Below, piece by piece: positions 1 to 64,000 of a stretch of 64,000 nucleotides of DNA. The notes under the pieces were generated by a model. The model searched no databases and had not been told where the DNA came from. It saw only the letters and a program-made list of their open reading frames with translations. Location: contig JAWOEX010000022.1 in NCBI GenBank assembly GCA_046482545.1, positions 1-64,000 of the forward strand, written 5' to 3'. Made by a program: the position numbers and the translations under genes. Every line of letters begins with the position of its first letter. Positions within the stretch are counted from its first letter, which is position 1. The DNA comes from Candidatus Thorarchaeota archaeon (GTDB lineage Archaea; Asgardarchaeota; Thorarchaeia; Thorarchaeales; Thorarchaeaceae).

Positions 1-67
1 GGGGAAGGGTGGAACACAGAAGTTTCCTCAGTTGGGTTCACTCACTCAACTGTAAGAAATGGGTTAT
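1..67 (+). mobile_element. 3' end of dispersed structured element (copy A), truncated by window start
   Basis: GGGGAAGGGTGGAACACAGAAGTTTC...CTCAACTGTAAGAAATGGGTTAT is nearly identical to the 3' end of copy E (reverse complement of 59094-59152). Confidence 0.9.
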
Positions 68-353
68 CAGGACAAAGAAGCTACTGAAGCGAGAGATAAT
101 CACACGTTTTAGTGCTCTTCTTCGCCAGCTTGGGGTGACCTCAATCTTGGTTTGTGATACTACCTCTCCAAATGCACTTAGCCGTACCGGAGTTGAAGAA
201 TTCGTTACCCAAGGCCTAATCTTACTCGGTCTTGATATGGTGAATGATAAGATAAATCGGAATCTGCTAATTTGGAAGATGCGAAGTACTGCACACAGCA
301 TGAAAAAGCATACATTTGTTATTTCCGAGAATGGAATAAAGTTTTCAAAATAG
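68..353 (+). pseudogene. C-terminal part of RAD55/KaiC-like RecA-family ATPase, directly abutting element copy A
   Basis: LRQLGVTSILVCD...GVEEFVTQGLILL...RNLLIWKMRSTAH...FVISENGI is the typical RAD55/KaiC C-terminus; no Walker A/B region downstream of the element. Confidence 0.7.
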
Positions 354-361
354 ACTCATAA

Positions 362-871
362 CTAGCTTATCACTAACAATGGAATAATCTGGATGCTAAT
401 GTATCCGACCAGCAGGAAGGGCAACAGGGGGGGCACGGTTTCGCTCTCTGAATCTTGTTTTCGATTCAAAATATACCAAATCTGGCCAAGGATGAGCATC
501 ACTAGTATTTGTAACGAGATTGAAATTACACACTCGAATATTGGATTCAAAACATCGTGAAATTCGATTCTTGGGCTTATGATAGAGATGATTACAAGAG
601 CTTTCAAATCTGCACCACCAATTGCTCCCACATTGAAAAGAACAGTTGCAAGCACAAGAGTAAATGGTACTGCAACAAGATGTTGCCACTGAAACTCAAA
701 GAAATGTCCGGATAGTAGTGTAAGAAGCCCCCCTAAGATTATACTTGCTACCATTATTGTGTTCTCTATTTCTCGTTTCTTGAAATCATAGTAGCCGATA
801 AGTGAAAGAAATCCGACTGTAGCGAAAAAGGCTAAGATTTCCGGAAGCGCATATGCCAAAGCAAGCACCAT
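362..871 (-). CDS. A24 family (prepilin/prearchaellin) peptidase
   Basis: Polytopic membrane protein with YDFKKREI (first Asp) and GGAD motif; C-terminal PLLPFL. Confidence 0.8.
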   Translation of the reverse strand: MVLALAYALPEILAFFATVGFLSLIGYYDFKKREIENTIMVASIILGGLLTLLSGHFFEFQWQHLVAVPFTLVLATVLFNVGAIGGADLKALVIISIISPRIEFHDVLNPIFECVISISLQILVMLILGQIWYILNRKQDSESETVPPLLPFLLVGYISIQIIPLLVIS

Positions 872-1151
872 CCCATTTCATTTTATACCAAGGGCAGTTG
901 CCGTTACTGGTTGCATGATTGTCTTGACTAAGTGTTTAACGGCGGAGTATAATAACTGCTACATCTGTAGATGCGTCCAAAGTATCGGATTTTCCCTCAG
1001 TGGACGCCAACTCCTTTTCAATACCCTGTTGTTACTGAGAAACAGCCTCAATAGTCGTGATTTTAGTATTGAATGAAGCAGTCATATTTGTTACAAACAT
1101 AACAAAGATTAGCCCCTACCATCTTCCTTTTGCATAGTAGGGTGTAACCCT

Positions 1152-2066
1152 ATGTCAAACAAAAAAGAAGCTGATAGAATGAAGGATCCGCAGCAGGTAA
1201 TTACAGACGCTACAATTCGTTTACTCACGAAAGCTGCAACAGAGCTGCCTGATGAAGTTGAGACGGCTCTTCGTGCTGCTTATGAGCGTGAGACTAACGA
1301 TAATGCGAAGACACAGTTGTCTGCTATCCTCAAGAATCTGGAAATTGCATCCACTGGCGTACCCATGTGCCAAGATACAGGCATAATGATTTTCTATCTG
1401 AAGGCTGGATACAATTTTCCTTACTTGAGTGAAGTAGAGGATGCATTAGCCAAAGCGACGAGGAAGGCAACCAAGAACGTTCCACTCAGACCGAATGCCG
1501 TGAATCCAATCGTTGGAGGCAATTCGGGAGACAACACCGGTGAGAAAATCCCATGGCTTAACTGGGAACTAGTACCCGGTGATTCTTTGGAGATTACTGC
1601 ATTTCCCAAAGGCGGGGGTAGTGAGAACGTGAGTATAGTCGGGATGTTGAAACCCGGTGTTGGTCTGGCCGGTGTAAAGAAGCTGGTCGTGGACAATGCC
1701 ATGAGTTACATGGGTAAGGCGTGTTCTCCAAACATCATTGGTGTCGGAATCGGCGGTGGAGCAGATATCAGTCTGAAGATTGCAAAGAAGTCACTATTAC
1801 GGCCACTCAATGAAAGGCACCCAGAGCCTGAAGTAGCTAAAATCGAAGAAGAGCTCATCGAGGCTTTGAATGCTACAGGCATAGGTCCAATGGGACTCGG
1901 TGGGAAGACTACTGTTCTTGATGTTAAGGTTGACTATGCTATGCGCCATCCTGCGAGTCTTCCTGTAGGAGTTGCTGTACAATGCTGGGCTGCAAGACGG
2001 AGCACAGCAACCATTTCGAAGGATCTCGAAGTAGAGTATATCACGCATCCATTGGAGGGAAAGTAA
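1152..2066 (+). CDS. fumA: Class I fumarate hydratase / tartrate dehydratase alpha subunit
   Basis: PMCQDTG, PKGGGSEN, GIGPMGLGG, HPASLPV...QCWA motifs. Confidence 0.9.
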   Translation: MSNKKEADRMKDPQQVITDATIRLLTKAATELPDEVETALRAAYERETNDNAKTQLSAILKNLEIASTGVPMCQDTGIMIFYLKAGYNFPYLSEVEDALAKATRKATKNVPLRPNAVNPIVGGNSGDNTGEKIPWLNWELVPGDSLEITAFPKGGGSENVSIVGMLKPGVGLAGVKKLVVDNAMSYMGKACSPNIIGVGIGGGADISLKIAKKSLLRPLNERHPEPEVAKIEEELIEALNATGIGPMGLGGKTTVLDVKVDYAMRHPASLPVGVAVQCWAARRSTATISKDLEVEYITHPLEGK

Positions 2067-2675
2067 ATGGCAGAATATCATCTAACGACACCCATTTCAG
2101 AAGAAGAAGCTCGTAAACTCAAGGTGGGCGATGTTATCTACGTAAGCGGCAAACATGTCTACACTGCACGAGATGAGGCCCATGAGCGTGCGCTCGATAT
2201 GTATGAAAAGGGAGAGAAAACCCCTGTTGATTTCGAAGGCAGCGTTGTCTACCACGTCGGTCCAGTTGCGCAACAGAAGGACGGAGAATGGAATATAGTC
2301 TCCGCTGGCCCAACAACAAGCATACGTATGGAGATTTTCGAAGATGAATTCCTGCGGAATTACAAGGCTCGCGTCATCATTGGAAAAGGCGGTATGGCTG
2401 ATAGAACACTAGCAGCGCTCAAGGAAGTTGGAGCGGTCTATTGTAGTTTCACTGGGGGTTGTGGCGCTCTTGCTGCTCGAGGCCTAAAGAAAGTCCGAGC
2501 GTATGAATGGTCAGACCTTGGAATGCCAGAAGCGTTGTGGGTGATTACAGCAGAACAGTTCGGGCCGCTGATGGTAACTATGGACTCCCATGGTAACAGT
2601 CTGCATGATGATGCAGAGGATCGAGTGAGCAACAGAAAGGCAGAAGTCTACTCGAAAATTGGTATAGAAGAATAG
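2067..2675 (+). CDS. fumB: Class I fumarate hydratase / tartrate dehydratase beta subunit
   Basis: TARDEAH, GPTTSIRM, IGKGGM, DLGMPEA, MDSHGNSL motifs; coupled to alpha subunit. Confidence 0.9.
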   Translation: MAEYHLTTPISEEEARKLKVGDVIYVSGKHVYTARDEAHERALDMYEKGEKTPVDFEGSVVYHVGPVAQQKDGEWNIVSAGPTTSIRMEIFEDEFLRNYKARVIIGKGGMADRTLAALKEVGAVYCSFTGGCGALAARGLKKVRAYEWSDLGMPEALWVITAEQFGPLMVTMDSHGNSLHDDAEDRVSNRKAEVYSKIGIEE

Positions 2676-2704
2676 GTAACTGATTAGCATTGTATAATAG
2701 ATCT

Positions 2705-2745
2705 GTAGCAGGGGGTCGTTCCCTGCTACTCCAGTTTGTTTGTTC
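2705..2745 (+). terminator. Stem-loop followed by T-rich tract after fumB
   Basis: GTAGCAGGG-ggtcgtt-CCCTGCTAC then tttgtttgttc. Confidence 0.55.
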
Positions 2746-3146
2746 TCTCAGTCTGCAAGCGCCCGTAGAATCGGCACTGATACGCCGTATAAGCAAACCA
2801 ATACCAGTATAAGCACTGCAAAGACTAGAGCCAAATCTTCTCTTTCGATGAGATTAAACCCCCAGTATGGGAATATTATACGATTTTGCCTAATTTAACC
2901 TTTGTTTGACGTATACACGCATTTTGATTTTCGCGCCAAAACAAATCAGCAACCGAAAACCAATATTTTTCCCTTTAGAATTGAATTAACTATAGCTTTT
3001 TTACTGCCGATTCGGCAGAGTTATTTAGTGGACGGGTGTCCCCCGTAAACTACGAAGGCATTTCCCGTTGTTGCTCCGTCTAAAAAGAACCTTTCCAACT
3101 AGCAGAGTATTTTCAAGAGGCCACCTTACTGATTAAGGAGAGATAA

Positions 3147-5135
3147 GTGAGTTTGACTGACAAAGACAACAAATCCGATGATAGAATTGGTGTATTCGTG
3201 TGCCATTGTGGCAGAAACATAGCTGAAACAGTGGATGTTGAAAAAGTAGCTGCAAAAATCGGTAACAATCCTTCTGTTGTACATACTGAGCATTATGATT
3301 ACATGTGCAGCCAACCGGGCCAAGATCTCATCCAAGAAGCCATTAGTGAACATGAACTCACATCGGTGGTTGTTGCAGCTTGTTCCCCATCTCTCCACGA
3401 ACACACTTTTCGGGATGTCGTAGAACGAGCTGGGATGAACCGCTACAAATGTGAAATAGCGAATATCCGTGAGCAATGTAGCTGGGTTCACACGGACAAG
3501 GGAAAGGCTACGGAAAAAGCAGTACGCATTGCCAGAACCATGGTTGAGAAGGTTGCTGCCAACGAGGAACTGGATTCTATTCAAGTGGACCTTCATCGAC
3601 GAGCCCTTGTTATTGGTGCGGGAATTGCAGGCATCCAAGCAGCTCTTGATATTGCTGATGCTGGTCATGAAGTAATCCTCGTAGAGAAAGAAGCTACAAT
3701 TGGGGGACATATGGCCAAACTGGCAGAGACATTCCCTACATTGGATTGCGCATCATGTATACTAACCCCACGGATGTCAGAAGTAGCTAATCATCCGAAT
3801 ATCATTCTGCTTACCTCCTCAGAAGTTATCGATGTTGAAGGCTACGTCGGCAATTTCAACGTCAAAATTCGAAAAAATCCAACGTATGTGGACCCAGATG
3901 CATGTAATCTCTGTGCTGATTGCGAAGACATATGCCCAGAGTTCACGCTATCCGATTTCGACGAAGGCCTTACATTCCGAAGACCAATCTACATTCCATT
4001 CCCACAGGCAATTCCTTCTACCTATACAATTGACATTGATGCCTGTCTGAATCCTCGGGGAATGAAGCACATAGTCTGTTCTAAGTGTGAAGAAGTATGT
4101 GAGGCAGATGCCATTGATTATGACCAGAAGCCCGAGATTATTGAAATAGACGTAGGAGTAATGATACTAGCAACCGGCTATGAACTATATTTACCTGAGA
4201 ATATTGGGGAATATGGTGCAGGCGCTTATCCGGATGTTATTACATCGCTACAATTTGAGCGTCTACTGTCACCAAATGGTCCGACAAGTGGTATCCCACG
4301 ACGCCCAAGTGATGGCAAGATACCTCAAAGAATTGCGTTTATCCATTGTGCTGGTTCAAGAGATGAGAATCACAATGAGTACTGCTCAGCTATCTGTTGT
4401 ATGTATTCTAGCAAACATGCTCTACTTTTCCATGAGCATTATCCGAATGCTGAAGTATACAATTTCTACATTGACCTTAGAGCTTCGGGCAAGAACTATG
4501 AGCAGTTTATTAATCGAGCTCGCGAAGAAGCGGGGGTAAATTATGTCCGAGGAAAAGTCTCTAGGGTTTTCGAACAGGATGGAAAAGTCACTGTTTTTGG
4601 GGTTGATACGCTGAAGGGAGAGCGGTTAGAAGAACAATTTGACATGGTTGTTCTGGCACTGAGCATGGTAGCTCCAAAGGGTGTAAGAGACTTAGCTACT
4701 AAGTTAGGGGCTCAATATGATGAATATGGGTGGATGAAAGAGGAACACCCGAAACTGAGACCCGTTGAGTCTCCCACTTCTGGTATTTTTGTTGCTGGAC
4801 TCGCACATGGTCCAAAAGATATTCAGACCACAGTAGCTCAAGCTAGTGGAGCCGCCAGCAAAGCATTGGATTTGTTATCGCATAATCAGATATCACATCC
4901 TCCTATGGTCTCACGGGTTGATCGGGATCTATGTTCTGGTTGTCGACTCTGTGTGAGTGTGTGTCCCTATGGTGCGATTTCAATGGATAACGGCAAAGCC
5001 AAGGTAGAAGAAGTGTTGTGCGAAGGGTGTGGGTCTTGTGCATCAACCTGCCCGGCTGGAGCTATTGATTTAATCAATATGACAGATAGACAAGCCATGG
5101 ATATGATACACGCAATTACCGGGGGGATTCGGTAA
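3147..5135 (+). CDS. hdrA: Heterodisulfide reductase subunit A (electron-bifurcating flavoprotein)
   Basis: GVFVCHCG, AACSP, ANIREQCSW, GAGIAG, TFPTLDCASC, CAGSRD..YCSAICC, C-terminal 2x[4Fe-4S]. Confidence 0.95.
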   Translation: MSLTDKDNKSDDRIGVFVCHCGRNIAETVDVEKVAAKIGNNPSVVHTEHYDYMCSQPGQDLIQEAISEHELTSVVVAACSPSLHEHTFRDVVERAGMNRYKCEIANIREQCSWVHTDKGKATEKAVRIARTMVEKVAANEELDSIQVDLHRRALVIGAGIAGIQAALDIADAGHEVILVEKEATIGGHMAKLAETFPTLDCASCILTPRMSEVANHPNIILLTSSEVIDVEGYVGNFNVKIRKNPTYVDPDACNLCADCEDICPEFTLSDFDEGLTFRRPIYIPFPQAIPSTYTIDIDACLNPRGMKHIVCSKCEEVCEADAIDYDQKPEIIEIDVGVMILATGYELYLPENIGEYGAGAYPDVITSLQFERLLSPNGPTSGIPRRPSDGKIPQRIAFIHCAGSRDENHNEYCSAICCMYSSKHALLFHEHYPNAEVYNFYIDLRASGKNYEQFINRAREEAGVNYVRGKVSRVFEQDGKVTVFGVDTLKGERLEEQFDMVVLALSMVAPKGVRDLATKLGAQYDEYGWMKEEHPKLRPVESPTSGIFVAGLAHGPKDIQTTVAQASGAASKALDLLSHNQISHPPMVSRVDRDLCSGCRLCVSVCPYGAISMDNGKAKVEEVLCEGCGSCASTCPAGAIDLINMTDRQAMDMIHAITGGIR

Positions 5136-5557
5136 TGCCTTTCGAGCCGAAAATAACGGCTTTCTTGTGCAAATGGTGTGGGTACGCCGGTGCAGATATG
5201 GCTGGAACCAGTCGAATCAAATATCCCCCAACTGTAACCCCAGTACGTTTTCCGTGTACTGGAAGAGTTGACTTGTCTCATATTCTCGAGGCTCTTAGAG
5301 AGTCTGATGGTGTTCTCATTGCGGGTTGTCATACCCCCAATGACTGTCACTATATCCAGGGCAACTATCAAGCATTCAAACGGATTACGGTTCTCAAAAT
5401 TTTGCTGAAACAGATGGGAGTGAATCCAAAGCGGGTTCGTCTCGAGTGGATTAGCGCCAGTGAAGGCCGAAAATTCGCTGAAACAATTCAAGCGTTCACT
5501 GATGAATTACGGGGTCTTGGACCTTTTCTCATGGAACAAAATGAGGTAGTGCAATGA
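5135..5557 (+). CDS. mvhD: Methyl-viologen-reducing hydrogenase delta subunit
   Basis: FLCKWCGYAGAD, PCTGRV, GCH..DCHY, EWISASEG. Confidence 0.95.
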   Translation: MPFEPKITAFLCKWCGYAGADMAGTSRIKYPPTVTPVRFPCTGRVDLSHILEALRESDGVLIAGCHTPNDCHYIQGNYQAFKRITVLKILLKQMGVNPKRVRLEWISASEGRKFAETIQAFTDELRGLGPFLMEQNEVVQ

Positions 5558-6534
5558 AGAAGGCAAGACTGGCTGTAGGATATGGTTCAATCTGTGGTGG
5601 CTGTGATGTTGCTTTCACAGATGTAGGTACAAAGCTCGCTGACTTGGCTGAGGTTGCGGAGATAATATATTGGCCTGCAGTCGTAGACGGAAAAATTGAA
5701 CAGCTAGAGGAAGTCAGCAATATTGATATTGGTGTGTATTTTGGTGCAGTCAGAACTGACGAGCACGAGACAGTTCTAAAACTTCTGGAGAAAAAATCTG
5801 ATGTCCTTGTTGCCTTCGGTACGTGTTCATGTTACGGCGGCATTCCCGGTTTAGGAAATGTAGAAACACGAGAATCGCTTCTTGCGACTGCATATTCTAA
5901 TGCACCTAACACGAGAACTGAAGGTGTCCCTAGCTTGGACGAAATCACAATCGAAAAAATGAAGATGCCCAAGCTACGTGAATATACTTCTTCACCCGCA
6001 GACCTCGTTGAATTCGACATATTCGTTCCCGGGTGCCCACCACCTGTTCAATCTGTGATTGACTTGATTGACTTTGTGGCAGATTATGTGGAAAATGGTA
6101 ATGTTCCAGATGCTCTTTTCGTTGCAGAGGAGGGAACCGTCTGCGAATACTGTGAACGAGAAAAACCCGACAAGATTTCAATAGACAAAGTGATGAGAGT
6201 CCACGAAAGTGATTTGGATGAGAATGAGTGCTTTTTGAGCCAAGGTGTTCTCTGTTTCGGTCCAGTTACCCGAGCCGGATGTGGGGAATCTCCTAGGTGC
6301 ACCTCTAGAAACATGCCCTGTCGTGGATGTTTTGGTCCCACTCCAAAAATACGAGATCAAGGCACAAAATTCCTTTCCAGTATAGCATCATCTATTATGT
6401 TGGGTAAAGAAAAGCAGGTAAGCGAGGAAGAGCTGATACGACTTCTAACAGAAGGGATTATCGATCCGGTTGGACTTTTCTATAGATTTGCGCTTCCAGT
6501 AGCAATAATCAACCGAAAACATCAGGAGAAATGA
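5554..6534 (+). CDS. mvhG: Group 3c [NiFe]-hydrogenase small subunit
   Basis: CGGC, AFGTCSCYGGIPG, PGCPP, CFLSQG..CFGPVTRAGC, PCRGCFGP. Confidence 0.93.
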   Translation: MKKARLAVGYGSICGGCDVAFTDVGTKLADLAEVAEIIYWPAVVDGKIEQLEEVSNIDIGVYFGAVRTDEHETVLKLLEKKSDVLVAFGTCSCYGGIPGLGNVETRESLLATAYSNAPNTRTEGVPSLDEITIEKMKMPKLREYTSSPADLVEFDIFVPGCPPPVQSVIDLIDFVADYVENGNVPDALFVAEEGTVCEYCEREKPDKISIDKVMRVHESDLDENECFLSQGVLCFGPVTRAGCGESPRCTSRNMPCRGCFGPTPKIRDQGTKFLSSIASSIMLGKEKQVSEEELIRLLTEGIIDPVGLFYRFALPVAIINRKHQEK

Positions 6535-8027
6535 TAGACATGACGGAACTTGATATTGGATCTGATACGGGAATCATTAGGATTCAGCCTTGTACTCGTC
6601 TCGAGGGAGAAGGAAAAATCAACATCATTCTAGACGATGATGGAAATGTGAAGGATGCCTATTTCCAAGTACTTGACTACAGAGGATTTGAAGGCTTTCT
6701 GAAGGGAAGACAAGCCGAAGAAATCCCGAGGATTGCATCACGAGTCTGCGGTGTCTGTTCTTGGGCTCACCATATGGCTTCAGCAAAGGCTATGGATCAA
6801 ATCTTTGGGCTTGAGCCAACACCTGCCAGCAAGAAGCTTCGGGAGTTGTCCTATAACGCTCATAATCTCCATTCACATCTCCTTCACTTCTTCGTATTGG
6901 CCTCACCTGACTATTTCCTGTCGGAGGATAGCGAACCCTCAACTCGGAACATAATTGGATTACTTCAGAAATACCCTGATATAGCAAAAGACGCCCTCCG
7001 ATATCATGCCGACGCAGAAAAGATTCAGGAAATCATAGCTGGAAAGGCTGTTCATCCCGTTATTGCCTTACCCGGGGGAGTATCCCGACTTATCAACGAA
7101 GAAGAGAGAGATACTATTGAAGAGATGTCCAAGGAAATTCTCGACTTCACACTTGATTTTCACGATTTCTTCAAAGAGAACATAATCGAGAATGACAAGT
7201 ATCATGATTTATTCTTTGGCGATTTATATCGGCTGGAAACCTACTATATGGGTCTCGTCGATGAGAATGACCAGATGAATTTCTATGACGGCGACTTGAA
7301 GGTTGTAAGTCCCAACGGAGATGACAGCTTTGCGTTTTCGCCAGATGATTATCTTGATCACATAGAAGAAATTAGTCAACCATGGAGCTATTCGAAATTC
7401 CCATATCTGAAAAATATAGGTTGGAAGGGACTTGTTGATGGAGAAGAAAGTGGTATGTACAGAGTAAATGCGTTACCACGACTCAACGTCACAGATGGGA
7501 TGCCAACCCCTCTTGCTCAGGAGGCTTACGAGGTGTTTACTGAGAAACTAGGTAAACCAGCTCATGCCACTTTGGGTTACAACTGGGCGCGGTTGATTGA
7601 ATCAGTATACAACATTGAGCGTATGCTTGAGCTACTTGATGACCCTGATATTATTCATGGAAATCCCCGGAATAAGGATGGGAATTTTATCGGCGAGGGT
7701 GTTGGATGTGTTGAAGCTCCAAGGGGTACATTGATTCATCACTACAAAGCAGATGAAAAGGCACGAATCACATCTGCAAATCTCATTGTGCCGACAACGA
7801 TGAATAATGCAGCGATATCATTGGACGTAAAAAAGGCGGCCAAGGCTTTGGTACATGGCCGAGAGGTTTCCGAGGGGATTCTGAACCGAGTTGAGATGGC
7901 ATATCGAGCCTACGACCCCTGTCTTTCGTGTTCAACTCACTCGTTGCCTGGCAAGTGTCCATTGGAGTTAGTATTTCGTGATACCAATGGAAATGTGATA
8001 AAACGACTGAGGAGGGGAACAAATTAG
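6531..8027 (+). CDS. mvhA: Group 3c [NiFe]-hydrogenase large subunit
   Basis: TRLEGEG, RGFE, L1 RVCGVC, EAPRG, L2 DPCLSCSTH plus cleavable C-terminal extension. Confidence 0.95.
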   Translation: MIDMTELDIGSDTGIIRIQPCTRLEGEGKINIILDDDGNVKDAYFQVLDYRGFEGFLKGRQAEEIPRIASRVCGVCSWAHHMASAKAMDQIFGLEPTPASKKLRELSYNAHNLHSHLLHFFVLASPDYFLSEDSEPSTRNIIGLLQKYPDIAKDALRYHADAEKIQEIIAGKAVHPVIALPGGVSRLINEEERDTIEEMSKEILDFTLDFHDFFKENIIENDKYHDLFFGDLYRLETYYMGLVDENDQMNFYDGDLKVVSPNGDDSFAFSPDDYLDHIEEISQPWSYSKFPYLKNIGWKGLVDGEESGMYRVNALPRLNVTDGMPTPLAQEAYEVFTEKLGKPAHATLGYNWARLIESVYNIERMLELLDDPDIIHGNPRNKDGNFIGEGVGCVEAPRGTLIHHYKADEKARITSANLIVPTTMNNAAISLDVKKAAKALVHGREVSEGILNRVEMAYRAYDPCLSCSTHSLPGKCPLELVFRDTNGNVIKRLRRGTN

Positions 8028-8521
8028 CAGTTACAACGACTAAGCCTATTCAACAGAAGAAGGTCATAGTCTATGGTTGGGGTAACCCGATATTCGGTGA
8101 CGACGCCGCAGGCATTCAAGCAGCCAAACAGCTCAAGAACTGTAGTATACCCAGTACAGTTGAAGTGTCTTGGTCATCTTCATCACCTTTCTCAGTTGCC
8201 GAAGGATTTCTAGATTATGAGCAAGCTATTCTGATAGATGCTTTTGTAGACACGGATAGAAAAGATGGAGAAATAATTCGCTTTAACGGGCTTGGCAATC
8301 AGACACCTGTGAGAATGCTTACCCCCCATACAGCGAGTATTATCGAGGTTTTGAAGGTCTACCAAGAACTCTACCCTCTGAGATTTCCTAGTCGTGTAGT
8401 TGTTTACGGTCTGTGTATCAGTAATCCAGAAATCAGCAGTGAACTTACCTATGGAATCGAAACGGGAATTACGAACATAATCAGATTGATACAACACGAA
8501 CTAGCAGGTGAATCAGCTTGA
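8024..8521 (+). CDS. Hydrogenase maturation endopeptidase (HyaD/HycI family); true start lies upstream of the ORF-track call 8165 and is non-canonical
   Basis: Same frame upstream of 8165 reads KVIVYGWGNPIFGDDAAG (catalytic motif), later ILIDA and TPH; follows mvhA. Confidence 0.85.
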   Translation, partial: LAVTTTKPIQQKKVIVYGWGNPIFGDDAAGIQAAKQLKNCSIPSTVEVSWSSSSPFSVAEGFLDYEQAILIDAFVDTDRKDGEIIRFNGLGNQTPVRMLTPHTASIIEVLKVYQELYPLRFPSRVVVYGLCISNPEISSELTYGIETGITNIIRLIQHELAGESA

Positions 8522-8889
8522 ATGAATTGGAAGAAAGGATAAGCGAAATCTCTGGCGTGAATGTAGACGCTTGTTATCAATGTGGTAAGTGTTCTGCAGG
8601 TTGCCTCTTTACGGCTCATATGGACCTATTGCCGCATCAAGTGCTCATGTACATTCAACGGGGTGACGAAAGTGTACTTGACAAGGAGACCCCGTGGATT
8701 TGTGCGAGTTGCTTTACTTGCTCAGTACGGTGTCCGCGCGGAGTCAACGTCGCAGCCGTGATGGAGTCACTTCGAGAGATAAGAATCAGAGAGAGAGGTT
8801 ATGAAACCATCGATTTGCGGAAAGTTGAAAATCTCAAAGATTTGCCTCAGATTGCATTGACCGCCGCAGCACAGAAATTGACGTGGTAG
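8518..8889 (+). CDS. hdrC: Heterodisulfide reductase subunit C (short)
   Basis: CYQCGKCSAGC and WICASCFTCSVRCP. Confidence 0.9.
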   Translation: MNELEERISEISGVNVDACYQCGKCSAGCLFTAHMDLLPHQVLMYIQRGDESVLDKETPWICASCFTCSVRCPRGVNVAAVMESLREIRIRERGYETIDLRKVENLKDLPQIALTAAAQKLTW

Positions 8890-9746
8890 TCGTGATACAT
8901 GTAATATATTATCCCGGATGCAGTCTGCGTAACTCTTATCCAGAGTTCGAGAAGAGCGCACTAGAAGTGTGCAAGAAGCTGGATATTCAACTAGAAGAGA
9001 TACCAGAATGGAATTGCTGTGGTGTTAATTTCAGTCTCTCCGATAATATTATGCGTCATCTTGGTGCAGTTCGTACCTTGATAAACGCTCAAGAAGAGCT
9101 TGGTTCCACAGCCGGTAACGAGATTACTACACTATGCTCTATGTGTTACAACGTTCTGAAAAGAACCAATGTTGCATTGAAAACAGAACAAGATACCTTA
9201 GAAAATGTGAATGATTACATAGATGACGCACCAAACTACCAGGGGCGTCTTCAAGTTTCTCATTTCTTGCAGTTGCTTAGAGATAGAATAGGTTTTGATT
9301 CTATCTTCGACAAAATCACAAAACCTCTTTCAGGTTTGAAAATCGCACCCTATTATGGATGTGCTTTATTGAGACCTGAAAATATCGCTGTGGATACACA
9401 AAAGAGCCCAACGATTATGGAAGAATTCATTCGTGCATTAGGGGCTACATCAATCAATTATCCCTACAAGACTGAATGTTGTGGCAACTATCATGCTGCT
9501 TTCAGAAAAGAGATTGTAGAAATCCGAAGCAAAGGGATAGTGGAATCCGCAGTCTCAGCAGGAGCTGACTTGATTATTTCTCCGTGTCCATTGTGTACGT
9601 ACAATCTTGGACTTGGCGTGGAGAACTTGGGCAAAGATGTACCCGTCCTATTCTTCACACAGGTTCTAGCTATGGCTTTAGAAGTTAATCCGTACTTATC
9701 ACCCGAAAGGGAAGAATTGGTTTTGAAGAATCTACAAGGGAGTTGA
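8883..9746 (+). CDS. hdrB: Heterodisulfide reductase subunit B
   Basis: YYPGC, WNCCG, CSMC, PYYGC, ECCG, CPLC (two CCG domains). Confidence 0.93.
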   Translation: MVVVIHVIYYPGCSLRNSYPEFEKSALEVCKKLDIQLEEIPEWNCCGVNFSLSDNIMRHLGAVRTLINAQEELGSTAGNEITTLCSMCYNVLKRTNVALKTEQDTLENVNDYIDDAPNYQGRLQVSHFLQLLRDRIGFDSIFDKITKPLSGLKIAPYYGCALLRPENIAVDTQKSPTIMEEFIRALGATSINYPYKTECCGNYHAAFRKEIVEIRSKGIVESAVSAGADLIISPCPLCTYNLGLGVENLGKDVPVLFFTQVLAMALEVNPYLSPEREELVLKNLQGS

Positions 9747-9750
9747 TTAT

Positions 9751-10497
9751 ATGTCACAAAATCAAGAAGTTGAGAAGGAAGCCCGACCCAAGAGCGAAAT
9801 GGCAACCATTTACATAATGGGTAAGCCGTATGAAGTGCCAAGTGAACTCACAATAATGCAGGCGCAAGAATACGCAGGCTATCGGCTCATTAGAGGTGTT
9901 GGTTGCCGAGGCGGCTATTGTGGTGCTTGCACCACAATCTACAGGAAAAAGGATGATTACAAACTCTATATCGATCTCGCATGTCAAACAAAAGTAGAAG
10001 ATGGTATGTATCTTGTACAGCTACCATTTGTTCCTGCTCAAAAGCCCAAATGGGGTTTAGATGAGCTTGAGGCTACTTCTGAAGAGGTTATCCGCATCTT
10101 TCCTGAGATAACTAGGTGCGTCTCCTGCAATACCTGTACACAGGCCTGCCCCCAGAATTTGGAGCCAATGAGGGCAATCCAAGCCATACGGCGTGGTGAT
10201 CTTGAGAAAGCTGCCGATTTGAGTTTTGACTGTATATCCTGTGGTGCTTGTTCAGCAAGATGCCCCGCAGAAATAACGCACTACCATGTATTTCAACTTA
10301 TCCGACGGCTTTACGGAAAATACATCCAACCAAGGTCCGAACATACAGCCCGTCGAGTCAGTGAGATTGAAGAAGGGACGTATGAGGAACAGATGGACAA
10401 ATTGATAGAACTCTCTGAAGACCGGATTAGAGAACTATTTCTCGATGTACGAAGCGGCAACGAATTCAATCTCAATCAAAATGGCGGTGAAGAATAA
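9751..10497 (+). CDS. SdhB/FrdB-like Fe-S protein ([2Fe-2S] + 2x[4Fe-4S])
   Basis: GCRGGYCGAC..LACQ; CVSCNTCTQACP; CISCGACSARCP. Confidence 0.85.
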   Translation: MSQNQEVEKEARPKSEMATIYIMGKPYEVPSELTIMQAQEYAGYRLIRGVGCRGGYCGACTTIYRKKDDYKLYIDLACQTKVEDGMYLVQLPFVPAQKPKWGLDELEATSEEVIRIFPEITRCVSCNTCTQACPQNLEPMRAIQAIRRGDLEKAADLSFDCISCGACSARCPAEITHYHVFQLIRRLYGKYIQPRSEHTARRVSEIEEGTYEEQMDKLIELSEDRIRELFLDVRSGNEFNLNQNGGEE

Positions 10498-12209
10498 TGG
10501 CAGACCCATATCCCGACCATATGATGGAATCAATAAGACGAGTCAATGCTACCCGAGATGAACGCAAAGACCAAGAGTTCGACAGGATTCCTGAAGAGGA
10601 ATCTGACGAGCTTCTGAGACAATGGCACCCCGACTATAGGAAATCGGATCCCGCTTTCTTCCGAGAGCTAAGTGTGGGCCCGTCAAGAGGAAAAATCGTA
10701 CCAACTGAGGTTGCAAATGTTCTCGAAGCCTATCCACGTGTCGACCCTGCTGAAGTAGATTTGTCCGAAGTAGAATACAGCACCGAGCTTCTCGTAATTG
10801 GTACTGGTGGGGCTGGTCTTTCTGCTATCCTTTGGGCCAATAATGAAGGAATAGCAATAGAAGATATCCTGGTCTCTACAGCCCTTAGATTGGGTGACTC
10901 AAATAGCAAAATGAGTCAGGGTGGTATACAAGCATGTGATGGAGAGGATGATTCTCCTATGATCCATTGGCTTGATGTCTTGTCCGGAGGCCATTGGACA
11001 AACGACAGGCCGCTTGCTCGAGACTTGGTGGAGAATGGTCCACTAGCAATCAAATGGCTTGAGTCGTTAGGAGCTACATTCGATAAAGAATCGGACGGAG
11101 ATATGCAGCTACTCATGGCAGGAGGAGCCTCACGGAAGCGCATACACAGCTGTAAGGACTATACTGGTCTTGAACTAACGAGAGTTCTTATGGATGAGGC
11201 GCTTAGCCGAGGAATTAATACCCTTGAGTTCTGTCCTACTGTTTCTCTTCTAACAGACGGAAGTGGAGCTGTTGCTGGTGGCCTCCTATGGAACATGGAA
11301 ACGGAAGAATACCATGTTGTGCGTTCAAAGGCTACTGTGATTGCAACAGGTGGGTTTGGCCGTTTACACGTTGCTGGATTCCCCACTACCAACCACTATG
11401 CCGCAACATGTGATGGTTTGGTTTCAGCTTATAGAGTAGGAGCAGACATTATCCACATGCAATCAACACAATATCATCCCACAGGTGCGGCATATCCGGA
11501 GCAAATTGTTGGTTTGCTTGTTACAGAAAAATGTCGAAGTATGGGTGCACAACTTGTGAATGATAATGGTCAAGCATTCATCTATCCGTTGGAGCCACGA
11601 GATGTAGAATCTGCTGCAGAGCTGAAAGAAATAGGGGAAGGAAGAGGTATTACTACCCCCACGGGTCAAGATGGAATTTGGCTTGATACGCCCATGATAG
11701 ACAAGAAGAATGGTGAGGGAGCTCTTGAAGAAGGGCTTGCGGCCATATATCGCCTTTTCACACGTTTTGGGATAGACCCAACGGAATATCCCGTCCTTGT
11801 ACACCCCACACTCCACTATCAGAATGGTGGCATTGCAATTAACCCTGATACACAAGTGGTAGAGCCTGACGGAAACCCGATTGAGAATCTGTTTGCTGCA
11901 GGCGAAACCACCGGCGGTGTACATGGTGATAACCGATTGATGGGCAACTCGTGGCTCGAAATTGTCGTGTTTGGCCGTAAGTCAGGAATAAACGCTGCAA
12001 AACATGCAAAGAAGGCAAGGATGCCAAAGAAATCTGACCTATCACTTGCGCATCTCGACAGGTATTCTAAGGAACTGCAGGATGCTGGAATCGAAACTGA
12101 TCGTCGGACCCCAATTATCTTGCCCAATTATCTTGGTCAGAACACCATGAAAGCTACTGGTTATGGCAAAGAGAAACCGTTCAAACGGCGGCTCGATTTA
12201 TTCGCCTGA
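10497..12209 (+). CDS. SdhA/FrdA-family flavoprotein
   Basis: GTGGAG, ATGG, QYHPTG, LVTEKCR, EPRD, HYQNGG, GGVHGDNRLMGNS. Confidence 0.88.
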   Translation: MADPYPDHMMESIRRVNATRDERKDQEFDRIPEEESDELLRQWHPDYRKSDPAFFRELSVGPSRGKIVPTEVANVLEAYPRVDPAEVDLSEVEYSTELLVIGTGGAGLSAILWANNEGIAIEDILVSTALRLGDSNSKMSQGGIQACDGEDDSPMIHWLDVLSGGHWTNDRPLARDLVENGPLAIKWLESLGATFDKESDGDMQLLMAGGASRKRIHSCKDYTGLELTRVLMDEALSRGINTLEFCPTVSLLTDGSGAVAGGLLWNMETEEYHVVRSKATVIATGGFGRLHVAGFPTTNHYAATCDGLVSAYRVGADIIHMQSTQYHPTGAAYPEQIVGLLVTEKCRSMGAQLVNDNGQAFIYPLEPRDVESAAELKEIGEGRGITTPTGQDGIWLDTPMIDKKNGEGALEEGLAAIYRLFTRFGIDPTEYPVLVHPTLHYQNGGIAINPDTQVVEPDGNPIENLFAAGETTGGVHGDNRLMGNSWLEIVVFGRKSGINAAKHAKKARMPKKSDLSLAHLDRYSKELQDAGIETDRRTPIILPNYLGQNTMKATGYGKEKPFKRRLDLFA

Positions 12210-12372
12210 GATTCCCAGTTGGAGCATAGATCTCTGCAGGATGGATTTGCTGGACTATCCCCATCGGACTAAATTCCTTCTTTGGGATAGTCCTTCCATA
12301 CCTTACAAGTTATATAGCGCCTCCATATAGACCGATGTCAAAACGAAGGTATTCGCCATCGGAGGCTTTTGT

Positions 12373-14073
12373 TTGGAAGATTTACCTGATTACAAGACTA
12401 TTCTCTGCGATGTATTGGTTGTTGGTGCTGGCGGTGCTGGTTGCCGTGCCGCAATTGAAGCAGAACAAAACAATGCTGACGTGATTATGCTTAGCAAGGA
12501 GATGCTCGGTAAGGCTCACACCTCAATGGCTGAGGGAGGCATGAATGTAGCCATTGGTAATGTTGATCCCGACGATGATTCTTCAGTACACTTCAAAGAT
12601 ACTGTTGTTGGTGGCAATTACATCAACAATCAAGAACTAGTTGAGATACTTGTTGATGAAGCTCCAGATCGAATCTATGACCTAGAAGACATGGGTGCAG
12701 TATTTGACAGAACCCCTCAAGGAAAGATTGCACAACGACCGTTCGGGAAACAAACCTATCGCAGAACAGCCTATGCGTCAGATCGTACTGGCTCAGAAAT
12801 AATGGTCACACTTACTGAAGCAATTCGAAAGAGATCTGTTCGCGTCTTCGATGAAATGTTTGCTACCAAGATTCTTGTTAAGGACGGCCGAGCAGCAGGT
12901 GTTACTGCCATCGACCTGAAGTATGGCGACTATATTGTCTTCCGAGCAAAATCTATCGTTATGGCTACCGGAGGAGCCGGACGAGTTTTCAAAGTTACGA
13001 GCAATGCAGCCCTTGATGTTGGTGATGGTTATGCCATGGCGTACGAAGCTGGCTGCGATATGATTGATATGGAAATGGTGCAGTTTCATCCGACGGGCAT
13101 GGTTAGGCCCGAATCGGCAAAAGGTCGCCTTGTCACAGAAGCCGTTCGTGGAGAAGGTGGAATTTTACTTAACAATAAAGGTGAGCGTTTCATGGACAAA
13201 TATTATCCGAAGGTTATGGAGCTGGCAGGCCGAGATCAGGTCGCAAGGTCCATTATGACCGAGGTGAGAGAAGGCAGAGGTTCTCCGGATGGTGGTGTCT
13301 ATCTCAGTATTGCTCACTTGCCAAAGCGTATCATCGAATACCGGCTTGAGAGTATGATTGAGCAGTTTGGCGATGCTGGTGTAGATATACGCAATGAACC
13401 AATGCAGGTATCCCCCACAGCTCATCATTTCATGGGTGGCATCAAGGTGGATACAAATGCCTCCTCAACCTTGCCTGGTCTATATGCTGCAGGTGAATGT
13501 ATGGGTGGTCTTCATGGTGGAAACCGATTAGGTGGTAATGCCCTAGCTGATACTCAAGTCTTTGGTGCACTTGCCGGTGCTAATGCGGCTAGGTTTGCCA
13601 AGGAACACGTACTCCCAGGTATGGACATTCAAGATGTGAAAAAGGAATTCAACAGGGTTGAGGCGATGTTGCGCCGGAAGGATGGGATTTCCCCTGCTGA
13701 TGCGCGCGATGAACTGACTAGTCTGATGTGGGACAAGGTACAGATATTCCGAGAAGACAAGGGTCTTGCTAAGGCAGTTGAAGAACTCAAACGCATCGAG
13801 AAGGAAGTTGTTCCCAACATCAAAGTAGATGTACCAATCAAGCGATTCAATCCTGGTTGGCATCAAGCTATTGAGTTTGGACACATGGTGATAACTTCCC
13901 GCTTGGTCGCGGAGGCAGCTTTCATGCGAAAGGACAGCAGAGGCGCCCATTATCGCAGTGACGCTGACCGCAATGATAAGGGCTATTACAACATCGTTAT
14001 TCGCAAAGGCGAAGAAGGCGAACCCGAGCTTCGGAAAGAAGATCTCGTGATAACTCGCATCACACCACCATAA
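12373..14073 (+). CDS. tfrA: Thiol:fumarate reductase flavoprotein subunit
   Basis: GAGGAG, AHTSMAEGG, QRPFG, QFHPTG, LVTEAVRGEGG, HHFMGG, HGGNRLGGNAL, SRGAHYR; followed by a CCG-containing partner. Confidence 0.9.
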   Translation: MEDLPDYKTILCDVLVVGAGGAGCRAAIEAEQNNADVIMLSKEMLGKAHTSMAEGGMNVAIGNVDPDDDSSVHFKDTVVGGNYINNQELVEILVDEAPDRIYDLEDMGAVFDRTPQGKIAQRPFGKQTYRRTAYASDRTGSEIMVTLTEAIRKRSVRVFDEMFATKILVKDGRAAGVTAIDLKYGDYIVFRAKSIVMATGGAGRVFKVTSNAALDVGDGYAMAYEAGCDMIDMEMVQFHPTGMVRPESAKGRLVTEAVRGEGGILLNNKGERFMDKYYPKVMELAGRDQVARSIMTEVREGRGSPDGGVYLSIAHLPKRIIEYRLESMIEQFGDAGVDIRNEPMQVSPTAHHFMGGIKVDTNASSTLPGLYAAGECMGGLHGGNRLGGNALADTQVFGALAGANAARFAKEHVLPGMDIQDVKKEFNRVEAMLRRKDGISPADARDELTSLMWDKVQIFREDKGLAKAVEELKRIEKEVVPNIKVDVPIKRFNPGWHQAIEFGHMVITSRLVAEAAFMRKDSRGAHYRSDADRNDKGYYNIVIRKGEEGEPELRKEDLVITRITPP

Positions 14074-14089
14074 TGGAGGTGCAAAGACA

Positions 14090-15658
14090 ATGTCCAATCA
14101 AATTGTCAAAACGAAAGTTCTGCGATATAACCCAGATATCGATGATGCTCCATACTTCGAAGAGTATGATGTGGAATTCGAACCGGGCATGACCGTGCTG
14201 GATGTCCTTCTGTATATCCAAGACAAATACGACTCGAGTCTGGCATTCCGATGGGAATGCAGAGGCGGACAATGTGGCTCCTGCGCGGTTACTGTGAATA
14301 CAATCGCGCGGATTGCCTGTAGGACCAAAGTCAATCCCAACGAGGAATTGGTTATTGAGCCAATGGATAAGATGCCTGTCATAAAAGACCTTGTTGTCGA
14401 CTTGGAGCAGACAATTGGAAGGTTGCGGCGAACGCGACCGTACGTGTCACGAGATAAGAAATCAGAGCGCCCAGAAATAATTCATTCCAGCGAGATTGAA
14501 AAACTTCGTGAGATTCGGAAATGCATCGAGTGCAGTGCATGCATTGCGAACTGTCCAGTTATCAAAGAAACTTGGGATTATGCAGGACCCATGATTATCA
14601 GGCAGCTTGCTCGACTGGAGCTTGACCCACGCGATGTAGAAGACAGAGTATCAATGGCTCTGGATGAATCTGTCTACTATTGCACAACTTGCAAACTTTG
14701 TGAGGACATTTGTCCCAAAGACATCAACATACCAAGTCTGGCCGTAGAACTACTAAGGGCCAAGGCTGTGGATGCTGGCTATCCACTGCCTGAGGGGGCA
14801 CAGACCTTCGTGGACCGAATGCGGGACACCGGTCGATCCGTATCTAAGAAGGAAACCCCACTCCTTGAGGAGATTGAGACGGAGGAGTTCTTTGTAGAGA
14901 ATCCACTGGGTCGTGTCGCATTCTTCACAGGTTGTCTCATTGACTACAGGATGCAGAATACTGGGATGGCACTCATTGAGGTACTCAATCAGAACAATAT
15001 TGATGTGGTTGTACCCAAGGAACAATGGTGTTGTGCAAGTCCTGCATTCAGAACCGGGGCTATGGAAACCGCCAAGGAAGCTGCAAGGAAAACCACGCGA
15101 ATTTTTGAAGAAGCGATGGAGAAGTGGGATTTCGATACGGTCATTGTTGCGTGTGCTGGTTGTGGGAAGACAATGAGAGAGGATCACTATCCGCTTATCG
15201 AGGATGAGCGTGGGGAACCACCGAAGTTCAAAGTTATGGATATGTTGGAGTACCTAATTAATGTGGTTGGAAAAGACAAGATGGTGCCACCGAAAGGTGA
15301 GATTGATTTGAAGGTTACCTATCACGAACCCTGCCACCTAGGCAGAGGTCAAGGAGTTGTTGAAGAGCCGTTGGAAGTCCTGAAGATGATTCCTGGAATT
15401 GAGTACATTGACGATCCATACAAGAACCGCTGCTGTGGTGCTGGTGGTGGTGTGCGTGCAGGACAGCGTGATCTCTCCATGAAAATCGCTGATACCAAAC
15501 GGGAGTATATCCAAGACACAGGAGCGGAGCTCGTAACTACCGAGTGTCCCTTCTGCACAATTCAATTGAAGGATTTGTTGAAGGGTACAGGTATCAAAGC
15601 GATGTACCTGCCAGACTTGCTTCTAGAATCCTATCGCGAGGGTGGCCAAAGCAAGTAG
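14090..15658 (+). CDS. tfrB: Thiol:fumarate reductase Fe-S/CCG subunit
   Basis: SdhB-like N-terminus (CRGGQCGSC, two CxxCxxCxxxCP) fused to HdrD/B-type CCG domains (FFTGC, WCCASP, HEPCHL, CCGAGGG, CPFC). Confidence 0.9.
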   Translation: MSNQIVKTKVLRYNPDIDDAPYFEEYDVEFEPGMTVLDVLLYIQDKYDSSLAFRWECRGGQCGSCAVTVNTIARIACRTKVNPNEELVIEPMDKMPVIKDLVVDLEQTIGRLRRTRPYVSRDKKSERPEIIHSSEIEKLREIRKCIECSACIANCPVIKETWDYAGPMIIRQLARLELDPRDVEDRVSMALDESVYYCTTCKLCEDICPKDINIPSLAVELLRAKAVDAGYPLPEGAQTFVDRMRDTGRSVSKKETPLLEEIETEEFFVENPLGRVAFFTGCLIDYRMQNTGMALIEVLNQNNIDVVVPKEQWCCASPAFRTGAMETAKEAARKTTRIFEEAMEKWDFDTVIVACAGCGKTMREDHYPLIEDERGEPPKFKVMDMLEYLINVVGKDKMVPPKGEIDLKVTYHEPCHLGRGQGVVEEPLEVLKMIPGIEYIDDPYKNRCCGAGGGVRAGQRDLSMKIADTKREYIQDTGAELVTTECPFCTIQLKDLLKGTGIKAMYLPDLLLESYREGGQSK

Positions 15659-15728
15659 ATTGTTGAGTTGTTTTGTGAGCGGAGAATCACAGCTTCTGTT
15701 CCTGCTTGCTATATTCCTAGATATCACG

Positions 15729-15792
15729 ATAACCTGTTTGAAACTTCTGCATTCCCCCTTCCCTGCCAATGTCACCGCCCCAAGATACTCCT
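15729..15792 (-). mobile_element. Degenerate 3' remnant of dispersed element (copy B)
   Basis: Reverse complement reads GGGGCGGTGACATTGGCAGGGAAGGGGGAATGCAGAAGTTTC-AAACAGGTTAT, matching copy D's 3' end with the terminal hairpin deleted. Confidence 0.8.
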
Positions 15793-15991
15793 GGGAGAAC
15801 AATTGAGTTCATGGAAAAACAGAGGGAACCATTCGAAAGGAGCAAGTAAACCAGCGACCCGGTCCATGCAGGCCAATCTGTTCTCATATGGTAGTTAGCA
15901 TGAAATCTTACAGAAATTTTACACTTCTGTATACAGATTCATTTAGAATTCTGTAAGCTTTATACTTTTTTTGAGTTACGCTTTCAAGGTC

Positions 15992-16534
15992 TTAGGAAAT
16001 AATGAAAGACTCTCGGCACATATTACAGGTGACTTTTTCGCCTCGAACAGCAATCTTTTCCATCTTTCGGCCGCAGAATGGACACACTACAATATTCTTT
16101 GGTGCAGGTCCACTACCAGTCCCCAGCAATAAATCTCCTCTCTCTCGGTCTATACGGCCGGAGAGTTCACGTCCATCTAGCAGGTCCGTCAATATCTTAG
16201 CCGTATTGATTACACTTACGCCAGCTTCCTGAGCAATCCGTTCAATCGAAATTCTTCTGAATTTCTGTACAGTTCTCTTTACTGCGGTAACGGGATTTGT
16301 TGTGATCTCTCCTTCTTGCTTAGTTGGTTCTGTTTCTGGATGTGGTCGAAGTGGGGCTTTCACTCCTTGCGCTGCAGAAAGACCAGATGGCTTGCCCCCA
16401 GCTTTCTCTAACTCCTGTTGAAGTTTTTCCATTCTGCTGTTGTATTCTTCTTCAGAGACCAGTCCGCGCATATAATCTAAATCAAGATCGCTGATTTTGT
16501 TTTGAATGTGCTCCACCGAACTGGGATCTGTCAT
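15992..16534 (-). CDS. Hypothetical protein: SHOCT-like N-terminus, PCI-like winged helix, C-terminal Zn ribbon
   Basis: GLVSEEEY; ISIERIAQEAGVS...LLDGRELSGRIDRERG; CPFCG...CNMC. Confidence 0.65.
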   Translation of the reverse strand: MTDPSSVEHIQNKISDLDLDYMRGLVSEEEYNSRMEKLQQELEKAGGKPSGLSAAQGVKAPLRPHPETEPTKQEGEITTNPVTAVKRTVQKFRRISIERIAQEAGVSVINTAKILTDLLDGRELSGRIDRERGDLLLGTGSGPAPKNIVVCPFCGRKMEKIAVRGEKVTCNMCRESFIIS

Positions 16535-16596
16535 TTTCCGTGATTTCTCCTTCTATACATTCATCTTCAAATAAATTCACTCTATGAGTTTCATGT

Positions 16597-17232
16597 TTAA
16601 TCAGTTAGCCTTTTGCCTTCAGGAAGCTCGTTGAGTAAGAGTCCTTCTTCTTCAGCATCTTCTATTGCATCTAAACCCCTCTTGAAGCCTATGTTCTCAA
16701 GGGCACCGGCGGCAGTCTGACGTACAAATAGAGAATCATCATGTAGTGCCTCTATCAATGCATCAACTACCTTCTCATCCTTCCGTTCTCCCAGCTGTAC
16801 TGTAGCAAACATCCGGACCATGTATCTTGGGTCATCAAGACAGTTCATTAGCTGCTTTGTGGCTCTCTTATCGCCAATTTTTCCCAACCTATCAATGGCT
16901 CCCAATGCAACCTGCTGATCTTCGCTTCGTAACTCTCTCACAAGGTCATCTATCTCAAAGCTGGCATCCTCATCGGTGTCATCTACTTTTTTACTCTTCC
17001 TAGTTTTCTCTACTAGTTTGGTTGCAGTGATGGTTATCTCTTCGGCCTTTTCCACACTAATCCCTTTCACCTCTTCAGCTATTTTGGTGGGGTTACTCGT
17101 GCTAAGATCTTCCAAAGAGTAGTAACCTGCTTTCCTTAGTCGTGCACTGAGGGTTGGACCGATACCCGATATACGTGTTAGATTTGGAGCGCCCTTCCTT
17201 TCGTTTGTTTCTTCATCGGAAGCCTTGTTCAA
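16597..17232 (-). CDS. Helix-hairpin-helix + HEAT (PBS-lyase-like) repeat protein
   Basis: ISGIGPTLSARLRKAGY / VKGIS HhH; repeated L.D....VR..AA.ALG units. Confidence 0.75.
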   Translation of the reverse strand: MNKASDEETNERKGAPNLTRISGIGPTLSARLRKAGYYSLEDLSTSNPTKIAEEVKGISVEKAEEITITATKLVEKTRKSKKVDDTDEDASFEIDDLVRELRSEDQQVALGAIDRLGKIGDKRATKQLMNCLDDPRYMVRMFATVQLGERKDEKVVDALIEALHDDSLFVRQTAAGALENIGFKRGLDAIEDAEEEGLLLNELPEGKRLTD

Positions 17233-17359
17233 TCCACATCCTCCATGCCTTGGTTCTCTAAACTATATTTCGCGGTTGTATATAAAGAGTGTTTAGCCTA
17301 TGTTCACAGCAAAAATGCCTTAACAAATAGAGAGCAACACCTCCGCTAGGGAAAGGATA

Positions 17360-17752
17360 TTGCACGAATTTTCCGCCGCTTGTTCCATTGTTGATACTGC
17401 CCTAGAAGCAGTTAAAAGTCATGATGTGAACAAAGTTTTGGCCGTAAATATTGAAGTTGGGGAATTCACCTTCCTAGTACCTGAACAGCTTGATTTCAAT
17501 TTCAAAATTGCCGCTGAAGGAACCATCCTCGAAGGAGCTGAACTCAAAATCGAGAAGGTGAAGGGAACCATACGTTGTGCCGAATGTGGCTTTGAAGGAG
17601 AAGCACAGAGTCCAGACGATGTTCCAACACAAATAGCGGCTTTTGCTCCTATGAAGTGCCCTGAGTGCAATAGTAGCAATACTACAATAACCGGCGGTCG
17701 GGGATTCGTAATAACAAATATTGAGGCCGAGGTTGATACGAACGAACCTTGA
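17360..17752 (+). CDS. hypA: Hydrogenase nickel metallochaperone HypA
   Basis: N-terminal MHEFS, two CxxC, GG near C-terminus. Confidence 0.93.
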   Translation: MHEFSAACSIVDTALEAVKSHDVNKVLAVNIEVGEFTFLVPEQLDFNFKIAAEGTILEGAELKIEKVKGTIRCAECGFEGEAQSPDDVPTQIAAFAPMKCPECNSSNTTITGGRGFVITNIEAEVDTNEP

Positions 17753-17873
17753 ATAACCAAAGTCTTACAGAATCATAATAATTGGGGTAGAGAAGTGCAA
17801 CATTTCCTGCAAGTCTTCTACGGGCCAAAGACGGGGGAGGTTATTAGTTCCGGTATGGAACGCCGTCCCAGCA

Positions 17874-18295
17874 TGACTGGGCAAATGGGCTAGTACTCTG
17901 ATACGACACACACGGCCGAAAGCCTAAGGGAAGACCAGTCTTCTAAGCAGAAGCACTCACTCTCCAAACAAGGGACTCCATCGAGTTCAGGAGAGTCCAC
18001 GGCTGTTCACCATGTCTAGACGTATCTTCTCAGCTACGGTGATAAGGCTGAGGTGAGTGATCATGACCACGCCGTGGTAAGGACTGTGGAAGAGTTCGCT
18101 GTCGCCGGGAGTGATGACCCGGGAACACGACAGGAGACAGAAGTTAGGACCGCAGGATGGATATTTCCCAAATGATCGTCGAAAAAGTCTCTGCTTGGCC
18201 GGGGGTAGCGTCTCGGTATAGTGGTGACACTGGGCAACGGAAGCGTGGAACAAACAAGTTTCACGCAGTTGCTACAACTGTAAGAAACAGGTTAA
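17874..18295 (+). mobile_element. Dispersed structured element, copy C (divergent)
   Basis: Colinear with copies D/E (CTCAGCTACGGTGA.AAGGCTGAGGTG, CCGGGAGTGATGACCCGG, CTGTAAGAAACAGGTTA); intergenic between convergent hypA and rps8e. Confidence 0.9.
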
Positions 18296-18322
18296 TAGTA
18301 TGATACTGCTTGCGGAAAAAGA

Positions 18323-18700
18323 TTAGATAAGAACCGCATTCAGTATCCCGTTTTGGCCTGGCCGACTCGTTACCTTAGCCTTGCCTTTTGAAGTCTTGAT
18401 GATTGTACCCTTGGTAATGACCTTCCTGCGTTGATAATCTGGGTTAGCAGGATTCTTGACAACATCTTCCAATTCCGCACGATATGTTTCGCCCTTTTCT
18501 TGATTTGTTACATTGACCATATTGAGGCGGAGGGCTGGGGTCTTCTTATAGCTGCCTTTGCTGTCAATTCTTCGCCGTTTAGCTTCTCCCATTACGGTCT
18601 CAGTTGGTGTCCGCCCGAGTTCATACTTTCTCTTACCCTTGAATCGGCTTTTCCTTGCACCAGTTTTAGTTCTCCGAGATCTACGATGCCAGACACCCAT
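18323..18700 (-). CDS. rps8e: 30S ribosomal protein S8e
   Basis: RSRRTKTG, KRKYELGR, NPAN..Y.RR.VITKG, VTSRPGQNG. Confidence 0.97.
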   Translation of the reverse strand: MGVWHRRSRRTKTGARKSRFKGKRKYELGRTPTETVMGEAKRRRIDSKGSYKKTPALRLNMVNVTNQEKGETYRAELEDVVKNPANPDYQRRKVITKGTIIKTSKGKAKVTSRPGQNGILNAVLI

Positions 18701-18844
18701 TTATGCTACCTTCCAATAATCAAATCAAACACTCTTGAAAGTTGTTTTAAGTTTTCCTCAGTGACGAACGAAAGCCTCTTTTCGTCATAACACTTCTTTG
18801 AAATATTACCAATCCCATTCTAAACTTGGTTCAGAGGAATTCCT

Positions 18845-19858
18845 ATGGACAAAATAGAGAATTCACATGGAGCTGGTGGAAAAGTTATGCAGCGGCTCCT
18901 TCACGAGGTAATAATTCCTTCATTTGGCAATCGTAGATTAGGTAGTATTGGCCTAGATGAAATGGATGATGGGGCAACACTCCTGTCCGACAAGTGCAAC
19001 CTTATTGTGTGTAGTGATGCCCATACAGTACAGCCTTTATACTTTCCAGGGGGCAACATAGGCACACTAACAGCATGTGGCACAATCAATGACTTGGCTG
19101 TTATGGGTGCAAAGCCGATTGCTATGACCAATACCATCATTGTGGAGGAAGGCTTCGAAATACAACGCTTGGCTCAAATCCTAAGCGATTTGAACAACAC
19201 CATTGAGCCACTTGGTGTTGCTATGATTGCAGGTGATACAAAGGTAATGCCTTGTGGAACTATTGATCAACTGGTTTTTTCCACGACCGGCATTGGCGTA
19301 AGCTATCTTGAAGCACCAATTACTGATAGAGGTGCTCTACCTGGAGATGATGTTCTTGTTACGGGTCCTATTGGGGACCATGGTACAACTCTCCTAGCTC
19401 ATCGTGAAGGCCTTGAATTTGATACTGACTTGACAAGTGATGTAGCTCCACTCTGGGAGCCTTTGCGTGATTGCTTGGATGTTGGTGGTATCCACTCAAT
19501 GAAAGATCCCACTAGGGGCGGAACTTCAGTGGCCCTCAATGAGATTGCTTCGAAATCCAACGTGGAACTTATGATTAATGATGGAGCAGTTCCTATTCGA
19601 CCTGCTGTCAAATCACTCTGTGAGATACTGGGCTTGGATCCCTTCAATATGAGCTGTGAGGGAACCGCAGTCATGGCTGTGGATCCAGGAAATACAGATG
19701 ATTTGATTGGTTCTTTGCATTCTCATGAGGCAACCAAAGATGCCAAAGCTATCGGCAAGGTACAGGAAGGCCCCGCGAGAGTAATCCTTGAAACAGGAAT
19801 TGGCGGACGAAAAATCATTCAGGTTCCATACGGTGAGCCAGTTCCTAGGGTCTGTTAG
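18845..19858 (+). CDS. hypE: Hydrogenase maturation carbamoyl dehydratase HypE
   Basis: HGAGGK, GTINDLAV.GA, GDTKV, MKDPTRGG, C-terminal PRVC. Confidence 0.95.
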   Translation: MDKIENSHGAGGKVMQRLLHEVIIPSFGNRRLGSIGLDEMDDGATLLSDKCNLIVCSDAHTVQPLYFPGGNIGTLTACGTINDLAVMGAKPIAMTNTIIVEEGFEIQRLAQILSDLNNTIEPLGVAMIAGDTKVMPCGTIDQLVFSTTGIGVSYLEAPITDRGALPGDDVLVTGPIGDHGTTLLAHREGLEFDTDLTSDVAPLWEPLRDCLDVGGIHSMKDPTRGGTSVALNEIASKSNVELMINDGAVPIRPAVKSLCEILGLDPFNMSCEGTAVMAVDPGNTDDLIGSLHSHEATKDAKAIGKVQEGPARVILETGIGGRKIIQVPYGEPVPRVC

Positions 19859-19862
19859 ACTT

Positions 19863-20417
19863 TCAAGTGGTTGATCCTTCTTCTCTGGCTTTCTGTTCTG
19901 CAAGTATCTTTTTCATCTTGTGTTTCAATTGGGCTTTCATCTTAACCTTGTCAGGATGCAGCCCAAAGTAATCCGCGAAGAGACGCGTCGTTTTCAACAT
20001 CTTTGTGCGCCCGTGTGGTTTCGATTCTAGAAACTTCAATTCCTCAAGCCTGTTTATGTGTTCGTAGCAATGTGTACCTCTGTGAGAAACAACCTCCGAT
20101 TGGAGGATAGGTTGTTTCAGCGCTATGTATACTAGTGTTTGAAGGGTGGCAAATGAGAGTAATCCGCCCGGTATAAGACTCCCAACTCTCGGAGTAAGCT
20201 CGGGCTTTAGTTGCAATACAAATCGATCCCTGGGAAGTTCCACAACTTCTAGGGCCCCGTCCCGTTTATGATACTGATATCCTAGTTCTTCTGCCAATTC
20301 TCGTGTGGATGTTTCGGTTTTATCGATTAGCTCTGACATTTCCTCTATGGTGAGGGGTCTACCAGCTGCGTACAAAGCTGCTTCTAATGTCTTTAAGTCC
20401 TCATCCATTGTCCTCAA
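19863..20417 (-). CDS. scpB: SMC-Scp complex subunit ScpB
   Basis: LEAALYAAG, LQTLVYIA.KQPI, TT..F..YFGL. Confidence 0.93.
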   Translation of the reverse strand: MRTMDEDLKTLEAALYAAGRPLTIEEMSELIDKTETSTRELAEELGYQYHKRDGALEVVELPRDRFVLQLKPELTPRVGSLIPGGLLSFATLQTLVYIALKQPILQSEVVSHRGTHCYEHINRLEELKFLESKPHGRTKMLKTTRLFADYFGLHPDKVKMKAQLKHKMKKILAEQKAREEGSTT

Positions 20418-20419
20418 CT

Positions 20420-21136
20420 CTAGTCCGCAAGGAGGGTCTGAACTTGCGACTCAGACACTCCCTTTTTCTTCTCTGGTGGTTCAAGAAGTTGGACCCAGAT
20501 TACGTCCTCATCATCCATCCATATATCTACATATGCCCTGCCATGCAGATGTAATAAAGCGAAGAAAATTCGCACAATTTCCTGTCGTGTATTATTTATC
20601 AGGATGTCTGTGAATTTCGATACCTCTCCAGTTTCCATCATCCGTCGCAGATCTTCGTATACTTCTGCAATGGTTTCTTCTATATCCGCTCTCGTCATAT
20701 CAACTTTGAAAGAAACAGGCTCAGGTGTCGGTTCCGTTTTCTTCTTTTTCGATTTCGAGCCACTTCGAGATTTTTTGGAGAGCACTTCATCCATTGCAAC
20801 AACTAATTCTTCGAGTGTAATACGCCGATTGTTGAGCCTGAATGGTGGTCGGATTAGTGGAATTTCGATATCCTCTTCTTCCTCATCTTCTTCGCGAGGA
20901 ATGAGACCCAAATCTACCAAATCTCTGGTCTTCTTCATGAAAATGACTGAGGCAGAATAGAGGGCATTTCCTGATACGCGGAAATTGACATCCCCTAAGT
21001 TCTTCATCTCTTGCAGAAACTGTCGTACAAGTTTTCCAACATCAACATTCCAAGGCTCTACTTTATCGAGTTGTAGAATATCAGTAAGGAGAATATATGG
21101 TGGAGTGGCCCAGAATGGATCATTCGTATCTTTCAT
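20420..21136 (-). CDS. scpA: Kleisin ScpA
   Basis: PW.VDV..L N-terminal motif, C-terminal FFALLHL; lies between smc and scpB. Confidence 0.88.
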   Translation of the reverse strand: MKDTNDPFWATPPYILLTDILQLDKVEPWNVDVGKLVRQFLQEMKNLGDVNFRVSGNALYSASVIFMKKTRDLVDLGLIPREEDEEEEDIEIPLIRPPFRLNNRRITLEELVVAMDEVLSKKSRSGSKSKKKKTEPTPEPVSFKVDMTRADIEETIAEVYEDLRRMMETGEVSKFTDILINNTRQEIVRIFFALLHLHGRAYVDIWMDDEDVIWVQLLEPPEKKKGVSESQVQTLLAD

Positions 21137-24100
21137 GCTGTAGCCGCCACCTCCTCCAAATCTACCGTTACTATTCTTGAAATTCCATTTTGGTTAGATA
21201 CACCCACTAAGGAATCCGCCTTACGAACGGTTGTGTCTCTGAGTGATATCACTATGAATTGGGATGTCCTGGACATTTCGGATATGAGTGTTGCAACGTT
21301 ATGGGCATTCACATCGTCGAGCGCGGCATCGATTTCGTCAAAGATATAGAAGCTTGCAGGATTGTACATCTGGATGGAGAATATGAGTGCCAGACCGGTT
21401 ATTGTTTTCTCCCCACCACTCATGGCTTCCAATGATACCAACTCCTTCCCTCTTGGCTTGGACTTGACCGTAATTCCTCCCATGAGTGGATGTTCCGGAT
21501 TTTCGAGCATTAAGTGTGCCTCTCCACCCGGAGACAGTTTGCCAAAGACCTCGGAAAAGTTGTCCGCTATCTCATTATAGACTTCCAAGAATTTTCGAGT
21601 CTTTTCTTGTTCAAGTTCTTCTATGAATCTCAGAATCTCCTTGTGCTCTTTCTCTAATCGCACCTTCTTATCAACAATTTCGTTGTATTTTTGTTTCTCT
21701 ATATCATAATCTGTTAACGCCTTGAGATTCACAGGCCCCATCTCTTCCAATTCGCGTTGAAACTCCTTGACCTTCTCCTCTAAAACTTCTATCTCACTAT
21801 AGGTCAGCTCTTCAGATTGTCTCCGCTTCTCGATTTCCTCTTCTTGGTCTGCAATTTCGTCCAATTCAGCTGAAAATGCGACAACTTCCTCTTCCAATTT
21901 GGTTTGCTCAGTTTGAAGCCGATATACTGATTTTTCATTCGAGGTTTGCTCTTCCCTTATTTCTTCATGGCGAAGGCGAAGATTTCTTACTTCTTCCTTC
22001 ATTTCAAGCTGGCGTACCCTGTTATCTTTAACCGCATCTTCAATCTCTTCTCTTTTCGCCTGCAGATTCTGATATTCGCTTTTTTTCTCATCTAATTTTC
22101 TTTCCAGCTCCCTGATGCGTTCTTCCAGTTCAGGTAGTGATGTCTCAATTGATTTAATCTCATTTGCTAATTCATTCGCTCTCGGTGATAATCTTTCATC
22201 AATAGAAAGTCTAATTTTCGTTATACCTTTCTGGATGTTTTCCCTCTTCTGCTTCTGATGCTCTAGAACCTTCTTCAGGTCTTTCAAATCCTGATTAATC
22301 TGGGCTGCGTCGGATTTGACCAATCTTTCATTACAATTGTCTCGTTTTCTTCTGACCTGACTTCGTTCATTGGTTAATCGGTTGTCTCTTTCCTTGAGCT
22401 CTTCTGTTTGAGATTCGAGTTCTTGGATTGTTACATTTAACTCGTGAATTCTGCTAGTGAGTAGGGTTTTGTTCTCCTTCTTCTCGGACAAGTTTCCTTT
22501 CAATCGATCAAGCTTTATCTCTTGTCTGTATCTCTCATTTCCGATTTTGTTTATCTCTTTCTCCAATTCCTCTTTTCTATGTTGAAGGGATTCCTGTTTT
22601 GCTCTTAGGTTGGTTAGTATATCCTTAAGGCCTCTAAGGCGCTCAACAATTTGTGGGCTTCTGTCTTTCACCTGCAAAGAGAGCCCTCTAGATTTCGGCT
22701 GGTGGTACCCTCCTGTCACCAGACCCGAACGCTCCACTACATCTCCTTCGAGTGAAACTGCTCTCCAGCCATCGAATCCCATCCGTTTTGTCGCTTCGAA
22801 ATCCTCGGTAATCAGAGTATCTGAAAAAGCGAATTCAAATGCTGGACGGAATTTTGGTTTGAAATTGACAAGATTCAGTGCAAATCCAATAATTCCTTCA
22901 TCAGGAGGCAGCTTTCCAGGTGACCTTGTCTTGATTTTGTTTAGCGGAATAAATGATGCTCTCCCCACCCGATCTTGTTTCAACATGTTTATGCATTTTG
23001 TTGCTGTTTCCTGGTTCTCCACTACTACATACGAAAGTCGGCTTCCACCGGCTATTTCCATTGCAACCGCATAATCGGGATCAATTGTGCCCAGTTCCGC
23101 CACAGTTCCGTAGATACCCTCTATGACATTCTCATCTCGCAATTCCAATACTTTAGCGACTGCTTCTCTCCGTTTCAGGAATGACTCTTCAGCCTCTTTC
23201 AAGGCATCCTGCCTAGCCTGCAATCTGATTAGTTCTTCTCGTGTTGATGCTAGAACACTGGTTGTTTCCTCTACTTCCGCATTGACCCTCTCGAGTTGTT
23301 CTCCAATATCTTTGAACTCGCTTCGCTTGGAGCTTTCTGATTTTTCCAATCGTTCTATTGATTCTTCTTTCTCCGGTATCTGTTTCTTCAGCTCAGTTAT
23401 CTCCCCCTTAACCCGCTCTAGGCTTTCTTTACTGTCTCTAAGCTCTTCATAGGCATATCCCAATTCCCTATTATTGGATTTAATTGTGGATCTGATTTGT
23501 GCAATGCTTTCATCTAGAGACCGCATCTTGTTATTGAATTGCTGCAATTCCTGTGTATTCCTGTAATAGTTGGACTGTTCTTTTTCAAATTTATCTTCTA
23601 ATCGCTTAACTTTGGTTTCCAATGAAGATACTTCATTAGTGACGTCTTGGAGCTGATTCTGCCCTTGTTCATATTTCTGGTTCAGTTCTTGAATCTCGTC
23701 ATTTATTCTTCCAAGTTTCTCCTCTTTCTTTTCCTTTTCTGCCTTGGACGCGTTGAGATTTCGGTTAGCTTCATCAAGTTCTTCCATTAGATGTTCAACG
23801 GCTGCCGAGACGATACCAAACCTTTCTGATATACGAGCTGAATCTTCACCTGCTATCTGGTCAATCTCATCATCTATTTTCTCGATTTCTTCTTCAATCC
23901 TCTCTATTTTCTGAATAGTTTGTTGAAGCTCCTTTTCAAGCTGCTCAAACTCTTCAGCTTTTTCTGCAAGTGTCTCCTTAATCGTCTCTATTCGGCTTTC
24001 TGACTTGACAATGCTCCACGCCAGACTATCAATTCGTGTTTCTCGCTTGAATTGGCGCGTTTTCTGATATTGGAGTGCATCACCTCTCTCCTCTTCCAAT

Positions 24101-24723
24101 TTGTCAAGCTGGCGTTGACGCTCTCGAAGCTGCATCTCTACTTTTCCTAAATTATTCTCACTTTCTGTGAGCTTCTTCAGGGCTTTTTCCTTTTGTTCAT
24201 CATATGCAGAAATTCCTGCTATCTCTTCTATCAGTTCTCGTCTCTGAGTTGGGCTGGCTTTGACAATCTGAGCTATTTCACCTTGGAGTACTAGATTGTA
24301 TCCGTTGGGGTCAACCCCAATTCCACCAAGGATGTCTACAACTGTGCTTCTTGTCACAACTTTCCCATTTATCCTGCATGTTGATCTTCCAGACTCATCC
24401 AATTCCCTTTCAATTACCACCTTGTCCGATTCGACTTGGAGCTTTCTATCCTTGTTGTTGAAATGAAGCTTGACAGTCGCTGATGTTGCTTCGGGAGGCA
24501 TATTGGGCTTTGGTGGTGAATAAAGCAAGTCCGCGAAAACGTTTGCTCGGAGGGTTTTGGCACTGAGTTGTCCAAGCACAAAAAGAATAGCATCAACCAC
24601 ATTGGACTTGCCCGAACCATTGGGGCCAACAATGCAGGTAAAGCCGGGACTGAACTTGATTGATACGTTTTTCCGGCCGAAGGATTTGAAGCCTTTACAT
24701 TCTAGCCGTTCGATGTGTACCAA
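21133..24723 (-). CDS. smc: Chromosome segregation ATPase SMC
   Basis: GFKSF, GPNGSGKSN, hinge (GIYGTVAEL, GLVTGG), MSGGEK, FDEIDAALD, long coiled coils. Confidence 0.98.
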   Translation of the reverse strand: MVHIERLECKGFKSFGRKNVSIKFSPGFTCIVGPNGSGKSNVVDAILFVLGQLSAKTLRANVFADLLYSPPKPNMPPEATSATVKLHFNNKDRKLQVESDKVVIERELDESGRSTCRINGKVVTRSTVVDILGGIGVDPNGYNLVLQGEIAQIVKASPTQRRELIEEIAGISAYDEQKEKALKKLTESENNLGKVEMQLRERQRQLDKLEEERGDALQYQKTRQFKRETRIDSLAWSIVKSESRIETIKETLAEKAEEFEQLEKELQQTIQKIERIEEEIEKIDDEIDQIAGEDSARISERFGIVSAAVEHLMEELDEANRNLNASKAEKEKKEEKLGRINDEIQELNQKYEQGQNQLQDVTNEVSSLETKVKRLEDKFEKEQSNYYRNTQELQQFNNKMRSLDESIAQIRSTIKSNNRELGYAYEELRDSKESLERVKGEITELKKQIPEKEESIERLEKSESSKRSEFKDIGEQLERVNAEVEETTSVLASTREELIRLQARQDALKEAEESFLKRREAVAKVLELRDENVIEGIYGTVAELGTIDPDYAVAMEIAGGSRLSYVVVENQETATKCINMLKQDRVGRASFIPLNKIKTRSPGKLPPDEGIIGFALNLVNFKPKFRPAFEFAFSDTLITEDFEATKRMGFDGWRAVSLEGDVVERSGLVTGGYHQPKSRGLSLQVKDRSPQIVERLRGLKDILTNLRAKQESLQHRKEELEKEINKIGNERYRQEIKLDRLKGNLSEKKENKTLLTSRIHELNVTIQELESQTEELKERDNRLTNERSQVRRKRDNCNERLVKSDAAQINQDLKDLKKVLEHQKQKRENIQKGITKIRLSIDERLSPRANELANEIKSIETSLPELEERIRELERKLDEKKSEYQNLQAKREEIEDAVKDNRVRQLEMKEEVRNLRLRHEEIREEQTSNEKSVYRLQTEQTKLEEEVVAFSAELDEIADQEEEIEKRRQSEELTYSEIEVLEEKVKEFQRELEEMGPVNLKALTDYDIEKQKYNEIVDKKVRLEKEHKEILRFIEELEQEKTRKFLEVYNEIADNFSEVFGKLSPGGEAHLMLENPEHPLMGGITVKSKPRGKELVSLEAMSGGEKTITGLALIFSIQMYNPASFYIFDEIDAALDDVNAHNVATLISEMSRTSQFIVISLRDTTVRKADSLVGVSNQNGISRIVTVDLEEVAATA

Positions 24724-24915
24724 TATTCATTCCCATCCGTTATTGTAGCGCTATTCCGTAATACGGTCCACTGCATCGGTTGTATTGTCATGAAGATGAC
24801 ATATTGTGAACAATATTACGCTTGGTAATATTTGCGTATTACTTAGAGGATACTTAGTATACTTTCCGTTCCTTGTTTCCCTTGTTGGTTGAAAAGGCTA
24901 ATTTTCTGTGGCTTT

Positions 24916-25281
24916 CTACTCTACCATGGAACGCAATGCTCTTCTAACTGCCATCCGGATAAGTCCCATTGACTCTCGCCCCTCTTCACCCACAATAGCA
25001 GCCAAAACTAGCTCAATATCACCAAGGATGATAACATAGCCGCCCTCCGAAGTGATACTCACTTCCTTTAATTCGCCCTTATCTACAGTCCCACTCAGCT
25101 GTGATGAAAGCGAACTGAGCTTCACCACCAAATCAGCAACCTTCTTGTGCTTTATGCTGTCAGATAACGTATGACCAAAAATTACTTCTCCGTCTGCGTT
25201 ACAAGCCACCATTCCTTCTATGACTGGATTAGATGCCATGGTTTCTGCTACGATTTCCTGAATTTCGGCTTCATCAACCAA
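24916..25281 (-). CDS. Roadblock/LC7 domain protein (probable TTG start at 25281 after AGGAGG)
   Basis: IEGMVACNADGEVI, GELKEVSITSEGG, GLIRMAVRR roadblock pattern. Confidence 0.8.
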   Translation of the reverse strand: MVDEAEIQEIVAETMASNPVIEGMVACNADGEVIFGHTLSDSIKHKKVADLVVKLSSLSSQLSGTVDKGELKEVSITSEGGYVIILGDIELVLAAIVGEEGRESMGLIRMAVRRALRSMVE

Positions 25282-25619
25282 TTTCTTTTCCTCCTTGATT
25301 CTAAGCATTCTTGATATTGAGGATGTTAGATGATATATATCTTCTACGATAGACAACGTATATGAGGCTAACGTGTACAATTAGCACGCTCGAAAGCAAA
25401 ATATAAACGTCTCACTTGAGCTTCTCCCATTGAGCATGTGACGATTGACTTGATAATCTCTTGACAGATGAAAGATAAACTCCATCGAGGTCAGCGCAAT
25501 TATGCCTCTTCTTAAATCCACATCCAGTTCTTTCCCCGCGTCGAAAAAAGTCTTGGACAATATACCTTATACCATGCGCGTCAAATGTAGCAGTCTTGCT
25601 CGTGATGTCAGAGAAATCG

Positions 25620-26079
25620 ATTAGACAGACTACAGTACCGGATATCAGTAGGGCTAGGGCGGTGAGCCGCTCCTCAAAGGGAGAAGAGATCAGTCCCGAA
25701 GGCTGTAAGGAAGATCCAGTCTTCTAAACAGAAGTCCTTACTCTCCACTAAAGGAACTGCATCAGGTTTCGGAGAGTCTGCGGCTGTTCACCTTGTCTGA
25801 AATGGATCTTCTCAGCTACGGTGACAAGGCTGAGGTGGGTAATCATGATCACGCCGTAGTACGGATTGTGGAAGACCCCGCTGTTGCCGGAGTGATGACC
25901 CGGGAACATGACAGGAGACGGAAGCCAGGCCCGTTGGAGGAATCCAATTCCGGTGAACGTGGACGAAGCCCCTGCTAACCCGAGGGCCTACGGGTAGCCT
26001 TGGGAGCGGCGATGGTGGCAGGGGAAGAGTGGAACACGGAAGTTTCATGCAGTGTACTCAACTGTAAGAAACAGGTTAT
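25620..26079 (+). mobile_element. Dispersed structured element, copy D (full length)
   Basis: Aligns end to end with copy E from ATTAGACAGACTACAGTACCG to CTGTAAGAAA..GGTTAT. Confidence 0.93.
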
Positions 26080-26196
26080 TAAGATAGAATTCCGCAGAAA
26101 AGATTTTTCGCTATAGTCAGGTTTATAATAATTCTAGAACTGGCTCAATTCGTCCAGAAGGACTGTACATACCAATTGGTGAATAAGTTGTCGTCT

Positions 26197-26364
26197 ATGA
26201 AAGCTATAAGATGTACCTCATGCCACCGTTCGATTTCACCGAAAGAGAACAGCGTCAAGTTTCGATGCCCATCATGTGGAGAATTCATCATATGGCGTTG
26301 TGAAGATTGCAGACGTTTTTCCATCAACTACACATGCCCGAATTGTGGCTTTCAGGGGCCTTGA
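26197..26364 (+). CDS. Small Zn-finger protein DUF1610 / HVO_2753 family
   Basis: CTSC, F.CPSCGE, RC..CR, YTCPNCGFQGP; conserved position upstream of EF-1beta. Confidence 0.9.
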   Translation: MKAIRCTSCHRSISPKENSVKFRCPSCGEFIIWRCEDCRRFSINYTCPNCGFQGP

Positions 26365-26383
26365 AACATGAAGAGGCATAGAA

Positions 26384-26650
26384 ATGGCTAGAGTAATTAT
26401 CACCCTAAAAATCATGCCTGAAGGCGTGGATGTAGATCTGGACAAATTGCTAGACAAGATAAAGAACAACATCCCAGAAGGTACCGATGTTCGCGCAACA
26501 GAAGTAGTACCAGTAGCTTTTGGTCTAAAAGCAATAAGGATGAATGTTGCTAGGGAGGAATCAATGGGGGGCACAGATGATATTGAAGAGGCCATAACGA
26601 ATCTCGAAGGCGTAGGCCAGGTCGAAGTTGAGCGCGTATCCCGCATGTAG
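26384..26650 (+). CDS. ef1b: Elongation factor 1-beta
   Basis: KIMPEGVDVDL, PVAFGLKA, GGTDDIEE. Confidence 0.95.
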   Translation: MARVIITLKIMPEGVDVDLDKLLDKIKNNIPEGTDVRATEVVPVAFGLKAIRMNVAREESMGGTDDIEEAITNLEGVGQVEVERVSRM

Positions 26651-26901
26651 GTAGGGAACTACAGCGCAAATCAAATCAGCCGAAAATGGTCTATAGAAGG
26701 TAGATTCTTATCAAGAAACGTAAAGAATACCATCCTGAACGATGATGTCTTCTCATGAACATGAAGAATGTTCAATGGAAGCAATTTACAAAAGACTATC
26801 GCTACGGAAATACTCAATAGTATTTGAATTGGTTGACAATTGTGCGGCAGTAGAACCATGCCGAATATTATCCTCAGTTTTAAATCGAAACTGAAATCTG
26901 A

Positions 26902-29112
<2,211 letters not shown>

Positions 29113-29125
29113 AGCAAGGAGAAAC

Positions 29126-29392
29126 TTGGCAGTGACAACTTGGACAGCAATCCCATTGAGAAATCTAATAGTCAGTATCTTGAGAAAACGTCATGGAGTC
29201 ATACTCGATGATGAGCTGAACAGGGCTGTAAGGAAGGAATGGGGAAAAGAACCCAGCCAGTCCGAGATGAATGCAGCCCTCATGCAACTTGAGATTAATG
29301 GAATCGTCCATGTCAGTCAAATCACGAAAACCAAGTGCCGAATCGAAATTATTAAGGATGGCCTAGAGTTTCTCGCTGTTGATGAAGACTAA
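29126..29392 (+). CDS. Small winged-helix hypothetical protein
   Basis: LMQLEINGIVHV winged-helix pattern; AAGGAG upstream, follows cdc48. Confidence 0.75.
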   Translation: MAVTTWTAIPLRNLIVSILRKRHGVILDDELNRAVRKEWGKEPSQSEMNAALMQLEINGIVHVSQITKTKCRIEIIKDGLEFLAVDED

Positions 29393-29398
29393 ACCGGG

Positions 29399-29875
29399 TT
29401 GATAAGTATGACCCGATGTAAGGTACTTGCAGCCGGAAAATTCGACATACTCCATCTTGGTCACCTCGCTTATCTAAGACAAGCAAAAGAACTGGCCGGA
29501 GCGAATGGAACACTAGTGGTAATTATTGCCAGAGACGATACCATAGAAAGAGAAAGGGGTGCACCTCCGGTATTTCCACAGGAGCAAAGGCAACAGCTTG
29601 TTGAAGCTTTAGAGGTGGTGGATGAGGCCGTCATTGGTTATGACAACGAAGACCATTCAGCTATTGTTGTGGATATCAAACCCGATATAGTAGCCCTCGG
29701 GCACGATCAGAATGCAGATGAAAGCCATCTTGAGAAGCAACTGAATGAAGCAGGACTCGAAGTTGAAATCGTCAGACTTGAGAAGAAAAACGCCAATGGT
29801 TTGTATTCTTCCACCATGATTCGAAAGCGGATAATTGCCTATTATAGGCAGAACGGTAGTATCCCGGGGATGTAA
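29399..29875 (+). CDS. ribL: FAD synthase (cytidylyltransferase family)
   Basis: GKFDILHLGH (HxGH), ARD, PDIVALGHDQ, SSTMIR. Confidence 0.85.
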   Translation: MISMTRCKVLAAGKFDILHLGHLAYLRQAKELAGANGTLVVIIARDDTIERERGAPPVFPQEQRQQLVEALEVVDEAVIGYDNEDHSAIVVDIKPDIVALGHDQNADESHLEKQLNEAGLEVEIVRLEKKNANGLYSSTMIRKRIIAYYRQNGSIPGM

Positions 29876-29893
29876 TAGTCCTTTTTCTAGTTA

Positions 29894-31261
29894 TTATAGG
29901 ACTAATTCACCGCGGGCTTCGGCTTTCTTGATTATTTTATCCCGATTCCGCCTTCGGTCAACTTCCTTCTTCCAGATTACATATGCAACCCCTACAAGTG
30001 CAAAAAGCAAACTTAGACCGATGAAAGTAAGCCATCCAAAGGGGAAATGTTCGGAGAAATCAATGAGCGGACGATTAACGAAATATGGCCAATTGATGAA
30101 AATGCCGAATGTATAGAGCAACCCAATTATTGTGATTTGTTTCAGATATCCTATGGCTTGTTTATCATCATTAAACATCACACAAAGTGGACCGAGCCAG
30201 AATAGATACCAAGGCATCACCCAGCGGAATACAAACAAGAACGAGGGAAGAATATAGAGATACAAGGGTTTGAGCTTGTTAAGACGTGCTTGCCATGTAG
30301 CTTTCTTCATCTCTTCGAAAGAAGGAAGATAGATTCTCACTGTACTGAACATAAATACAACGTACACAATAAGTGGAATCAGGGCAGGAGGCCACATGTA
30401 AGAAGGCTGGAACTCTCCAAATCCAGGAGTCTCTAGGAAGAGACCCGGATAGAGTGGATTCACTATGTAGGAGCTGTATGAAGATGTATTTAGGAAGTGC
30501 TGAAGCAATGAATCAAAATTAGCACCAAGAAATATGAAGGGAACCACGGTTAATAATGTAGAAATGAAGAACCATATCACTGACATCGGGGCTTCGATAA
30601 ACAACAGGGGTAAGAGAACACCCGAGTATATCTTCGTCTGCACAGACAAACCCAGTGTAAACATCGATTTACCCATTTGATCTTCTTTGCGTAACAGTAG
30701 GGCCATCAGCATAAGACAGTCCACAATAGGTTCCAGTTTTCCACCGCCTGCAGCCATAATCAAGCCATAGACATAGTATCCTGCAAAGAATAGCCGAGCC
30801 CATTTGCGATTGTATATCTTGTCTCCGAGGAGTACTGCTACCAATACCAAGTTCAAATTGAATACAAGAGTTAGAACGAAATTTAGCCAAAGTGGTTGAA
30901 ATCCCCCTGCGCCTGGAAAGAGCCAAGTACCAATCGCGAAGAAAATCAGACCGAAAACTGGATACTCATACGTAATATTTCCCAAATACCCTGGAAGCGT
31001 ATGCAGCCCATCATTAAATGGGGGGCCCATTTTTTCTGCCAGCTCATTATCATTCATGTTATAGATGCTGAAACCATAAATCCAGAAACCCTCACCATAC
31101 ATTTCATTTCTATTTCGATCTCGTTCAATCACCAACAGGTCTGCGAAAGGTATGGCAATCATGGATATAACCAAGCTCAATACGAGGTATCTGCGCATCT
31201 CGTAGATTTTCAACGATATCGCATCAAGCATTGGGCTTTGGCTCCAAGTTGTACAATTCAA
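29894..31261 (-). CDS. Polytopic membrane protein, GT-C (GT87/PIG-M-like) glycosyltransferase-like
   Basis: ~12 hydrophobic segments, YEYP loop motif, KIYSG, PWYLFW. Confidence 0.6.
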   Translation of the reverse strand: MNCTTWSQSPMLDAISLKIYEMRRYLVLSLVISMIAIPFADLLVIERDRNRNEMYGEGFWIYGFSIYNMNDNELAEKMGPPFNDGLHTLPGYLGNITYEYPVFGLIFFAIGTWLFPGAGGFQPLWLNFVLTLVFNLNLVLVAVLLGDKIYNRKWARLFFAGYYVYGLIMAAGGGKLEPIVDCLMLMALLLRKEDQMGKSMFTLGLSVQTKIYSGVLLPLLFIEAPMSVIWFFISTLLTVVPFIFLGANFDSLLQHFLNTSSYSSYIVNPLYPGLFLETPGFGEFQPSYMWPPALIPLIVYVVFMFSTVRIYLPSFEEMKKATWQARLNKLKPLYLYILPSFLFVFRWVMPWYLFWLGPLCVMFNDDKQAIGYLKQITIIGLLYTFGIFINWPYFVNRPLIDFSEHFPFGWLTFIGLSLLFALVGVAYVIWKKEVDRRRNRDKIIKKAEARGELVL

Positions 31262-31353
31262 ATACGGTTTATTCTAGTTTCCTCCGGCGGATACGTAATT
31301 AACCTTTTGTAGTGGACGATGTGAAATTGGCGGATATACAACGCTAAGAATGA

Positions 31354-33270
31354 TTATTGGAGATATGTCGGGCAAGGCCATTCAGTACACTCCAAACAAC
31401 ATGTACACCTGTCTGTGTCGACTCGTATGGTTCCATTCATCAGTTGAAGAGCGTCATTCTCACAATGTGCCACACAACTGCCACATCCCTGACATAACAT
31501 CGCTCGCTTAATAGTGCGCTCAACTTGATCTACAATATTGTGAATACGCTCTGGATTATCTCCCATGATGTTAAAAGAGCCCGAGCTATCAAGGATTATC
31601 TCAGCATTGTCCCTTTTTATAACAAGTACCTCATGACTATCAGATATCATTGTTTCGCCGAGAATTGGTATCAACTCAGATATGTGATGTAAATCCAAAC
31701 CCGAAGAGAATCTCCCTTGCATCTCATAGCAATCAGAATCTCTGGAGTGAATACTGTCATTCAATGATAGTTCTAGCTTCCCACTAGGAGAACGTCGATT
31801 AGGTGAGATATTGAGATCTAGATTTTGAGCTAGTTTCATCTGACCTGCTGGAAGATGTTTCCATCGCCAGAATCCAAAATCTACCCATTCTTGGGGATAC
31901 CCAAGATCCTCAGCCCATTCATTGAGCGCATCTGAAAGCCTCGCTTGAAGCCGGGGGTGAGTTTCTTTCAGTCCATCGAGTTCAGCTAACGAAGATGAAG
32001 GGCATAAGAAACAGCCAATTCGCTGATAGCCTCGTTTGTATAGTGGATTGAAAGGGACCCCTTCCTTGAAAAGAAAAAGCCAGACCTCGAGAGCATTCCA
32101 ATCCTGAATTGGGTTTGCAGATTTCTGGCCAGGGACCCATGGATTTGAAGTCACTCGTGGCTCTCGAGAACGGCGGAAAGACTCAAGCTTGCGCTGACCC
32201 ATGAAATTGAGTACATCACCTGAGAATTCTTGCTTAATCGTCTGAGCTGCAGGACCCAGCTTCACTATCTTGCAGCACCATCGATAATCCCTGGCGGGAG
32301 GACCAAACTCCTCCATTGCATCCCAAAACTCATCGTCCATCTTCTCTCCTATCAGAGAGACACCTTCTTCCTGTACAAATTTTTCCACAAATTCTACGGT
32401 TTCCGGAAGCTCAATCCCAGTATCAATGAAGAAGATAGGTGGTTTTTCACCCAACGCTTTCTTCACAACTAAATAAGTAGCAAGAGAATCTTTGCCACCA
32501 CTAAAACCAACCACAACAGGTTTGTCTTCTTTTTCAACAACCCGTTTGACGAAGGACATTGCTTCGTCCTCGATTCTTTGTAAGTCCTGACTACTTGCTG
32601 CTACCGCATCCTCCCAAGAGGCTTTTTTCGGATTGATATGAGGAGCAACAGGCTTAGCTGCTTCCCGCACCTTGATGGCATAACCTTTCTCTTGTTGATG
32701 CATCTGTTCCCCACTCATCCGTGCTATTCCAGTCGCAACAACTAGACCCGACGGTTCAGTAACAAAAACTTCGTCACCAATATTAATTTCAGAATCGCAT
32801 CCAGATACACCTGGCTGCATCAGATTGGCGCCATTCAAGAGAAAACGAACAACATCATCATCGCAACCCACCCATTTTAGATCACTTACTTGGGCTATTC
32901 TTCGGCCGCCTTCAAGTGTTAGTAGGAATGTATACTGTTGCTTTGGTATATCATATCGTAGTCGGCCGATTACATATCCATCTACAGCAATCTCGAACAT
33001 CGCATCAAGAGAAGGGGCTTTGTTCATGACAATCGTTTTGTTGTCAGGCAAGATAGTTCTCCCAGTATTCTCTCCAAATTGGCGGTCCAACGCACTGCGT
33101 GCTAACCGCAAATGACCTTCCATAGCAGGGAAAGAATCACCAGGAGGTGAAATCTTCACATCTCTTGGTTTCTTACCGCACACGGCACAAGAAGTCTCTC
33201 GCGGTTTTGGTACATTGCATGTATCACACCAGAATAGGCGTATCTCGCCCAGATAGGGTGCGCCGCCCAG
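31354..33270 (-). CDS. PAPS-reductase-family protein with Zn ribbon, PUA domain and C-terminal ferredoxin (start probably CTG 33270)
   Basis: YLG.IRLFWCDTCNVP upstream of the ORF-track start; PUA (GANLMQPGV); FSGGKDS; WCCK; RIGCFLCP; CxxCxxCxxxC. Confidence 0.85.
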   Translation of the reverse strand: MGGAPYLGEIRLFWCDTCNVPKPRETSCAVCGKKPRDVKISPPGDSFPAMEGHLRLARSALDRQFGENTGRTILPDNKTIVMNKAPSLDAMFEIAVDGYVIGRLRYDIPKQQYTFLLTLEGGRRIAQVSDLKWVGCDDDVVRFLLNGANLMQPGVSGCDSEINIGDEVFVTEPSGLVVATGIARMSGEQMHQQEKGYAIKVREAAKPVAPHINPKKASWEDAVAASSQDLQRIEDEAMSFVKRVVEKEDKPVVVGFSGGKDSLATYLVVKKALGEKPPIFFIDTGIELPETVEFVEKFVQEEGVSLIGEKMDDEFWDAMEEFGPPARDYRWCCKIVKLGPAAQTIKQEFSGDVLNFMGQRKLESFRRSREPRVTSNPWVPGQKSANPIQDWNALEVWLFLFKEGVPFNPLYKRGYQRIGCFLCPSSSLAELDGLKETHPRLQARLSDALNEWAEDLGYPQEWVDFGFWRWKHLPAGQMKLAQNLDLNISPNRRSPSGKLELSLNDSIHSRDSDCYEMQGRFSSGLDLHHISELIPILGETMISDSHEVLVIKRDNAEIILDSSGSFNIMGDNPERIHNIVDQVERTIKRAMLCQGCGSCVAHCENDALQLMNGTIRVDTDRCTCCLECTEWPCPTYLQ

Positions 33271-33295
33271 AATCTACACCTCGATTAGCATGGAA

Positions 33296-33961
33296 CTAGT
33301 CACCATTTCTACTAATGATTTGAATGCCTCTGCTGGCGCCAATTCGTGTTGCACCGGCGTCAATCATGGCCTTTGCTTCATCATATGTGTGGATTCCACC
33401 AGCGGCCTTGATACCGACCTTACCGCCGATAGCATCACTCATGATTTCAATATCTACAACTGACGCTCCACGAGGGCCAAAACCGGTAGATGTCTTGACA
33501 AATGCAGCTCCAGCGCTCTCTGCCAGACAGCAAGCTGTTGTGATTTCATTCTTGGTGAGGAATCCAGTCTCCAGAATCACCTTTACGAGTTTCTTTCCCG
33601 AAGCTTCAACGACGGCAGCAATATCTTCTTCTACATGCTCTTTGTTTCCAGACTTCATCGCACCTATGTTCATGACCATATCTATTTCATCAGCGCCATT
33701 CTTTACTGCGCACTCAGCTTCAAACGCCTTGGCTTCTGTCACCATGGCGCCTAACGGAAAACCAACTACGCTGCAAACTTCCACGTCTGTTTCAGCAAGC
33801 TCCTCAGAAGCAAGTAATACGTTGCAGCTATTCACACATACAGCCCCAAATCCGTGATTTATCGCTTCTTGGCATAAATCCCTTATTCGGTCAGGTGTAG
33901 CATCGGGTTTCAGCTCTGTATGATCTATCATTTGGGCTAGTTTACCGGATGTGAGGGGCAT
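33296..33961 (-). CDS. deoC: Deoxyribose-phosphate aldolase
   Basis: IDHTELKP, VGFPLG, EIDMV, KVILET, FVKTSTGF, KAAGGI, RIGAS. Confidence 0.97.
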   Translation of the reverse strand: MPLTSGKLAQMIDHTELKPDATPDRIRDLCQEAINHGFGAVCVNSCNVLLASEELAETDVEVCSVVGFPLGAMVTEAKAFEAECAVKNGADEIDMVMNIGAMKSGNKEHVEEDIAAVVEASGKKLVKVILETGFLTKNEITTACCLAESAGAAFVKTSTGFGPRGASVVDIEIMSDAIGGKVGIKAAGGIHTYDEAKAMIDAGATRIGASRGIQIISRNGD

Positions 33962-34025
33962 AGGTATAACTCCGGTCAGGAAGTTGACTGGTCAACGCTA
34001 TTAATATCTTCGAAAAGGACTATGC

Positions 34026-34361
34026 TTAGCTGCCGCCAAGATATGCCTTGATATCATCAAGGACTTCCTTCTGCAGACGTATGACATCATGCACTTCGAT
34101 TTCCTCGGCTTCGTTAACAACGCTGTTTAGCTGAACCACAGTACCCACTTCTGCTATTTTTTCAAAATCAACGGGAAATTCCACTTCTGCACCTTTCACA
34201 ATAAGCTCTGAGCGAGTGGGATGAAGTGAGATGCGTATACTTCGTACAATGCCAATTCGCCTAGCCCTACTATCAAGCACTTCTTTCCCCAGTAAACGGC
34301 CGGGCATACTGAGTTCATAGAGTTCTGCCTCTATACTTGGCTTTGTCTCGCCTTCGGTCAT
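34026..34361 (-). CDS. PRC-barrel domain protein
   Basis: LLGKEVLDSRARRIGIV...V.FEKI..VG..V pattern; start taken at MTEGET. Confidence 0.7.
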   Translation of the reverse strand: MTEGETKPSIEAELYELSMPGRLLGKEVLDSRARRIGIVRSIRISLHPTRSELIVKGAEVEFPVDFEKIAEVGTVVQLNSVVNEAEEIEVHDVIRLQKEVLDDIKAYLGGS

Positions 34362-34476
34362 ATAATCGCAGCTCCATAAGGTGCAAGGAAGAGATGAAGT
34401 AATAGGCTTTTTACAGTATGTATTACTGGTGGATAGTGTGGCAAGAACCGTGGCAAGAACGGAGTCGTTTGTCAAA

Positions 34477-36768
34477 ATGAATCTGATAAAACCGGGAAGT
34501 ATAGAACACCGAGATTATCAGGTGAATCTAGCAGAAGCGTCATCCAAAGAGAGTACAATGGTAGTACTCAGCACGGGCTTGGGGAAGACCATTATTGCCG
34601 CGCTATTGGCTGCGAAGAGATTGACCAAGTATCCTGACTCCAAGGTGCTTTTTCTGGCGCCATCACGGCCATTAGCCAACCAGCATGCTAGGTTCTTGAA
34701 ACAGGTTCTTGCAATCGATAGTGATTCCATCGTATGTATGACCGGTGATGATCCACCCAGTGAGCGGCCTTCAATCTGGAAAAGATCCAGAGTCGTAGTT
34801 ATGACACCTCAAGCTTTGCAAAATGATTTGATACAGAATAGCTACGACCTTAACAATGTGTCCCTTGTGATATATGACGAAGCACATAGGGGAGTAGGAA
34901 ACTACGCATATACTTTCGTTGCAGAATTATATGAAAAGCAAGCAGAACACCCCCTCGCATTGGGGCTAACTGCATCACCAGGGCACAAACCCGAACATAT
35001 ACGTGAGGTATGTGAGAATCTTAATCTTACCAAAATCGAAGTCCGAGACGAAGCGAGTCCTGATGTGAAAGATTATGTTGTATCTGTGGATACGGATATC
35101 CGGTATGTTCGCTTACCAGCAGAAATCGAAGTTCTGAGAGATATACTCTATGACCTACTTGACGACTATGGACGCCCCATTAAACGATACGGCTACTCTC
35201 TCTCTAGCAGCAGACGTATGAGCAGAAGCGAAATCCTTGAAGTGCAAAGAGAAGTCCGTAAAGAAATCGGCTCGTATACAAAGCCACCAAGGCATCTTTT
35301 CTTGATAATGAGAAACTTAACCGCTGCAATCCGAATCGTTCAACTACTCGAGTTTGTGGGTACACAGGGACTTACGCCAACACTGCGCTACGTGCAGAAT
35401 ATGTATGAAGAAGTCCGTAACAAGAAGAGCTCCAAGGGGCTGCAGAATCTTTTATCCCGTTCGGAGTTTAATCAGTTCAACAATCTACTTGAAGCATTAA
35501 TCGCAAAAGGACACCGTCATCCAAAAGCGGATGCTCTGCTTGAGATTATTAGTGAACAATTATCAGTTGATGAGGATTCTAGAATACTCGTCTTCACTCG
35601 ATATCGTGACACCGCTGCGGAGGTTGTAGATACAATAGAGCAGCTAGATGAAGTGCGAGCCAGCAAGTTTGTTGGGCAGAGCTCTAGGGGCTCCGATAAG
35701 GGGTTCACCCAGAAGAAACAGTTGCACGTGCTGGAAGGGTTCAGAAACAACGAGTTCAATGTGCTTGTGGCAACACAGGTTGGCGAAGAGGGACTAGATA
35801 TACCGGAGTGCAACCTTGTAGTGTTCTATGATTGTGTTCCGTCAATTGTGCCCTATATCCAAAGAAAAGGACGGACGGGTAGAAGATATCCGGGCCAAGT
35901 AATCATATTCGTGGCAAAGGATACACATGATGAATTCTACCATTGGAGCGTGAAGAAAAAACTCGAGAAAATGCCGTCAGCCCTAGAGAAGGCGGAAAAT
36001 GATAGCCAGACAAGTCTCGAGGATTTTGTACCTGAAGTAAAATCGACAGAAAATGAGAAGCCGAGTAGCCCACTCATGAAAAACATAGAGGATAGCATCA
36101 AGATGATAGTGGACTCTCGAGAACTACCAACAGCAGTTGCTAGAGAATTGGCCAGACTTGATGTAGTCATATCAGGAGAGAGTCTAGAAATTGGTGATTA
36201 TGTAGCGTCAGAAAATGTTGCCGTTGAAAGGAAGGAGGCAAATGATTTCATAGAGTCCATGATAGACGGACGACTCTTCTCACAGCTCATCGACTTGAAG
36301 TCAACGTATCGAAGGCCCGTGCTTATCATCGAAGGTGAGCAGATAATCGGATTGAGGGCGGTCAATCCAGCATCTATCTACGGAGCCCTTGCCTCTATTG
36401 CAATACGGATTGGGATTCCCATAATCTGGACGCGGAATGAGGAGGAAACTGCAAACGTCCTCTATCGTATCGCGTATCTAGAACAGGAGAAAGAAAAGAA
36501 ACCAATTAGAACAAGACCAAGTGAGCCCAAAGGTCGTGACGCCGATGTACTCGAATATATCCTCTCAGGCTTTCCTGGCATTGATACTGTAATTTCAAGA
36601 GCTATTCTCACTAAGTTTGGAACCCTAGAGAAAGTCTTCGAAGCAGAAAAAGGGGAACTACAAAGCGTGAATGGTGTCGGTCCGAAGAAGGCTGGGAGGC
36701 TCCGGAGATTACTACGTACGAAACATCCATTCTATACTGGAGAAAAAGAAGAGGGAAAAGGAGACTAG
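34477..36768 (+). CDS. hef: Hef/FANCM-like SF2 helicase fused to ERCC4 nuclease
   Basis: RDYQ, STGLGKT, DEAH, TASPG, EEGLDIP, QRKGRTGR; VDSRE, GDY, ERK; C-terminal HhH2; PIP-like QTSLEDF. Confidence 0.95.
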   Translation: MNLIKPGSIEHRDYQVNLAEASSKESTMVVLSTGLGKTIIAALLAAKRLTKYPDSKVLFLAPSRPLANQHARFLKQVLAIDSDSIVCMTGDDPPSERPSIWKRSRVVVMTPQALQNDLIQNSYDLNNVSLVIYDEAHRGVGNYAYTFVAELYEKQAEHPLALGLTASPGHKPEHIREVCENLNLTKIEVRDEASPDVKDYVVSVDTDIRYVRLPAEIEVLRDILYDLLDDYGRPIKRYGYSLSSSRRMSRSEILEVQREVRKEIGSYTKPPRHLFLIMRNLTAAIRIVQLLEFVGTQGLTPTLRYVQNMYEEVRNKKSSKGLQNLLSRSEFNQFNNLLEALIAKGHRHPKADALLEIISEQLSVDEDSRILVFTRYRDTAAEVVDTIEQLDEVRASKFVGQSSRGSDKGFTQKKQLHVLEGFRNNEFNVLVATQVGEEGLDIPECNLVVFYDCVPSIVPYIQRKGRTGRRYPGQVIIFVAKDTHDEFYHWSVKKKLEKMPSALEKAENDSQTSLEDFVPEVKSTENEKPSSPLMKNIEDSIKMIVDSRELPTAVARELARLDVVISGESLEIGDYVASENVAVERKEANDFIESMIDGRLFSQLIDLKSTYRRPVLIIEGEQIIGLRAVNPASIYGALASIAIRIGIPIIWTRNEEETANVLYRIAYLEQEKEKKPIRTRPSEPKGRDADVLEYILSGFPGIDTVISRAILTKFGTLEKVFEAEKGELQSVNGVGPKKAGRLRRLLRTKHPFYTGEKEEGKGD

Positions 36769-36772
36769 GTTT

Positions 36773-37468
36773 CTAGTAGACCTCAGGGTTCTTACCCTTA
36801 CCGTTTCTGTAAGCCTTTCTCAGCCTATCAGTTACATGACGGCTTACTTCCCAGTAACGCTCATATTCCCCATCACTCAGATGGAGTATACTGAGTATCC
36901 TACGCAAAGATACGTAGACATTGGGATCAAGACTACCGATATTCTTAAGGTCTTTTGCTGCTTCGTTGCGACACTTCCGCCAAAGTCTGTCCCATTCAAC
37001 GAAGAGCTCTGCTAGTTTTGCAAGCTCATCCTCGTTTTCGGGAATCTTAAAACCAATCTCCTTGAGAGGGCGGATTATGTTTCTTGCCTTGGCAACCTCG
37101 TATGCTCCGCGTTCAGGAAAGTCCTCGATAGTTGTAGCTGCAATGAATATGTGCTCAGCAACAGCACGCCAGACTTTCTTCAATATGTGACTGTTCCCGT
37201 TGCCCGCATGAGCATAACCATCAAGTTCAACGAGATTGCTTTCCTGTAGTTTCTTCAGGTGATATCGTACAGTCTGCGGCTTAATTGAGTTCTCTGGATC
37301 GTCTTTTGATAGAAAGTCGACCAGTTCTGTTGTGCTCATTTTCTTGGCTTTCAGAGCATTCAATATCCGCCGTCGGGTATCATCATTCAATGCGTGGACA
37401 GCTGAAATTGCTTCATCACTAGTTAAGATTTTTAGAGCTTCCAATCCGAACCGCGTCCCCGAACTCAA
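36773..37468 (-). CDS. ArsR-like winged-helix transcription regulator
   Basis: ALNDDTRRRIL..L...MSTTEL...QTVRYHLKKL.ESNLV. Confidence 0.8.
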   Translation of the reverse strand: MSSGTRFGLEALKILTSDEAISAVHALNDDTRRRILNALKAKKMSTTELVDFLSKDDPENSIKPQTVRYHLKKLQESNLVELDGYAHAGNGNSHILKKVWRAVAEHIFIAATTIEDFPERGAYEVAKARNIIRPLKEIGFKIPENEDELAKLAELFVEWDRLWRKCRNEAAKDLKNIGSLDPNVYVSLRRILSILHLSDGEYERYWEVSRHVTDRLRKAYRNGKGKNPEVY

Positions 37469-37604
37469 TGTGTATTTCTCCTAATGGAAATTAAGCTTTC
37501 AGAAATGCTCATCCTCACGATGACAGAAGGGTTATCCCCCTGCCATTTACGGCGCTCATTGAAATCAATACCCTTGAATATTGTCAAGGGATTAGGTACA
37601 TACC

Positions 37605-37862
37605 TTACGCAGGCACGTATATCCATTGCCGCATATCTTGTAGACAGGGCACTCTCTTGATTAGGTCTTTCTTGAGCAGCTTCCGGAGAGCGTATCGTAC
37701 AGTCCGTGGAGCAAAGGATACTTTATCCAGCAGCTGTTTTGGAGTTACACCATCTTTACCACTACTGCGAAGAATGTCGAGAACAATCTTCTGGCTCTTA
37801 GTGAGCTTGAGATCTTTCAACTCTTCTTGCAATTCCTCGTCGGTCATCATTTTTTGGTTCAC
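37605..37862 (-). CDS. Small winged-helix DNA-binding protein
   Basis: PRTVRYALRKLL..DLI...P...DMRQ..Y. Confidence 0.8.
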   Translation of the reverse strand: MNQKMMTDEELQEELKDLKLTKSQKIVLDILRSSGKDGVTPKQLLDKVSFAPRTVRYALRKLLKKDLIKRVPCLQDMRQWIYVPA

Positions 37863-38089
37863 CTACTTCTCATTATCTCAATATACCAGACTGAAATTAT
37901 CATTCCCAGTGGTACATCACATGACATTATTGTTACAATTACCCTTATTAATGTATCGCAGTTTTGTTTACTGTATCGCGGTCTGAGACTGCGGTAAGAT
38001 GGACGTGTACATACATGGAATGGAGAATTGCAGCTCCCGTACTGCGCCAAAATATATAGTATGGTGAAACATCGAATGCATGAATAGCA

Positions 38090-39370
38090 ATGAAGAAAGC
38101 TGCAATACTCGCTGCTGGCGACTCAACCCGGATGATGCCTCTCTCAGCAAATGTTCCAAAACACCTTCTTCCTATAGCCGGGAAGCCATTACTGTTTCAT
38201 ACATTAGAACAGCTAAAGGCTGCCGGAATTGAAGAGTGTCTCATAATATATGGATACCACGGTGAGGAACTGAAACACGCAGTAGAATCACATGATTGGG
38301 GCATAATGAATGTCGAGTTTACTTACCAGAAAGAACGCAAAGGAACAGCTCATGCAGCTTCCTATGCTCGCGAGTTCGCCAACTCAGATGAGATTCTACT
38401 CATGTATGGTGACGTGATGGTAGGTCCTGATACATTCCGGAGTTTCATTGAGTTTCATGAAGATGGGGAATATGAGGCTACAATGTCTGCATACGAAGTT
38501 GATAATCCTTCTGCTTATGGGGTCATTCAAATGGAGGGGGGGTTGGTAAGCAGTATCATAGAAAAGCCAGATTCAGACAATGCGGGAAACCTCGCTAATG
38601 CGGGTATCTATGTTGTGGGAAGTAGTTTATGGGACGCGATAAACCAGACGAAGGAATCAGCAAGAGGCGAATATGAGATTACAGATTCAATTGAGCGTAT
38701 AGCAGAAGAGGGAAGGGTTGCTGGATTCAAGCTTCCATCGTGGTGGGTAGATATTGGCAAGCCATGGGATATTCTAGAAGCAAACAAATTGGTTCTTCAA
38801 TCATATGAACGGAGAATCGATGGTACTATCGAAGAGGGTGCACAAGTGAAGGGTGAAGTTGTTGTGGATAGGGGAGCAAAGATTCTGAGTGGTGCATATA
38901 TTATAGGGCCAGTTTATGTGGGGGAGGGGGCAAAAATAGGGCCTAATTGCTATATTAGACCGTACACATCACTCGGTCGAGATGTTAGAATTGGGAATGC
39001 AGTAGAAATCAAGAACAGCGTGATAATGGATCATACAAATGTCGGTCACCTTTCCTATGTAGGGGATTCAGTGATTGGACATAATACGAATCTGGGAGCC
39101 GGTACTATCACAGCCAATCTCAGACATGATGATGCAGATATAATGGTCACAGTGAAGGGGGAGAGAAGAAGCTCTAGAAGGCGAAAGCTTGGTTCTATCT
39201 TAGCAGATAATGTAAAGACAGGGATAGGAACCTGTCTGGGTCCGGGTGTCGTTGTTGGTACAGGAGGAAAAACTGGTATGGGAGTAATTGTTGATAGGGA
39301 TATAGAGGATAACACATTGGTTATAGCTGAGCAACCAACAAACCGCAGAAAAATGAGTGGCAACGAATGA
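38090..39370 (+). CDS. glmU: Bifunctional sugar-1-phosphate nucleotidylyltransferase/acetyltransferase (GlmU-like)
   Basis: ILAAGDSTRM.P...PK, GTAHA, SARGEYEITD, hexapeptide repeats, HLSYVGDS, GAGTITANLRHD. Confidence 0.9.
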   Translation: MKKAAILAAGDSTRMMPLSANVPKHLLPIAGKPLLFHTLEQLKAAGIEECLIIYGYHGEELKHAVESHDWGIMNVEFTYQKERKGTAHAASYAREFANSDEILLMYGDVMVGPDTFRSFIEFHEDGEYEATMSAYEVDNPSAYGVIQMEGGLVSSIIEKPDSDNAGNLANAGIYVVGSSLWDAINQTKESARGEYEITDSIERIAEEGRVAGFKLPSWWVDIGKPWDILEANKLVLQSYERRIDGTIEEGAQVKGEVVVDRGAKILSGAYIIGPVYVGEGAKIGPNCYIRPYTSLGRDVRIGNAVEIKNSVIMDHTNVGHLSYVGDSVIGHNTNLGAGTITANLRHDDADIMVTVKGERRSSRRRKLGSILADNVKTGIGTCLGPGVVVGTGGKTGMGVIVDRDIEDNTLVIAEQPTNRRKMSGNE

Positions 39371-40893
39371 CGCATATGGATTTCACTGAGCTGAATGTAA
39401 TTAGGAAAAATGCTCAGAAAGTGGATGTACTGTTCGGCTATTGTTATCCTTCCACCTATAGAACCGGGATGACTAGTCTGTCAACACATTTATTCTACAC
39501 TATACTTAACGCGCGAAAGGATACATCTTGTGAGAGATACTTCCGATATGATGTACCATCCCCCGCGGCCTCACTTGAAAGCGGCAGACCGTTAAAAGAG
39601 AATCATATAGTAGGTTTTTCGCTTACTTATGAGCAAAACATCACGGCTATTCTGGAAATGTTAGCCTATGGAGATATTCCATTACTTGCCAAGAATAGAA
39701 GGGAAAAAGACCCACTCGTTCTCCTAGGTGGTGCCGTTGTTACTTCAAATCCCGAGCCATACCGCAATTTTACAGACGCCTTTGTACTGGGTGAAGGCGA
39801 CCAAGTAATCCATGATATAATTGAAGCCGTTCCAAATGCCACCTCCCGAAACGAAGCTATCGATAATCTTGCAGATATAGAAGGCGTATATGTGCCTAGT
39901 TCCGCTCCATCAGAGGTCAGAAGAATACAGGTTGATAATCTTGATAGCCTATCCTATCCACAAGCACAGATTATACCAAATGTGACTGATGGCTCCAAAT
40001 ATGAACCGGTATTCGGAAAGGCCTTCCTTCTGGAGACTTCACGGGGGTGTGGTCATGCCTGTGGGTTCTGTCTGATTGGGCACTTATGTAGGCCTAGACG
40101 CACCCGTTCACTAAGAGCACTCAAGAATCTAGTGGAAAAAGGTCTGCACAAGACACCAGTTCGAAAGGTTGCTCTCATAGCATCTTCACTGGGAGACCGA
40201 GATAATGTAGAAGAATTAACCTCATGGATTGTAAAACAAGGGTTGAGTCTATCTGTCCCTTCTCTTCGAGCTGATAGTGTCACTCCGGATTTGCTTTCAG
40301 CAATTGTGGCGGGAGGGCAGCGTACACTTACGATTGCACCCGAAACGGGATCAGAAGAGCTCAGACAACAGATTGGAAAAGGTCTTACGGATGAAGACAT
40401 ATTCAGGGCCGTTTCACTGGCCGAGAAAGCTGGATTCACTTCAGTTAAACTCTATTTTATCATAGGATTGCCTCACGAAACAGCCAAGGACATTAAAGAT
40501 ATTATTCAACTTGTCAAGAAATTGGCAAAGCAATCACAAGTTGAAATCAAAGTAAATGTTAATCCATTTGTGCCGAAGGCCGGAACAGGGTTTCAGCGCT
40601 ATCCTCAGCCCCCTCTCGATATACTCCGAAGAAAGACAAAAGAAATAGGCGATGGACTCAACCAAGTTCCAAATGTGAGATGCACCGCACTTGATGCGAG
40701 GGAAGCACGCATACAGGCTGCCCTATCCTTGGGCGATAGCAGGATTTCAGAGGTCATCCGGCTTGCCACCCGATATGGGGGTTATGGGGGATGGAGAAGG
40801 GCTGAAACAGAAACCGGGATTGAGTTTTTCTCCATAGCCAATAGTGCAGAGCGTCTCAAAGGAGAATTGCCGTGGTCCTTCATTATGCCCTAA
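39367..40893 (+). CDS. Radical SAM protein
   Basis: SRGCGHACGFC, SVPSLRAD, TIAPETG, KLYFIIGLP.ET. Confidence 0.88.
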   Translation: MTHMDFTELNVIRKNAQKVDVLFGYCYPSTYRTGMTSLSTHLFYTILNARKDTSCERYFRYDVPSPAASLESGRPLKENHIVGFSLTYEQNITAILEMLAYGDIPLLAKNRREKDPLVLLGGAVVTSNPEPYRNFTDAFVLGEGDQVIHDIIEAVPNATSRNEAIDNLADIEGVYVPSSAPSEVRRIQVDNLDSLSYPQAQIIPNVTDGSKYEPVFGKAFLLETSRGCGHACGFCLIGHLCRPRRTRSLRALKNLVEKGLHKTPVRKVALIASSLGDRDNVEELTSWIVKQGLSLSVPSLRADSVTPDLLSAIVAGGQRTLTIAPETGSEELRQQIGKGLTDEDIFRAVSLAEKAGFTSVKLYFIIGLPHETAKDIKDIIQLVKKLAKQSQVEIKVNVNPFVPKAGTGFQRYPQPPLDILRRKTKEIGDGLNQVPNVRCTALDAREARIQAALSLGDSRISEVIRLATRYGGYGGWRRAETETGIEFFSIANSAERLKGELPWSFIMP

Positions 40894-40989
40894 GACAGGT
40901 GGAAGCACTGTGTCAGCATATGGATTATAAGTCCACTAACACAGTCTAATACGAGTTACGCCATCGTGAAGAAATATCGGTGATAAATC

Positions 40990-41328
40990 ATGTCACACAA
41001 GGATGAATTTGCTGAGAACTATCCTGCGCTTGACAAAGAACTGAAGAGCGGCAATACAAAAAAGATGAAAATCGATGGTGTTAGAAGACAACCACGCCAA
41101 GAGGGACGAAAAAGGGAACAGACATTTCTACCAGATGTGGCGGATTATATACGTAGGTGCGACACTATTGAGGAGGCATTCGAAATTGTCGATTATATGC
41201 TCAAACGTGGTAAAATCGATAAAGTAGAAGCCCAAGAAATTAAGGAAATTGTTAAGCAAGAGGGGTTACGCGTTTTTGGTGAGAAGAAGGAAGAGGGGCA
41301 CTACCTACATCACGGTATAGATAGCTAA
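40990..41328 (+). CDS. DUF2095-like archaeal protein
   Basis: YPAL..EL, P.V.DYIRRC.T.EEA.EI, GLR.FG.KK..G.Y. Confidence 0.8.
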   Translation: MSHKDEFAENYPALDKELKSGNTKKMKIDGVRRQPRQEGRKREQTFLPDVADYIRRCDTIEEAFEIVDYMLKRGKIDKVEAQEIKEIVKQEGLRVFGEKKEEGHYLHHGIDS

Positions 41329-41698
41329 TACTTCACAATATGAGCAAAGGTAGACGGGCACTCCTGCAGTAGAATGAGTGCATTTGAAGTACAATTATTT
41401 CTGTCCGTGGGAATAGTTGTTTACTATATTCTAGAGATTTTTGGATAAGATAATAGAAACTCAATAGCAGAAGGGTTGATTATGACCATTAGAGAAGTAA
41501 AGAAATCAGAAGATGGATACATCTTGGAAAAACACGGTGGTTCTTTGCAGACAAACTCATACAGAAACTATGCGACTGGATTGGTTCGTACATGCCTCGT
41601 TTCTTGGCCATATCAGAAACCGCCTCAATCTGGGATAGCGACTCTTTGTCGTCCTAGTTGTGGTGTTGCTTTAGGAGTTGGAAACTACCAATATGAAA

Positions 41699-42208
41699 TC
41701 AAATCCATGGTACAGCATGAATGAATGCAAGAATTGATGCTATCATGAACCCACGTATGAGAAGCGAATGACCCTTCGATTTGAGATCAGGTGAGCTTGG
41801 TGTAAAATAGAGAATTGCGCCAGTAAGAATAGCAATTGCAGCTATTATCTCCACAAATATCACCAGAAGCGATACTAGTTGCAGATAAGTCAAACCCAAT
41901 GTGTTGTACCATACGGATTCAGCATCATGTTGTGTTGCTGGGGTTACATTACAGAAATCCGCTATTGCATCTACTACGTACGGGCCAGTGAAGTAAGACC
42001 CTATTCCAAAGCAAACCAAGGACTTTGACAAGGTGTCACTAAGTCCGGTCGCAAAAATCATTAAGCCCAACAGAACGAGGAGAAGATACCCTCTAGTTGA
42101 CAGGGCCAGAATAAGATTCAGAAGCCAGTTCATGCTTTCGAACCACTGCGTTGGTGGATCAAAATCAAAAGGGAATTGTAGTAAAGAGAAGGCGAACATA
42201 CAGCTCAC
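41699..42208 (-). CDS. Hypothetical membrane protein (two helical-hairpin repeats)
   Basis: Four hydrophobic segments; GAILYF...KG..L pattern. Confidence 0.65.
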   Translation of the reverse strand: MSCMFAFSLLQFPFDFDPPTQWFESMNWLLNLILALSTRGYLLLVLLGLMIFATGLSDTLSKSLVCFGIGSYFTGPYVVDAIADFCNVTPATQHDAESVWYNTLGLTYLQLVSLLVIFVEIIAAIAILTGAILYFTPSSPDLKSKGHSLLIRGFMIASILAFIHAVPWI

Positions 42209-42242
42209 GAGAAGCTATCCGTAAAGAAAGATATAATGGGCC

Positions 42243-42797
42243 CTACTTCAGTTCAGTCCCAAGCCTATCAAAATCTGTTTCTATTAGTGTTTGGTACTTC
42301 GAAAAGCGCAAAGCAGCCGCAGGGTGATATGTCATGAAATATCGATAGTGAGTGCCATCGTAAAATGTACCATGAACATCAGAGACCCTCCTGTAACCAA
42401 TTAATGCAGAAATAGCAACCCCACCAAGTAAAACAACGATATCAGGATTAATCATATCTAGCTGTTTTTCAAGATATGGCAGACATGACTCAATTTCTTC
42501 ACTTTGTGGGGTTCGATTGCTCGGAGGTCGGCACTTCAACACAGAAGTTATGAAAACATCTTCTCGGCTGTAGGGAAGTCGGTTCTCTATAAGATTCGTC
42601 AACAATTCACCAGATCGACCAACAAATGGTCTTCCAGTTTCATCCTCTTTTCTTCCTGGAGCTTCACCTACGAATGCAACCCTCGTATTTATACTCCCCT
42701 CCCCGGGGACTGCCCTATTACGGATCCTGTGCAGAGGGCACTTTGAACATGTCCGTATCTTTTCATGTAATTGTGCAATCTTTTTCCTAGCAGTCAT
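42243..42797 (-). CDS. udg: Family 4 uracil-DNA glycosylase
   Basis: C..CPL, GEAPG..ED..G.PFVG.SG, KCRPP.NR.P, YHPAAALR. Confidence 0.95.
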   Translation of the reverse strand: MTARKKIAQLHEKIRTCSKCPLHRIRNRAVPGEGSINTRVAFVGEAPGRKEDETGRPFVGRSGELLTNLIENRLPYSREDVFITSVLKCRPPSNRTPQSEEIESCLPYLEKQLDMINPDIVVLLGGVAISALIGYRRVSDVHGTFYDGTHYRYFMTYHPAAALRFSKYQTLIETDFDRLGTELK

Positions 42798-43083
42798 TGT
42801 GTTTTTGTATCCGGTTAGAGTAGATAAACACATCACTCATACTAGATGAATACTCTCTGAAGAGCGTGCGGCATGGGTGCATCGATTTTTCTTTGCCGTT
42901 TGATGGGGTAGTATTGAGTTCAATGCGTTCTTTGAAGTGATTGTTGCGTCTCACTGGAGTCTGTTGCATCATGGTAATTTCATGTATTTCGTCTTTATCA
43001 TCTTGTTCTTCATAAAAGAATTCTATGATCGTGTCCCAATCACTGACGGCCGATAACTCGTCATTTGATATAGAACTCCACAC
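42787..43083 (-). CDS. Hypothetical protein (start uncertain)
   Basis: ORF filling the gap between pyrI and udg on the same strand; no recognised motif. Confidence 0.35.
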   Translation of the reverse strand: MWSSISNDELSAVSDWDTIIEFFYEEQDDKDEIHEITMMQQTPVRRNNHFKERIELNTTPSNGKEKSMHPCRTLFREYSSSMSDVFIYSNRIQKHNDC

Positions 43084-43181
43084 CGCAATCGGACTTCGAA
43101 CTTTGCGGAGGTAAAATGGTAAAAAGGGTGAAAAGAGTCGACTCGTAAGGGCATGATCCAGTACTGAGGATTAGCGAGCAC

Positions 43182-43703
43182 TCACCGGCGCTCGGTGAAC
43201 TGTGAGATGATATCGCTTTCTTCAATGAGAGCCCAACAATAAAGACATTTTAGCTGAGTAGGACACCGTGAGAGAACCTGATATTTTGGTTGAATGGGTT
43301 CTCGTTCTTTATTGGTAATGCAACGCGCATTCGGGCACTCTACTACATTGGTGATTTTATCAGGAAGCTCTACTCGTGTCTTCTTCACAACTTTTTCGTC
43401 CTCTATCACATTTATCGTTGCATCTGGTGCTACGAGCGCGATTTTTGCAACCTCATCATCATCAAGAATTCTATCTTCAAGTTTGACTATGTCCTTTCGT
43501 TCAATTCGCAAACTCCTGATGTTCATGGCTAGTGACATGATATTGTCTTCTTTGCCAGTAATACCGAGAATGCTAAGTACATCAAGTGCATGTCCTGCTG
43601 CAATGTGGTCTATGACAGTGCCGGCGGTGATTTTCACAATTCGTATTTTCTGGCTTCCTTTCTTAGGCACTGAGATTTCCTCTGTTGGCCCCTTCTGAAG
43701 CAC
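43182..43703 (-). CDS. pyrI: Aspartate carbamoyltransferase regulatory chain
   Basis: GTVIDHI, KDIVK, ATINVI, CPNARCIT..EP, CLYC. Confidence 0.95.
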   Translation of the reverse strand: MLQKGPTEEISVPKKGSQKIRIVKITAGTVIDHIAAGHALDVLSILGITGKEDNIMSLAMNIRSLRIERKDIVKLEDRILDDDEVAKIALVAPDATINVIEDEKVVKKTRVELPDKITNVVECPNARCITNKEREPIQPKYQVLSRCPTQLKCLYCWALIEESDIISQFTERR

Positions 43704-43817
43704 TATCTTTTAGTCTTTCCTTTACTTATTTTGGATCTACCAGTGTTGGGCCATTGATGCCATATAGGCGAAGCTTGATATTTGTATTTTCAGGAGGTCA
43801 AACAGAGGTAGCCTGTT

Positions 43818-45161
43818 TTGGTACTAGAAGGTCTGGGAAAGTCACTTAACTCTGCATTGAAAAAACTCTTTGGCGCAGGAGTAGTTGATAAAGCGTTAGT
43901 CAAGGAGCTGGTGAAAGACATCCAGCGCGCTTTGTTGACAGCAGATGTCGATGTCAACCTAGTGATGGCTATAACTAAGCGGGTTGAAGAACAGGCCTTG
44001 GACGAGGATCTTCCACGTGGTATCTCCCGACGTGAGCATATCGTACGAGTAGTCTGGGATACGCTTGCCCATTTCCTCGGTGAAAAACGAGTGCCCCTCA
44101 GAATCGAACCTGGACAGCCCAATCTCATTATGCTTGTAGGTATACAGGGATCAGGAAAAACAACAACAACTGCAAAACTGGCCAGATACTTCCAGAAGAG
44201 AGGTATCAAATCAGGTGTTGTATGTGCAGACAATTTCCGACCAGGTGCATATAATCAACTCAAGCAATTGGCCGAGCAATCAAACGTCCCGTTCTATGGA
44301 GATGAAGATGAGAATAGTGCGGTCAAGCTTGCCAAGCGGGGATATAAAGATATGAAAGAAACAGGAGTGGAACTCATCCTGCTGGATACCTCCGGAAGGC
44401 ATAGGGAAGAAGCAGGCCTCATTAAAGAGATGCAGAACATTTCAAAGGCGGTCAAGCCACGGGAAATCATACTTGTTATTGATGGCACCCTTGGACAGCA
44501 AGCAGGTTCGCAGGCTGCAGCATTTAATGAAGCAACTGATGTGGGTTCCATCATTGTTACAAAACTCGATGGCAGTGCAAAGGGAGGGGGTGCGCTTTCT
44601 GCTGCCGCTGCGACGGGTGCTCCGATTAAGTTCATTGGCACCGGTGAAGGCCTAGGTGCGCTTGAGCCCTTTCAGCCCACCAAATTCGTGGGTCGGCTTC
44701 TAGGTATGTCGGATATAAAGGGTCTTATCGAGAAGGTACGAGAAGCACAAATCGAAGTTGATGACGACGCTGCAATGCGAATGATGAAGGGACAGTTCTC
44801 CCTGAAAGATATGATGGCTCAATTGAAACAGCTGAAGAAAATGGGGCCGATAGACAAAGTTATGGAGATGCTAGGGCTCAAGTATAAAATCCCGGACAAT
44901 CTAGCTGAAATTCAGCAGGAGAACCTTCAGAAGTTTGAAGTAATCATGAATTCGATGACGAAGGAGGAACTAGACGCGCCAAATATTATCAAATCATCCA
45001 GAATTGAAAGAATAGCACAGGGCTCCGGTACTAGTAAAAGGGATGTTCGTGAACTCCTAAAGCAACATTCACAGATGCAGAAGATGATGAAGAAACTGAG
45101 TAAATCCCGACGAGGGAGAAGAGGGGGTATTCCGGGCATGGAAGGTTTACCCGGAATTTAA
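43818..45161 (+). CDS. srp54: Signal recognition particle protein Srp54
   Basis: GIQGSGKTTT, DTSGRH, TKLDGSAKGGGALS, Met-rich M domain, RIAQGSG. Confidence 0.97.
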   Translation: MVLEGLGKSLNSALKKLFGAGVVDKALVKELVKDIQRALLTADVDVNLVMAITKRVEEQALDEDLPRGISRREHIVRVVWDTLAHFLGEKRVPLRIEPGQPNLIMLVGIQGSGKTTTTAKLARYFQKRGIKSGVVCADNFRPGAYNQLKQLAEQSNVPFYGDEDENSAVKLAKRGYKDMKETGVELILLDTSGRHREEAGLIKEMQNISKAVKPREIILVIDGTLGQQAGSQAAAFNEATDVGSIIVTKLDGSAKGGGALSAAAATGAPIKFIGTGEGLGALEPFQPTKFVGRLLGMSDIKGLIEKVREAQIEVDDDAAMRMMKGQFSLKDMMAQLKQLKKMGPIDKVMEMLGLKYKIPDNLAEIQQENLQKFEVIMNSMTKEELDAPNIIKSSRIERIAQGSGTSKRDVRELLKQHSQMQKMMKKLSKSRRGRRGGIPGMEGLPGI

Positions 45162-45197
45162 CCAAAGCTGTATCATGCGGCAGTTTGATGTGATGAG

Positions 45198-45797
45198 ATG
45201 AAGCGGCGTTTCTTGATATCTTTCTCAGATTTGCCAGTATCGCGCTTAGACGTAAAAAAGGGCACTAATCAACCAAAGATGGTAACCGCTTGCCGATGTG
45301 TGAACATCGGTCTATTCCTCTCTCACGACATACGCAGAGATGTTGATGTGTTGCTTCTAATCGGCCCGAAACACGATTTAAGGGTGATAACATTTCCGGG
45401 CAAGACGTTGAGACGGGTTGCACCTGACGAACGGTCAATATCATTTTTCATATTCAAAGCACATAACGCGTTGCAGCAACTTGATACAGAATCCTCAGAG
45501 ACATTGGATAATGGTATAGTTGTGAGCAGAATTACACTGGACAAGATACGTAATGAGGACAATCAGAACAGGATGTACGTATCTAGGCACCCAGCAACCA
45601 GCCCTCTTTTTGAGGGAGCCCCACAGAAATATGCAGACTATCTTTATGAAACTAAAATGGGTTATTTTGGTCCATTTGACAAGTCAGTCCCACTGATTTC
45701 CAGACCATCACATCCGGAGCGTCTGATACTGGATGTGAATATGGACTGCGATAGAATGAATGATGACATTAAAAAATCAAACAGACATTCTGTTTGA
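45198..45797 (+). CDS. trmY: TrmY-like SPOUT tRNA (pseudouridine54-N1) methyltransferase, divergent C-terminus
   Basis: RRF, CRCVN..LFLSHDIRRDV, PDERS. Confidence 0.6.
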   Translation: MKRRFLISFSDLPVSRLDVKKGTNQPKMVTACRCVNIGLFLSHDIRRDVDVLLLIGPKHDLRVITFPGKTLRRVAPDERSISFFIFKAHNALQQLDTESSETLDNGIVVSRITLDKIRNEDNQNRMYVSRHPATSPLFEGAPQKYADYLYETKMGYFGPFDKSVPLISRPSHPERLILDVNMDCDRMNDDIKKSNRHSV

Positions 45798-45833
45798 TAG
45801 ATACAACTGGAATATGTGTGAGATGTGAGATGA

Positions 45834-47009
45834 GTGCCCACCAACGTATCGCCCAAGTTTGATGCTCAAAGAAAAGTTTACGAGCAAGAAAATAACTTAG
45901 AGCAGAAGATAAAGGAGCTAGAGAAGCTAATCTCTCTATTGCCTCGACACAAAGGCGCAGAGAATATGCGGGGCCATTACCGGAGAAAACTTGCTAGGCT
46001 AAAGGATGAACTGGAGAAAAAGAGAGAACAGGAGAAGCTTCGAAGAAGTGGAAAGGCAGAAGAAGGAGCAGTAAGAAAAGAGGGCGCAGGGCAAGTCTGT
46101 CTTCTTGGAATGGCGAATAGTGGCAAGTCTAGCATCATCAATGCAGTAACAAATGCGGATTTCGATGTGGCAGACTATCCCTTCACAACGCCTAAGCCCA
46201 CACCGGCAATGCTCGAACTGGAAGACATCAACATCCAGCTCGTTGAATTGCCAGGAGTGTTTGAAGGCAGCTATGAGTCTGATATGGGAAGGAAATCTCT
46301 AGCTGTAGCGAGGAATGCTGACTGTATTGCAATCATCATCGATTTATCTAGAGACGTTTCTACACAGATGGAAATAATCAAACATGAGTTAGACCGCGCA
46401 GGAATACGCTTGAACCGAGAGCCTAGTGCTGTTAGAGTTGAGCGTGTAGGAATGGGAGGGCTACAAGTCTATGGGGCAGACAAGTTCAAAGGATCTAAGA
46501 AGGAAGTGTATCAGTTCCTCCAGAAGAGAAAAGTTCGTAACATGATAGTACGGTTTCAGAAAGAAGCAACCTTGCAAGACTTGGAGGATGCACTTGATGC
46601 GAGCGTTGCCTATGTTCGTGCACTCATAATTGCAACCAAGGGGGACACGACAGGCTCCGAAAAGCGATTTGAAGAGGTTCAAGAGGAGTATTCTGAGAGG
46701 TTTGAGATAGTTCCGATATCCGTAGTCGAAGAGAAGAATATAGAAGAAATGAACTGGGCATTTTACGACCACCTAGACATCCTGCGCGTGTACACAAAAA
46801 TTCCAGGGAAGGATCGAGAAGATAAACCGATTGTTCTTCCAAAGGGGTCGATTGTAGAGGACGCAGCAGTAAAGGTGCATAAGGAGTTATTCGTGGAAAG
46901 ATTTCGTGCTGCAGTCATTATTCGAAATGATGCAAAAGTTCAACGACGGCAGGTTGGTTTGAAATACCCCCTGAACGACGGCGACATACTGCAGTTGATG
47001 CATTCATGA
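45834..47009 (+). CDS. DRG/OBG-family GTPase with TGS domain
   Basis: PRHKG.E, GMANSGKSS, YPFTT, QLVELPG, RVYTK, TGS domain. Confidence 0.9.
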   Translation: MPTNVSPKFDAQRKVYEQENNLEQKIKELEKLISLLPRHKGAENMRGHYRRKLARLKDELEKKREQEKLRRSGKAEEGAVRKEGAGQVCLLGMANSGKSSIINAVTNADFDVADYPFTTPKPTPAMLELEDINIQLVELPGVFEGSYESDMGRKSLAVARNADCIAIIIDLSRDVSTQMEIIKHELDRAGIRLNREPSAVRVERVGMGGLQVYGADKFKGSKKEVYQFLQKRKVRNMIVRFQKEATLQDLEDALDASVAYVRALIIATKGDTTGSEKRFEEVQEEYSERFEIVPISVVEEKNIEEMNWAFYDHLDILRVYTKIPGKDREDKPIVLPKGSIVEDAAVKVHKELFVERFRAAVIIRNDAKVQRRQVGLKYPLNDGDILQLMHS

Positions 47010-47019
47010 TTAGGAGGAT

Positions 47020-47763
47020 ATGGTCATCGTGAGTGAGTTTCCCAATCTCATTGTTGTGCTTGTTGAGCCGGAGACTCCCGGCAACGTGGGTTTCACCTCC
47101 AGAGTGCTTGCGAATTTCGGTGTTTCTAAACTTAGGATAGTAGGTGTTGACCCTCGATATGATGAAGAAGCGCAGATATTTGCCGTTCACGCAAACGATA
47201 TTTTACAATCAGCAGAAATCTACAAGACTCTAGATGAAGCACTAGAAGACGTTCATGCAGCTTGGGCAGCAACTGCAAGAATTGGAAAAAACCATAATGT
47301 TACCCGGGCTGCTGTTCCGCTCCCTAATATACCGAATCCGAAAACTTTCGATGCAAATGCGGCTCTGGTATTTGGCCGCGAAAGCAACGGTTTGACGAAT
47401 GATGAGATTTCTCTTTGTGACTTGATATTTACGATTCCAGCCTCAGATGAATACAACAGTCTCAATTTGAGTCACGCTGTAGCAGTAACTCTGTATCATG
47501 TTTTCAGCAATTACGCTGAAGAGGAACCACCAAAACCTACTGACGCAACACCAGCTACCAGACAGCAACGAGAGATTGTCAATGAATTCTTTGAAAGAGC
47601 AATCGATTGTTTAGATATGCACGATTATCGCCGGCCGATAGCAAAACAGGTCTTTCGCAATCTCTTGGGTCGCGCATATATGACGGGGCGTGAAGTAGCA
47701 ACGATGACTGGGGTAGTCCGAAAATTTATGGAGTTGGCCTGTAAAAAGAGCGGAGATTCCTAA
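47020..47763 (+). CDS. trmJ: TrmJ/LasT-family SPOUT RNA methyltransferase
   Basis: VLVEP..PGNVG..SR...NFG, LVFGRESNGL, IPAS..Y.SLNLSHAV. Confidence 0.9.
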   Translation: MVIVSEFPNLIVVLVEPETPGNVGFTSRVLANFGVSKLRIVGVDPRYDEEAQIFAVHANDILQSAEIYKTLDEALEDVHAAWAATARIGKNHNVTRAAVPLPNIPNPKTFDANAALVFGRESNGLTNDEISLCDLIFTIPASDEYNSLNLSHAVAVTLYHVFSNYAEEEPPKPTDATPATRQQREIVNEFFERAIDCLDMHDYRRPIAKQVFRNLLGRAYMTGREVATMTGVVRKFMELACKKSGDS

Positions 47764-48302
47764 TACTTGCCATATCCAAGTTTTCGGCGCAATTCAGGGT
47801 CAATCTCATCAAATTCAATCCTACACGGAGTTGGGAGCTTATATGACGCCTTCTTGAGGGCTTTCCGTGCCTGTTTTAAACTCTCTCTATCACATCGAAC
47901 AGTGAGGATCGCCTGATGTTTATCCACTCTTGCAGCTCTTCCAATGACCTTTCCAAATGCTTTTCGCATACCATCTTGAACACGGTCAGCACCAGCACCT
48001 GAAATCATCTTGTTTTCTCTTAAGAAATGGAAGGGTTTGACTCGCACCCGCAAATGATATTTCGGGCGAGTAACGTTGCGAAGAAGCCACCTATTAGCGG
48101 CAACACGAGCTGCCTCTAGTGAATGATGTCGTATCTGGCATTTCTCAAGGCCTACCAATGATATCTGAATCTCAAAGTCTCCCTTTGTATTCCCCATGTC
48201 AAAGCTGGTTATCCTCATGGGTGGCTGTCGATGTATGTATTTCTTACGAACAAAGGCGGGACGGTCTTGAAGTCTGTAACAATGTCCTGGTCGTCTTCCC
48301 AT
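47760..48302 (-). CDS. rpl10e: 50S ribosomal protein L10e/uL16
   Basis: MGRRP..CYR, LEAARV, RENKM.SGAGADR...GMR.AFGK. Confidence 0.97.
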   Translation of the reverse strand: MGRRPGHCYRLQDRPAFVRKKYIHRQPPMRITSFDMGNTKGDFEIQISLVGLEKCQIRHHSLEAARVAANRWLLRNVTRPKYHLRVRVKPFHFLRENKMISGAGADRVQDGMRKAFGKVIGRAARVDKHQAILTVRCDRESLKQARKALKKASYKLPTPCRIEFDEIDPELRRKLGYGKY

Positions 48303-48444
48303 TCTGCTTCACCTAGCTATTTGGTCTAAGGCCTTGTACAGCCATTGATAGCCGCACACTTTCTGAAATCAATAAAAGGGTTGCGGCATGTAGAAATGTA
48401 ACATGTTCCAATTCACCTTTTCTAAGAGGGGACTAAGTCAGTGC

Positions 48445-49362
48445 TCAGTTCAGAAGACCAGCTGCCATAAAGGGAAAGACAATAGTTGCATCCCCAATTA
48501 CCGTTTCGAAAGCACCCGATTCCTGTACCTTTTTCCAAGACACACCTTCTCTAAGTGGTGCCCCTCCAAGACTCCCTCCCTCTGGGCGATCCAACGTTAT
48601 CTGTATTGCAAGGTCAAGTCCACCCCTGAGAATAGTGCTGCCCATTGTGAAGTGCTTTGTCAGGCCCCCACCTAGAATCACTGCACCTGTCCGGTTTGCA
48701 GAATTCACAATTTCACCCAAAATGCGCATATCTTTAACAAAATCTAACGAGCATTTCTTTGTCGTGCTATATGTGTACATATGGAATCCAAGCATGGAAT
48801 CAATCAAACCTGGTGAAAAGATGGGGATATCTCGCTTTGCCGCTTGTCGGATAATTGAATCTTCATCAGTCAAAGAAATTCCGAGATCATGAAGAAACAT
48901 ACTTGGAGACATATTCGTTCTTTGCTTCTCAGAAAGGGCATCAAGAAAGTCATAGATTTTTCCTTCAAAAACTTTGAAAGCTTCATCACTGACTGTTATA
49001 TCTGCAATGCGTCCTAATCCACCTTTTCTTAACTCGCTATCACTCTTGCCACTGGGAACTCGATAGTGTGAACCACCATACGCCTCAACCAAGTCATGAA
49101 CAATGTTAGCTCCACTGGTGACTATAGCATCAATCAAGCCTGCCTCAACGAGACGCGTAATGACCAATCTAAGCCCACCAGGAACCATTGGTCCAGACAT
49201 TGCTAGGAAAGTGAAGCACTGCAAATCATTGACCATCTTTTCCAAGATTGCCATGGCACGTCCCAATCTGCCAGCGCCAAGGACTCCAATGTTTCGCATA
49301 GAGTGAATGATTTCCTTTGCTGAGGATACTTCACAAGGATCAATATGATGTACTTTGTCCAT
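48445..49362 (-). CDS. dys: Deoxyhypusine synthase (start about 49362-49371; upstream part of the ORF-track call is probably not coding)
   Basis: SGPMVPGGLR, TSGANIVHD, DSMLG, LGGGLTKHF, GSLGGA..REGVSWKK, GDATI. Confidence 0.9.
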   Translation of the reverse strand: MDKVHHIDPCEVSSAKEIIHSMRNIGVLGAGRLGRAMAILEKMVNDLQCFTFLAMSGPMVPGGLRLVITRLVEAGLIDAIVTSGANIVHDLVEAYGGSHYRVPSGKSDSELRKGGLGRIADITVSDEAFKVFEGKIYDFLDALSEKQRTNMSPSMFLHDLGISLTDEDSIIRQAAKRDIPIFSPGLIDSMLGFHMYTYSTTKKCSLDFVKDMRILGEIVNSANRTGAVILGGGLTKHFTMGSTILRGGLDLAIQITLDRPEGGSLGGAPLREGVSWKKVQESGAFETVIGDATIVFPFMAAGLLN

Positions 49363-49625
49363 CTGGCTCACCAAGTGGCAGAGCACATATGAAAGTGATA
49401 AGCATATTGAAGAAAGAATAACGCGGGTCCAGACCAATTCCGGGAGGGCAGGGCCCAGACACGCGCATCTGCACGAAGCAAATAATTCTATACTTATTAT
49501 GTGATTCAGTCTTTTGCCCATGGCTTTTCTTCTCAAGTGAACTATTGTGTTGTGGAGAGAGATAACTGAAAGTATTGAGTGCACCACTCAACAAGTTTAA
49601 GCGTAGTCGCTATTTACCGTACATT

Positions 49626-50276
49626 ATGCAAATAACGCTACCCGCGGAGCTGCTCACGTACTTAATCATTGGTGCAGTATTACTCATTCAGTTTGTGTGG
49701 ATGTGGCTTATTCGGAAAGGTCGTGATTTTTACCTAAGAGACATAGCACATCTAAGGAGGGCATCTGGAACGCTGTCCAAGTACTATCATTGGCGAATTT
49801 CAGGGGTGAGAAACGCTATAGGAGACGGCGTCATATTTGAGTTCGTGCTCATTGTGGCGATAGTGGGCATATCCTACCTAATATCTACCATCTCTGCCCT
49901 CCTCCAGATATTGCCAATCCTATTGATGGTAGTGGGTTTGTCTCTTATCAGCGTCGTACAAGGAATTAGGCGTGTCAGAAGTCTCAATCAGAAAGAGGAA
50001 AGCGTACTGGAGCAGTTAGAAGAAGCAGAATACAAGGTTGAGGAAGCTCGAGATATCGTTGATAGATTGGCACAGACTGATGCAGAAAGCAGTGGCGAAA
50101 TGTGGTTTGTACTATTCAAGCTCGCAACAAGACAGGATTTCATAGGAGTTTCTGTCAGAGAGGTATTGCAGGAGAGGGCCAAATATCTATCTGAGAAAGT
50201 CAAGAAGGCTCAAGTTGATTTGCCATTGGGAACGGAATCTAAAGAGGATACAGGGCCTTCAATTGAATTCGATTAG
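49626..50276 (+). CDS. Hypothetical membrane protein
   Basis: Three hydrophobic segments followed by a charged helical tail. Confidence 0.7.
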   Translation: MQITLPAELLTYLIIGAVLLIQFVWMWLIRKGRDFYLRDIAHLRRASGTLSKYYHWRISGVRNAIGDGVIFEFVLIVAIVGISYLISTISALLQILPILLMVVGLSLISVVQGIRRVRSLNQKEESVLEQLEEAEYKVEEARDIVDRLAQTDAESSGEMWFVLFKLATRQDFIGVSVREVLQERAKYLSEKVKKAQVDLPLGTESKEDTGPSIEFD

Positions 50277-50278
50277 AC

Positions 50279-50436
50279 TTGCTGATTATTCAGGTGCTGT
50301 GTGAAAAGTCTTTAGCGATGAATGTGACTGATCGCAAAACAGGGAAATGAAGTTAGAAATCAGGCATCTTGTAATTTGATTGCTCCGTTTCCTTACTTCC
50401 TTGTTGACTTCTCACACAGAGCCGATTATTCAGCAA
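50279..50436 (+). ncRNA. Candidate structured RNA or MITE-like element with long terminal inverted repeat
   Basis: 50279-50310 is complementary to 50406-50436; two internal hairpins. Confidence 0.45.
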
Positions 50437-50491
50437 ATCTTATATGAAATATTTAGAGGGGGAACGAGAACGCCCCAAAGGAGAAAGTCTA

Positions 50492-50776
50492 ATGTCCGAT
50501 AATAAAGTGCTAAAGGGTCGAAAAGGTGTTGTAACTAGCTACAGAAGAGGCAAGCATAAGCAACATACTAACCAAGTCCTCCTGAAGTTCAAGGAAATAG
50601 ATTCTAAATCTGCAGCCTCGGCTCTTATTGGTCGCGGAGTGCAATGGATTTCCCCAAAAGATAAAGAAATCCTAGGCAAAGTTGTAGGAGTACATGGAAA
50701 CAATGGTGTGGTCCGTGCGAAATTTAGAAGAAACCTTCCCGGACAAGCAATAGGGACGGGCGTTCAGCTGAGATAG
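50492..50776 (+). CDS. rpl35ae: 50S ribosomal protein L35Ae
   Basis: SYRRG...Q, GKV...HG.NGVVRAKF..NLP.QA.G. Confidence 0.95.
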   Translation: MSDNKVLKGRKGVVTSYRRGKHKQHTNQVLLKFKEIDSKSAASALIGRGVQWISPKDKEILGKVVGVHGNNGVVRAKFRRNLPGQAIGTGVQLR

Positions 50777-50947
50777 TTGTATCAGTATATTTTTGATTGA
50801 TGAATGGATACTGATTATTGACTCCGATGACGATTATGGCTAGCTGAGGGTTTGATTACCCAATGATGTCTCATAGTTAAGCCGAGGAGTCACCATTATG
50901 AGTAAATACACTAAGTACAACAGCAACACTTTGCCAGCAGTCATACA

Positions 50948-51526
50948 ATGCTACAGATGGAGAGAATTCCGGTGACTGTGCGGGCTTTGGTCTTTCTTGC
51001 TTACTTTGTAGCAGGACTGACACTGAAAATGGGAGATGATTTCCTAGATGATTTGAAAAAGCCCAATTACGCTTGGTTTCCATTCATTATCTCTGGTGTA
51101 TTGTTCGGTTTTCTCATGACAGAATCAGAATGGGCTTTGCTTCTCTTTTCAGCAATCATAATCGGAGTTCTCATGTCAGGAAAAGTAAACAAACCTCAGT
51201 TTGGCATTGGTTTCATCACGATAGGGCTTGTGCTTTTGATACGGGGGCCCCCGGTCATCACATATTGGGGAGAATGGTTGCTGATTCTGGGAATTCTGTT
51301 AGCGGCATCAATTGTTGATGAGCGAGGAAACGATTGGGCCGATAAATCTGAATTCGTTTCTGCATCCGCGTTTTTCAAGTATCGGTTCACATTGAAGCTG
51401 TCTGTTTTAGTAGTGGCGGTATTTTGGCCTGAATTCTGGAGAACTACTGTAGGCCTATGGTTATTTGACACAGGTTACGAAGCAGCAGGAGTCATGGCCA
51501 GAAAATATTTTCAAGGAAGTGACTGA
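50948..51526 (+). CDS. Hypothetical membrane protein
   Basis: Multiple TM segments; K.GDD..D and DE.GND motifs. Confidence 0.7.
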   Translation: MLQMERIPVTVRALVFLAYFVAGLTLKMGDDFLDDLKKPNYAWFPFIISGVLFGFLMTESEWALLLFSAIIIGVLMSGKVNKPQFGIGFITIGLVLLIRGPPVITYWGEWLLILGILLAASIVDERGNDWADKSEFVSASAFFKYRFTLKLSVLVVAVFWPEFWRTTVGLWLFDTGYEAAGVMARKYFQGSD

Positions 51527-52575
51527 TGTGCAAGACTACAACAGACATCTAGGAAAACGGGATGTAACCCCTTCTCCTTGGCGAAATCAACCCCCTCTTG
51601 ACTCGGTAAAGAAAGGCCATTGACGCCCGCGCGAATAGCCAATCTGTCGGTCTGTATTTTGTGAGTTCCAAGAGGCCTAGCGCAACCTAGCAAGAGAGGG
51701 GTTTGTTTCAAACCAAGCCTAGCTACAGTAAGCAGTTTACCAACAACTTCGGGAGCAGGGGGAGTTACATTTTCCATTGGAGTGTCCCTGATCGGAGTGA
51801 GAATAATGATCACCAGAGCTGCAGGTGAGAAATCTGCAACCATATCTATAGCCTTTAGTTCGCCCCCAAGTTGGCCATAGTTTAAGCCTACAAGAATATG
51901 TGGAGTTGTTGGAATCTCTAGCTCGGTTAGCAATCTCAGTGATTTTCTCATCCGGTGTTTGCCATCTTCGAGATGATAGATTCGCTTCGCTACATCCAAG
52001 GAGCCGATGATATCGAGCATTGCTGCATCAACATTTGCCCTCTTAAGCATCAGAGCAGTCTCTTCGGTTACAAGGCCAGTATGAACCACAACCTTAAGGC
52101 CTAACTCCTTGGCATAGGCGATTGCCTCACCAAATTGGTTAAGCGGAACATATCCCGAAGAATCTGACCCTCCACTAATCAGTACACCCTCCCCTCCGCG
52201 CTCACTAATCTTCTGGCATTCACTCATGAGATCCTCAGGAGTGACCGCGGGGTCCATGCCTTTCAGCAATCTTCCTTTACAATGCTCACACATCAAGGAG
52301 CATGACAAACCTGTTATACTGAGTGACCGAAAGTTATATCGATTTGCTTGTTGATGACTGTTTATCCGGTAAGGATATGCAGTGGGGCTATAACAGAGGA
52401 GTTCATTGCCGAAGTAATCCACTCTTGATTGAAAAGCCTCTTCCATAAACGGTACAGTGGCCTCAAAGGGCGATTCAAGAATTTTTCGTCCATCTTGGAG
52501 TATCTTAAAGGTCAAGTCGCTAGCCGAATACCCATAGTCTACACGGACTATTAGCATTTTGATACCAGACAACAA
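51511..52575 (-). CDS. Radical SAM protein (biotin-synthase-like archaeal family); start uncertain
   Basis: SITG..CSLMCEHC, LISGG, HTGL, PHI.VGL, LGCARP, C-terminal CCS. Confidence 0.88.
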   Translation of the reverse strand: MLSGIKMLIVRVDYGYSASDLTFKILQDGRKILESPFEATVPFMEEAFQSRVDYFGNELLCYSPTAYPYRINSHQQANRYNFRSLSITGLSCSLMCEHCKGRLLKGMDPAVTPEDLMSECQKISERGGEGVLISGGSDSSGYVPLNQFGEAIAYAKELGLKVVVHTGLVTEETALMLKRANVDAAMLDIIGSLDVAKRIYHLEDGKHRMRKSLRLLTELEIPTTPHILVGLNYGQLGGELKAIDMVADFSPAALVIIILTPIRDTPMENVTPPAPEVVGKLLTVARLGLKQTPLLLGCARPLGTHKIQTDRLAIRAGVNGLSLPSQEGVDFAKEKGLHPVFLDVCCSLAHQSLP

Positions 52576-52635
52576 GTTACAAGTATATCTTCTTCATGGA
52601 ATCAACAAGAGGCTTATGACCGTATCTACGATTGG

Positions 52636-54078
52636 GTGATTGAATTGGCAAACAAAAAAACTGATGGCATTGATGTCTTCTTCAACGCTAGAAATGTTGC
52701 AATCTATGGCGCATCTCAGTCACCTAATAGCGTTGGACAGGCAATAGTCCAGAACTTCATAAAACCGCAGTACACAGGAAAGGTGTACGCTGTTAATCCG
52801 AAGTATGACCAAGTCCTTGGTGTCCCTTGTTATCCAAATCTACAGGAGATACCAAGCCCTGTAGATCTTGTTGTGGTAGCAGTACCGGCCCGAATAGCCC
52901 CCCAGGTTTTCGAGGACATTGCCGAAAAAGGCTCAAAGGCGGCAATCGTGATTTCCGGCGGTTTCTCTGAGACTGGCGAAAAGGGCGCACAATTGGAAGA
53001 TGAAATAGTTGATATTGCACAGGAGCACGACATCCGTATAATTGGCCCTAATTGTGTTGGTGTCATTGATACTCAAACAAATGTGGATACCTTCTTCCTG
53101 CCGGAATACCGTTGCGGCAGACCAAAACCAAGCAACGTGGCAAATATTTCGCTTGTCTCTCAGTCGGGTGCATTTGCGGCTGCCATATCAGATTGGACAT
53201 CAGAATTGGGCCTTGGAATCAGTAAAATCATCAGTCTAGGAAACAAATGTGATGTTGATGACGACGACCTCTTAGCCTATCTCGCTGATGATGATTCAAC
53301 ACAGGTTATCTGTTACTATACTGAAGGCTATGACAAGATGGGAGGTCGTTCATTCTACAGATGCGCAAAGGAGGTTACACCCCACAAGCCAGTAATTATT
53401 TGTAAATCAGGCAGGGGAGAGAAAGCAAAACAAGCTGCTAGTTCTCATACCGGATCGCTTGCTGGATCAGACAACATCGCTGGTGCGGCATACAAGCAAT
53501 CTGGCATAATACGCGCTGACAACTTTGAGTACATGTTTGATATGGCAAAGGGCCTAGCAATGCAACCACCTGCCAAAGGAGATAGAGTTCTCATAGTGAC
53601 TAATGGGGGCGGCTTGGGTGTAATGACCACCGACGCCCTTGAATCGATTGGTTTAGCTATTCCACGGCCATCCCCCGAATTACGAGAAAGATTGAATGAA
53701 AGGTTGCCGGGGTATTGCGCCATAGGGAACCCTATTGATGTTGTCGGAGATTCAGATTCATCCCGCTATGACATTGCCTTCGAGGAGGCCATAGGCAGCG
53801 GGGAATACGATATCATCGTCGTAGGTATGTTACTGCAAACGCCTAGTCTTGGAATGGACATAACCAATGTGATTGCCAATTATCAGCGACAAACAGAATT
53901 TCCATTCGTTGTGGTATCGATGGGTGGTTCATTTACGACGAAAGCTGGCGAGGTTATGGAGCTTATGGGCTGTCCGACATATGCCACAGGAGAAAAAGCA
54001 GCATTAGCTGCCAAAGCACTTGCTCAATTTGGAAAAATCAAATTCAGCGACAAATTCAATGAAACGGTAGATGTCTAA
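52636..54078 (+). CDS. acdA: Acyl-CoA synthetase (ADP-forming) alpha subunit
   Basis: CoA-binding domain, GGFSE, GPNC.G, SQSGA, SLGNK, phospho-His SHTGSLAG, TNGGG, NPIDV. Confidence 0.92.
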   Translation: MIELANKKTDGIDVFFNARNVAIYGASQSPNSVGQAIVQNFIKPQYTGKVYAVNPKYDQVLGVPCYPNLQEIPSPVDLVVVAVPARIAPQVFEDIAEKGSKAAIVISGGFSETGEKGAQLEDEIVDIAQEHDIRIIGPNCVGVIDTQTNVDTFFLPEYRCGRPKPSNVANISLVSQSGAFAAAISDWTSELGLGISKIISLGNKCDVDDDDLLAYLADDDSTQVICYYTEGYDKMGGRSFYRCAKEVTPHKPVIICKSGRGEKAKQAASSHTGSLAGSDNIAGAAYKQSGIIRADNFEYMFDMAKGLAMQPPAKGDRVLIVTNGGGLGVMTTDALESIGLAIPRPSPELRERLNERLPGYCAIGNPIDVVGDSDSSRYDIAFEEAIGSGEYDIIVVGMLLQTPSLGMDITNVIANYQRQTEFPFVVVSMGGSFTTKAGEVMELMGCPTYATGEKAALAAKALAQFGKIKFSDKFNETVDV

Positions 54079-54134
54079 GAAACCATAAATAAGAAGGAAA
54101 TTTGTTCATGACAATGATATAGAGGTCTGATAGA

Positions 54135-54857
54135 TTGAAGATTGCAAAGGAAATATTCAAAACCGCACGCAGAGAAGGCAGGAGCTTTGTTTTGGAGCAT
54201 GAAGCCAAGAAAATCATGCAGGCATATGAGATTCCTGTACCCGAATTCAGTACAGCTGCTACAGCTGACAATGCTATTGAGGAAAGCCAGAAGATAGGAT
54301 ATCCAGTAGTTCTAAAGATTCTATCGAAGGATGTGCTTCACAAGTCTGATGCAGGTGGAGTTAAAATCAATTTGAACAGTGATGACGAGGTCAGAGAGGC
54401 CTTTGACAAGATTATGGAGAATGCTAAGGCTTATGGCGAAGAGCAAGGAGTAGATATAGACCTCAGCAGAGGTGTGTTCATTTCAGACTTCGCAGAAGAA
54501 GGAACTGAGGTAATCATTGGAGTTACAGAAGATCCTCAATTTGGCCATGCTCTGATGTTTGGCCTTGGGGGTATATTTGTGGAGGTTCTCAAGGATGTAA
54601 CCTTCCGATTAATTCCACTGATGGAGGTGGACGCACGCGAGATGGTCAGGGAAATAAAGGCCTCAAAAATTCTTGACGGGGTAAGGGGTGAGCCTCCAAG
54701 AGACGTGGATGCACTGGTTGAAGTGATTATGGCAGTCTCAAAAATGGTAGAAGAGAATCCGGAGATATCTGAGCTAGATTGTAATCCTACTTTCGTGTAT
54801 GAGGCTGGAAAGGGGGCTACAGTGGTCGATGCACGCATTCTAATAGAAAAGGATTAG
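54135..54857 (+). CDS. acdB: Acyl-CoA synthetase (ADP-forming) beta subunit (ATP-grasp)
   Basis: GYPVVLK, HKSDAGGV, DPQFG..MFGLGGIFVE, ELDCNP, VDAR. Confidence 0.92.
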   Translation: MKIAKEIFKTARREGRSFVLEHEAKKIMQAYEIPVPEFSTAATADNAIEESQKIGYPVVLKILSKDVLHKSDAGGVKINLNSDDEVREAFDKIMENAKAYGEEQGVDIDLSRGVFISDFAEEGTEVIIGVTEDPQFGHALMFGLGGIFVEVLKDVTFRLIPLMEVDAREMVREIKASKILDGVRGEPPRDVDALVEVIMAVSKMVEENPEISELDCNPTFVYEAGKGATVVDARILIEKD

Positions 54858-56155
54858 CTGACCTGCTCATTTAGAAGTCGGTCTACCGCTATCAGACCTA
54901 ATTTCAGATTCGAATGTGAGAAAGTATCTGCTTCATCTCTCATTGAGCTAATCGAAAGGAGAAACACAAGTGACAGTAATCTGGGAACTAGTCCTGTATG
55001 CTCAAGCAGGAATTCTCGGTTTCCGGTTGCATCCACAATCAAACCTTCGAGTCTACGGCTGAGCAAGCTCAAATGATGACCTAGCTCTTCTGAGAAGTCC
55101 ATTTCATTGAACAGACGCTCAAACTGGGATGTATTCTTCAAGAATTCTGCTGGCATTCCAGCTTTTTGAAGAAGTGTCATTGCGTTGACAATAGATGTTT
55201 CGTACTCGTTAGAACCCACTCTGGAATGGGCTTGTTTGGCAGTATCAAATTGAACCAGAAAACGTAACGAATTGGTCAAGATGTTTCTTGAAATACTCGG
55301 CATAGTAGAGGATACCTGTGTGAGTAGTTCACTATGTTTATCTTCAAATCTTGCTGCTTGTGAAGACTCAAGACTATCTTCAAATTCGGAGGAAATTTTG
55401 ACTTCTGCCGTCTTTGGCAACCATTCGTTAGTTCCTATTCGTCTTACTGCTGTTAACGCTACAAATTCCTCCTTGCAAATGTGGAACAGGAGGATTCGAA
55501 CTAGGTCATAGGCAATTTCAAAATCCTCTTCGTTGACTCTCGTTTTTCCCTTGCTACGGGCAGAAGCTGCACAGAGAATAGCCCACGAACTGATTACCAT
55601 TCCACAAAGACCCTTGCGGTCCTTGTCAGGAAAATTGTGTTGTCGGAGAAAGCGGGATAGACGCTCGGCAGCTCCATCAATTCTTCCCAGTGCACTACTT
55701 CCCATCTTCACCGAGCCCAGTGATTTTAGGAAATCACGGGGATCTCGTGAAGGCGGGCGGATGATGAAGCTGGGACTTGTCCTATTCATCCGCCACCATT
55801 TGTTGGTCGAAAGAAAATAGTCAAGGACATCTATTGATTGTGTTAAATCCGAGATTGTTGTGCTATCTCTTGTATCAAGATATGCTACTAACTTTGAGCA
55901 AAGAGACAAGAACCGGGATAGATGGGTATGTAATTCCTCACCTGCAAATCGACAATCCGAGAATCGATTAACAAGAGATTCGATTCTCTTGGAAGCTCCT
56001 CTTGAAAGATCACATCTCGCTAAGCCCTGATATACATCTATTGGCTTTCTTGCCAAGACTCCATATCTCCAGTATTCTCTCTTGTACGGGGTAGAAATCA
56101 TTCTCCAAATATAAAAGACTGTGTCATTAGGCCAATGAGAGGAATCAGTGACCAT
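54854..56155 (-). CDS. Hypothetical all-helical protein with internal repeats
   Basis: Long ORF coupled to uppS (probable start ATG 56155 overlapping the end of uppS). Confidence 0.7.
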   Translation of the reverse strand: MVTDSSHWPNDTVFYIWRMISTPYKREYWRYGVLARKPIDVYQGLARCDLSRGASKRIESLVNRFSDCRFAGEELHTHLSRFLSLCSKLVAYLDTRDSTTISDLTQSIDVLDYFLSTNKWWRMNRTSPSFIIRPPSRDPRDFLKSLGSVKMGSSALGRIDGAAERLSRFLRQHNFPDKDRKGLCGMVISSWAILCAASARSKGKTRVNEEDFEIAYDLVRILLFHICKEEFVALTAVRRIGTNEWLPKTAEVKISSEFEDSLESSQAARFEDKHSELLTQVSSTMPSISRNILTNSLRFLVQFDTAKQAHSRVGSNEYETSIVNAMTLLQKAGMPAEFLKNTSQFERLFNEMDFSEELGHHLSLLSRRLEGLIVDATGNREFLLEHTGLVPRLLSLVFLLSISSMRDEADTFSHSNLKLGLIAVDRLLNEQVS

Positions 56156-56921
56156 AACGTCTGGAGCGCTGTTCATAAGATCGGAGAGCACGCCATACAT
56201 CGATACGCCTCACCGCAGGCCAGTAGATTTGCGCAAAATACAGCTCGGAATATGCCGATTGCCAAAGGAGAAAACCAGATAGTCGTTCTTCTCCAGATGT
56301 GCGTATTATCAAATCTGGGTCACGTATGCCATTAGTATAAAGGTGAGTCTCAACAATGCCCTCGTCGATTTCATCAGGTGATAGCCCACCTGATTTGATT
56401 TCACGACCAATCTCTTTCACCGCATCAACAAGTTCTGCTCTACCCGAATAGCCTATGGCAACATTGAGAATGTGCTTGTGGTAATCCTTTGTCTCTTCTT
56501 CCGCCATTTGTATAGCCTCGGCAACTTCTTCGGGCAGCAAGTCGACTCTTCCGATTGCGCGTATCCTGACTTGATGCTTGTGGATGTCGGGATTCCCAAC
56601 TACCTCCGAGAATTTCTCTCGGGCAATCTCCATGATTTCGCTAACTTCCCTTTCAGCCCTCTGAAAATTTTCAAGCGAGAAGGCGTAGATGGTACAGATT
56701 TTGACACCCGATTCCCAGAGAATTTTCAAAACTTCCATTACTTTCTGTGCACCACGCCGGTGACCGTACCATGGCGTGTCAAGCCCATGCTCTCTGGCAT
56801 ACCGCCTGTTTCCATCAAGAATCACACCAACGTGCTCTGGAGCATTTTCCTTGTCCAGCTGGCGATTTAACCACCATTCGTACAATCTATAAACTGGTCC
56901 GGCGATATTCATGCTCGACAC
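56145..56921 (-). CDS. uppS: cis-prenyltransferase (polyprenyl diphosphate synthase)
   Basis: HVGVILDGNRRYA, YAFS.ENF.R, PDLIIRTSGEERLSGFLLWQSAYSELYF, C-terminal RRYG. Confidence 0.96.
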   Translation of the reverse strand: MSSMNIAGPVYRLYEWWLNRQLDKENAPEHVGVILDGNRRYAREHGLDTPWYGHRRGAQKVMEVLKILWESGVKICTIYAFSLENFQRAEREVSEIMEIAREKFSEVVGNPDIHKHQVRIRAIGRVDLLPEEVAEAIQMAEEETKDYHKHILNVAIGYSGRAELVDAVKEIGREIKSGGLSPDEIDEGIVETHLYTNGIRDPDLIIRTSGEERLSGFLLWQSAYSELYFAQIYWPAVRRIDVWRALRSYEQRSRRYGH

Positions 56922-56984
56922 ATATCCTCGTTAATCAAGCCTAAATTGGATGTTAAAAGATTTGATGATGTCGGACTTGTTTCA

Positions 56985-57356
56985 CTAAATCATTGTCGCG
57001 ACTTTCGCAGCAGCCCGTTTCATGTCCAAAAAAACCAGTCCGAGTTTTGCATTGGCAGTAGTAGAAACTGTAAGGCAAGCGTTCATGCCAGCCTGAATTA
57101 CCAGAAGCCACCCATCATCGCCTTTGATATTAACCTGCTCAAGATCCCCCTTTCCTAGCTCAATAGCAGCCTTCTCTCCCAAGGTCAACATTGCGGCTGT
57201 CATCGCAGCGACCTTGGCCTCATCGACATTCGTAGGCAGGGCTGATACTATAGGCAATCCTTCTACACTAACTATTGCACATGCCTGTATCTCAGGAATA
57301 CTACCTTGCAACTCGTTTAGTACGCTTTCCAGCGTTTCACCTCGCGATTCCGCCAT
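56985..57356 (-). CDS. Roadblock/LC7 (MglB-like) protein
   Basis: AIVSVEGLPI, VAAMTAAML.LGE....EL..G.LEQV.IKG..G, LGLVFLDM. Confidence 0.92.
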   Translation of the reverse strand: MAESRGETLESVLNELQGSIPEIQACAIVSVEGLPIVSALPTNVDEAKVAAMTAAMLTLGEKAAIELGKGDLEQVNIKGDDGWLLVIQAGMNACLTVSTTANAKLGLVFLDMKRAAAKVATMI

Positions 57357-57370
57357 CTGTTTTCTCACCT

Positions 57371-57934
57371 TTACTTGTACATACGCTTGAGTATTACCTC
57401 TCGTGCTATAGCTTGGAATGCCCTCTTAACTCCAACGCCTTGTATGGCAATGGTTTCATAGACGGGTATGTTCCCACCTAGCCCCAAAACGTCGAGCATC
57501 TCATCTCGTGACATCCTGTTAGGAAGATCTCTCTTATTGAGCATAATTACAATAGGAACCTCGCGTTGGAGCGCATCCCCCATGAACATTTTCAGCTCCT
57601 CGAAAGATTCCGCATTCTCATCTCTTTGATCTGGTGATGAATCAGCCACAAATAGAATACCATCCGTCCCTTGTAGCACAACCTTCCTCTGATGGCGATG
57701 TCTCTTCTGGCCAGCTACTGTAAATACGTCAAACAGAACCCTGCCTCCTGCACTCATGGGCACATAGTCGAAGAAGAGGGTTCGATTTGTCTCATCTTCA
57801 ATTGAAGTAAAGTCCCCCTTCTGTAGCCCTTCGACTTTACCATATAACCATCTTAATGCTGTAGTCTTTCCACCTAAGCTTGGGCCATAGAATACTATCT
57901 TTAGGTGAATACGGCCTTTATCGTCCTTCCTCAT
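57371..57934 (-). CDS. MglA-type small GTPase
   Basis: KIVFYGPSLGGKTT, RTLFFD, TVAGQ, FVADS, NKRD, ETIA. Confidence 0.92.
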   Translation of the reverse strand: MRKDDKGRIHLKIVFYGPSLGGKTTALRWLYGKVEGLQKGDFTSIEDETNRTLFFDYVPMSAGGRVLFDVFTVAGQKRHRHQRKVVLQGTDGILFVADSSPDQRDENAESFEELKMFMGDALQREVPIVIMLNKRDLPNRMSRDEMLDVLGLGGNIPVYETIAIQGVGVKRAFQAIAREVILKRMYK

Positions 57935-58170
57935 TGCAAACCACCTTTGTATCGGCTACAGTTCCGTAACTGCCGAATTGAGACATGTGAATTCCCAAGT
58001 CTGGGCCATATGGCAGGGAATATGTAGGAGTAATAGTCGTCACATCCTTGAGTGAAAGGAAGATTCCTAGGTTGTATCCCCTAGTACGGGGTCGGCTGCC
58101 GTTAGAGTCTGGCCTAATAAAAGGCTTTGTGGCACACATCGTAAGGCCCTTGCCAATATTGAGGAACTCG

Positions 58171-58644
58171 CTAGACTTTCTCGAGCTCTTCCAAAGCCTG
58201 TTTAAGCCCTTCCTCGTCAAGCTCTTTACTCTTAGCAGGAGTTGTTGTTTCAACTGCCAAGAATTTGTCCAGTTCGTCAGCCAATTCCTTGCCTTGTTTC
58301 TTCATAACAAGCCGGATGAGTCCGATGTTTACTTCAGCTCCGGAAACGACGCTAAGAACACCTTTCCCACAAGCTGATGCAAAAATTTTCCCATCGGAGA
58401 ATTCAGAGGTAACTATCTCCAAGTCACCGATTTGAAGATTCTTACCTTGTTCTTCACTTGCACAGAAAACCGCGCTGGCAATAGCACCAATAGAATCGGT
58501 ATCAACAGGGAAAGGAGCCAACTTGGATACATTGGCAATCGTTAGGCCGGTCTTATCAGTCAAGATGACACGCTTAATCCCTTTATCCTGCCTAATAATC
58601 TCAGTCAAGATTTTGTCGAATTGTTTTGGGTCGCTCATAATCAC
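58171..58644 (-). CDS. Roadblock/LC7 protein with acidic C-terminal extension
   Basis: ILTDKTGLTIA, IGAIASAVF..SEEQG..L.IG.L...SEF..GKIF, NIGLIR. Confidence 0.88.
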   Translation of the reverse strand: MIMSDPKQFDKILTEIIRQDKGIKRVILTDKTGLTIANVSKLAPFPVDTDSIGAIASAVFCASEEQGKNLQIGDLEIVTSEFSDGKIFASACGKGVLSVVSGAEVNIGLIRLVMKKQGKELADELDKFLAVETTTPAKSKELDEEGLKQALEELEKV

Positions 58645-58660
58645 ATTACCCTCTCAAACT

Positions 58661-58954
58661 TTATTTCTTAAGGACTATTAGAATCAAGCCCTCTTTCTCA
58701 TCAGGCGCGATATTAATCTGACCTTTAGATGTGTCAAGTGTAAGGAACGACAGCGAGCCCTCTTTGAGCTCTCGTACTGCGTCCAAAGCTTTACCAACAA
58801 GAGATGTCACAATTGCTGCGATATTCTCAGTTGTTTGAGCGTCGAGATCACTACTCAGGGGTAGTCCTTCCATGCTTGTCACAATCACGCCGCGAACTCC
58901 TTCCTGAGCTTTGAGCTTGGAAAGGATTGATTGTAGTCTTTCTTGGCTTATCAA
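58661..58954 (-). CDS. Roadblock/LC7 protein (DYNLRB-like size)
   Basis: [31 protein letters not shown]. Confidence 0.9.
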
Positions 58955-59093
58955 CTTCTGGAATCCCCACTGATGGCAATCATGCTCTTGGCATCTAGTA
59001 GGCCACTTTTGGGTATTTTAGACTTGTGGCAATGTGTTATCTGAAATATGCCCTAATTGCGCAAAAGATACCATAATGTAATGCACTATCTGT

Positions 59094-59551
59094 ATAACCC
59101 ATTTCTTACAGCTGAGTAAACTGCGTGAAACTTCTGTGTTCCACCCTTCCCCTGCCAGCGTCGCCGCTCCTACGGTACCCGTAGGCCCGTGAGTCAGCAG
59201 GGGCTTTGTCCGCGTTCACTGGAATGGGATTCCTCCCGCGGTCCTGGCTTCCTTCTCCTGTCGTCATCCCGGGTCATCACTCCCGGCAACAGCGAGGTCT
59301 TCCACAGTCTTTGCCACGGCGTGGTCATGATCACCCACCTCAGCCTTGTCACCGTAGCTGAGAAGGACCATCTAGACATGGTGAACAGCCGCGGACTCTC
59401 CGGAACCTGATGAAGTTCCTTCAATGGAGAGTGGGGACTTCTGTTTAGTGGAACGGATACACCTCACAGCTTTCGGGGCTGAGCGCTTCTCCCGTTGGGA
59501 GTGGCTCACCGCCCTAATCCTACTGATATTCGGTACTGTAGTCTGTCTAAT
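59094..59551 (-). mobile_element. Dispersed structured element, copy E (full length)
   Basis: Reverse complement aligns end to end with copy D (25620-26079). Confidence 0.93.
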
Positions 59552-59728
59552 GAATTTTTCTTTGGTCACAAAAAGGGCTCGATGAAATCTTACACTTTAC
59601 TGTGCTGATTTACTTAGGACTTTGTAAGATTTACAAAGCTCTTGAACTCCTGAGTTGTTTTTGTTCCTTTCCACCAATCATTTATGCGAGGATTGTTGCA
59701 TACCGGTAGTACAACCGGGGACACGAAC

Positions 59729-60763
59729 ATGGGTACAAAACTCGGATCGATTGTCCAGGCGGAGACACTCTCACTATCGGATTTATCTGGTCGTGAGATT
59801 GCAATAGACGCCTTCAATTCAATATATTCTTTCTTGGCGATAATCCGTCAGCCGGACGGCACTCCTCTCAAAGATCAAAAGGGGAGAGTAACAAGCCATT
59901 TGAGCGGCCTTTTCTACAGGAATATCAACCTACTTGAAAAGGGCATCTACCCTATTTATGTATTTGATGGAGAACCACCTGAGCTCAAGTCTGAAGAAAT
60001 AGAACGCAGAAAAAAGGTCAGAAAAGAAGCTCGGAAAGAATGGAAAAAAGCCAAGGAAGAAGGGCGGATAGAGGATGCTAGAAAGGCCGCCCAAGCAAGC
60101 TCTAAACTCACGGAAGAGATGGTCATCGATAGCGAGGCACTACTGTCTGCCCTAGGCATCCCTCATATACAAGCCCTCTCGGAAGGCGAAGCACTGGCCG
60201 CTCAGCTCGCAAGAGAAGATATGGTCTGGGCAAGTGCAAGCCAAGATAACGATTCCCTTCTCTATGGTTGTCCGCGCATGATACGCAATCTGACCATTTC
60301 AGGTCGCCGAAGATCTTCCTCTTCTACTGGTTATATCACTATCGAGCCTGAACTCATTGATCTTGACCTTAACCTCCGATTACTTGAAATATCCCGTGAG
60401 CAGCTAATAGATATAGCAATCCTAGTTGGTACTGACTACAATGATTCGCCTCCAGGTATTGGCCCCAAGACTGCCTTGAAGCTGGTCAAAGAACACGAAA
60501 ACCTTGAAGGGATAGAATCAGCAACTGATTTTGATTTTGATTTTCCATATGAAAGGATTCGTGGCATATTCTTGAACCCTCCTGTAGTAGAAGTAGAATC
60601 CCCAGAGTGGGTCGACCCAGACTTCGATGGCGTCCGACGGATTCTGTGTGATGCACATGATTTCAGCGAAAAAAGGGTTGATAGTTCCCTTGAGCGGCTC
60701 AAGGCTTCATTAGAAAAAATACGAGATACCACCCGACAAAGTGCTTTAGAAGATTTCTTCTAA
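59729..60763 (+). CDS. fen: Flap endonuclease 1
   Basis: MG start, AIDAFN, IRQPDG.PL, TSHLSGLFYR, VFDG, EGEA, SQD.D, GTDYN, GIGPKTA, PIP box QSALEDFF. Confidence 0.97.
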   Translation: MGTKLGSIVQAETLSLSDLSGREIAIDAFNSIYSFLAIIRQPDGTPLKDQKGRVTSHLSGLFYRNINLLEKGIYPIYVFDGEPPELKSEEIERRKKVRKEARKEWKKAKEEGRIEDARKAAQASSKLTEEMVIDSEALLSALGIPHIQALSEGEALAAQLAREDMVWASASQDNDSLLYGCPRMIRNLTISGRRRSSSSTGYITIEPELIDLDLNLRLLEISREQLIDIAILVGTDYNDSPPGIGPKTALKLVKEHENLEGIESATDFDFDFPYERIRGIFLNPPVVEVESPEWVDPDFDGVRRILCDAHDFSEKRVDSSLERLKASLEKIRDTTRQSALEDFF

Positions 60764-60869
60764 TCAAAGACCAAAAAATCAATCCCATTCACAAACATTC
60801 AAGAACACTCTTCGGATGGACATGATAAATATGGTCTTGCACACACCTAGTTGTACATGGTGAAGCATA

Positions 60870-61577
60870 ATGATGCGTGAAAGAATGACAGCTGTTAGAG
60901 CCTGCGTAAGTGATATAGTCGACGGCAAATATGCGGATGATACCGGTCCCCATGTGGTTTCCCCTCATGGTGTAGAGCTTCGCCGTGTAGTACTACTCGG
61001 TTTTGTTGTCAACAAGTATACTGGTGATGGCAATTTTGCAAGTATAACGATAGATGACGGCACTGAAACTATCAGGGCTAAGGCTTGGGGAACTGAAGCT
61101 GCTTTACTCGAGGAAACCCCTGAAGAAAAGCTTGTGCTAGTTGTTGGCAAAATCCGAGAATATGAAGATGAGACATATGTTGTACCTGAAATAATAGAAG
61201 AAGTCGAAGACTCTAATCTCATGACCCTTCATCTGCTGGAACGATACCAAGCGTTGCTTACACGAACTGGTCTTTCGACATTGGAAACACCGCCGGAGGA
61301 AATATCGGAAACGCAATCAAGACAAGAAGAGACTCTCTCTACTGAAAACACACTTACCTCATACGCACACGAAGAAGACACAGCTGTCACGCTTTCTGAA
61401 CAGATACTTCAGTTCATCCAAAACAGAGCCGGTCAAGAAGGTGTCAAACTAAATGAAGTTGTCGAGCATTTCACAGCCAAGGGTGAGAAGAAATCAGATA
61501 TCACTCTGAAGGTTATCGATTTACAGGATACTCAGAGAATTCGCGAAGTAGAGATTGGCCGATATGTTTCCGTGTGA
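60870..61577 (+). CDS. RPA32-like OB-fold protein with C-terminal winged helix
   Basis: RVVLLGFV, ITIDDGTETI.AKAW, VVGKIREY; C-terminal winged-helix pattern. Confidence 0.8.
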   Translation: MMRERMTAVRACVSDIVDGKYADDTGPHVVSPHGVELRRVVLLGFVVNKYTGDGNFASITIDDGTETIRAKAWGTEAALLEETPEEKLVLVVGKIREYEDETYVVPEIIEEVEDSNLMTLHLLERYQALLTRTGLSTLETPPEEISETQSRQEETLSTENTLTSYAHEEDTAVTLSEQILQFIQNRAGQEGVKLNEVVEHFTAKGEKKSDITLKVIDLQDTQRIREVEIGRYVSV

Positions 61578-61618
61578 GAACAGAAGCTTCAATAAAGGAG
61601 AATGGAGAGAATCGTAGT

Positions 61619-62032
61619 ATGGAAGAATATGATAGCCTGCTGAAAAGAGGACGGTCACAGGTCCCGAAAGATGCATTTGACAAATCTGGTGAACGTTTCC
61701 AAGTGCCGGATGTTCAATTGATAGTCCAAGGTAACAGGACCATTTGGCAGAATTTCCAGGAGATAGTAGACATCCTGAATCGGCCCGGCAAGGAGGTACT
61801 GAAATACGTATCTGGCCAGCTGGCTACTGCAGGGACGATTGAAGGGGGGAATGCTATTTTCAATGGCAAGTTTTACTCACACAACGTGCAAAATGTGCTG
61901 GAGGAGTATATCCAGGACTACGTAATATGCCCTGTTTGTGGCAGGCCTGATACCCACGTGGAGAAAGAGAAGAACGCCTATTACTTGCGTTGTTCAGCAT
62001 GTGGAGCTCGAACATCAATCCGACCTGTATGA
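61619..62032 (+). CDS. eif2b: Translation initiation factor aIF-2 beta
   Basis: Y..LL.R, RF.VP, GNRT..NF, YV.CPVCG.PDT, CSACGA. Confidence 0.95.
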   Translation: MEEYDSLLKRGRSQVPKDAFDKSGERFQVPDVQLIVQGNRTIWQNFQEIVDILNRPGKEVLKYVSGQLATAGTIEGGNAIFNGKFYSHNVQNVLEEYIQDYVICPVCGRPDTHVEKEKNAYYLRCSACGARTSIRPV

Positions 62033-62042
62033 AGGGAGTAAG

Positions 62043-62345
62043 ATGACAGTGAAGGTCTATATGCGGGTTCAAGAGACAATGGAGCACTATCTTGTGGCGA
62101 TGTGCGACAAGGGTTTGCTGAATAAGACATTAGTCAAAGGCGATCTTGAGTTCAAGGTAAATCCCGAATTCTATGGAGACGAGCTGGTGCAAATTGATGA
62201 GTGCCTTGAACACCTTAAGAAGGCCACAATTGTAAACATGGTGGGCAAGACGACTGTGGATGCAGCAATGGAAGCTGGAATGGTTCACAAGAGCGCGGTA
62301 GTTTACATCGAGGGACACCCGCATGCTCAATGGTTGCAGCTCTAA
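62043..62345 (+). CDS. DUF424 family protein
   Basis: LVAMCD..LL, FYG, AT.VN.VG, I.G.PHAQ. Confidence 0.88.
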   Translation: MTVKVYMRVQETMEHYLVAMCDKGLLNKTLVKGDLEFKVNPEFYGDELVQIDECLEHLKKATIVNMVGKTTVDAAMEAGMVHKSAVVYIEGHPHAQWLQL

Positions 62346-62436
62346 AACTAACAATAATAAGCCATTTTTGGAATTCTATCCCCAAGCATGAAAACTCAAA
62401 ATATACAATACTATATATTCTAAGTAGCCGTTTTCA

Positions 62437-62485
62437 ATAATCCGTTTCTTACAGGGTGAATGAACTCAACTTGCCTGAAACTTCT
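62437..62485 (-). mobile_element. Solo 3' terminal hairpin of dispersed element (copy F)
   Basis: Reverse complement AGAAGTTTCAGGCAAGTTGAGTTCATTCACCCTGTAAGAAACGGATTAT closely resembles copy A 18-67. Confidence 0.75.
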
Positions 62486-62552
62486 ATTACTTCGTGACCT
62501 ACTGGTAGATATCCGGCGACTTTAAAGCAGATATGAAGTATTCCAAAATGAG

Positions 62553-63656
62553 TTGATTGCATTGAGACCTCCTTGCTACCTGTGTGGAAAACCTGCAGTT
62601 GTTGAGGGGTTATGTACGGAGTGCTACAATGAAGAGCACCCGCTTATCAGGGTAGACACCCCTCTTCGAATGCTCATCTGTGACAGGTGTGGCGCTGTTA
62701 AGATGCAGGGTCGTTGGAAACAAATCACAGAGCGCATCTCGAGTCCTGAGGAGCTCATTGCTATCCAACTAGAAATCCTTCTTGACAAGGAAGTAGAAAT
62801 GGTAGCCGAAGATGTGACCTATTCAGTGATACAGAAGAAGAGGCTGGATCGAGTTGTGTATATCGATATTATAGCTCACGGGTGTTCACATCCTGAACTC
62901 ACTCCCCACACAGAAACGCATGAGGTCGAAGTTCGACTTGATTATGGGACATGTGACAGTTGTGGAATGATGAGGGGTGGTTATCATGAGGCAATACTAC
63001 AAATCCGCGCAGACGATCGAAAGCTAACTAAAGCTGAGGAAGATGAGATTCTCGAGACTGCGACAGACCTCACAATTGGGGAGTATGGCAAAGATAGTAT
63101 GGCATACATAACCGAAATCAGGCGAACCAAATATGGCATTGATATCAAGATTGGTTCAGAACATCTTTGTCGGATGATATCCGATGATTTGGAATCACGC
63201 TATTTGGCTGATCGCAAGCAGACGTACAAACTGATTGGTCAGGAATCTGATGGCAAGGAGAAGTACCGAACAACCATACTACTGAGATTACCACACTTCA
63301 AGGAGGGCGATTTTGTAGAGGTTGCTGGTACTCCCTGTCAAGTTCGTGCTATGGGAAAAGGGGGTCTCGTTTGTTATGATTTTGTAGACGGTAGTGAGTT
63401 CACGGTATCACCACGTAGCAACAAATGGCAAGAAATTGAATTCCTAGCGTCAGAATCTAAAAAACAAGAGTATATGGTTATCTCCAAGGCTTATGGAGAG
63501 CCCATTCAACTGATGAATTCAGGAACCTACAAGGTGGAAAATCTGCCCGAGAGCTCTTTGACTTCTAATCTGGAGAATGGGGACAAGATAATGGCTGTCA
63601 AGCTACAGGGTAAGCTCTTTTATATTCCCTCTCCAGCTGCCTGTTCTGTAAAATAA
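62553..63656 (+). CDS. nmd3: NMD3-like ribosome maturation protein
   Basis: C..CG, LC.EC, C..CG, C..C..GGY.EAILQIR, KL.G...DGK..YR.T..LRLP. Confidence 0.9.
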   Translation: MIALRPPCYLCGKPAVVEGLCTECYNEEHPLIRVDTPLRMLICDRCGAVKMQGRWKQITERISSPEELIAIQLEILLDKEVEMVAEDVTYSVIQKKRLDRVVYIDIIAHGCSHPELTPHTETHEVEVRLDYGTCDSCGMMRGGYHEAILQIRADDRKLTKAEEDEILETATDLTIGEYGKDSMAYITEIRRTKYGIDIKIGSEHLCRMISDDLESRYLADRKQTYKLIGQESDGKEKYRTTILLRLPHFKEGDFVEVAGTPCQVRAMGKGGLVCYDFVDGSEFTVSPRSNKWQEIEFLASESKKQEYMVISKAYGEPIQLMNSGTYKVENLPESSLTSNLENGDKIMAVKLQGKLFYIPSPAACSVK

Positions 63657-63903
63657 ATCAAATCTCAAGCGAGTTTTGTTGGAGAAAGTGTGCAAATCTC
63701 AACATAAGACCACCAATACCACCTTATCTTATCACTAGTGGCAATGTTTCTGAGATGATTATATGGCTTATTTTATAGAGCCTGAGATGCCAGACCGTGA
63801 ATGTTGGGCTCATTCTCTTGGAGATGTCGTTAGCCTTAAATGTCCTCTACAGAAGCTCCTTGCAAGGTCAAATAGTGTTCTAGATGGCCTTGGAGATGTC
63901 GTT

Positions 63904-64000
63904 TTGGCCCGCGGAAAAAAATCAAATGATGACGAGCAACCGATGCGTGTCCGTGTTCCCGACAGTGATGAAGGCGAGCAATTTGGAATAATAGTTCAGA
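63904..64000 (+). CDS. eif1a: Translation initiation factor aIF-1A, N-terminal part (runs off window)
   Basis: TTG start after GGAG; reads MARGKKSNDDEQPMRVRVPDSDEGEQFGIIVQ. Confidence 0.8.
   Translation, partial: MARGKKSNDDEQPMRVRVPDSDEGEQFGIIVQ

Follow-up and report, generated by a model that had tools for sequence, protein, structure and literature searches.

Organisation of the locus

Within the window (the whole stretch of DNA analysed, 64,000 nt), genes of a class I fumarase (fumAB), a run from hdrA through mvhDGA, a maturation protease and hdrCB to an iron-sulfur protein and a flavoprotein, and a thiol:fumarate-reductase-type pair (tfrAB) were all identified on the plus strand between positions 1152 and 15658, with hypA and hypE close by (Table 1). 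This gene content is as given in a preliminary description of the same DNA, which had also stated that no membrane anchor is encoded; Kyte-Doolittle values over 19-residue stretches were indeed never above 1.67 in any protein of the cluster. Its designation of the region as a single locus holds for the shared strand but probably not in the sense of a single operon, as gene spacing suggests three units. The nine genes at 3147-12209 overlap or are separated by gaps of at most 20 nt, and they are set off from fumB by 471 nt and, at the end of the flavoprotein gene frdA', from tfrA by 163 nt. Spacing is tightest for hdrC'-hdrB'-frdB'-frdA' (8518-12209), which overlap or lie no more than 4 nt apart and among which no membrane-anchor gene is found. 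The fumB-hdrA spacer gave no convincing ORF and no Rfam match, and it does not resemble the sequences between fumB and tfrA in 14 relatives.

Table 1. Features of the fumAB-hdr/mvh-frd'-tfrAB region and neighbouring hyp genes (positions in the window)
Feature	Position	Strand	Supporting match
fumA, class I (Fe-S) fumarate hydratase alpha subunit	1152-2066	+	PF05681 308 bits; NF004885 324 bits (cut-off 276)
fumB, class I fumarate hydratase beta subunit	2067-2675	+	PF05683 160 bits; TIGR00723 208 bits
fumB-hdrA spacer, 471 nt, upstream edge of nine-gene block	2676-3146	.	
hdrA, FAD and poly-[4Fe-4S] electron-bifurcating subunit, without MvhD fusion	3147-5135	+	NF040770 831 bits, profile positions 1-641
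mvhD, [2Fe-2S] adaptor	5135-5557	+	PF02662 159 bits
mvhG, [NiFe] hydrogenase small subunit, group 3c type	5554-6534	+	PF01058; NF045875 (VhuG) 169 bits
mvhA, [NiFe] hydrogenase large subunit, all-Cys form, VhuU part fused	6531-8027	+	NF041785 (VhuA) 380 bits; VhuU match at residues 445-472
Hydrogenase maturation endopeptidase, without canonical start codon	8048-8521	+	TIGR00072 70 bits (cut-off 47), profile positions 2-145
hdrC', short 2x[4Fe-4S] subunit, 123 aa	8518-8889	+	NF041779 66 bits, far under cut-off; two CxxCxxCxxxC(P) motifs
hdrB', CCG-domain subunit, distinct subfamily between HdrB and SdhE	8883-9746	+	TIGR03288 146 bits; both CCG motifs
frdB' ('sdhB-like' in the preliminary description), 2Fe-2S and two 4-Cys [4Fe-4S] motifs	9751-10497	+	Fer2 and Fer4 dicluster Pfam; TIGR00384 41 bits, sub-cut-off
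frdA' ('sdhA-like' in the preliminary description), putative soluble fumarate-reductase-type flavoprotein	10497-12209	+	PF00890 (FAD_binding_2), sole Pfam match
tfrA, thiol:fumarate-reductase-type flavoprotein	12373-14073	+	NF004900 689 bits (cut-off 718); PF00890, PF02910
tfrB, SdhB-like part fused to two CCG domains	14090-15658	+	NF004898 528 bits (cut-off 385); Fer2_3, Fer4_8, 2x CCG
hypA	17360-17752	+	TIGR00100 102 bits
hypE	18845-19858	+	TIGR02124 357 bits

Hydrogenase and heterodisulfide reductase subunits

MvhA was found to possess both the N- and the C-terminal cysteine pair of the Ni-binding motifs (RVCGVC at residue 71, DPCLSC at residue 462). Together with MvhG and MvhD it forms the gene set of a group 3c hydrogenase (VhuA 380 bits, VhuG 169 bits, PF02662 159 bits), with the VhuA- and VhuG-type matches all lying under the NCBIfam equivalog cut-offs. 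The protease gene has its first ATG, GTG or TTG at 8165, and an ORF opened by one of these codons (8165-8521) is truncated, the true frame running from 8048. The N-terminal GWGNPIFGDD motif of this frame was found in frame in genomes G027 and G093, and G209 has an ATG at that place. Orthologues of HdrA in flavoprotein-linked operons were 50-59% identical to it, and its best full-length paralogue in its own genome 44%.

Both CCG motifs of HdrB' are complete (CX31CCX38CXXC and CX38CCX33CXXC). On the HdrB model TIGR03288 (cut-off 345), HdrB' scored 146 bits against 245-382 bits for the five other HdrB copies of the genome, and the single copy passing the cut-off is a paralogue encoded elsewhere (382 bits). 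Its score on the SdhE model NF042965 was 126 bits (cut-off 500), so that HdrB' is an equivalog of neither family; for the Heimdall and Lachnospiraceae orthologues the SdhE model scored higher than or level with the HdrB model. In an HdrB tree, HdrB' formed a clade apart from the five other copies, and the HdrB' tree mirrors that of FrdA'. HdrB' retains all ten cysteines of the disulfide-reducing site, and a thiol substrate is therefore conceivable.

The FrdA'B' pair

Alignments and PDB comparison showed that FrdA' carries an N-terminal extension of approximately 95 aa, a short C-terminus and an Asn at the position of the covalent-FAD His. Among 120 members of the FrdA' family, H327-PTG, R368-D, H440-Y and N479-R480-L are invariant, including all four dicarboxylate-binding and catalytic His/Arg residues, and a TTNHY motif of the family is likewise invariant. 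A T-E-K-x-R loop departs from T-E-G-x-R-G-E-G-G, which we take to be the canonical form in Frd/Sdh proteins; its Glu344 is nearly invariant, two of 14 sequences inspected in full having Ala instead. Scores against every NCBIfam Frd, Sdh and NadB model were far under the cut-offs, and a NadB-like gene is encoded separately on contig C22. The AlphaFold2 model (pLDDT 88.4) had E. coli FrdA (1kf6_A) as its top Foldseek match, with the top 50 matches all Frd/Sdh. The invariant dicarboxylate site and the structural match point to a soluble fumarate-reductase-type flavoprotein, for which fumarate is the putative substrate.

The block lies within a conserved fumAB-tfrAB quartet

TfrA possesses the covalent-FAD His and the Frd motifs HPTG, TEAVRGEGG, RD, HHFMGG and NRLGGN. 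The genes fumA-fumB-tfrA-tfrB form one uninterrupted run in all 14 other genomes of the Thorarchaeota family (f1), and also in families f13 and f15, while in f12 fumAB and tfrBA adjoin but are convergent. They constitute an old, conserved Asgard quartet for the fumarase and thiol:fumarate-reductase-type steps, the reductive malate-to-succinate branch. The nine-gene block of approximately 9 kb between fumB and tfrA was found only in one Thorarchaeota genus (G000, G027 and G093), and within f1 orthologues of its MvhA and FrdA' were found only in genus g1 and in G209. Outside the genus, none of 20 tfrA loci (stretches of approximately 7 kb or more on each side) had hdr or mvh genes nearby.

The synteny check proposed in the preliminary description thus turned out negative outside one genus, tfrAB beside hdr/mvh being absent from the stretches compared in the family relatives and in f13, f15 and f12. 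The clustering, which had been read as a sign of a cycle between TfrAB and Hdr, loses this meaning with the block lying in a pre-existing quartet. The presence of hypA and hypE, while correctly noted, is not specific to the hydrogenase of the block: the run hypE-S8e-hypA-HEAT-PCI is also conserved next to tfrBA-fumBA where relatives have no such block, and the closeness of these genes therefore says nothing about its Mvh.

Conservation of the module across archaea and bacteria

A wider sample of 80 frdA' loci was examined, from Thermoproteota, Thermoplasmatota, Bathyarchaeia, Heimdallarchaeota, Bipolaricaulota, Cloacimonadota, Bacillota and others. The neighbours of frdA' were frdB' (78 loci), hdrB (59), hdrC (58), hdrA (54), mvhD (42), mvhA (19) and tfrA (1), and fumA was found within 10 kb in 19, in several different arrangements. 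Of the 21 loci in which hdrB does not adjoin, the two that were annotated (L102 and L142, with an upstream flank of approximately 9 kb) carry frdB'A' with no hdr gene beside it. Among 20 Asgard loci, hdrCB lies immediately upstream of frdB'A' in 18, with the full hdrA-mvhDGA set in most; hdrCB is located farther upstream in the same cluster in L042 and is missing from L039. The order fumAB-hdrA-mvhDGA-hdrCB-frdB'A', as here, recurs in a Desulfurococcales MAG (L073), and a Lachnospiraceae locus reads mdh-hdrBCA-flxDCBA-frdB'A'-fumAB. Clostridial loci with seven Flx-Hdr and two Frd genes encode proteins with 48-51% identity to FrdA'. Carriers among Asgard archaea amounted to approximately 60 of the 301 genomes sampled, mostly of Heimdall- and Borr-type families, in addition to this Thorarchaeota genus. 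The phylogeny of the block is non-vertical, and the nine-gene operon is a self-contained, horizontally exchanged module.

Genomic background

The assumption that the host is an Mcr-less Asgard archaeon with Mvh-Hdr was confirmed by a search of the genome (98.9% complete), in which McrA, McrB, ComA and DsrC were not found and a ComD-like match fell under its cut-off. Mcr and CoM biosynthesis as a source of CoM-S-S-CoB are thus not recognisable in this genome. Five further Hdr sets are encoded. Neither a recognisable Ldh-type malate dehydrogenase nor an archaeal PEP carboxylase was found, leaving malic enzyme as the only route to malate found.

Proposed function and alternative readings

The nine-gene operon probably encodes a soluble fumarate reductase that receives its electrons from a flavin-based electron-bifurcating core of the Hdr type, the locus as a whole being a composite of fumAB, tfrAB and, between them, hdrA-mvhD-mvhG-mvhA-protease-hdrC'-hdrB'-frdB'-frdA'. 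In this proposal, H2 would be oxidised by MvhA, and MvhG and MvhD would relay the electrons to the HdrA FAD, at which the pair would be split. One electron would travel uphill from HdrA to ferredoxin, and the other downhill, first via HdrC' and then via the pair of non-cubane clusters in HdrB', acting as a relay as in SdhE/TfrB-type proteins. From there it would cross the three FrdB' clusters and reach the non-covalently bound FAD of FrdA', the site at which fumarate supplied by the FumAB encoded next door would be reduced to succinate. The net reaction would be 2 H2 + fumarate + oxidised ferredoxin -> succinate + reduced ferredoxin + 2 H+, and no diffusible thiol/disulfide couple would take part. 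As the Hdr is accompanied by a two-subunit fumarate-reductase-like pair of its own, the gene content does not call for a diffusible thiol pair. The partner of this Hdr is likely to be its own anchor-less fumarate reductase, wired directly, rather than a TfrAB thiol cycle. Points that weigh against the proposal are the complete cysteine set of HdrB', the FrdA' loop that departs from that of Frd/Sdh, the 21 loci in which hdrB does not adjoin and the limited set of routes to malate. The preliminary description had given TfrAB as the re-oxidant that the Hdr thiols would need, and had listed frdB'A', the presumptive partner of this Hdr, without a role; the soluble net reaction that it proposed remains the best reading, while the thiol cycle drawn from clustering does not. 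A tentative extension, to which we give slightly less than even weight, is that in a considerable share of Asgard archaea one MvhADG-HdrABC set is hard-wired to a soluble fumarate reductase of its own, with the non-cubane clusters of HdrB serving as a thiol-free relay. If true, H2-driven ferredoxin reduction by that set would have fumarate as its high-potential acceptor, and not the 'unidentified heterodisulfide' that has long been sought.

It appears unlikely that MvhADG-HdrABC reduces a heterodisulfide with H2 while TfrAB re-oxidises the thiols on fumarate in a closed soluble cycle, with the SdhAB-like pair as an accessory. Recycling of Hdr thiols by Tfr in Asgard archaea has been proposed in print (PMC9723677, PMC8163825, bioRxiv 10.1101/2021.08.02.454722), and such a cycle has already been put forward for Sifarchaeia, Hermodarchaeota and Mnemosynellales. 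Here, TfrB is a bona fide Tfr-type fusion whose score exceeds the cut-off, both CCG motifs are kept in HdrB', and the genes adjoin on one strand in the three genomes of the genus. That adjacency is, however, limited to this genus and explained by a block placed inside the older quartet, with 163 nt between block and tfrAB, and elsewhere the module lies near tfrA in one of the 80 loci. The cycle would also leave FrdA'B' without an electron donor, though it is the most constant partner of HdrCB', and a CoM-based couple is made doubtful by the missing ComA and the sub-cut-off ComD-like match. The five other Hdr sets of the genome need some acceptor, and for these a Tfr/Hdr thiol cycle may still hold.

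Operation of the module in reverse, with FrdA'B' oxidising succinate and HdrA confurcating these electrons with those of reduced ferredoxin to give H2 on Mvh, as in syntrophic oxidation of the succinate/propionate type, is very unlikely. Group 3c hydrogenases and Hdr can in principle run both ways, H2-coupled succinate oxidation was proposed by Kohtz et al. for the SdhA/HdrBC cluster of Culexarchaeia (PMC9723716), and Asgard Mvh-Hdr has been interpreted as H2-evolving in syntrophy (PMC9723677). By our own estimate from standard potentials, however, the mean of succinate/fumarate (+30 mV) and ferredoxin (approximately -500 mV) is approximately -235 mV, such that H2 would have to stay below approximately 1e-6 atm, and the genes for mdh and fumarase that lie with the module in a clostridial lineage producing succinate favour the reductive direction. 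Equally improbable is action of FrdA'B' on another compound (another enoate, a 2-substituted dicarboxylate or aspartate), the vicinity of fumarase then being coincidental or due to a related substrate. The T-E-K-x-R loop, the TTNHY motif, the N-terminal extension and the missing C-terminal domain are unlike characterised Frd/Sdh proteins, and the low NCBIfam scores are in keeping with this. Against it stand the four invariant His/Arg residues, the separate NadB-like gene, the fumarase genes that lie no more than 10 kb away in roughly one locus in four, in several independent arrangements (with mdh too in Clostridia), and the description of this operon type as the fumarate reductase of the succinate producer Pseudoclostridium thermosuccinogenes.

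Comparison with known systems

In hydrogenotrophic methanogens, MvhADG-HdrABC is described as an electron-bifurcating H2:CoM-S-S-CoB oxidoreductase (Wagner et al. 2017, as cited in PMC9723716). The six subunit types and the order hdrA-mvhDGA...hdrCB are shared with the operon, with the [NiFe] motifs, the MvhD adaptor and the HdrB CCG motifs intact. The operon differs in its divergent HdrB' (well under the HdrB cut-off), its truncated HdrC' and the two extra subunits FrdB' and FrdA', in a genome where no Mcr or ComA was found.

TfrAB of Methanothermobacter is described as a thiol:fumarate reductase with CoM and CoB as donors (Heim et al. 1998, as cited in PMC8163825). The tfrAB genes of the window match it, TfrB above its NCBIfam cut-off, whereas no CoM biosynthesis genes for the thiol donor are recognisable in the genome. 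HdrC'B' and FrdB'A' resemble a split, four-subunit version of the TfrAB cofactor set (CCG clusters, ferredoxin clusters, 2Fe-2S and FAD). The identity of FrdA' to TfrA is only 33%; FrdA' has neither the C-terminal domain nor the covalent-FAD His and carries the added N-terminal extension, and FrdB' itself is devoid of CCG domains. Type E succinate:quinone oxidoreductases and 8-methylmenaquinol:fumarate reductase (SdhABE) similarly pair a CCG-domain protein, SdhE, with an SdhB/SdhA-type pair, and HdrB' scores nearly equally on the SdhE and HdrB models. It is nevertheless far under the SdhE cut-off, and here HdrA and HdrC are present and there is no quinone or membrane context.

The cluster type is already in the literature as a prediction. 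The 'succinate operon' of P. thermosuccinogenes comprises fumarase, seven Flx-Hdr genes and a two-gene fumarate reductase and was proposed to bifurcate (Koendjbiharie & van Kranenburg 2019 preprint; PMC7282089); Ca. Celaenobacter has an Mvh-Hdr-TFR-OGOR cluster (PMC8542988), and tubeworm symbionts tfrAB/flxABCD-hdrABC rTCA clusters (PMC6315080). No report of a biochemical test of fumarate-coupled ferredoxin reduction by an Hdr-linked FrdA'B' module was found in the literature searched. Shared with these clusters are an anchor-less iron-sulfur and flavoprotein pair beside hdrCB, hdrA and mvhD, often with fumarase, and the proposal that bifurcation couples the reduction of fumarate to that of ferredoxin. 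Electron input through a group 3c Mvh hydrogenase is shared with Ca. Celaenobacter, and the link to the P. thermosuccinogenes genes is one of matching architecture only. The present cluster differs in its Asgard (Thorarchaeota) host, which also keeps a separate TfrAB, and in the placement of the cassette exactly between fumB and tfrA with no Kor/OGOR or Flx genes attached. The module described here is a further member of this predicted type of Hdr-linked fumarate reductase cluster, which occurs in many anaerobes, both archaeal and bacterial.

Gene content and organization of the locus

All thirteen genes listed at 1152-15658 in the preliminary description were recovered by gene or domain matches on the + strand of this Thorarchaeota genome (G000; 3.05 Mb, 45 contigs, 98.9% complete). 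Its statement that no membrane anchor is encoded was likewise borne out, a membrane-spanning stretch being absent from every protein of the cluster. Both Ni-binding cysteine pairs (RVCGVC, DPCLSC) are present in MvhA. The FeS protein and flavoprotein previously termed sdhB-like and sdhA-like are here referred to as FrdB' and FrdA', and the hdrC and hdrB products preceding them as HdrC' and HdrB'.

Features of the locus and of the remainder of the window, in order of position
Feature	Coordinates	Strand	Description
fumA, fumB		+	class I Fe-S fumarase, two subunits
hdrA, mvhD, mvhG, mvhA		+	hydrogenase/Hdr genes, downstream of fumAB in this order
Maturation protease	8048-8521	+	hydrogenase maturation protease, directly after mvhA and before hdrC
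hdrC	8518-8889	+	short, 123 aa; two 4-Cys motifs
hdrB	8883-9746	+	two CCG motifs, both complete
frdB'	9751-10497	+	248 aa; one 2Fe-2S and two 4-Cys (4Fe-4S) motifs
frdA'	10497-12209	+	570-aa flavoprotein; FAD_binding_2 the sole domain
tfrA		+	689 bits, slightly below the cut-off of 718
tfrB		+	528 bits, above the NCBIfam equivalog cut-off of 385 for CoM/CoB fumarate reductase
PCI-domain protein	15992-16534	-	small; PF01399 25.8 bits, barely over cut-off
HEAT-repeat protein	16597-17232	-	with helix-hairpin-helix
SMC	21133-24723	-
CDC48	26917-29112
455-aa ORF	29894-31261	-	no Pfam match
PUA and PAPS-reductase-domain protein	31354-33183	-
Hef/XPF-type helicase-nuclease	34381-36768
SRP54	43818-45161
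DRG-type GTPase	45834-47009

The nine genes from hdrA to frdA' (3147-12209) overlap or are separated by gaps of no more than 20 nt, which is the pattern expected for an operon. This block is separated from fumB by 471 nt and from tfrA by 163 nt, a spacing that suggests three units rather than one. Scanning for intrinsic terminators and sigma-70 promoters, with models that are ill-suited to archaea, gave no more matches than shuffle expectation, and Rfam gave none across the whole window. Small ORFs in the fumB-hdrA spacer were set aside as apparent chance occurrences; one of 28 codons (2748-2834, - strand) is strongly hydrophobic and probably also due to chance.

ATG, GTG and TTG are absent from the maturation protease ORF before codon 40, the first canonical start being at 8165. 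Its conserved N-terminal motif GWGNPIFGDD lies upstream of that position, and its reading frame is preserved in each of the genus's three genomes; in G209, another member of the family, the protease has ATG at the position where the window reads ATA. The start is probably ATT (8048) or ATA (8066), 20-38 nt past the mvhA stop codon.

In the window, hypA and hypE are found downstream of tfrAB, and the PCI and HEAT-repeat genes between tfrB and hypA are kept at that position in most of the family. The region 21133-47009 looks like ordinary archaeal housekeeping genes.

Conservation of gene order

Neighbourhoods of tfrA were compared among 14 genomes of the window's family (f1) from eight genera other than its own. 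The quartet fumA-fumB-tfrA-tfrB was uninterrupted in all 14 and, as in the window, was followed in most by genes for PCI, HEAT, hypA, S8e and hypE. The fetched stretches, which reach some 7 kb or more to either side of tfrA, contained no match to hdr or mvh. The same quartet was identified in two other Asgard families (f13 and f15), with fumAB and tfrBA being adjacent and convergent in a third (f12). The 9-kb hdr-mvh block was found between fumB and tfrA only in the window's genus (G000, G027 and G093), and G209 carries a 76%-identical block on a different contig, apart from fumAB and tfrAB. Within the family, MvhA and FrdA' orthologues were identified in these four genomes only, the remaining members having other Vhu-type hydrogenases, roughly 40% identical.

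The most parsimonious interpretation is insertion of the block into a fumAB-tfrAB quartet that was already in place. The proximity of hypA and hypE is a property of this old neighbourhood and not of the block. When the window's two spacers were compared by blastn with the fumB-tfrA spacers of the 14 relatives, only the end of the fumB coding sequence matched, and no insertion scar was identified. The fumB-tfrA spacer is unusually long (~390-550 nt) in most relatives within the family (loci L052-L062), compared with 94-172 nt in four others.

Distribution of the module

About 60 of the 301 Asgard genomes sampled were found to carry full-length FrdA' orthologues (50-59% identical, counted at E below 1e-95). 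These orthologues are concentrated in families f5, f27, f16, f17 and f20; f5 and f27 include sequences identical to named Heimdallarchaeota entries, and f16 adjoins a Borrarchaeota sequence in the tree. None was found in the 68 genomes of family f9, and they are rare in the window's family (4/77). The hdrC-hdrB pair was immediately 5' of frdB'-frdA' in 18 of the 20 Asgard loci fetched, the exceptions being L042, with hdrCB farther upstream in the same cluster, and L039, which is without hdrCB. The whole order hdrA-mvhDGA-...-hdrCB-frdB'A' was present in most of the 20.

Outside Asgard, the FrdA' family was found to comprise at least 8000 proteins at E ≤1e-60, and at least 600 matching stretches were identified in a species-level genome collection. 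Archaeal carriers are Culexarchaeia, Desulfurococcales, Bathyarchaeia, Thermoplasmatota, Thermococci and Theionarchaea, while bacterial carriers are Bipolaricaulota, WOR-3, Cloacimonadota, Spirochaetota, Chloroflexota, Aminicenantes and many gut Clostridia. Among the best 80 of these at least 600 loci, the genes beside frdA' were frdB' (78), hdrB (59), hdrC (58), hdrA (54), mvhD (42), mvhA (19) and fumA (19), with tfrA nearby in one; many of the hdr-less loci among the 80 are interrupted by contig ends. The hdr-mvh-frdB'A' block is thus described as a module of its own.

Two loci with about 9 kb of annotated upstream flank have the frdB'A' pair without hdr alongside, namely L102 (8763-11190, uncultured bacterium) and L142 (9144-11674, Spirochaetaceae MAG). 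Their neighbours are glutamate dehydrogenase, a glutamate-synthase-like gene, DUF6754 and an SLBB protein.

A dedicated Hdr

At least five further hdrB genes were identified in G000 on contigs C40, C9 and C28. With the NCBIfam HdrB model, five paralogues scored 245-382 bits, one of them over the cut-off; HdrB' scored 146 bits, and 133-163 bits were obtained for the orthologous proteins of an Asgard f20 genome, a Heimdallarchaeum and a Lachnospiraceae bacterium. These HdrB'-type scores are about level with those on the model for SdhE, the CCG subunit of type E fumarate reductases. In the HdrB tree, 74 FrdA'B'-linked HdrB' sequences form one clade, with the five paralogues and second copies from other loci lying outside it, and the Thor placement mirrors that in the FrdA' tree. 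Scores, clade and mirrored tree together indicate that HdrB' co-evolves with FrdA'B', as identity values indicate for HdrC' and HdrA, and that the block has its own, dedicated Hdr.

The further Hdr sets (at least five of hdrCB/hdrA/mvhD) lie on C40 (1-16000, 79000-91000 and 109000-113000), C9 (1-17000), C28 (15000-25000) and C4 (1-1300), and a second Vhu-type hydrogenase is divided over the ends of contigs C4 and C9. Several hdrA matches come as fragments or within very long ORFs (e.g., locus L151, 4668-8213, 1181 aa), and may for this reason be fused, permuted or Sec-containing forms.

Origin of the module

The FrdA' tree conflicts with the species tree, Asgard sequences being scattered over at least five positions among those of TACK, Thermoplasmatota and bacteria. 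Vertical origin within Asgard was rejected by an AU test against a single Asgard clade (log-likelihood difference 207, p 3.6e-66), in which the group was the taxonomic phylum and which was run after the first tree had been seen. The Thor clade has a long stem and lies nearest to Culexarchaeum, Desulfurococcales, Bathyarchaeota and Asgard f17/f20. FastTree placed it beside Culexarchaeum and Desulfurococcales, and a quick IQ-TREE run nearest to f20, Bathyarchaeota and Culexarchaeum.

Predicted substrate of FrdA'

Alignment of 120 FrdA' sequences showed the His of HPTG, the Arg of RD, the His of HY and the Arg of NRL to be invariant. The corresponding residues of FrdA and SdhA, as assigned in E. 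coli FrdA, bind and protonate the dicarboxylate. At the position of the His that carries covalent FAD, FrdA' has Asn, as do soluble fumarate reductases. An AlphaFold2 model from the 120-sequence alignment (pLDDT 88.4) was used, one from 14 sequences (pLDDT 64) having been discarded. Its best structural match was E. coli FrdA (1kf6_A), and the top 50 were all fumarate reductases or succinate dehydrogenases. With these matches and a separate NadB-like gene on contig C22, identification of FrdA' as NadB or AprA was rejected.

Fumarase genes were found within 10 kb of frdA' in about a quarter of the 80 best loci, in several arrangements. Bathyarchaeia and Borrarchaeota loci have them in divergent orientation, those of Lachnospiraceae and Acutalibacteraceae directly downstream, and a Desulfurococcales MAG, whose order fumAB-hdrA-mvhDGA-hdrCB-frdB'A' is exactly that of the window, has them upstream. 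A Lachnospiraceae MAG (L144, 1714-13045) has the twelve genes mdh-hdrB-hdrC-hdrA-flxD-flxC-flxB-flxA-frdB'-frdA'-fumA-fumB, then panD and panC, an operon predicted to encode the entire oxaloacetate-to-succinate branch with an NADH-fed Hdr module. Residues, model and gene context point to fumarate as the most likely substrate.

Proposed electron path

From the observed gene content, motifs and co-inheritance, we infer that H2 would be oxidised at MvhA, and that MvhG and MvhD would carry the electrons to the FAD of HdrA, where they would be split. The low-potential electron would pass to ferredoxin, and the high-potential electron via HdrC' and the pair of non-cubane clusters in HdrB' to the three FrdB' clusters and on to the FAD in FrdA', where fumarate would be reduced. 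FrdB' is without a CCG domain, so FrdA'B' would have no thiol-oxidising site of its own and would need an electron donor. Since HdrC'B' are its only constant neighbours, direct wiring from HdrC'B' to FrdB'A' is the most economical model, one in which a diffusible thiol is absent. Malate could be supplied by malic enzyme, encoded on contig C20; Ldh-type malate dehydrogenase and archaeal PEP carboxylase were not detected in G000.

The preliminary description had instead proposed a soluble thiol/disulfide cycle in which MvhADG-HdrABC and TfrAB convert H2 and fumarate to succinate and reduced ferredoxin. Its presumption of an archaeon without Mcr agrees with the genome, in which McrA, McrB and ComA were not found and a ComD-like match was sub-threshold only. 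DsrC was considered as a protein disulfide substrate and rejected, as it was not found in G000. The cycle is not supported by comparison of gene order, a check that the description itself had named, tfrAB being linked to hdr only in the window's genus, and because the adjacency is so limited the neighbourhood cautions against inferring function from it. The net reaction is retained as plausible; the mechanism probably chose the wrong fumarate reductase. A Tfr/Hdr cycle may serve the other five Hdr sets, and the locus at 1152-15658 offers no evidence for one. Such cycles are already in print for Sifarchaeia (PMC9723677), for Hermodarchaeota (PMC8163825) and for Mnemosynellales, where the authors also comment on "some Asgard lineages" (bioRxiv 10.1101/2021.08.02.454722).

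Comparison with known systems

The acceptor of MvhADG-HdrABC in Asgard archaea is still termed an "unidentified heterodisulfide" (PMC11291895). For one Hdr set of G000 and the orthologous operon of Heimdall-type Asgard, gene content singles out fumarate as a definite acceptor that is open to experimental test and whose reduction would be performed by a dedicated soluble reductase. If true, energy would be conserved from H2 and fumarate without quinones and without a membrane, by an enzyme class of predicted function that is widespread among gut Clostridia as well as sediment archaea and candidate phyla.

Hdr-linked fumarate reductases have already been predicted in earlier papers, and no biochemical test of them was found in the literature searched. 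The "succinate operon" of the succinate producer Pseudoclostridium thermosuccinogenes consists of fumarase, a seven-gene Flx-Hdr complex and a two-gene fumarate reductase (Koendjbiharie et al., PMC7282089). In tubeworm symbionts, tfrAB-like genes are interspersed with flxABCD-hdrABC (Rubin-Blum et al., PMC6315080); Ca. Celaenobacter has TFR, OGOR, fumarase, Mvh and Hdr in one cluster (Williams et al., PMC8542988), and in Culexarchaeia SdhA adjoins HdrBC (Kohtz et al., PMC9723716). With the block described here, this widespread, already predicted module of Hdr-linked soluble fumarate reductase gains a member in a Thorarchaeota genus; HdrC'B' and FrdB'A' combined have the cofactor set of a split TfrAB.

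Follow-up and report, generated by a model that had tools for sequence, protein, structure and literature searches.

The repeat at positions 17,874 to 18,295 is part of a gene-less mobile element of ~570 bp that is present in ~70 copies in this Thorarchaeota genome, and the copy found there, copy C, is a worn member of the family. It is likely that copy C is a decayed member of a set of protein-less, MITE/PATE-like derivatives of a ~8.2-kb Thorarchaeota transposon, and that the set encodes a TnpB omega-RNA used in trans. Such an omega-RNA-only MITE of an Asgard TnpB transposon would belong to a known kind of selfish element, though to an unusual variant of it that has been described only in part, with a very large RNA, a promoter-like box of its own and a target duplication as its unusual features. 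Throughout, the window denotes the whole stretch of 64,000 nt that was analysed.

The repeat is confirmed as real and far above chance. A BLASTN search of the whole 3.05-Mb, 45-contig assembly with copy D as the query gave ~75 matches, and at least 69 right ends in the assembly share a sharp terminus, ..CTGTAAGAAACAGGTTAT, followed by copy-specific DNA. Because a number of contigs start or stop within a copy, this count falls short of the true copy number. By contrast, the genome contains only five to six tnpB genes, and the copies lacking tnpB (orphans) outnumber tnpB genes by ~10:1. Of 24 genomes sampled from the same family, 17 contain the RNA module of the repeat, whereas it was found in none of the 16 sampled from other families of the phylum. 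The names given to close protein homologues likewise point to Thorarchaeota as the host. Within the window there are three long copies (C, D and E), in addition to copies A, B and F, which are a fragment, a mini copy and a stub, respectively. Their features are as follows.

1-67, plus strand: copy A, a right-end fragment, the rest of which is cut off by the contig start.
15729-15983, minus strand: copy B, a 255-nt mini copy with an internal deletion.
17747-17752, plus strand: left junction core CCTTGA of copy C, a degenerate counterpart of the TCNNGA direct repeat.
17753-17873, plus strand: 5' module of copy C, composed of the left end ATAACCAAAGTCTTACAG... and a linker with the TATA-like box.
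17841-17846, plus strand: TATA-like box TTATTA of copy C, 27 nt 5' of the RNA module.
17874-18295, plus strand: RNA module of copy C, an omega-RNA-like scaffold; the first ~290 nt correspond to tnpB tail codons and the remainder is non-coding.
18063-18068, plus strand: predicted pseudoknot 5' strand ATGACC of copy C, pairing with the terminal hexamer.
18265-18280, plus strand: terminal hairpin GCAGTTG CTA CAACTG of copy C, inside the GUUUC/GAAAC helix.
18290-18295, plus strand: right-end hexamer GGTTAA of copy C (consensus GGTTAT), the predicted pseudoknot 3' strand and last bases of the scaffold.
18296-18315, plus strand: flank of copy C, by position a candidate guide source if transcription runs on.
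~25610-26079, plus strand: copy D, a 5'-truncated element with no recognisable left end.
25617-25623, plus strand: degenerate TATA-like box of copy D.
25651-26079, plus strand: RNA module of copy D, with 87 of the 90 consensus pairs kept.
~59094-59645, minus strand: copy E, a complete orphan with its left end and core near 59629-59645.
59094-59520, minus strand: RNA module of copy E, with 88 of the 90 consensus pairs kept.
62437 to ~62486, minus strand: copy F, a right-end stub of ~50 nt.

The element at copy C begins at 17753, and position 17874, from which the preliminary description had it start, is the 5' end of the RNA module. What remains of copy B is the left end and the final ~50 nt of the RNA module; the terminal hairpin is missing. 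The hexamer CCTTGA at 17747-17752 doubles as the stop codon of the ORF upstream of copy C.

Over positions 17874-18295, copy C shows homology to the final ~310 nt of a tnpB gene that encodes 560 aa and to ~125 nt of non-coding right end. A Pfam search of the genome for TNB/Zn-ribbon domains gave seven matches, five of which lie immediately upstream of repeat copies, and the tnpB ORFs encode proteins of 544-560 aa. Six-frame search with the 560-aa TnpB revealed four genes of full length, a relative with 47% identity and a copy truncated at its N-terminus, together with ~55 fragments that match only TnpB residues ~458-559, most of them with stops. The last ~100 residues of TnpB read GLG(K/R)WA...PKA...K(S)LLS...GESAAVH...GSDDP...QE(K/T)EA..GG; the homology of the module begins at the GLG(K/R)WA codons and ends at GGTTAT. 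At five tnpB genes the module overlaps the tnpB 3' end and extends to the right end of the transposon, which is the position of an omega-RNA. The decayed reading frame of the repeat is the C-terminal tail (residues ~458-560) of the intact 544-560-aa TnpB of the same genome. The repeat copies are indeed tnpB-less derivatives that keep the 3' end of tnpB and the right end, as had been supposed from the letters alone; the intact tnpB that was then set as the test adjoins copies of the same 3' module in this genome, and the proposed likeness of the peptide to Thorarchaeal TnpB tails is confirmed by homologues.

A complete orphan of ~570 bp consists of a left end, a TATA-like box, a structured RNA of ~420 nt and a right end, and the modal orphan length in an all-against-all comparison is 555-585 bp. 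Homology between the orphans and the tnpB elements has one fixed start, ~434 nt before the right end, and continues to the right end. The ~140 nt 5' of the RNA module are common to the orphans and contain no tnpB sequence. The nearest tnpB lineage differs between orphans; C36, for instance, shares 96% identity with the C20 element. The orphans have no coding capacity and contain stops and frameshifts, as in a non-autonomous element of the PATE/MITE type. Shorter copies are mostly internal deletions with both ends retained, which argues for a DNA transposon with cis-acting termini rather than 5'-truncated retrocopies. A TPRT-like 5'-truncated retroelement, an idea raised by the variable 5' ends, was rejected on this ground.

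A predicted RNA fold common to the modules is strongly supported by covariation. The alignment comprised 37 modules from 15 genomes: this genome contributed 23, including two that are linked to tnpB, and relatives belonging to other genera contributed 14. RNAalifold gave 90 pairs for the 37 sequences, 46 of which show at least one double compensatory change. Canonical pairs occupy 95.2% of the pair cells, compared to 88.8 ± 0.3% in 300 column shuffles, none of which reached the observed value for any measure; when the partners were slid by 1-3 columns, only 40-44% of the cells were paired. The fold spans ~420 nt, from GGACUAGG to GGUUAU, and its first helix is GGACTAGG. The segments AAAGCCCCTGC.../...GCAGGGG (AAAGCCCCUGC/GCAGGGG), formerly likened to a right-end hairpin of the IS200/IS605 kind, form a long-range RNA helix that closes a multi-branch junction and shows covariation. 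The terminal hairpin is enclosed by a GUUUC/GAAAC helix. The oversized scaffold that had been anticipated is borne out, with a covariation-supported fold of ~420 nt against a functional scaffold of 116 nt in ISDra2 (PMC10097598). A search of Rfam 15 found no family at gathering score in the window and none at E <= 10 for copy D. Group I and group II introns, HEARO and other known RNAs are thus unsupported.

In addition to the nested helices, the conserved unpaired segment AUGACC and the terminal GGUUAU can form a 6-bp pseudoknot, in which 95% of the cells are paired, compared to 23-42% in the slid controls. Its pairs exchange among G-U, A-U and G-C, C-G changes to A-U in three genera, and U-A changes to G-C or A-U in two others; compensatory changes occur at three of the six pairs. 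The involvement of the terminal six bases in the pseudoknot places the end of the scaffold at GGUUAU, and the guide would begin directly 3' of it. This agrees with the guide start proposed in the preliminary description, and the five flank strings quoted there all lie directly after GGTTAT. A guide-adjacent pseudoknot is a hallmark of TnpB and Cas12 guide RNAs (PMC10097598).

Among four tnpB genes, divergence at the three codon positions is 0.28/0.20/0.545 in the core and flat in the tail, at 0.25/0.22/0.22. Unlike the core, the tail has no excess of third-position substitutions, which points to constraint at the RNA level and thus to a tail probably shaped by RNA rather than protein. The tail frame is nonetheless open to about the same end in hundreds of homologues of 555-562 aa.

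We also considered that the fold might be a cis-acting transposition signal, in DNA or RNA, for a transposase that is possibly the giant protein described below, its overlap with tnpB being incidental. This reading accords with the retention of both termini in the mini copies, with the terminal hairpin and GGTTA at the extreme end, with a right-end-like motif that also occurs upstream of tnpB, and with searches of the genome and the giant protein in which no transposase was recognised. However, a multi-helix structure of ~420 nt with a pseudoknot and G-U pairs argues for selection on one RNA strand, and paths from G-U to A-U to G-C are not neutral in duplex DNA. Moreover, the 255-nt copy B lacks most of the fold yet has both ends, so the ends do not need the fold, and overlapping the 3' end of tnpB while finishing at the right end is the defining position of an omega-RNA. 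We therefore regard a cis-acting signal as quite improbable.

The part of the orphan upstream of the fold contains a TATA-like box (TTTATTA, preceded by a G-rich stretch) that ends exactly 27 nt before GGACTAGG in 24 of 31 scanned orphan rows. Both scanned tnpB-linked rows lack the box and have coding sequence at that position. By archaeal promoter geometry, a box so placed would direct initiation to the 5' border of the fold, and from its position we infer that transcription of the orphans may begin there. A contig from an RNA library is identical to copy C over 17807-18627; contigs of this kind give neither ends nor strand and, as DNA can be present in RNA libraries, are a weak hint of expression. 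The depth of metatranscriptome contigs in bin 18003-18336 is 104-211, compared to 0-14 elsewhere, but these are per-contig figures summed over repeat-derived contigs, which cannot rank expression and in which uncovered parts carry no meaning. One chimeric metatranscriptome contig that joins copies D and C is an artefact of repeat assembly.

Most orphans keep 93-100% of the pairs, equal to the tnpB-linked copies; copy C keeps 74 of the 90 consensus pairs (82%) and is among the most decayed copies. Copy-specific substitutions per conserved column amount to 0.62 at paired and 0.55 at unpaired positions, and 59 of 85 break the pair. Individual orphans thus do not appear to be under selection, and single copies seem to decay neutrally. 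This speaks against a maintained genome-wide set of guides of the kind that had been suggested, since substitutions private to one copy fall on paired and unpaired positions alike and in most cases disrupt the pair. Along lineages, the fold, with the pseudoknot of its terminal six bases, is kept by compensatory changes.

The same figures bear on the possibility that the orphans are inert deletion relics, unused by TnpB, whose RNA-like conservation merely reflects recent descent from tnpB-linked omega-RNA genes. Private substitutions that are neutral with respect to pairing, the 82% of pairs left in copy C, the many truncated or internally deleted copies, and RNA-library contigs that give neither ends nor strand would all suit such relics. 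Yet the architecture of the deletion is the same in all orphans, which have a TATA-like box at a fixed position where the tnpB-linked copies lack one, and compensatory changes occur among orphan lineages, most of which retain pairs at the level of tnpB-linked copies. In addition, the excess of orphans over tnpB genes indicates that it is the RNA-bearing form that propagates. Inert relics are therefore unlikely, and an RNA-bearing element that spreads as such is preferred.

The junctions of the orphans indicate how they insert. The hexamer at the junctions varies by copy (TCAAGA, TCTGGA, TCTAGA, TCTTGA, TCCAGA, TACAGA, TCATGA, TCTCGA and TCAGGA), and of 35 anchored copies, 16 have the same 6-nt core on both sides and four more differ by one mismatch. 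At the sequence level, the repeated hexamer is the signature of a 6-bp target duplication at the palindrome-like TCNNGA. In copy C the core has decayed. Two sister species lack an insertion at the site of copy C, and in both of them the intergenic stretch is too diverged to fix the exact length of the duplication. Some copies are 96-98% identical to each other, which together with the empty site indicates recent mobility, and contigs break at copies. Longer similarities in the left flanks were also considered as mismatched copies of the guide left by RNA-guided integration; they are better explained by new insertions that landed at the core beside an older left end, as in the C18 copy.

The tnpB genes of C20 and C28 lie in units of ~8.2 kb that are bounded by an orphan-type left end and the right end, in the order left end, small ORF, giant gene on the opposite strand, tnpB, guide-RNA gene and right end. 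A GNAT gene is split by the C20 unit, which has TCTGGA(TTGC) at either side, and removal of the unit and one repeat restores the frame; a DNA search of four relatives found no uninterrupted GNAT orthologue. The terminal inverted similarity of the parent is weak. The giant gene encodes 1410 or 1655 aa (29% identical to each other), is divergent from tnpB, and forms four giant-gene/tnpB pairs in the genome. Its product has an invariant E369...D382...(D/E)xK408 motif, and its homologues are all Thorarchaeal 'hypothetical proteins'. Searches of Pfam, NCBIfam, PADLOC and PDB sequences gave no match to it, and the scores of ESM-Atlas features, at most 0.77, stay within noise. Residues 1-900 and 880-1410 were modelled with AF2 at a pLDDT of ~60; the models gave weak RecA/KaiC-like matches at E ~1e-3, and the low-confidence model of the C-terminal part (pLDDT ~60) matched nothing.

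Transposons of the IS200/IS605 family have a Y1 HUH TnpA, make no target duplication, insert 3' of a short motif and have subterminal hairpins at both ends, and those of the IS607 family have a serine-recombinase TnpA. The only Y1 TnpA gene in the genome is truncated and unlinked, and a search for the resolvase domain of serine recombinases gave no match in this 98.9% complete genome. An IS200/IS605 parent, as originally envisaged, is ruled out by the 6-bp target duplication, by the ~8.2-kb unit with its giant partner gene and by the truncated, unlinked TnpA; an IS607 parent is ruled out by the lack of a resolvase-domain match.

The TnpB encoded by these units looks active, with a RuvC site that is rearranged but apparently complete. 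All of 26 homologues have D242 (GIDLG), D437 (NADRNG), E403 in PExWTS and the four cysteines of the Zn ribbon, and all have a glycine (G345) in place of the canonical RuvC-II glutamate. The same arrangement, with Glu replaced by Gly and an alternative Glu in β5, defines a published rearranged RuvC-II (RIIr) class that is predicted to be active (PMC10691335). As the catalytic residues are conserved in rearranged form, the nuclease-dead regulator that the preliminary description had allowed for is unlikely.

The flanks of the copies bear on the same question. They differ in every copy after the common (T)CNNGA, and a search of the genome for a second site of each flank gave exact 14-mer matches for 2-3 of 69 flanks, compared to 1-2 of 69 controls, and no exact 16-mer match. 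The genomic targets suggested for the flanks thus do not appear beyond the control level, which fits a guide that is the copy's own flank rather than a regulatory network. A domesticated, TldR-like regulator, in which a nuclease-dead or repurposed TnpB would use the orphan RNAs as host-maintained guides to control adjacent genes, could account for the many intergenic copies that adjoin gene ends and for the missing canonical RuvC-II glutamate. It is nevertheless highly improbable: D242, D437 and the invariant alternative glutamate are as expected for the active rearranged class, insertions of the copies differ between sister species, the copies decay neutrally, tnpB lies inside a mobile 8.2-kb unit, and the guides have no second genomic match.

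Altogether, we favour a TnpB guide RNA that is used in trans, and propose the following course. The orphans retain the left end of the parent and the complete ~420-nt RNA that overlaps the tnpB 3' end and runs to the right end, and this RNA would be the omega-RNA of a TnpB clade with a rearranged, complete RuvC site. RNAs of young orphans may load in trans into TnpB supplied by the few full-length elements. The guide would be the DNA just 3' of GGUUAU, and each copy would direct cleavage of its own unoccupied or excised site, after which recombinational repair would restore the element and thereby favour its retention. Single copies, once inserted, would not be maintained and would decay, as copy C appears to have done.

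A difficulty for this course concerns the target-adjacent motif (TAM). Logos of the left flanks show nothing conserved beyond the core, and the duplication of the core gives an occupied right-end junction the appearance of a target. This leads to a more specific and improbable reading, in which a cut-and-paste, target-duplicating transposon may have a TAM only where two duplications abut, namely in the excision footprint, since with a scaffold that finishes at GGUUAU the first bases of the guide fall within the duplicated (T)CNNGA. TnpB with the RNAs of ~60 promoter-bearing orphans would then cut footprints, and the giant PD-(D/E)xK/RecA-like partner, like the additional ~300 nt of RNA, would be part of a new RNA-guided transposition machinery. 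If so, virgin sites and occupied junctions would be spared, and a footprint-specific 'restore the element' drive would serve autonomous and gene-less copies alike.

The guide RNA proposed above matters in several respects. The covariation-backed model of an exceptionally large Asgard TnpB guide RNA with a guide-adjacent pseudoknot fixes the expected start of the guide. A TnpB clade with a rearranged site rides on a target-duplicating transposon that is neither IS200/IS605 nor IS607, which raises the question of how self-targeting is avoided. A guide-only MITE with a promoter-like box, in such excess over the nuclease genes, is a natural test case for trans-acting guide RNAs, and the tnpB genes of this genome, for example those at C23:122407-124089 and C20:228653-230332, and its orphan RNAs, such as that of copy E, are directly usable in reconstitution.

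Among known systems, TldR proteins have lost their catalytic residues and are encoded at a fixed, non-mobile locus with a guide that matches a promoter. Here, the catalytic residues are kept, the unit is mobile and the guides have no second site. A closer parallel is provided by the PATE-like, protein-less IS200/IS605 derivatives of Geobacillus stearothermophilus, whose omega-RNAs are used in trans (Meers et al. 2023, 10.1101/2023.03.14.532601). As in those, the orphans have no protein gene, share their ends with a TnpB element, keep the omega-RNA region and are multi-copy, and they would likewise use TnpB in trans. They differ in that the parent is not IS200/IS605, given its 6-bp TCNNGA duplication, weak terminal inverted similarity and giant gene, and in that the orphans have a dedicated archaeal TATA-like box and a scaffold of ~420 nt.

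Asgard aCas1-associated TnpB transposons were reportedly treated by Makarova and colleagues in the CRISPR J in 2020. Repeat-flanked examples (Cas1H-Asgard-1/2) are presented by Altae-Tran et al. 2023 (PMC10691335), who also place a 'hypervariable region', a possible guide, 3' of tnpB between a conserved T and GTTCACTCA. All tnpB-linked right ends in the present genome carry GTTCACTCA as the loop of the terminal hairpin, and for this reason the element is very probably the published Asgard aCas1-TnpB system, judged by sequence comparison. The two have in common an Asgard host, repeat-flanked loci and a GTTCACTCA region downstream of tnpB after a variable stretch; they differ in that no Cas1 was detected here, either in the genome with the Pfam model or in the low-confidence AF2 models of the giant partner protein. 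The orphan family, its promoter and the full fold were not found in the consulted passages of that article (PMC10691335). In the present genome, the variable stretch supplies the 5' strand of the terminal hairpin and is common to many copies, and in one orphan subfamily a short hairpin with a CTA loop stands in place of the GTTCACTCA-loop hairpin. A stretch that is common to many copies and forms one strand of a hairpin is structure and unlikely to be a guide, which suggests that the literature's 'hypervariable region', proposed as the guide, is a hairpin strand. The protein resembles the RIIr TnpB (PMC10691335) in that an invariant Gly stands where the canonical Glu would be and PExWTS, which precedes the Zn ribbon, contains an invariant Glu.

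TnpB omega-RNAs read their guide from the DNA flanking the right end, and the omega-RNA (reRNA) of ISDra2 TnpB was reportedly described by Karvelis and colleagues in 2021. That RNA has a functional scaffold of 116 nt and a total length of 231 nt (Nakagawa 2023, PMC10097598). Similar to it, the RNA studied here overlaps the tnpB 3' end, extends to the right end and has a predicted pseudoknot that involves the bases just 5' of the guide, and in both systems the protein C-terminus that overlaps the RNA is poorly constrained. Compared to ISDra2, the conserved structure is much larger, at ~420 nt, the 100-aa tail is open in hundreds of homologues, and the RuvC-II site is rearranged.

The 100-residue tail of TnpB appears to be constrained by an RNA that overprints it. 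Divergence per codon position was 0.25/0.22/0.22 in the tail versus 0.28/0.20/0.545 in the core, the tail lacking the third-position excess, and hundreds of homologues nevertheless keep its frame open as far as the same end point. At the other end of the gene, a right-end-like motif (..GTGAACTCAACT..AGAAACAGGTTA) lies directly 5' of the TTTAAATA box and the tnpB start codon, in the divergent promoter region common to tnpB and the giant partner gene of the 8.2-kb parent element. This motif may be left over from nesting; alternatively, it could act in autoregulation as a built-in second guide or operator. The two features are located as follows (L006, a tnpB-bearing stretch with its own numbering; G000, the whole assembly; C18 to C28, its contigs).

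L006:1720-2031, an example of the 100-aa TnpB tail, tnpB codons ~458-560
L006:250-330, right-end-like motif upstream of tnpB; its equivalent is in the ~110 nt preceding each tnpB start, e.g. G000:C28:135190-135300

Two orphans, the tnpB-less members of the family, stand head-to-head at G000:C20:181319-182442, and the right flank of another at G000:C18:~5193 consists of an older copy's left end, now decayed; these arrangements show that the same TCNNGA core has been used for insertion repeatedly. At the orphan-family copy D, synteny with two sister species (window 25380-26270) ends exactly at the element. As the block downstream is inverted and about 41 kb away in both species, the repeat may mark the rearrangement point. 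At copy C, word depth in salt-lake metatranscriptomes (three runs from two studies, counted on contigs rather than raw reads) was 104-211 in the bin window 18003-18336, compared to 0-14 in the rest of the 10-kb stretch, which may mean that RNA from the family's conserved parts is abundant, or that repeat contigs have been summed. The tnpB element on C23 has an atypical right end without CTGTAAGAAACAGGTTAT (G000:C23:124170-124300, outside the window), adjoining the apparent 3' end of an opposite-strand tRNA gene.

The only Y1 (HUH) TnpA of the genome (G000:C24:6134-6874, equivalent to L008:1474-2214) adjoins no tnpB; it is good over the N-terminal ~100 residues, after which the frame enters unrelated sequence, and the gene is probably a pseudogene. 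The giant gene is found at four loci of the assembly, in every case divergent from tnpB.

G000:C20:230588-234817, giant gene, outside the window
G000:C23:118167-122144, giant gene, outside the window
G000:C28:136509-141473, giant gene, outside the window
G000:C28:2929-7377, giant gene, outside the window

The products, of 1410-1655 residues, share 24-32% pairwise identity and an invariant E...D...(D/E)xK motif. Sequence searches for known domains found none, and likeness to Cas1 was not detectable. The giant gene is a candidate for the transposase, or for a partner, of the 8.2-kb element, and its product gives a weak RecA/KaiC-like fold signal.

Follow-up and report, generated by a model that had tools for sequence, protein, structure and literature searches.

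The window, by which we mean the whole 64,000-nucleotide stretch of Thorarchaeota DNA analysed here, contains six places (A to F) belonging to one dispersed repeat family, all recovered by a profile search of the window and all with housekeeping genes as neighbours (rpS8e, EF-1beta, Cdc48, FEN1 and roadblock). Copy E (59095-59639, minus strand) is a complete 545-bp unit composed of a leader (59537-59639; profile match at E = 6e-16) and an RNA module (59095-59536; profile match of the body 59092-59536, E = 6e-142), flanked by the hexamers TCAAGA (59640-59645) and TACAGA (59089-59094). Copy C (17753-18294, plus strand; profile body 17858-18294) is an older complete unit of 542 bp with leader and RNA module, in which the match between the flanking hexamers, CCTTGA and ATAGTA, has been lost. 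Copy D (25585-26078, plus strand; profile match 25635-26082, E = 1e-135) has lost its leader and consists of the RNA module, that is, a putative omegaRNA scaffold and a right end finishing in GGTTA, directly followed by the hexamer TTAAGA (26079-26084, plus strand); its 5' end is approximate (25585-25620), and the DNA upstream, up to 25619, aligns with a sister species. D and E, which the sequence-only reading had aligned end to end at 80-85%, are inverted copies with 85% identity over 479 nt by BLASTN (blocks at 83-89% between 25610-26087 and 59086-59561), and C, described there as a more divergent near-full copy, is 77% identical to D over 393 nt by BLASTN (four blocks at 78-87%). The same reading took A, B and F for 3' ends only. 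This is right for A (1-66, plus strand; profile 1-69), the 3' end of a copy cut by the contig start, which carries the long terminal-hairpin variant with GTTCACTCA and has the hexamer TCAGGA next to it at 67-72, but wrong for B (15730-15983, minus strand), an internally deleted unit without the terminal hairpin that is made up, by profile, of a leader (15898-15968), about 100 nt of unrelated sequence and a 3' fragment (15732-15794). F (62437-62486, minus strand) is a short right-end-like fragment whose profile match is marginal (E = 7.5e-4).

The family is far larger than the at least six copies first counted in the window, so that the earlier description of it as dispersed was correct and understated. 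A profile built from copy D gave 93 matches, 41 of them full length, in the 3.05-Mb source genome (G000; 45 contigs, completeness estimate 98.9%), and a chance origin is excluded by this number and by E-values reaching 1e-145. Seven matches lie at contig ends, and the true number is therefore higher. The genome holds 31 complete units and about 75 right ends, and the family including its leader occupies 34.5 kb, or 1.13% of the sequence. When the copies were aligned together with their flanks, conservation extended about 110-135 nt 5' of the start of the ~460-bp repeat into an AT-rich leader; this leader had been missed, the 5' boundary having been set about 120 nt too far in. By their profile-derived end points the 31 complete units are 566-618 bp long, or 553-591 bp without the flanking hexamers, and the right boundary at GGTTA is sharp across the 75 right ends.

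The hexamers flanking the units follow the consensus TCNNGA. In 20 of 35 units the left hexamer is the same as the right one, compared with 2.9 after shuffling, and 10 different hexamers occur; closely related copies bear different hexamers, and the hexamer shows no co-variation with the adjoining element sequence. In most units the two flanks match over exactly 6 nt, and in some (C9:140956, C18:4625, C20:236754 and C28:141692) the match continues past the hexamer by 2-5 nt. Removal in silico of the unit and one hexamer restores open reading frames of 240-487 aa at six sites. The unit at C24:2549-3120 interrupts a gene that reads through for 487 aa once the unit is removed; at the orthologous site of both sister species (G001 and G002) the gene is uninterrupted and contains a single hexamer, TGAAGA, exactly where the source genome has TCAAGA on both sides of the unit. 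Insertion of the unit makes a genuine 6-bp target-site duplication with the consensus TCNNGA, and its demonstration at this exact empty site overturns the earlier statement that no duplication exists. The accompanying denial of terminal inverted repeats was roughly right: comparison of the two ends found no convincing ones beyond a short inverted octamer, TYTTACAR, that lies 9-11 nt from each tip and is common to both ends, and the best ungapped match between the ends was 9.1 of 20 positions against 7.5 after shuffling, a marginal difference. Both ends also have hairpins and the motif CTGTAAGA in direct orientation. At C18:5191-5230 and C12:139440-139480 the right end of one unit abuts the decayed left end of another, and the junction between hexamer and left end of an older copy appears to have been re-used as a target there. 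A 1.66-kb composite unit with a second leader inside lies at C22:202865-204534, and two units stand head to head, with their left ends adjoining, at C20:181316-182441.

Comparison with the sister species supports the mobility of the copies that had been suggested, with orthologous sites as its test, in the sequence-only reading. Neither G001 nor G002 has a copy at the sites of B and C, that of C being occupied by just 28-31 nt, and the empty site of C24:2549-3120 is exact; this gene-disrupting copy was used because the intergenic DNA around the empty site of copy C has diverged too far for the exact hexamer to be read. Besides inserting, the copies are associated with a rearrangement: the segment of about 33 kb between D and E (26085-59088) is inverted relative to the two sister species. 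The flanks of D and E map on G002:C43 to 101289-102336 (-) and 59930-61208 (+), and to 98206-99481 (+) and 58646-59885 (-), and G001:C47 has the same pattern. In the sister species the left flank of E lies next to the right flank of D, and the two flanks bear the near-matching hexamers TCAAGA and TTAAGA, so that we read the TTAAGA after D as the pre-inversion partner of the TCAAGA at the left end of E. At the other inversion junction about 1.5 kb present in the sister species is missing together with the leader of D. Recombination between two inverted copies is the simplest cause of the inversion. By BLASTN, the only method with which relatives were searched and which makes the range a lower bound, matches were obtained in 18 of the 24 genomes searched from the same taxonomic family and in 0 of 16 outside it; both tnpB-linked and stand-alone modules are present in other genera.

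The origin of the units is revealed by copies that are linked to a gene. In three of the first-examined full-length copies the leader is replaced by coding sequence for the zinc finger (CxxC...CxxC) and the RuvC-III end (NADRNG) of tnpB. A six-frame search of the genome found five intact tnpB genes and one that is broken or truncated, with the module directly after every one. The window was correctly said to contain no transposase; tnpB-bearing parents lie elsewhere in the genome, one of them outside the window on its own contig (C23:122410-124035), and another of the tnpB genes is at C28:133571-135202. The tnpB reading frames of 544-559 aa match the Pfam TNB (Cas12f1-like) domain at 47 bits (cut-off 26.3) and NCBIfam guided_TnpB at 84-92 bits, just below the cut-off of 100 (NF040570 at 92). 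RuvC-I (GIDLG) and RuvC-III (NADRN) are present, and RuvC-II has Gly at the canonical Glu position; "rearranged" TnpBs with this Glu-to-Gly change have been described and are predicted to be active (PMC10691335). The TnpB core ends near residue 447, and the frame then runs about 95 aa into the module to a stop at alignment column 289. The start of the module falls at about TnpB residue 455 in each of the 5-6 intact genes, on the tnpB strand, and the tail (residues ~455-544; module alignment columns 21-289) overlaps the first two RNA domains. Hundreds of Thorarchaeota homologues, about 557 aa long, retain this ~95-aa tail in full, and the initial ~270 nt of the parent's module are thus under both coding and RNA constraint. 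The position of the ~445-nt module after tnpB and its overlap with the 3' end of the gene indicate that it is the TnpB omegaRNA together with the right end of the element. A coding explanation for the stand-alone copies was rejected, as about 30 of 36 have an interrupted tnpB-tail frame; the open reading frames called over the copies, earlier dismissed as artefacts, are indeed artefacts or dead tnpB tails.

Leader matches were found 7.7-7.8 kb upstream of two tnpB-linked modules. The two parent intervals so delimited (C28:133385-141692 and C20:228517-236754) share leader, tnpB and module, represent elements of 8.25-8.32 kb with the same leader and right end as the ~580-bp units, and each carries one and the same hexamer at both ends (TCAGGA in one, TCTGGA extended by TTGC in the other). 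Their order is an AT-rich left end of about 110 nt, a giant gene on the opposite strand, tnpB, the ~445-nt module and the right end finishing in GGTTA. A deletion series connects them with the short units: there are intermediates 1.7-1.8 kb long, and solo leaders that have pieces of the 3' end of the giant gene next to them. The stand-alone copies are internal-deletion derivatives of this ~8.3-kb tnpB element with both ends kept; an internal deletion removed what lay between left end and RNA module, and the resulting unit of about 555-560 bp then multiplied. About 20-170 nt upstream of the tnpB start (L001 = C28:133200-136300, and likewise L002) there are two TTTAAATA boxes some 95-110 nt apart, bracketing a short sequence that resembles the 3' end of the omegaRNA (GAGTGAACTCAACT..GAAACAGGTTAGAG); the bracketed sequence may represent a miniature guide-like RNA, or else serve regulation from within the tnpB promoter region.

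The module has a large, conserved secondary structure. RNAalifold on 39 copies gives 83 consensus pairs in three domains; 95% of the pair cells are canonical, compared with 36-48% in controls with one strand of each pair shifted, and compensatory double changes occur in 24 of the 83 pairs. The consensus fold has an energy of -56 kcal/mol on the element strand, against -21 for the opposite strand, and the excess of G-U over A-C pairs (502 versus 60) fixes the RNA strand as the tnpB strand. A long-range helix is formed between AUGACC (columns 225-230) and the 3' GGUUAU, with G-U, A-U and G-C variants. Two forms of the terminal hairpin exist, short and long; GTTCACTCA belongs to the long one and is carried there by the tnpB-linked copies and by many short copies. 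An invariant, C-box-like GUGAUGA is present in a hairpin loop of all copies, with CUGA upstream (columns ~268-277; GAGTGATGA at 25889-25897 of the window), and this hairpin may be an L7Ae-type K-turn or K-loop. The Rfam search named earlier as a check on novelty was negative, with no gathering-score match in the window and none even at E <= 1 on three copies. There is weak evidence that copy D is transcribed: one metatranscriptome contains low-depth contigs identical to 25678-25828 and 25922-26166, the latter reaching 87 nt past the end of D, for which DNA carry-over is a possible source; the contigs cover parts of D only, and uncovered stretches are uninformative.

We propose that the repeat is likely a TnpB guide-RNA (omegaRNA) module, and that most of its copies are miniature non-autonomous versions of the transposon to which that module belongs. 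The two halves of the earlier suggestion, a non-autonomous element or an RNA gene family, would then both hold, the copies being gene-less derivatives that conserve a large structured RNA. The short unit would be moved in trans by the transposase of the parent, for which the giant protein is the candidate. Transcription would start in the leader, pass through the scaffold and continue into the adjoining DNA, so that each copy would yield an omegaRNA with its own right flank as the guide, and TnpB from the 5-6 intact genes would use these RNAs to cut matching DNA without the element, which in turn would promote re-copying and retention. If the guide is specified by the copy's own flank, the scaffold is needed in cis, and tnpB is dispensable from the copy because TnpB can be supplied in trans. 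Every one of the 75 right ends is followed by different DNA that occurs nowhere else in the genome, which would be expected of copies that each specify their own guide, and none of these 75 right flanks had a second genomic target. The left flanks have a weak bias (T or A at position -1 in 20 of 25, and never T at position -3), and no adjacent motif (TAM) could be derived from the left flanks of the units. As a consequence of the 6-bp duplication, the DNA to the right of the element is the same in filled and empty sites, which leaves the usual sparing of filled sites by TnpB unaccounted for.

Old copies would decay under this proposal and, as dispersed repeats, would also cause rearrangements. 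Stems have accumulated changes private to single copies at almost the rate of loops (0.60 and 0.70 per column, respectively), and 57 of 83 private stem changes (69%) break a pair, implying that selection acts on propagating lineages. Many resident copies are probably decaying almost neutrally, and most of them may lie outside selection. Given this near-neutral decay, and with even the closest pair of copies only about 94-95% identical, the earlier description of the element as actively spread is not borne out. The same two observations, and the many truncated fragments in the genome, would also suit the view that the stand-alone copies are inert deletion remnants, in which the module was kept through its adjacency to the right end and its structure is inherited and idle. 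However, more than 30 units share one deletion architecture of 566-618 bp, indicating that the short form itself has multiplied, and compensatory changes separate the stand-alone subfamilies. No short form without the 445-nt module was seen, though a transposase would need only the two ends, and stand-alone modules recur in other genera. We regard inert remnants as an unlikely competitor of the guide-RNA reading.

The second component of the parent element is the giant gene, which encodes 1,410-1,655 aa, lies between leader and tnpB in divergent orientation to the latter, and is present at four loci in the source genome, among them L004:3422-8389 (+), corresponding to G000:C28:136509-141476, and L005:2369-6601 (+), corresponding to G000:C20:230588-234820; it also stands beside tnpB on an unrelated Thorarchaeota metagenome contig (L088:3107-8740). 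The protein had no match in Pfam, in NCBIfam or, by single sequence and by profile, in PDB, and its homologues are Thorarchaeota hypothetical proteins only. It possesses a RecB-type D..DxK..QxxxY motif, and about 260 residues are modelled (pLDDT 67) with a RecA/RAD51/KaiC-like fold (Foldseek E = 1.6e-5) in which the P-loop is degenerate; Atlas feature scores do not exceed 0.77 and serve as a lead only. A Cas1-like N-terminus, considered from motifs picked by eye, was not supported by a PDB profile search, by Pfam on 18 members or by hhalign, which gave 0.1% probability against 10 Asgard Cas1 sequences. For the N-terminal model, a poor one (pLDDT 57), Cas1 chains appeared 5 times in the best 50 Foldseek rows, at a non-significant E = 0.9-3.4, alongside generic helical bundles, and on re-alignment the top rows held no Cas1. 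Pfam Cas1 has no match in the genome. Serine recombinases of the Resolvase family likewise had no match in this genome, estimated to be 98.9% complete. The giant protein is our candidate transposase.

An ordinary non-autonomous, PATE-like element of the IS200/IS605 type would offer a more familiar explanation, in which single-stranded DNA is moved by a Y1 TnpA and the conserved structure represents DNA hairpins. TnpB is typical of IS200/IS605, both ends of the units have the hairpins and direct CTGTAAGA motif mentioned above, and the genome does encode one Y1 transposase. That sole gene (C24:6134-6874) is unlinked, with neither tnpB nor element ends nearby, and only about the first 100 aa of its 246-aa frame match the family (positions 1-98 of a 121-position model) before a hydrophobic tail. 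IS200/IS605 elements make no target-site duplication, whereas a true 6-bp duplication is present here; the hexamer varies among closely related copies, and a multi-domain fold of 445 nt that includes a long-range helix goes beyond two subterminal hairpins. We consider this explanation very improbable. With the Y1 gene unlinked, the duplication present and no Resolvase-family match, the parent is not an IS200/IS605 or IS607 element by mechanism. A bolder form of the guide-RNA reading is that the short units are guide-RNA-carrying parasites of a transposon class without a described mechanism, one that combines TnpB with a giant protein (RecB-like motif, RecA-like fold) in place of a Y1, serine or DDE transposase, makes a 6-bp TCNNGA duplication and has a ~445-nt omegaRNA overlapping the TnpB tail. 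Since the right flank is the same in filled and empty sites, TnpB in such a class would need a mode of action unlike IS200/IS605 retention, and might recognise a left-flank motif or, while transposition is under way, act on the site already filled. We put this forward tentatively, as a possibility with the balance still against it.

It is still less probable that integration itself is RNA-guided, with the flanking repeat as a partial guide copy, perfect near the seed and mismatched further off. The 2-5 extra nucleotides matched at C9:140956, C18:4625, C20:236754 and C28:141692 could be read in this way, but most units match over the hexamer alone and at least two of the longer matches (C18 and C12) are explained by insertion beside the decayed left end of an older copy; the empty orthologous site is a single hexamer in otherwise contiguous sequence, as a plain duplication predicts, and the lack of co-variation between hexamer and adjacent element sequence also speaks against guiding. 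Equally remote is an independent structured RNA (a ribozyme, self-splicing intron or retroelement RNA) adjacent to tnpB by accident: its large, highly structured nature and the copies inside genes would fit, but Rfam gave nothing at E <= 1, group I and II intron models included, a reverse transcriptase is absent, the end of the module coincides in every case with the transposon's right end, the module overlaps the 3' end of tnpB on the same strand, and the same TnpB family of the same length recurs in hundreds of Thorarchaeota records.

The guide-RNA reading puts a name to a so far unannotated 1.1% of an Asgard genome. With about 75 site-specific guides, tens of diverged scaffolds and 5-6 effector genes, the family is a natural data set that could define the structure and the minimal form of an unusually large TnpB guide RNA in the archaeal lineage closest to eukaryotes. 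The presence of TnpB in a duplication-making element without a recognised transposase bears on how RNA-guided nucleases moved from one type of transposon to another in the evolution towards Fanzor and Cas12. Because the repeats interrupt genes and mediate inversions, they matter for Asgard genome assembly and synteny comparison.

Among known systems, archaeal and bacterial MITEs are internal-deletion derivatives of insertion sequences, and the short units resemble them in being gene-less, in having both ends of an autonomous element and a target-site duplication, in their tens of copies, and in inserting within genes and causing rearrangements. They differ from MITEs in that about 80% of the unit is a conserved structured RNA and the inverted repeats amount at best to an 8-nt motif. 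PATE elements, non-autonomous derivatives of IS200/IS605, can also be likened to the short units, and the characterised TnpB omegaRNAs are far shorter than 445 nt. A functional parallel exists with the stand-alone omegaRNA loci of the OMEGA systems (Altae-Tran et al. 2021, as presented in PMC10691335), which according to that account act in trans: in both cases the scaffold sits at the right end with the flank as guide (here a predicted one), the copy has no effector gene, and many copies accompany few intact tnpB genes that possibly serve them in trans. By this analogy the short elements probably work like such loci. Unlike OMEGA loci and PATE elements, the family described here makes a 6-bp target-site duplication without a linked Y1 or serine transposase, its scaffold is ~445 nt long compared with roughly 100-250 nt, the scaffold overlaps a conserved ~95-aa TnpB tail, and the 8.3-kb parent encodes a giant protein that matches no family.

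The parent, judged by its sequence, resembles the published Asgard aCas1-TnpB transposons (groups Cas1H-Asgard-1 and -2; PMC10691335), with which it shares an Asgard host, a repeat-flanked TnpB locus and GTTCACTCA downstream of tnpB, here in the long hairpin variant that includes copy A. A Cas1 domain in its giant neighbour could not be confirmed by Pfam, NCBIfam or PDB sequence searches (hhalign 0.1%), Cas1 chains occurring only among non-significant fold matches, and the hypervariable stretch inside the aCas1-TnpB locus, where a possible guide was placed (PMC10691335), is not seen here. Miniature derivatives, a 6-bp duplication and an RNA structure are not described for the aCas1-TnpB elements in that paper. 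Since the module is a putative TnpB guide RNA, and both stand-alone omegaRNAs and Asgard TnpB elements are already known (PMC10691335), the novelty first attributed to the repeat was overstated. What is new is the miniature form with a transposase known only as a candidate, the 6-bp duplication, the size and structure of the RNA, and its overlap with the coding tail of TnpB.

Follow-up and report, generated by a model that had tools for sequence, protein, structure and literature searches.

A study by Karvelis from 2021 reportedly dealt with the reRNA of the TnpB protein of ISDra2. The omega RNA of ISDra2 overlaps the 3′ end of tnpB, where the overlapped C-terminal residues are dispensable or disordered, and it contains a guide-proximal pseudoknot (PMC10097598). 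Of this RNA 116 nt are functional, while 231 nt are expressed (Nakagawa 2023, PMC10097598). Non-autonomous derivatives of IS200/IS605 elements have been described in Geobacillus; these PATE-like elements have no protein gene but still encode omega RNAs, for which TnpB has to be supplied in trans (Meers et al. 2023, PMC10055086). In Asgard-linked TnpB groups, the hypervariable segment that precedes the conserved GTTCACTCA has been proposed as a possible guide (Altae-Tran et al., PMC10691335). There are also TnpB clades with a rearranged RuvC-II motif, in which a glycine replaces the glutamate and another glutamate has been proposed as its substitute (PMC10691335).

Here, we have analyzed a stretch of 64,000 nucleotides (the window) from the genome of a Candidatus Thorarchaeota archaeon. 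The window carries three homologous copies of a repeat without open reading frames, termed C, D and E, each about 550 nt long (Table 1). The host assembly comprises 3.05 Mb in 45 contigs and is 98.9% complete. A profile of the repeat gave 86 hits in this genome, 52 of them near full length, and about 75 of the 86 reach a common, sharp 3′ boundary that reads ...CUGUAAGAAAYRGGUUAU. A few discrete classes of 5′ ends can be distinguished, and in all of them the 5′ end adjoins a common left end (LE; about 60-170 nt). This left end was found at about 30 genomic places, among them an 8.2-kb element that bears tnpB (C20:236755). Copies C, D and E are tnpB deletion derivatives, in which the left end, the putative omega-RNA module and the right end (RE) have been kept. 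As judged from sequence, we consider it likely, with a probability of roughly 0.85, that the repeat is the omega RNA (the guide RNA scaffold) plus the right-end module of a family of Thorarchaeota mobile elements that encode TnpB.

Copy E had been delimited to 59094-59551 in a preceding sequence-only reading. The 3′ end at 59094 proved to be exact, while the 5′ end at 59551 was set too short: the left end starts at 59639, and the element thus reaches about 90 nt further 5′, up to an LE with a hairpin and a TATA-like box. Sequence similarity to other copies extends as far as 59646. The TATA-like TAAGTAAA in this left end is a candidate promoter. On the strand of copy E there is no open reading frame of more than 76 aa, and the nearest tnpB of the family lies 63 kb away, outside the window. 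Positions 1-386 of the nhmmer model align to 59476-59094, and the start of the E module is equivalent to TnpB codon ~459. Directly beside the left end lies a gene for the flap endonuclease FEN1 (59729-60763, plus strand). Its likely start is the ATG at 59729 (MGTKLGSIVQ...) and not the upstream ATG at 59684, and copy E therefore sits in the FEN1 promoter region and is divergently transcribed.

The ~33 kb that copies D (plus strand) and E (minus strand) enclose are inverted with respect to two genomes of the same genus. In those two genomes FEN1 abuts the right flank of D at a distance of about 50 nt, an element is absent from this junction, and the left flank of E is found about 1.8 kb from the left flank of D. 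The inversion is consistent with recombination between the two inverted copies. Another rearrangement was seen elsewhere in the host genome (G000), at C41:25068-25601, where the LE and the first ~220 nt of a copy are inverted and abut the 3′ 310 nt of a copy. A nested insertion was considered at this place and rejected; it is the palindromic junction of a rearranged copy.

Table 1. Features of the repeat copies in the window. Positions on the minus strand may run in the direction of the RNA; bases are given as RNA where a helix or loop is meant.
Feature	Position	Strand	Basis
3′-terminal fragment of another copy, cut by the contig start	1-67	+	
Short piece from within the module, model positions 292-359	15731-15795	-	
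Copy C, left core CTTGA	17748-17752	+	
Copy C, more diverged non-autonomous element; RE ends in GGTTAA	17753-18295	+	homology
Copy C, module	17917-18294	+	profile match
Copy C, right core TAGTA	18296-18300	+	
Copy D, non-autonomous element with degenerate left end	25546-26079	+	
Copy D, putative omega-RNA module, model positions 1-386	25696-26079	+	
Copy D, junction core TAAGA	26080-26084	+	
Copy E, non-autonomous element, no TnpB (LE, putative omega-RNA module, RE)	59094-59639	-	BLAST against own genome, LE alignment
Copy E, left junction core CAAGA (TAM-like), preceded by TT	59640-59644	-	
Copy E, left end	59584-59639	-	LE alignment
Copy E, LE hairpin arm AAAUCUUACA	59632-59623	-	
Copy E, TATA-like TAAGTAAA, between the LE hairpin arms	59616-59609	-	
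Copy E, LE hairpin arm UGUAAGAUUU	59594-59585	-	
Copy E, putative omega-RNA module	59094-59524	-	consensus fold, covariation
Copy E, 5′ extension, present in the long class of copies only	59470-59524	-	
Copy E, structured core	59098-59469	-	consensus fold
Copy E, helix 1, CCGCGGC/GCCGUGG	59394-59388 / 59320-59314	-	
Copy E, helix 2, GGUGUA/UCCACU	59463-59458 / 59452-59447	-	
Copy E, helix 3, ACUCUCC/GGAGAGU, enclosing GGAACU/GGUUCC		-	
Copy E, loop UCAUCA of hairpin 3; CAUCA (59412-59408) is one kissing-loop strand	59413-59408	-	
Copy E, helix 4, CUCAGC/GCUGAG		-	
Copy E, helix 5, CUGUUG-CCGGG-AGUGAUGA-CCCGG-CGACAG		-	
Copy E, loop AGUGAUGA of hairpin 5; UGAUG (59279-59275) is the other kissing-loop strand	59281-59274	-	
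Copy E, helix 6, CCCCUGCU/GGCAGGGG, enclosing the c[UACG]g hairpin		-	
Copy E, helix 7, terminal (right-end) hairpin GUUUC-GCAGUU...AGCUGU-GAAAU	59131-59101	-	
Copy E, GGG 4 nt before the 3′ end, putatively paired with CCC (59436-59434)	59098-59100	-	
Copy E, predicted guide, 3′ of GGUUAU	59069-59093	-	analogy with TnpB systems
Copy E, right junction core ACAGA, CNNGA-type, first 5 nt of the predicted guide	59093-59089	-	

The proposal that copies C, D and E conserve an RNA fold is upheld by strong covariation in two sets of 49 and 81 copies. Folding of a gap-filtered alignment of 49 copies with RNAalifold led to a consensus of 113 nested pairs with compensatory changes above those in shuffled alignments, and all seven helices named beforehand are recovered in it; the unfiltered alignment gave a poorer structure (56 pairs). 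As controls, the pairing partners were slid by 1-3 columns, and the columns of the 49-copy set were shuffled 300 times. Canonical pairs make up 91.4% of the consensus, compared to 35-43% with slid partners. Double-sided changes were found in 53 pairs and 249 cells, while shuffled alignments gave 32±3 pairs and 94±9 cells, and none of the 300 shuffles reached the observed value. The second set of 81 sequences, from at least 12 genomes, includes copies from other genera and TnpB-linked loci. Here, 89.5% of the pairs are canonical (36-43% when slid) and 88 of the 113 show double-sided changes (61±3 in shuffles). The compensatory cells number 757, compared to 256±16 after shuffling (at most 292) and 197-265 with slid partners. 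The divergent TnpB-linked loci have 69-91% of the pairs in canonical form and keep 11-27 pairs per sequence through double changes. Even loci with 48-62% nucleotide identity to the consensus keep 69-85% of the pairs, 18-27 of which are rescued by double changes in each case. Sequence changes are numerous in both the hairpin inside helix 3 and the terminal hairpin, with the pairing kept. The UNCG loop that had been noticed is present in copy E as a c[UACG]g hairpin, and other copies have UUCG or UGCG in its place.

Several G-U pairs of the fold are near-invariant, for example those of columns 129:206 and 326:368. Because many of the conserved G-U pairs are strand-specific, the fold can be assigned to the strand that ends in GGUUAU. 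Selection on an RNA of ~450 nt from this very strand had been suggested from the sequence, and for roughly 430-450 nt it is borne out by the covariation, the G-U pairs and an equal conservation of codon positions in the overlapping gene, as described below.

This gene is tnpB. A search of the host genome with PF07282, the TnpB zinc ribbon, pointed to seven places, and five of these lie immediately upstream of, or overlap, copies of the repeat. The TnpB-like open reading frames are 544-560 aa long and have their last ~100 codons inside the repeat, so that the tail '...GESAAVHHVQ...' is encoded within the module, and the repeat extends 82-178 nt beyond the tnpB stop, up to the shared 3′ end. The position of the module at the tnpB 3′ end is fixed across genera: we found it in this place (nhmmer, 12 loci) in all TnpB homologues with 44% identity or more that were fetched from other Thorarchaeota genomes. 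The proteins match models of guided_TnpB, Cas12f2 and IS605 OrfB, and their sequence matches in the PDB are TnpB and Cas12f structures; the TnpB score of 72 bits is below the NCBIfam cut-off of 100 bits. Annotated homologues with 54-91% identity occur in Thorarchaeota, 'Lokiarchaeota' and Promethearchaeia. The putative partner protein of the RNA thus has the RuvC fold with zinc ribbon of TnpB. Aspartates D242 of RuvC-I and D437 of RuvC-III (NADRN) are invariant, as is the C4 finger. The glutamate of RuvC-II is absent and a glycine is found instead (LYIGIGRLKGI). Since this canonical residue is missing, the predicted nuclease activity would rest on a substitute, for which the invariant E403 (PExWTS) is the candidate.

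Constraint on the 3′ part of tnpB differs from that on the rest of the gene. Among 14 tnpB genes, the identity at codon positions 1, 2 and 3 amounts to 0.60/0.73/0.36 in the N-terminal part and 0.62/0.72/0.36 in the RuvC core. In the tail (residues 462-550) the values are 0.60/0.61/0.57, and relaxation of the third position is not seen. Two genomic copies have an in-frame TGA in the tail, and their nucleotides are still conserved. Because the three codon positions are equally conserved, selection in the TnpB tail acts on the RNA and not on the protein. Position and strand of the module, which runs from the tnpB 3′ end to the right end of the element, match those of a TnpB omega RNA (reRNA), and for this reason the omega RNA appears to be the best reading of the ~430-nt module; binding of the RNA to the protein and cleavage are predictions from it. 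Rfam gave nothing relevant, neither for the whole window at gathering score nor for the element at E up to 10, and a tRNA/tmRNA scan found none. Against the omega RNA count the missing Rfam family, the low TnpB score, the absent RuvC-II glutamate and the size of the scaffold, which has about three times the length of TnpB omega RNAs characterised so far.

From these data a working model can be drawn. In full elements transcription would start in the left end and read through tnpB. The last ~100 tnpB codons together with ~85-180 nt beyond the stop would fold into a scaffold of ~380-430 nt, made of about 20 helices, the kissing loop UGAUG/CAUCA and a short long-range helix near the 3′ end. The RNA would then run on into the DNA that flanks the right end, and this flank would act as the guide. 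TnpB would bind the RNA and cut DNA that matches the guide beside a target-adjacent motif, and cutting might restore or keep the element at its own site, as in IS200/IS605 systems. The RNAs of copies C, D and E may be loaded in trans by the four to five intact TnpB proteins whose genes lie at other places of the genome.

By analogy with TnpB systems, the RNA most likely does not stop at GGUUAU but extends into a copy-specific guide. Conservation ends after GGUUAU and a 5-nt CNNGA core. In 52 of 57 copies the next 20 nt occur nowhere else in the genome, and the matches of the other five are at chance level; a search for second genomic targets of the 57 putative guides gave only chance-level matches of 17-18 nt. 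Such unique flanks fit a guide that is taken from the flank and directed at the element's own site. A candidate guide-proximal helix, CCU/AGG (columns 85-87/429-431), lies four nucleotides from the 3′ end; it is 85-90% canonical and, with 3 bp, very short; its pair 87:429 varies between UA, UG and CG with 8 double changes. In its position the helix recalls the guide-proximal pseudoknot of ISDra2 and Cas12 guides. The stem of the terminal hairpin varies between genera with compensation, and in other subfamilies its loop carries GUUCACUCA, a motif noted in PMC10691335. The hypervariable stretch that has been discussed as a guide corresponds here to the 5′ arm of the terminal hairpin and is compensated by the 3′ arm, with GTTCACTCA as the loop. 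Because the stretch pairs with the other arm of the hairpin, we prefer the 3′ flank: it is probably the guide, and the internal hypervariable segment would be an improbable one.

Metatranscriptomes had been suggested as a place to look for a discrete transcript. The element is indeed present in contigs of three salt-lake runs from two studies, contigs from which neither strand nor ends can be read. A discrete transcript did not emerge from them: the depth exceeds that of the flanks about 30-190-fold in the RNA runs and, alike, about 70-fold in a DNA run, a similarity that is due to the multi-copy nature of the element. RNA contigs are sparse over 59355-59516 while the DNA run covers this stretch, and such missing cover is no evidence of absence.

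The junctions of the copies bear on the question of how the elements move. Left junctions read (A/T)T-CNNGA-7 nt-AAAUCUUACA and right junctions GGUUAU-CNNGA. The CNNGA core is thus found on both sides, the two variable nucleotides agree between left and right in about 10 of 14 copies, and the cores are specific for subfamilies (CAAGA, CTGGA, CCAGA and CAGGA). The site of copy C and the junction between FEN1 and the D flank are each empty in two sister genomes, and the two empty sites hold a single CNNGA core; two further loci offered no usable empty sites. A core at both junctions that occurs once in empty sites fits either an IS605-like arrangement, in which the TAM equals the TEM, or a 5-nt target duplication. 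The flanks are ~20% diverged and contain small indels, and they do not discriminate between the two. If TCNNGA were the TAM, the occupied site itself would look like a target, as the right junction resembles the left one.

The 8.2-kb element (C20:228522-236755, locus L132) shares its LE and RE with the short copies. It encodes TnpB (559 aa), a divergently oriented gene of 1410 aa and an open reading frame of 206 aa, and it is flanked by a direct repeat, the 12-mer TATCTGGATTGC. A TnpB divergently paired with a giant protein was also seen at C28:881-8802 (L103) of the same genome (G000) and at two loci of other Thorarchaeota (L100, L101). The giant proteins comprise 1410-1963 aa (1524-1963 aa in other Thorarchaeota) and share 25-27% identity over 950-1500 aa. 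They contain a PD-(D/E)xK-like motif (GKxDLVLF...E/DxK), and searches of Pfam, NCBIfam and PDB sequences gave no match. The giant protein is a candidate for a partner nuclease or a transposase. We found no Y1 TnpA, serine recombinase, Cas1 or reverse transcriptase linked to the copies. Searches of the whole genome for a reverse transcriptase (PF00078) and Cas1 (PF01867) also gave none, an absence that is unproven at 98.9% completeness. The sole Y1 transposase of the genome (IS200-type, PF01797) is encoded at C24:6161-6457 (L033:2135-2872). With 246 aa it is ~100 aa longer than usual, and it adjoins neither a TnpB nor a copy of the repeat.

These features invite the thought that the oversized RNA, TnpB and the PD-(D/E)xK-like protein of 1400-1960 aa together choose or process the integration site. 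Such RNA-assisted transposition is quite unlikely. If true, it would account for the subfamily-specific CNNGA at either junction as well as for the spread to about 50 protein-less full copies. We regard it as very unlikely, too, that the RNA works in transposition in a broader sense, similar to a bridge RNA or in RNA-guided integration, with TnpB and/or the giant protein, and not just as a homing guide. Besides the missing link to any of the four recombination enzymes searched for, the matching subfamily-specific cores, the 12-nt direct repeat around the 8.2-kb element and an RNA far bigger than a normal omega RNA speak for this role. However, no RNA column covaries with the junction core: the mutual information gave no signal and was at most 0.5 bit (n=30). 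Furthermore, IS200/IS605 elements with similar TAM and TEM give an equal junction pattern, and the genome does encode one Y1 TnpA.

IS200/IS605 elements move as ssDNA, and the pairings could hence matter in the DNA, as transposon-end hairpins for a Y1-type transposase, instead of in an RNA. Imperfect sub-terminal hairpins are indeed found at both LE and RE, and they share the motif TGTAAGA. However, about 20 helices, long-range pairs and a kissing loop over 380 nt go far beyond the needs of end recognition, many invariant G-U pairs would turn into A-C on the opposite strand, and the module sits exactly where an omega RNA is expected. We therefore hold a role in ssDNA to be highly improbable.

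A different RNA was suggested by the loop of hairpin 5. Its GUGAUGA fits the RUGAUGA consensus of a C box, the host is an archaeon, and the sequence-only reading had accordingly named it a possible L7Ae site. This part of the reading had to be abandoned. The motif sits in an 8-nt hairpin loop, a CUGA (D-box) partner was not found and the k-turn geometry is absent. Instead, the nearly invariant loop AGUGAUGA is complementary to the UCAUCA loop of hairpin 3, which is nearly invariant as well. The five pairs of UGAUG/CAUCA are 93% canonical in register, compared to 5-60% when slid. Compensatory variants of both loops were found as GAUAC/GUAUC (G005 and two MAG loci), as UGGCAC/GUGUCA (G004) and as UGACGA/UCGUCA (G018), and GUGAUGA is replaced in loci L123 and L131. 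The three variants stem from other genera and independent lineages. Since the two loops covary in three independent lineages, GUGAUGA is a strand of a kissing loop (pseudoknot) and not an L7Ae site. It is then scarcely credible that the module is an independent large ncRNA or L7Ae-type RNP that TnpB elements merely carry: where the loop becomes UGGCAC or UGACGA in other genera the partner loop changes to match, and the module is always located either at the 3′ end of tnpB or in deletion derivatives bounded by the same LE and RE. The exotic reading as a new L7Ae RNP is thereby removed. The fixed 3′ end and variable 5′ ends could suggest a retroelement with 5′-truncated copies, for instance a group II intron that is degenerate and without ORF. 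This can practically be dismissed: RVT_1 was not found in the genome, Rfam showed no intron even at E up to 10, domain V is absent, and the 5′ classes are discrete deletion junctions joined to the common LE.

Taking the TnpB omega RNA as the preferred reading, the data provide a covariation-backed guide-RNA structure for an Asgard-archaeal TnpB lineage, including the kissing loop and a candidate guide-proximal helix, where until now the lineage was flagged only by the sequence motif GTTCACTCA. The scaffold would be about three times the size of characterised TnpB guides, with ~100 codons of tnpB constrained as RNA rather than as protein, and a genome of 3 Mb would be colonised by about 50 protein-less guide-RNA cassettes. 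For research on RNA-guided nucleases, this defines the RNA that would have to be co-expressed with TnpBs of the RuvC-II-rearranged type. For transposon biology, the family is set apart by a parent element with a giant, uncharacterised nuclease-like protein and no assigned transposase.

How does the Thorarchaeota module compare to the described systems? Like the omega RNA of ISDra2, it is encoded on the same strand as tnpB, overlaps the ORF at its 3′ end, ends at the right end of the element and is followed by a copy-specific flank. Both have a conserved covarying fold; the short helix that in ISDra2 links nucleotides just upstream of the 3′ end with a distal 5′ segment has a candidate counterpart in the CCU/AGG helix. 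In contrast to ISDra2, the Thorarchaeota scaffold comprises ~380-430 nt instead of 116 nt, has an extra kissing loop and overlaps tnpB by ~100 codons. The proteins differ likewise: the Thorarchaeota TnpB has 544-560 aa with the RuvC-II glutamate changed to glycine, a linked TnpA is missing and CNNGA is found on both junctions.

The short copies resemble PATEs, as they are protein-less, keep LE, RE and the putative guide-RNA gene, occur in tens of copies and presumably depend on TnpB and a transposase in trans. Unlike PATEs, they are archaeal (Thorarchaeota) and consist, over ~550 nt, mostly of RNA, and their parent carries a protein of 1410-1963 aa instead of TnpA.

With 'Cas1H-Asgard-1/2' (Altae-Tran et al. 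2023, PMC10691335) the family shares an Asgard TnpB, repeat-flanked loci and GTTCACTCA downstream of tnpB beside a variable stretch. As in the RIIr clades, the catalytic site is rearranged, a likeness by features and not by clade placement. In contrast to those loci, no Cas1 homologue was found in the host genome (PF01867), and the variable stretch is the 5′ arm of a hairpin with GTTCACTCA as its loop. Finally, the long structured guide, the small RuvC nuclease and, putatively, the pseudoknot principle are shared with the Cas12f sgRNA and other type V guides (PMC10097598). Unlike in Cas12f, there is no CRISPR array, and the guide is predicted to come from the flank of the transposon.
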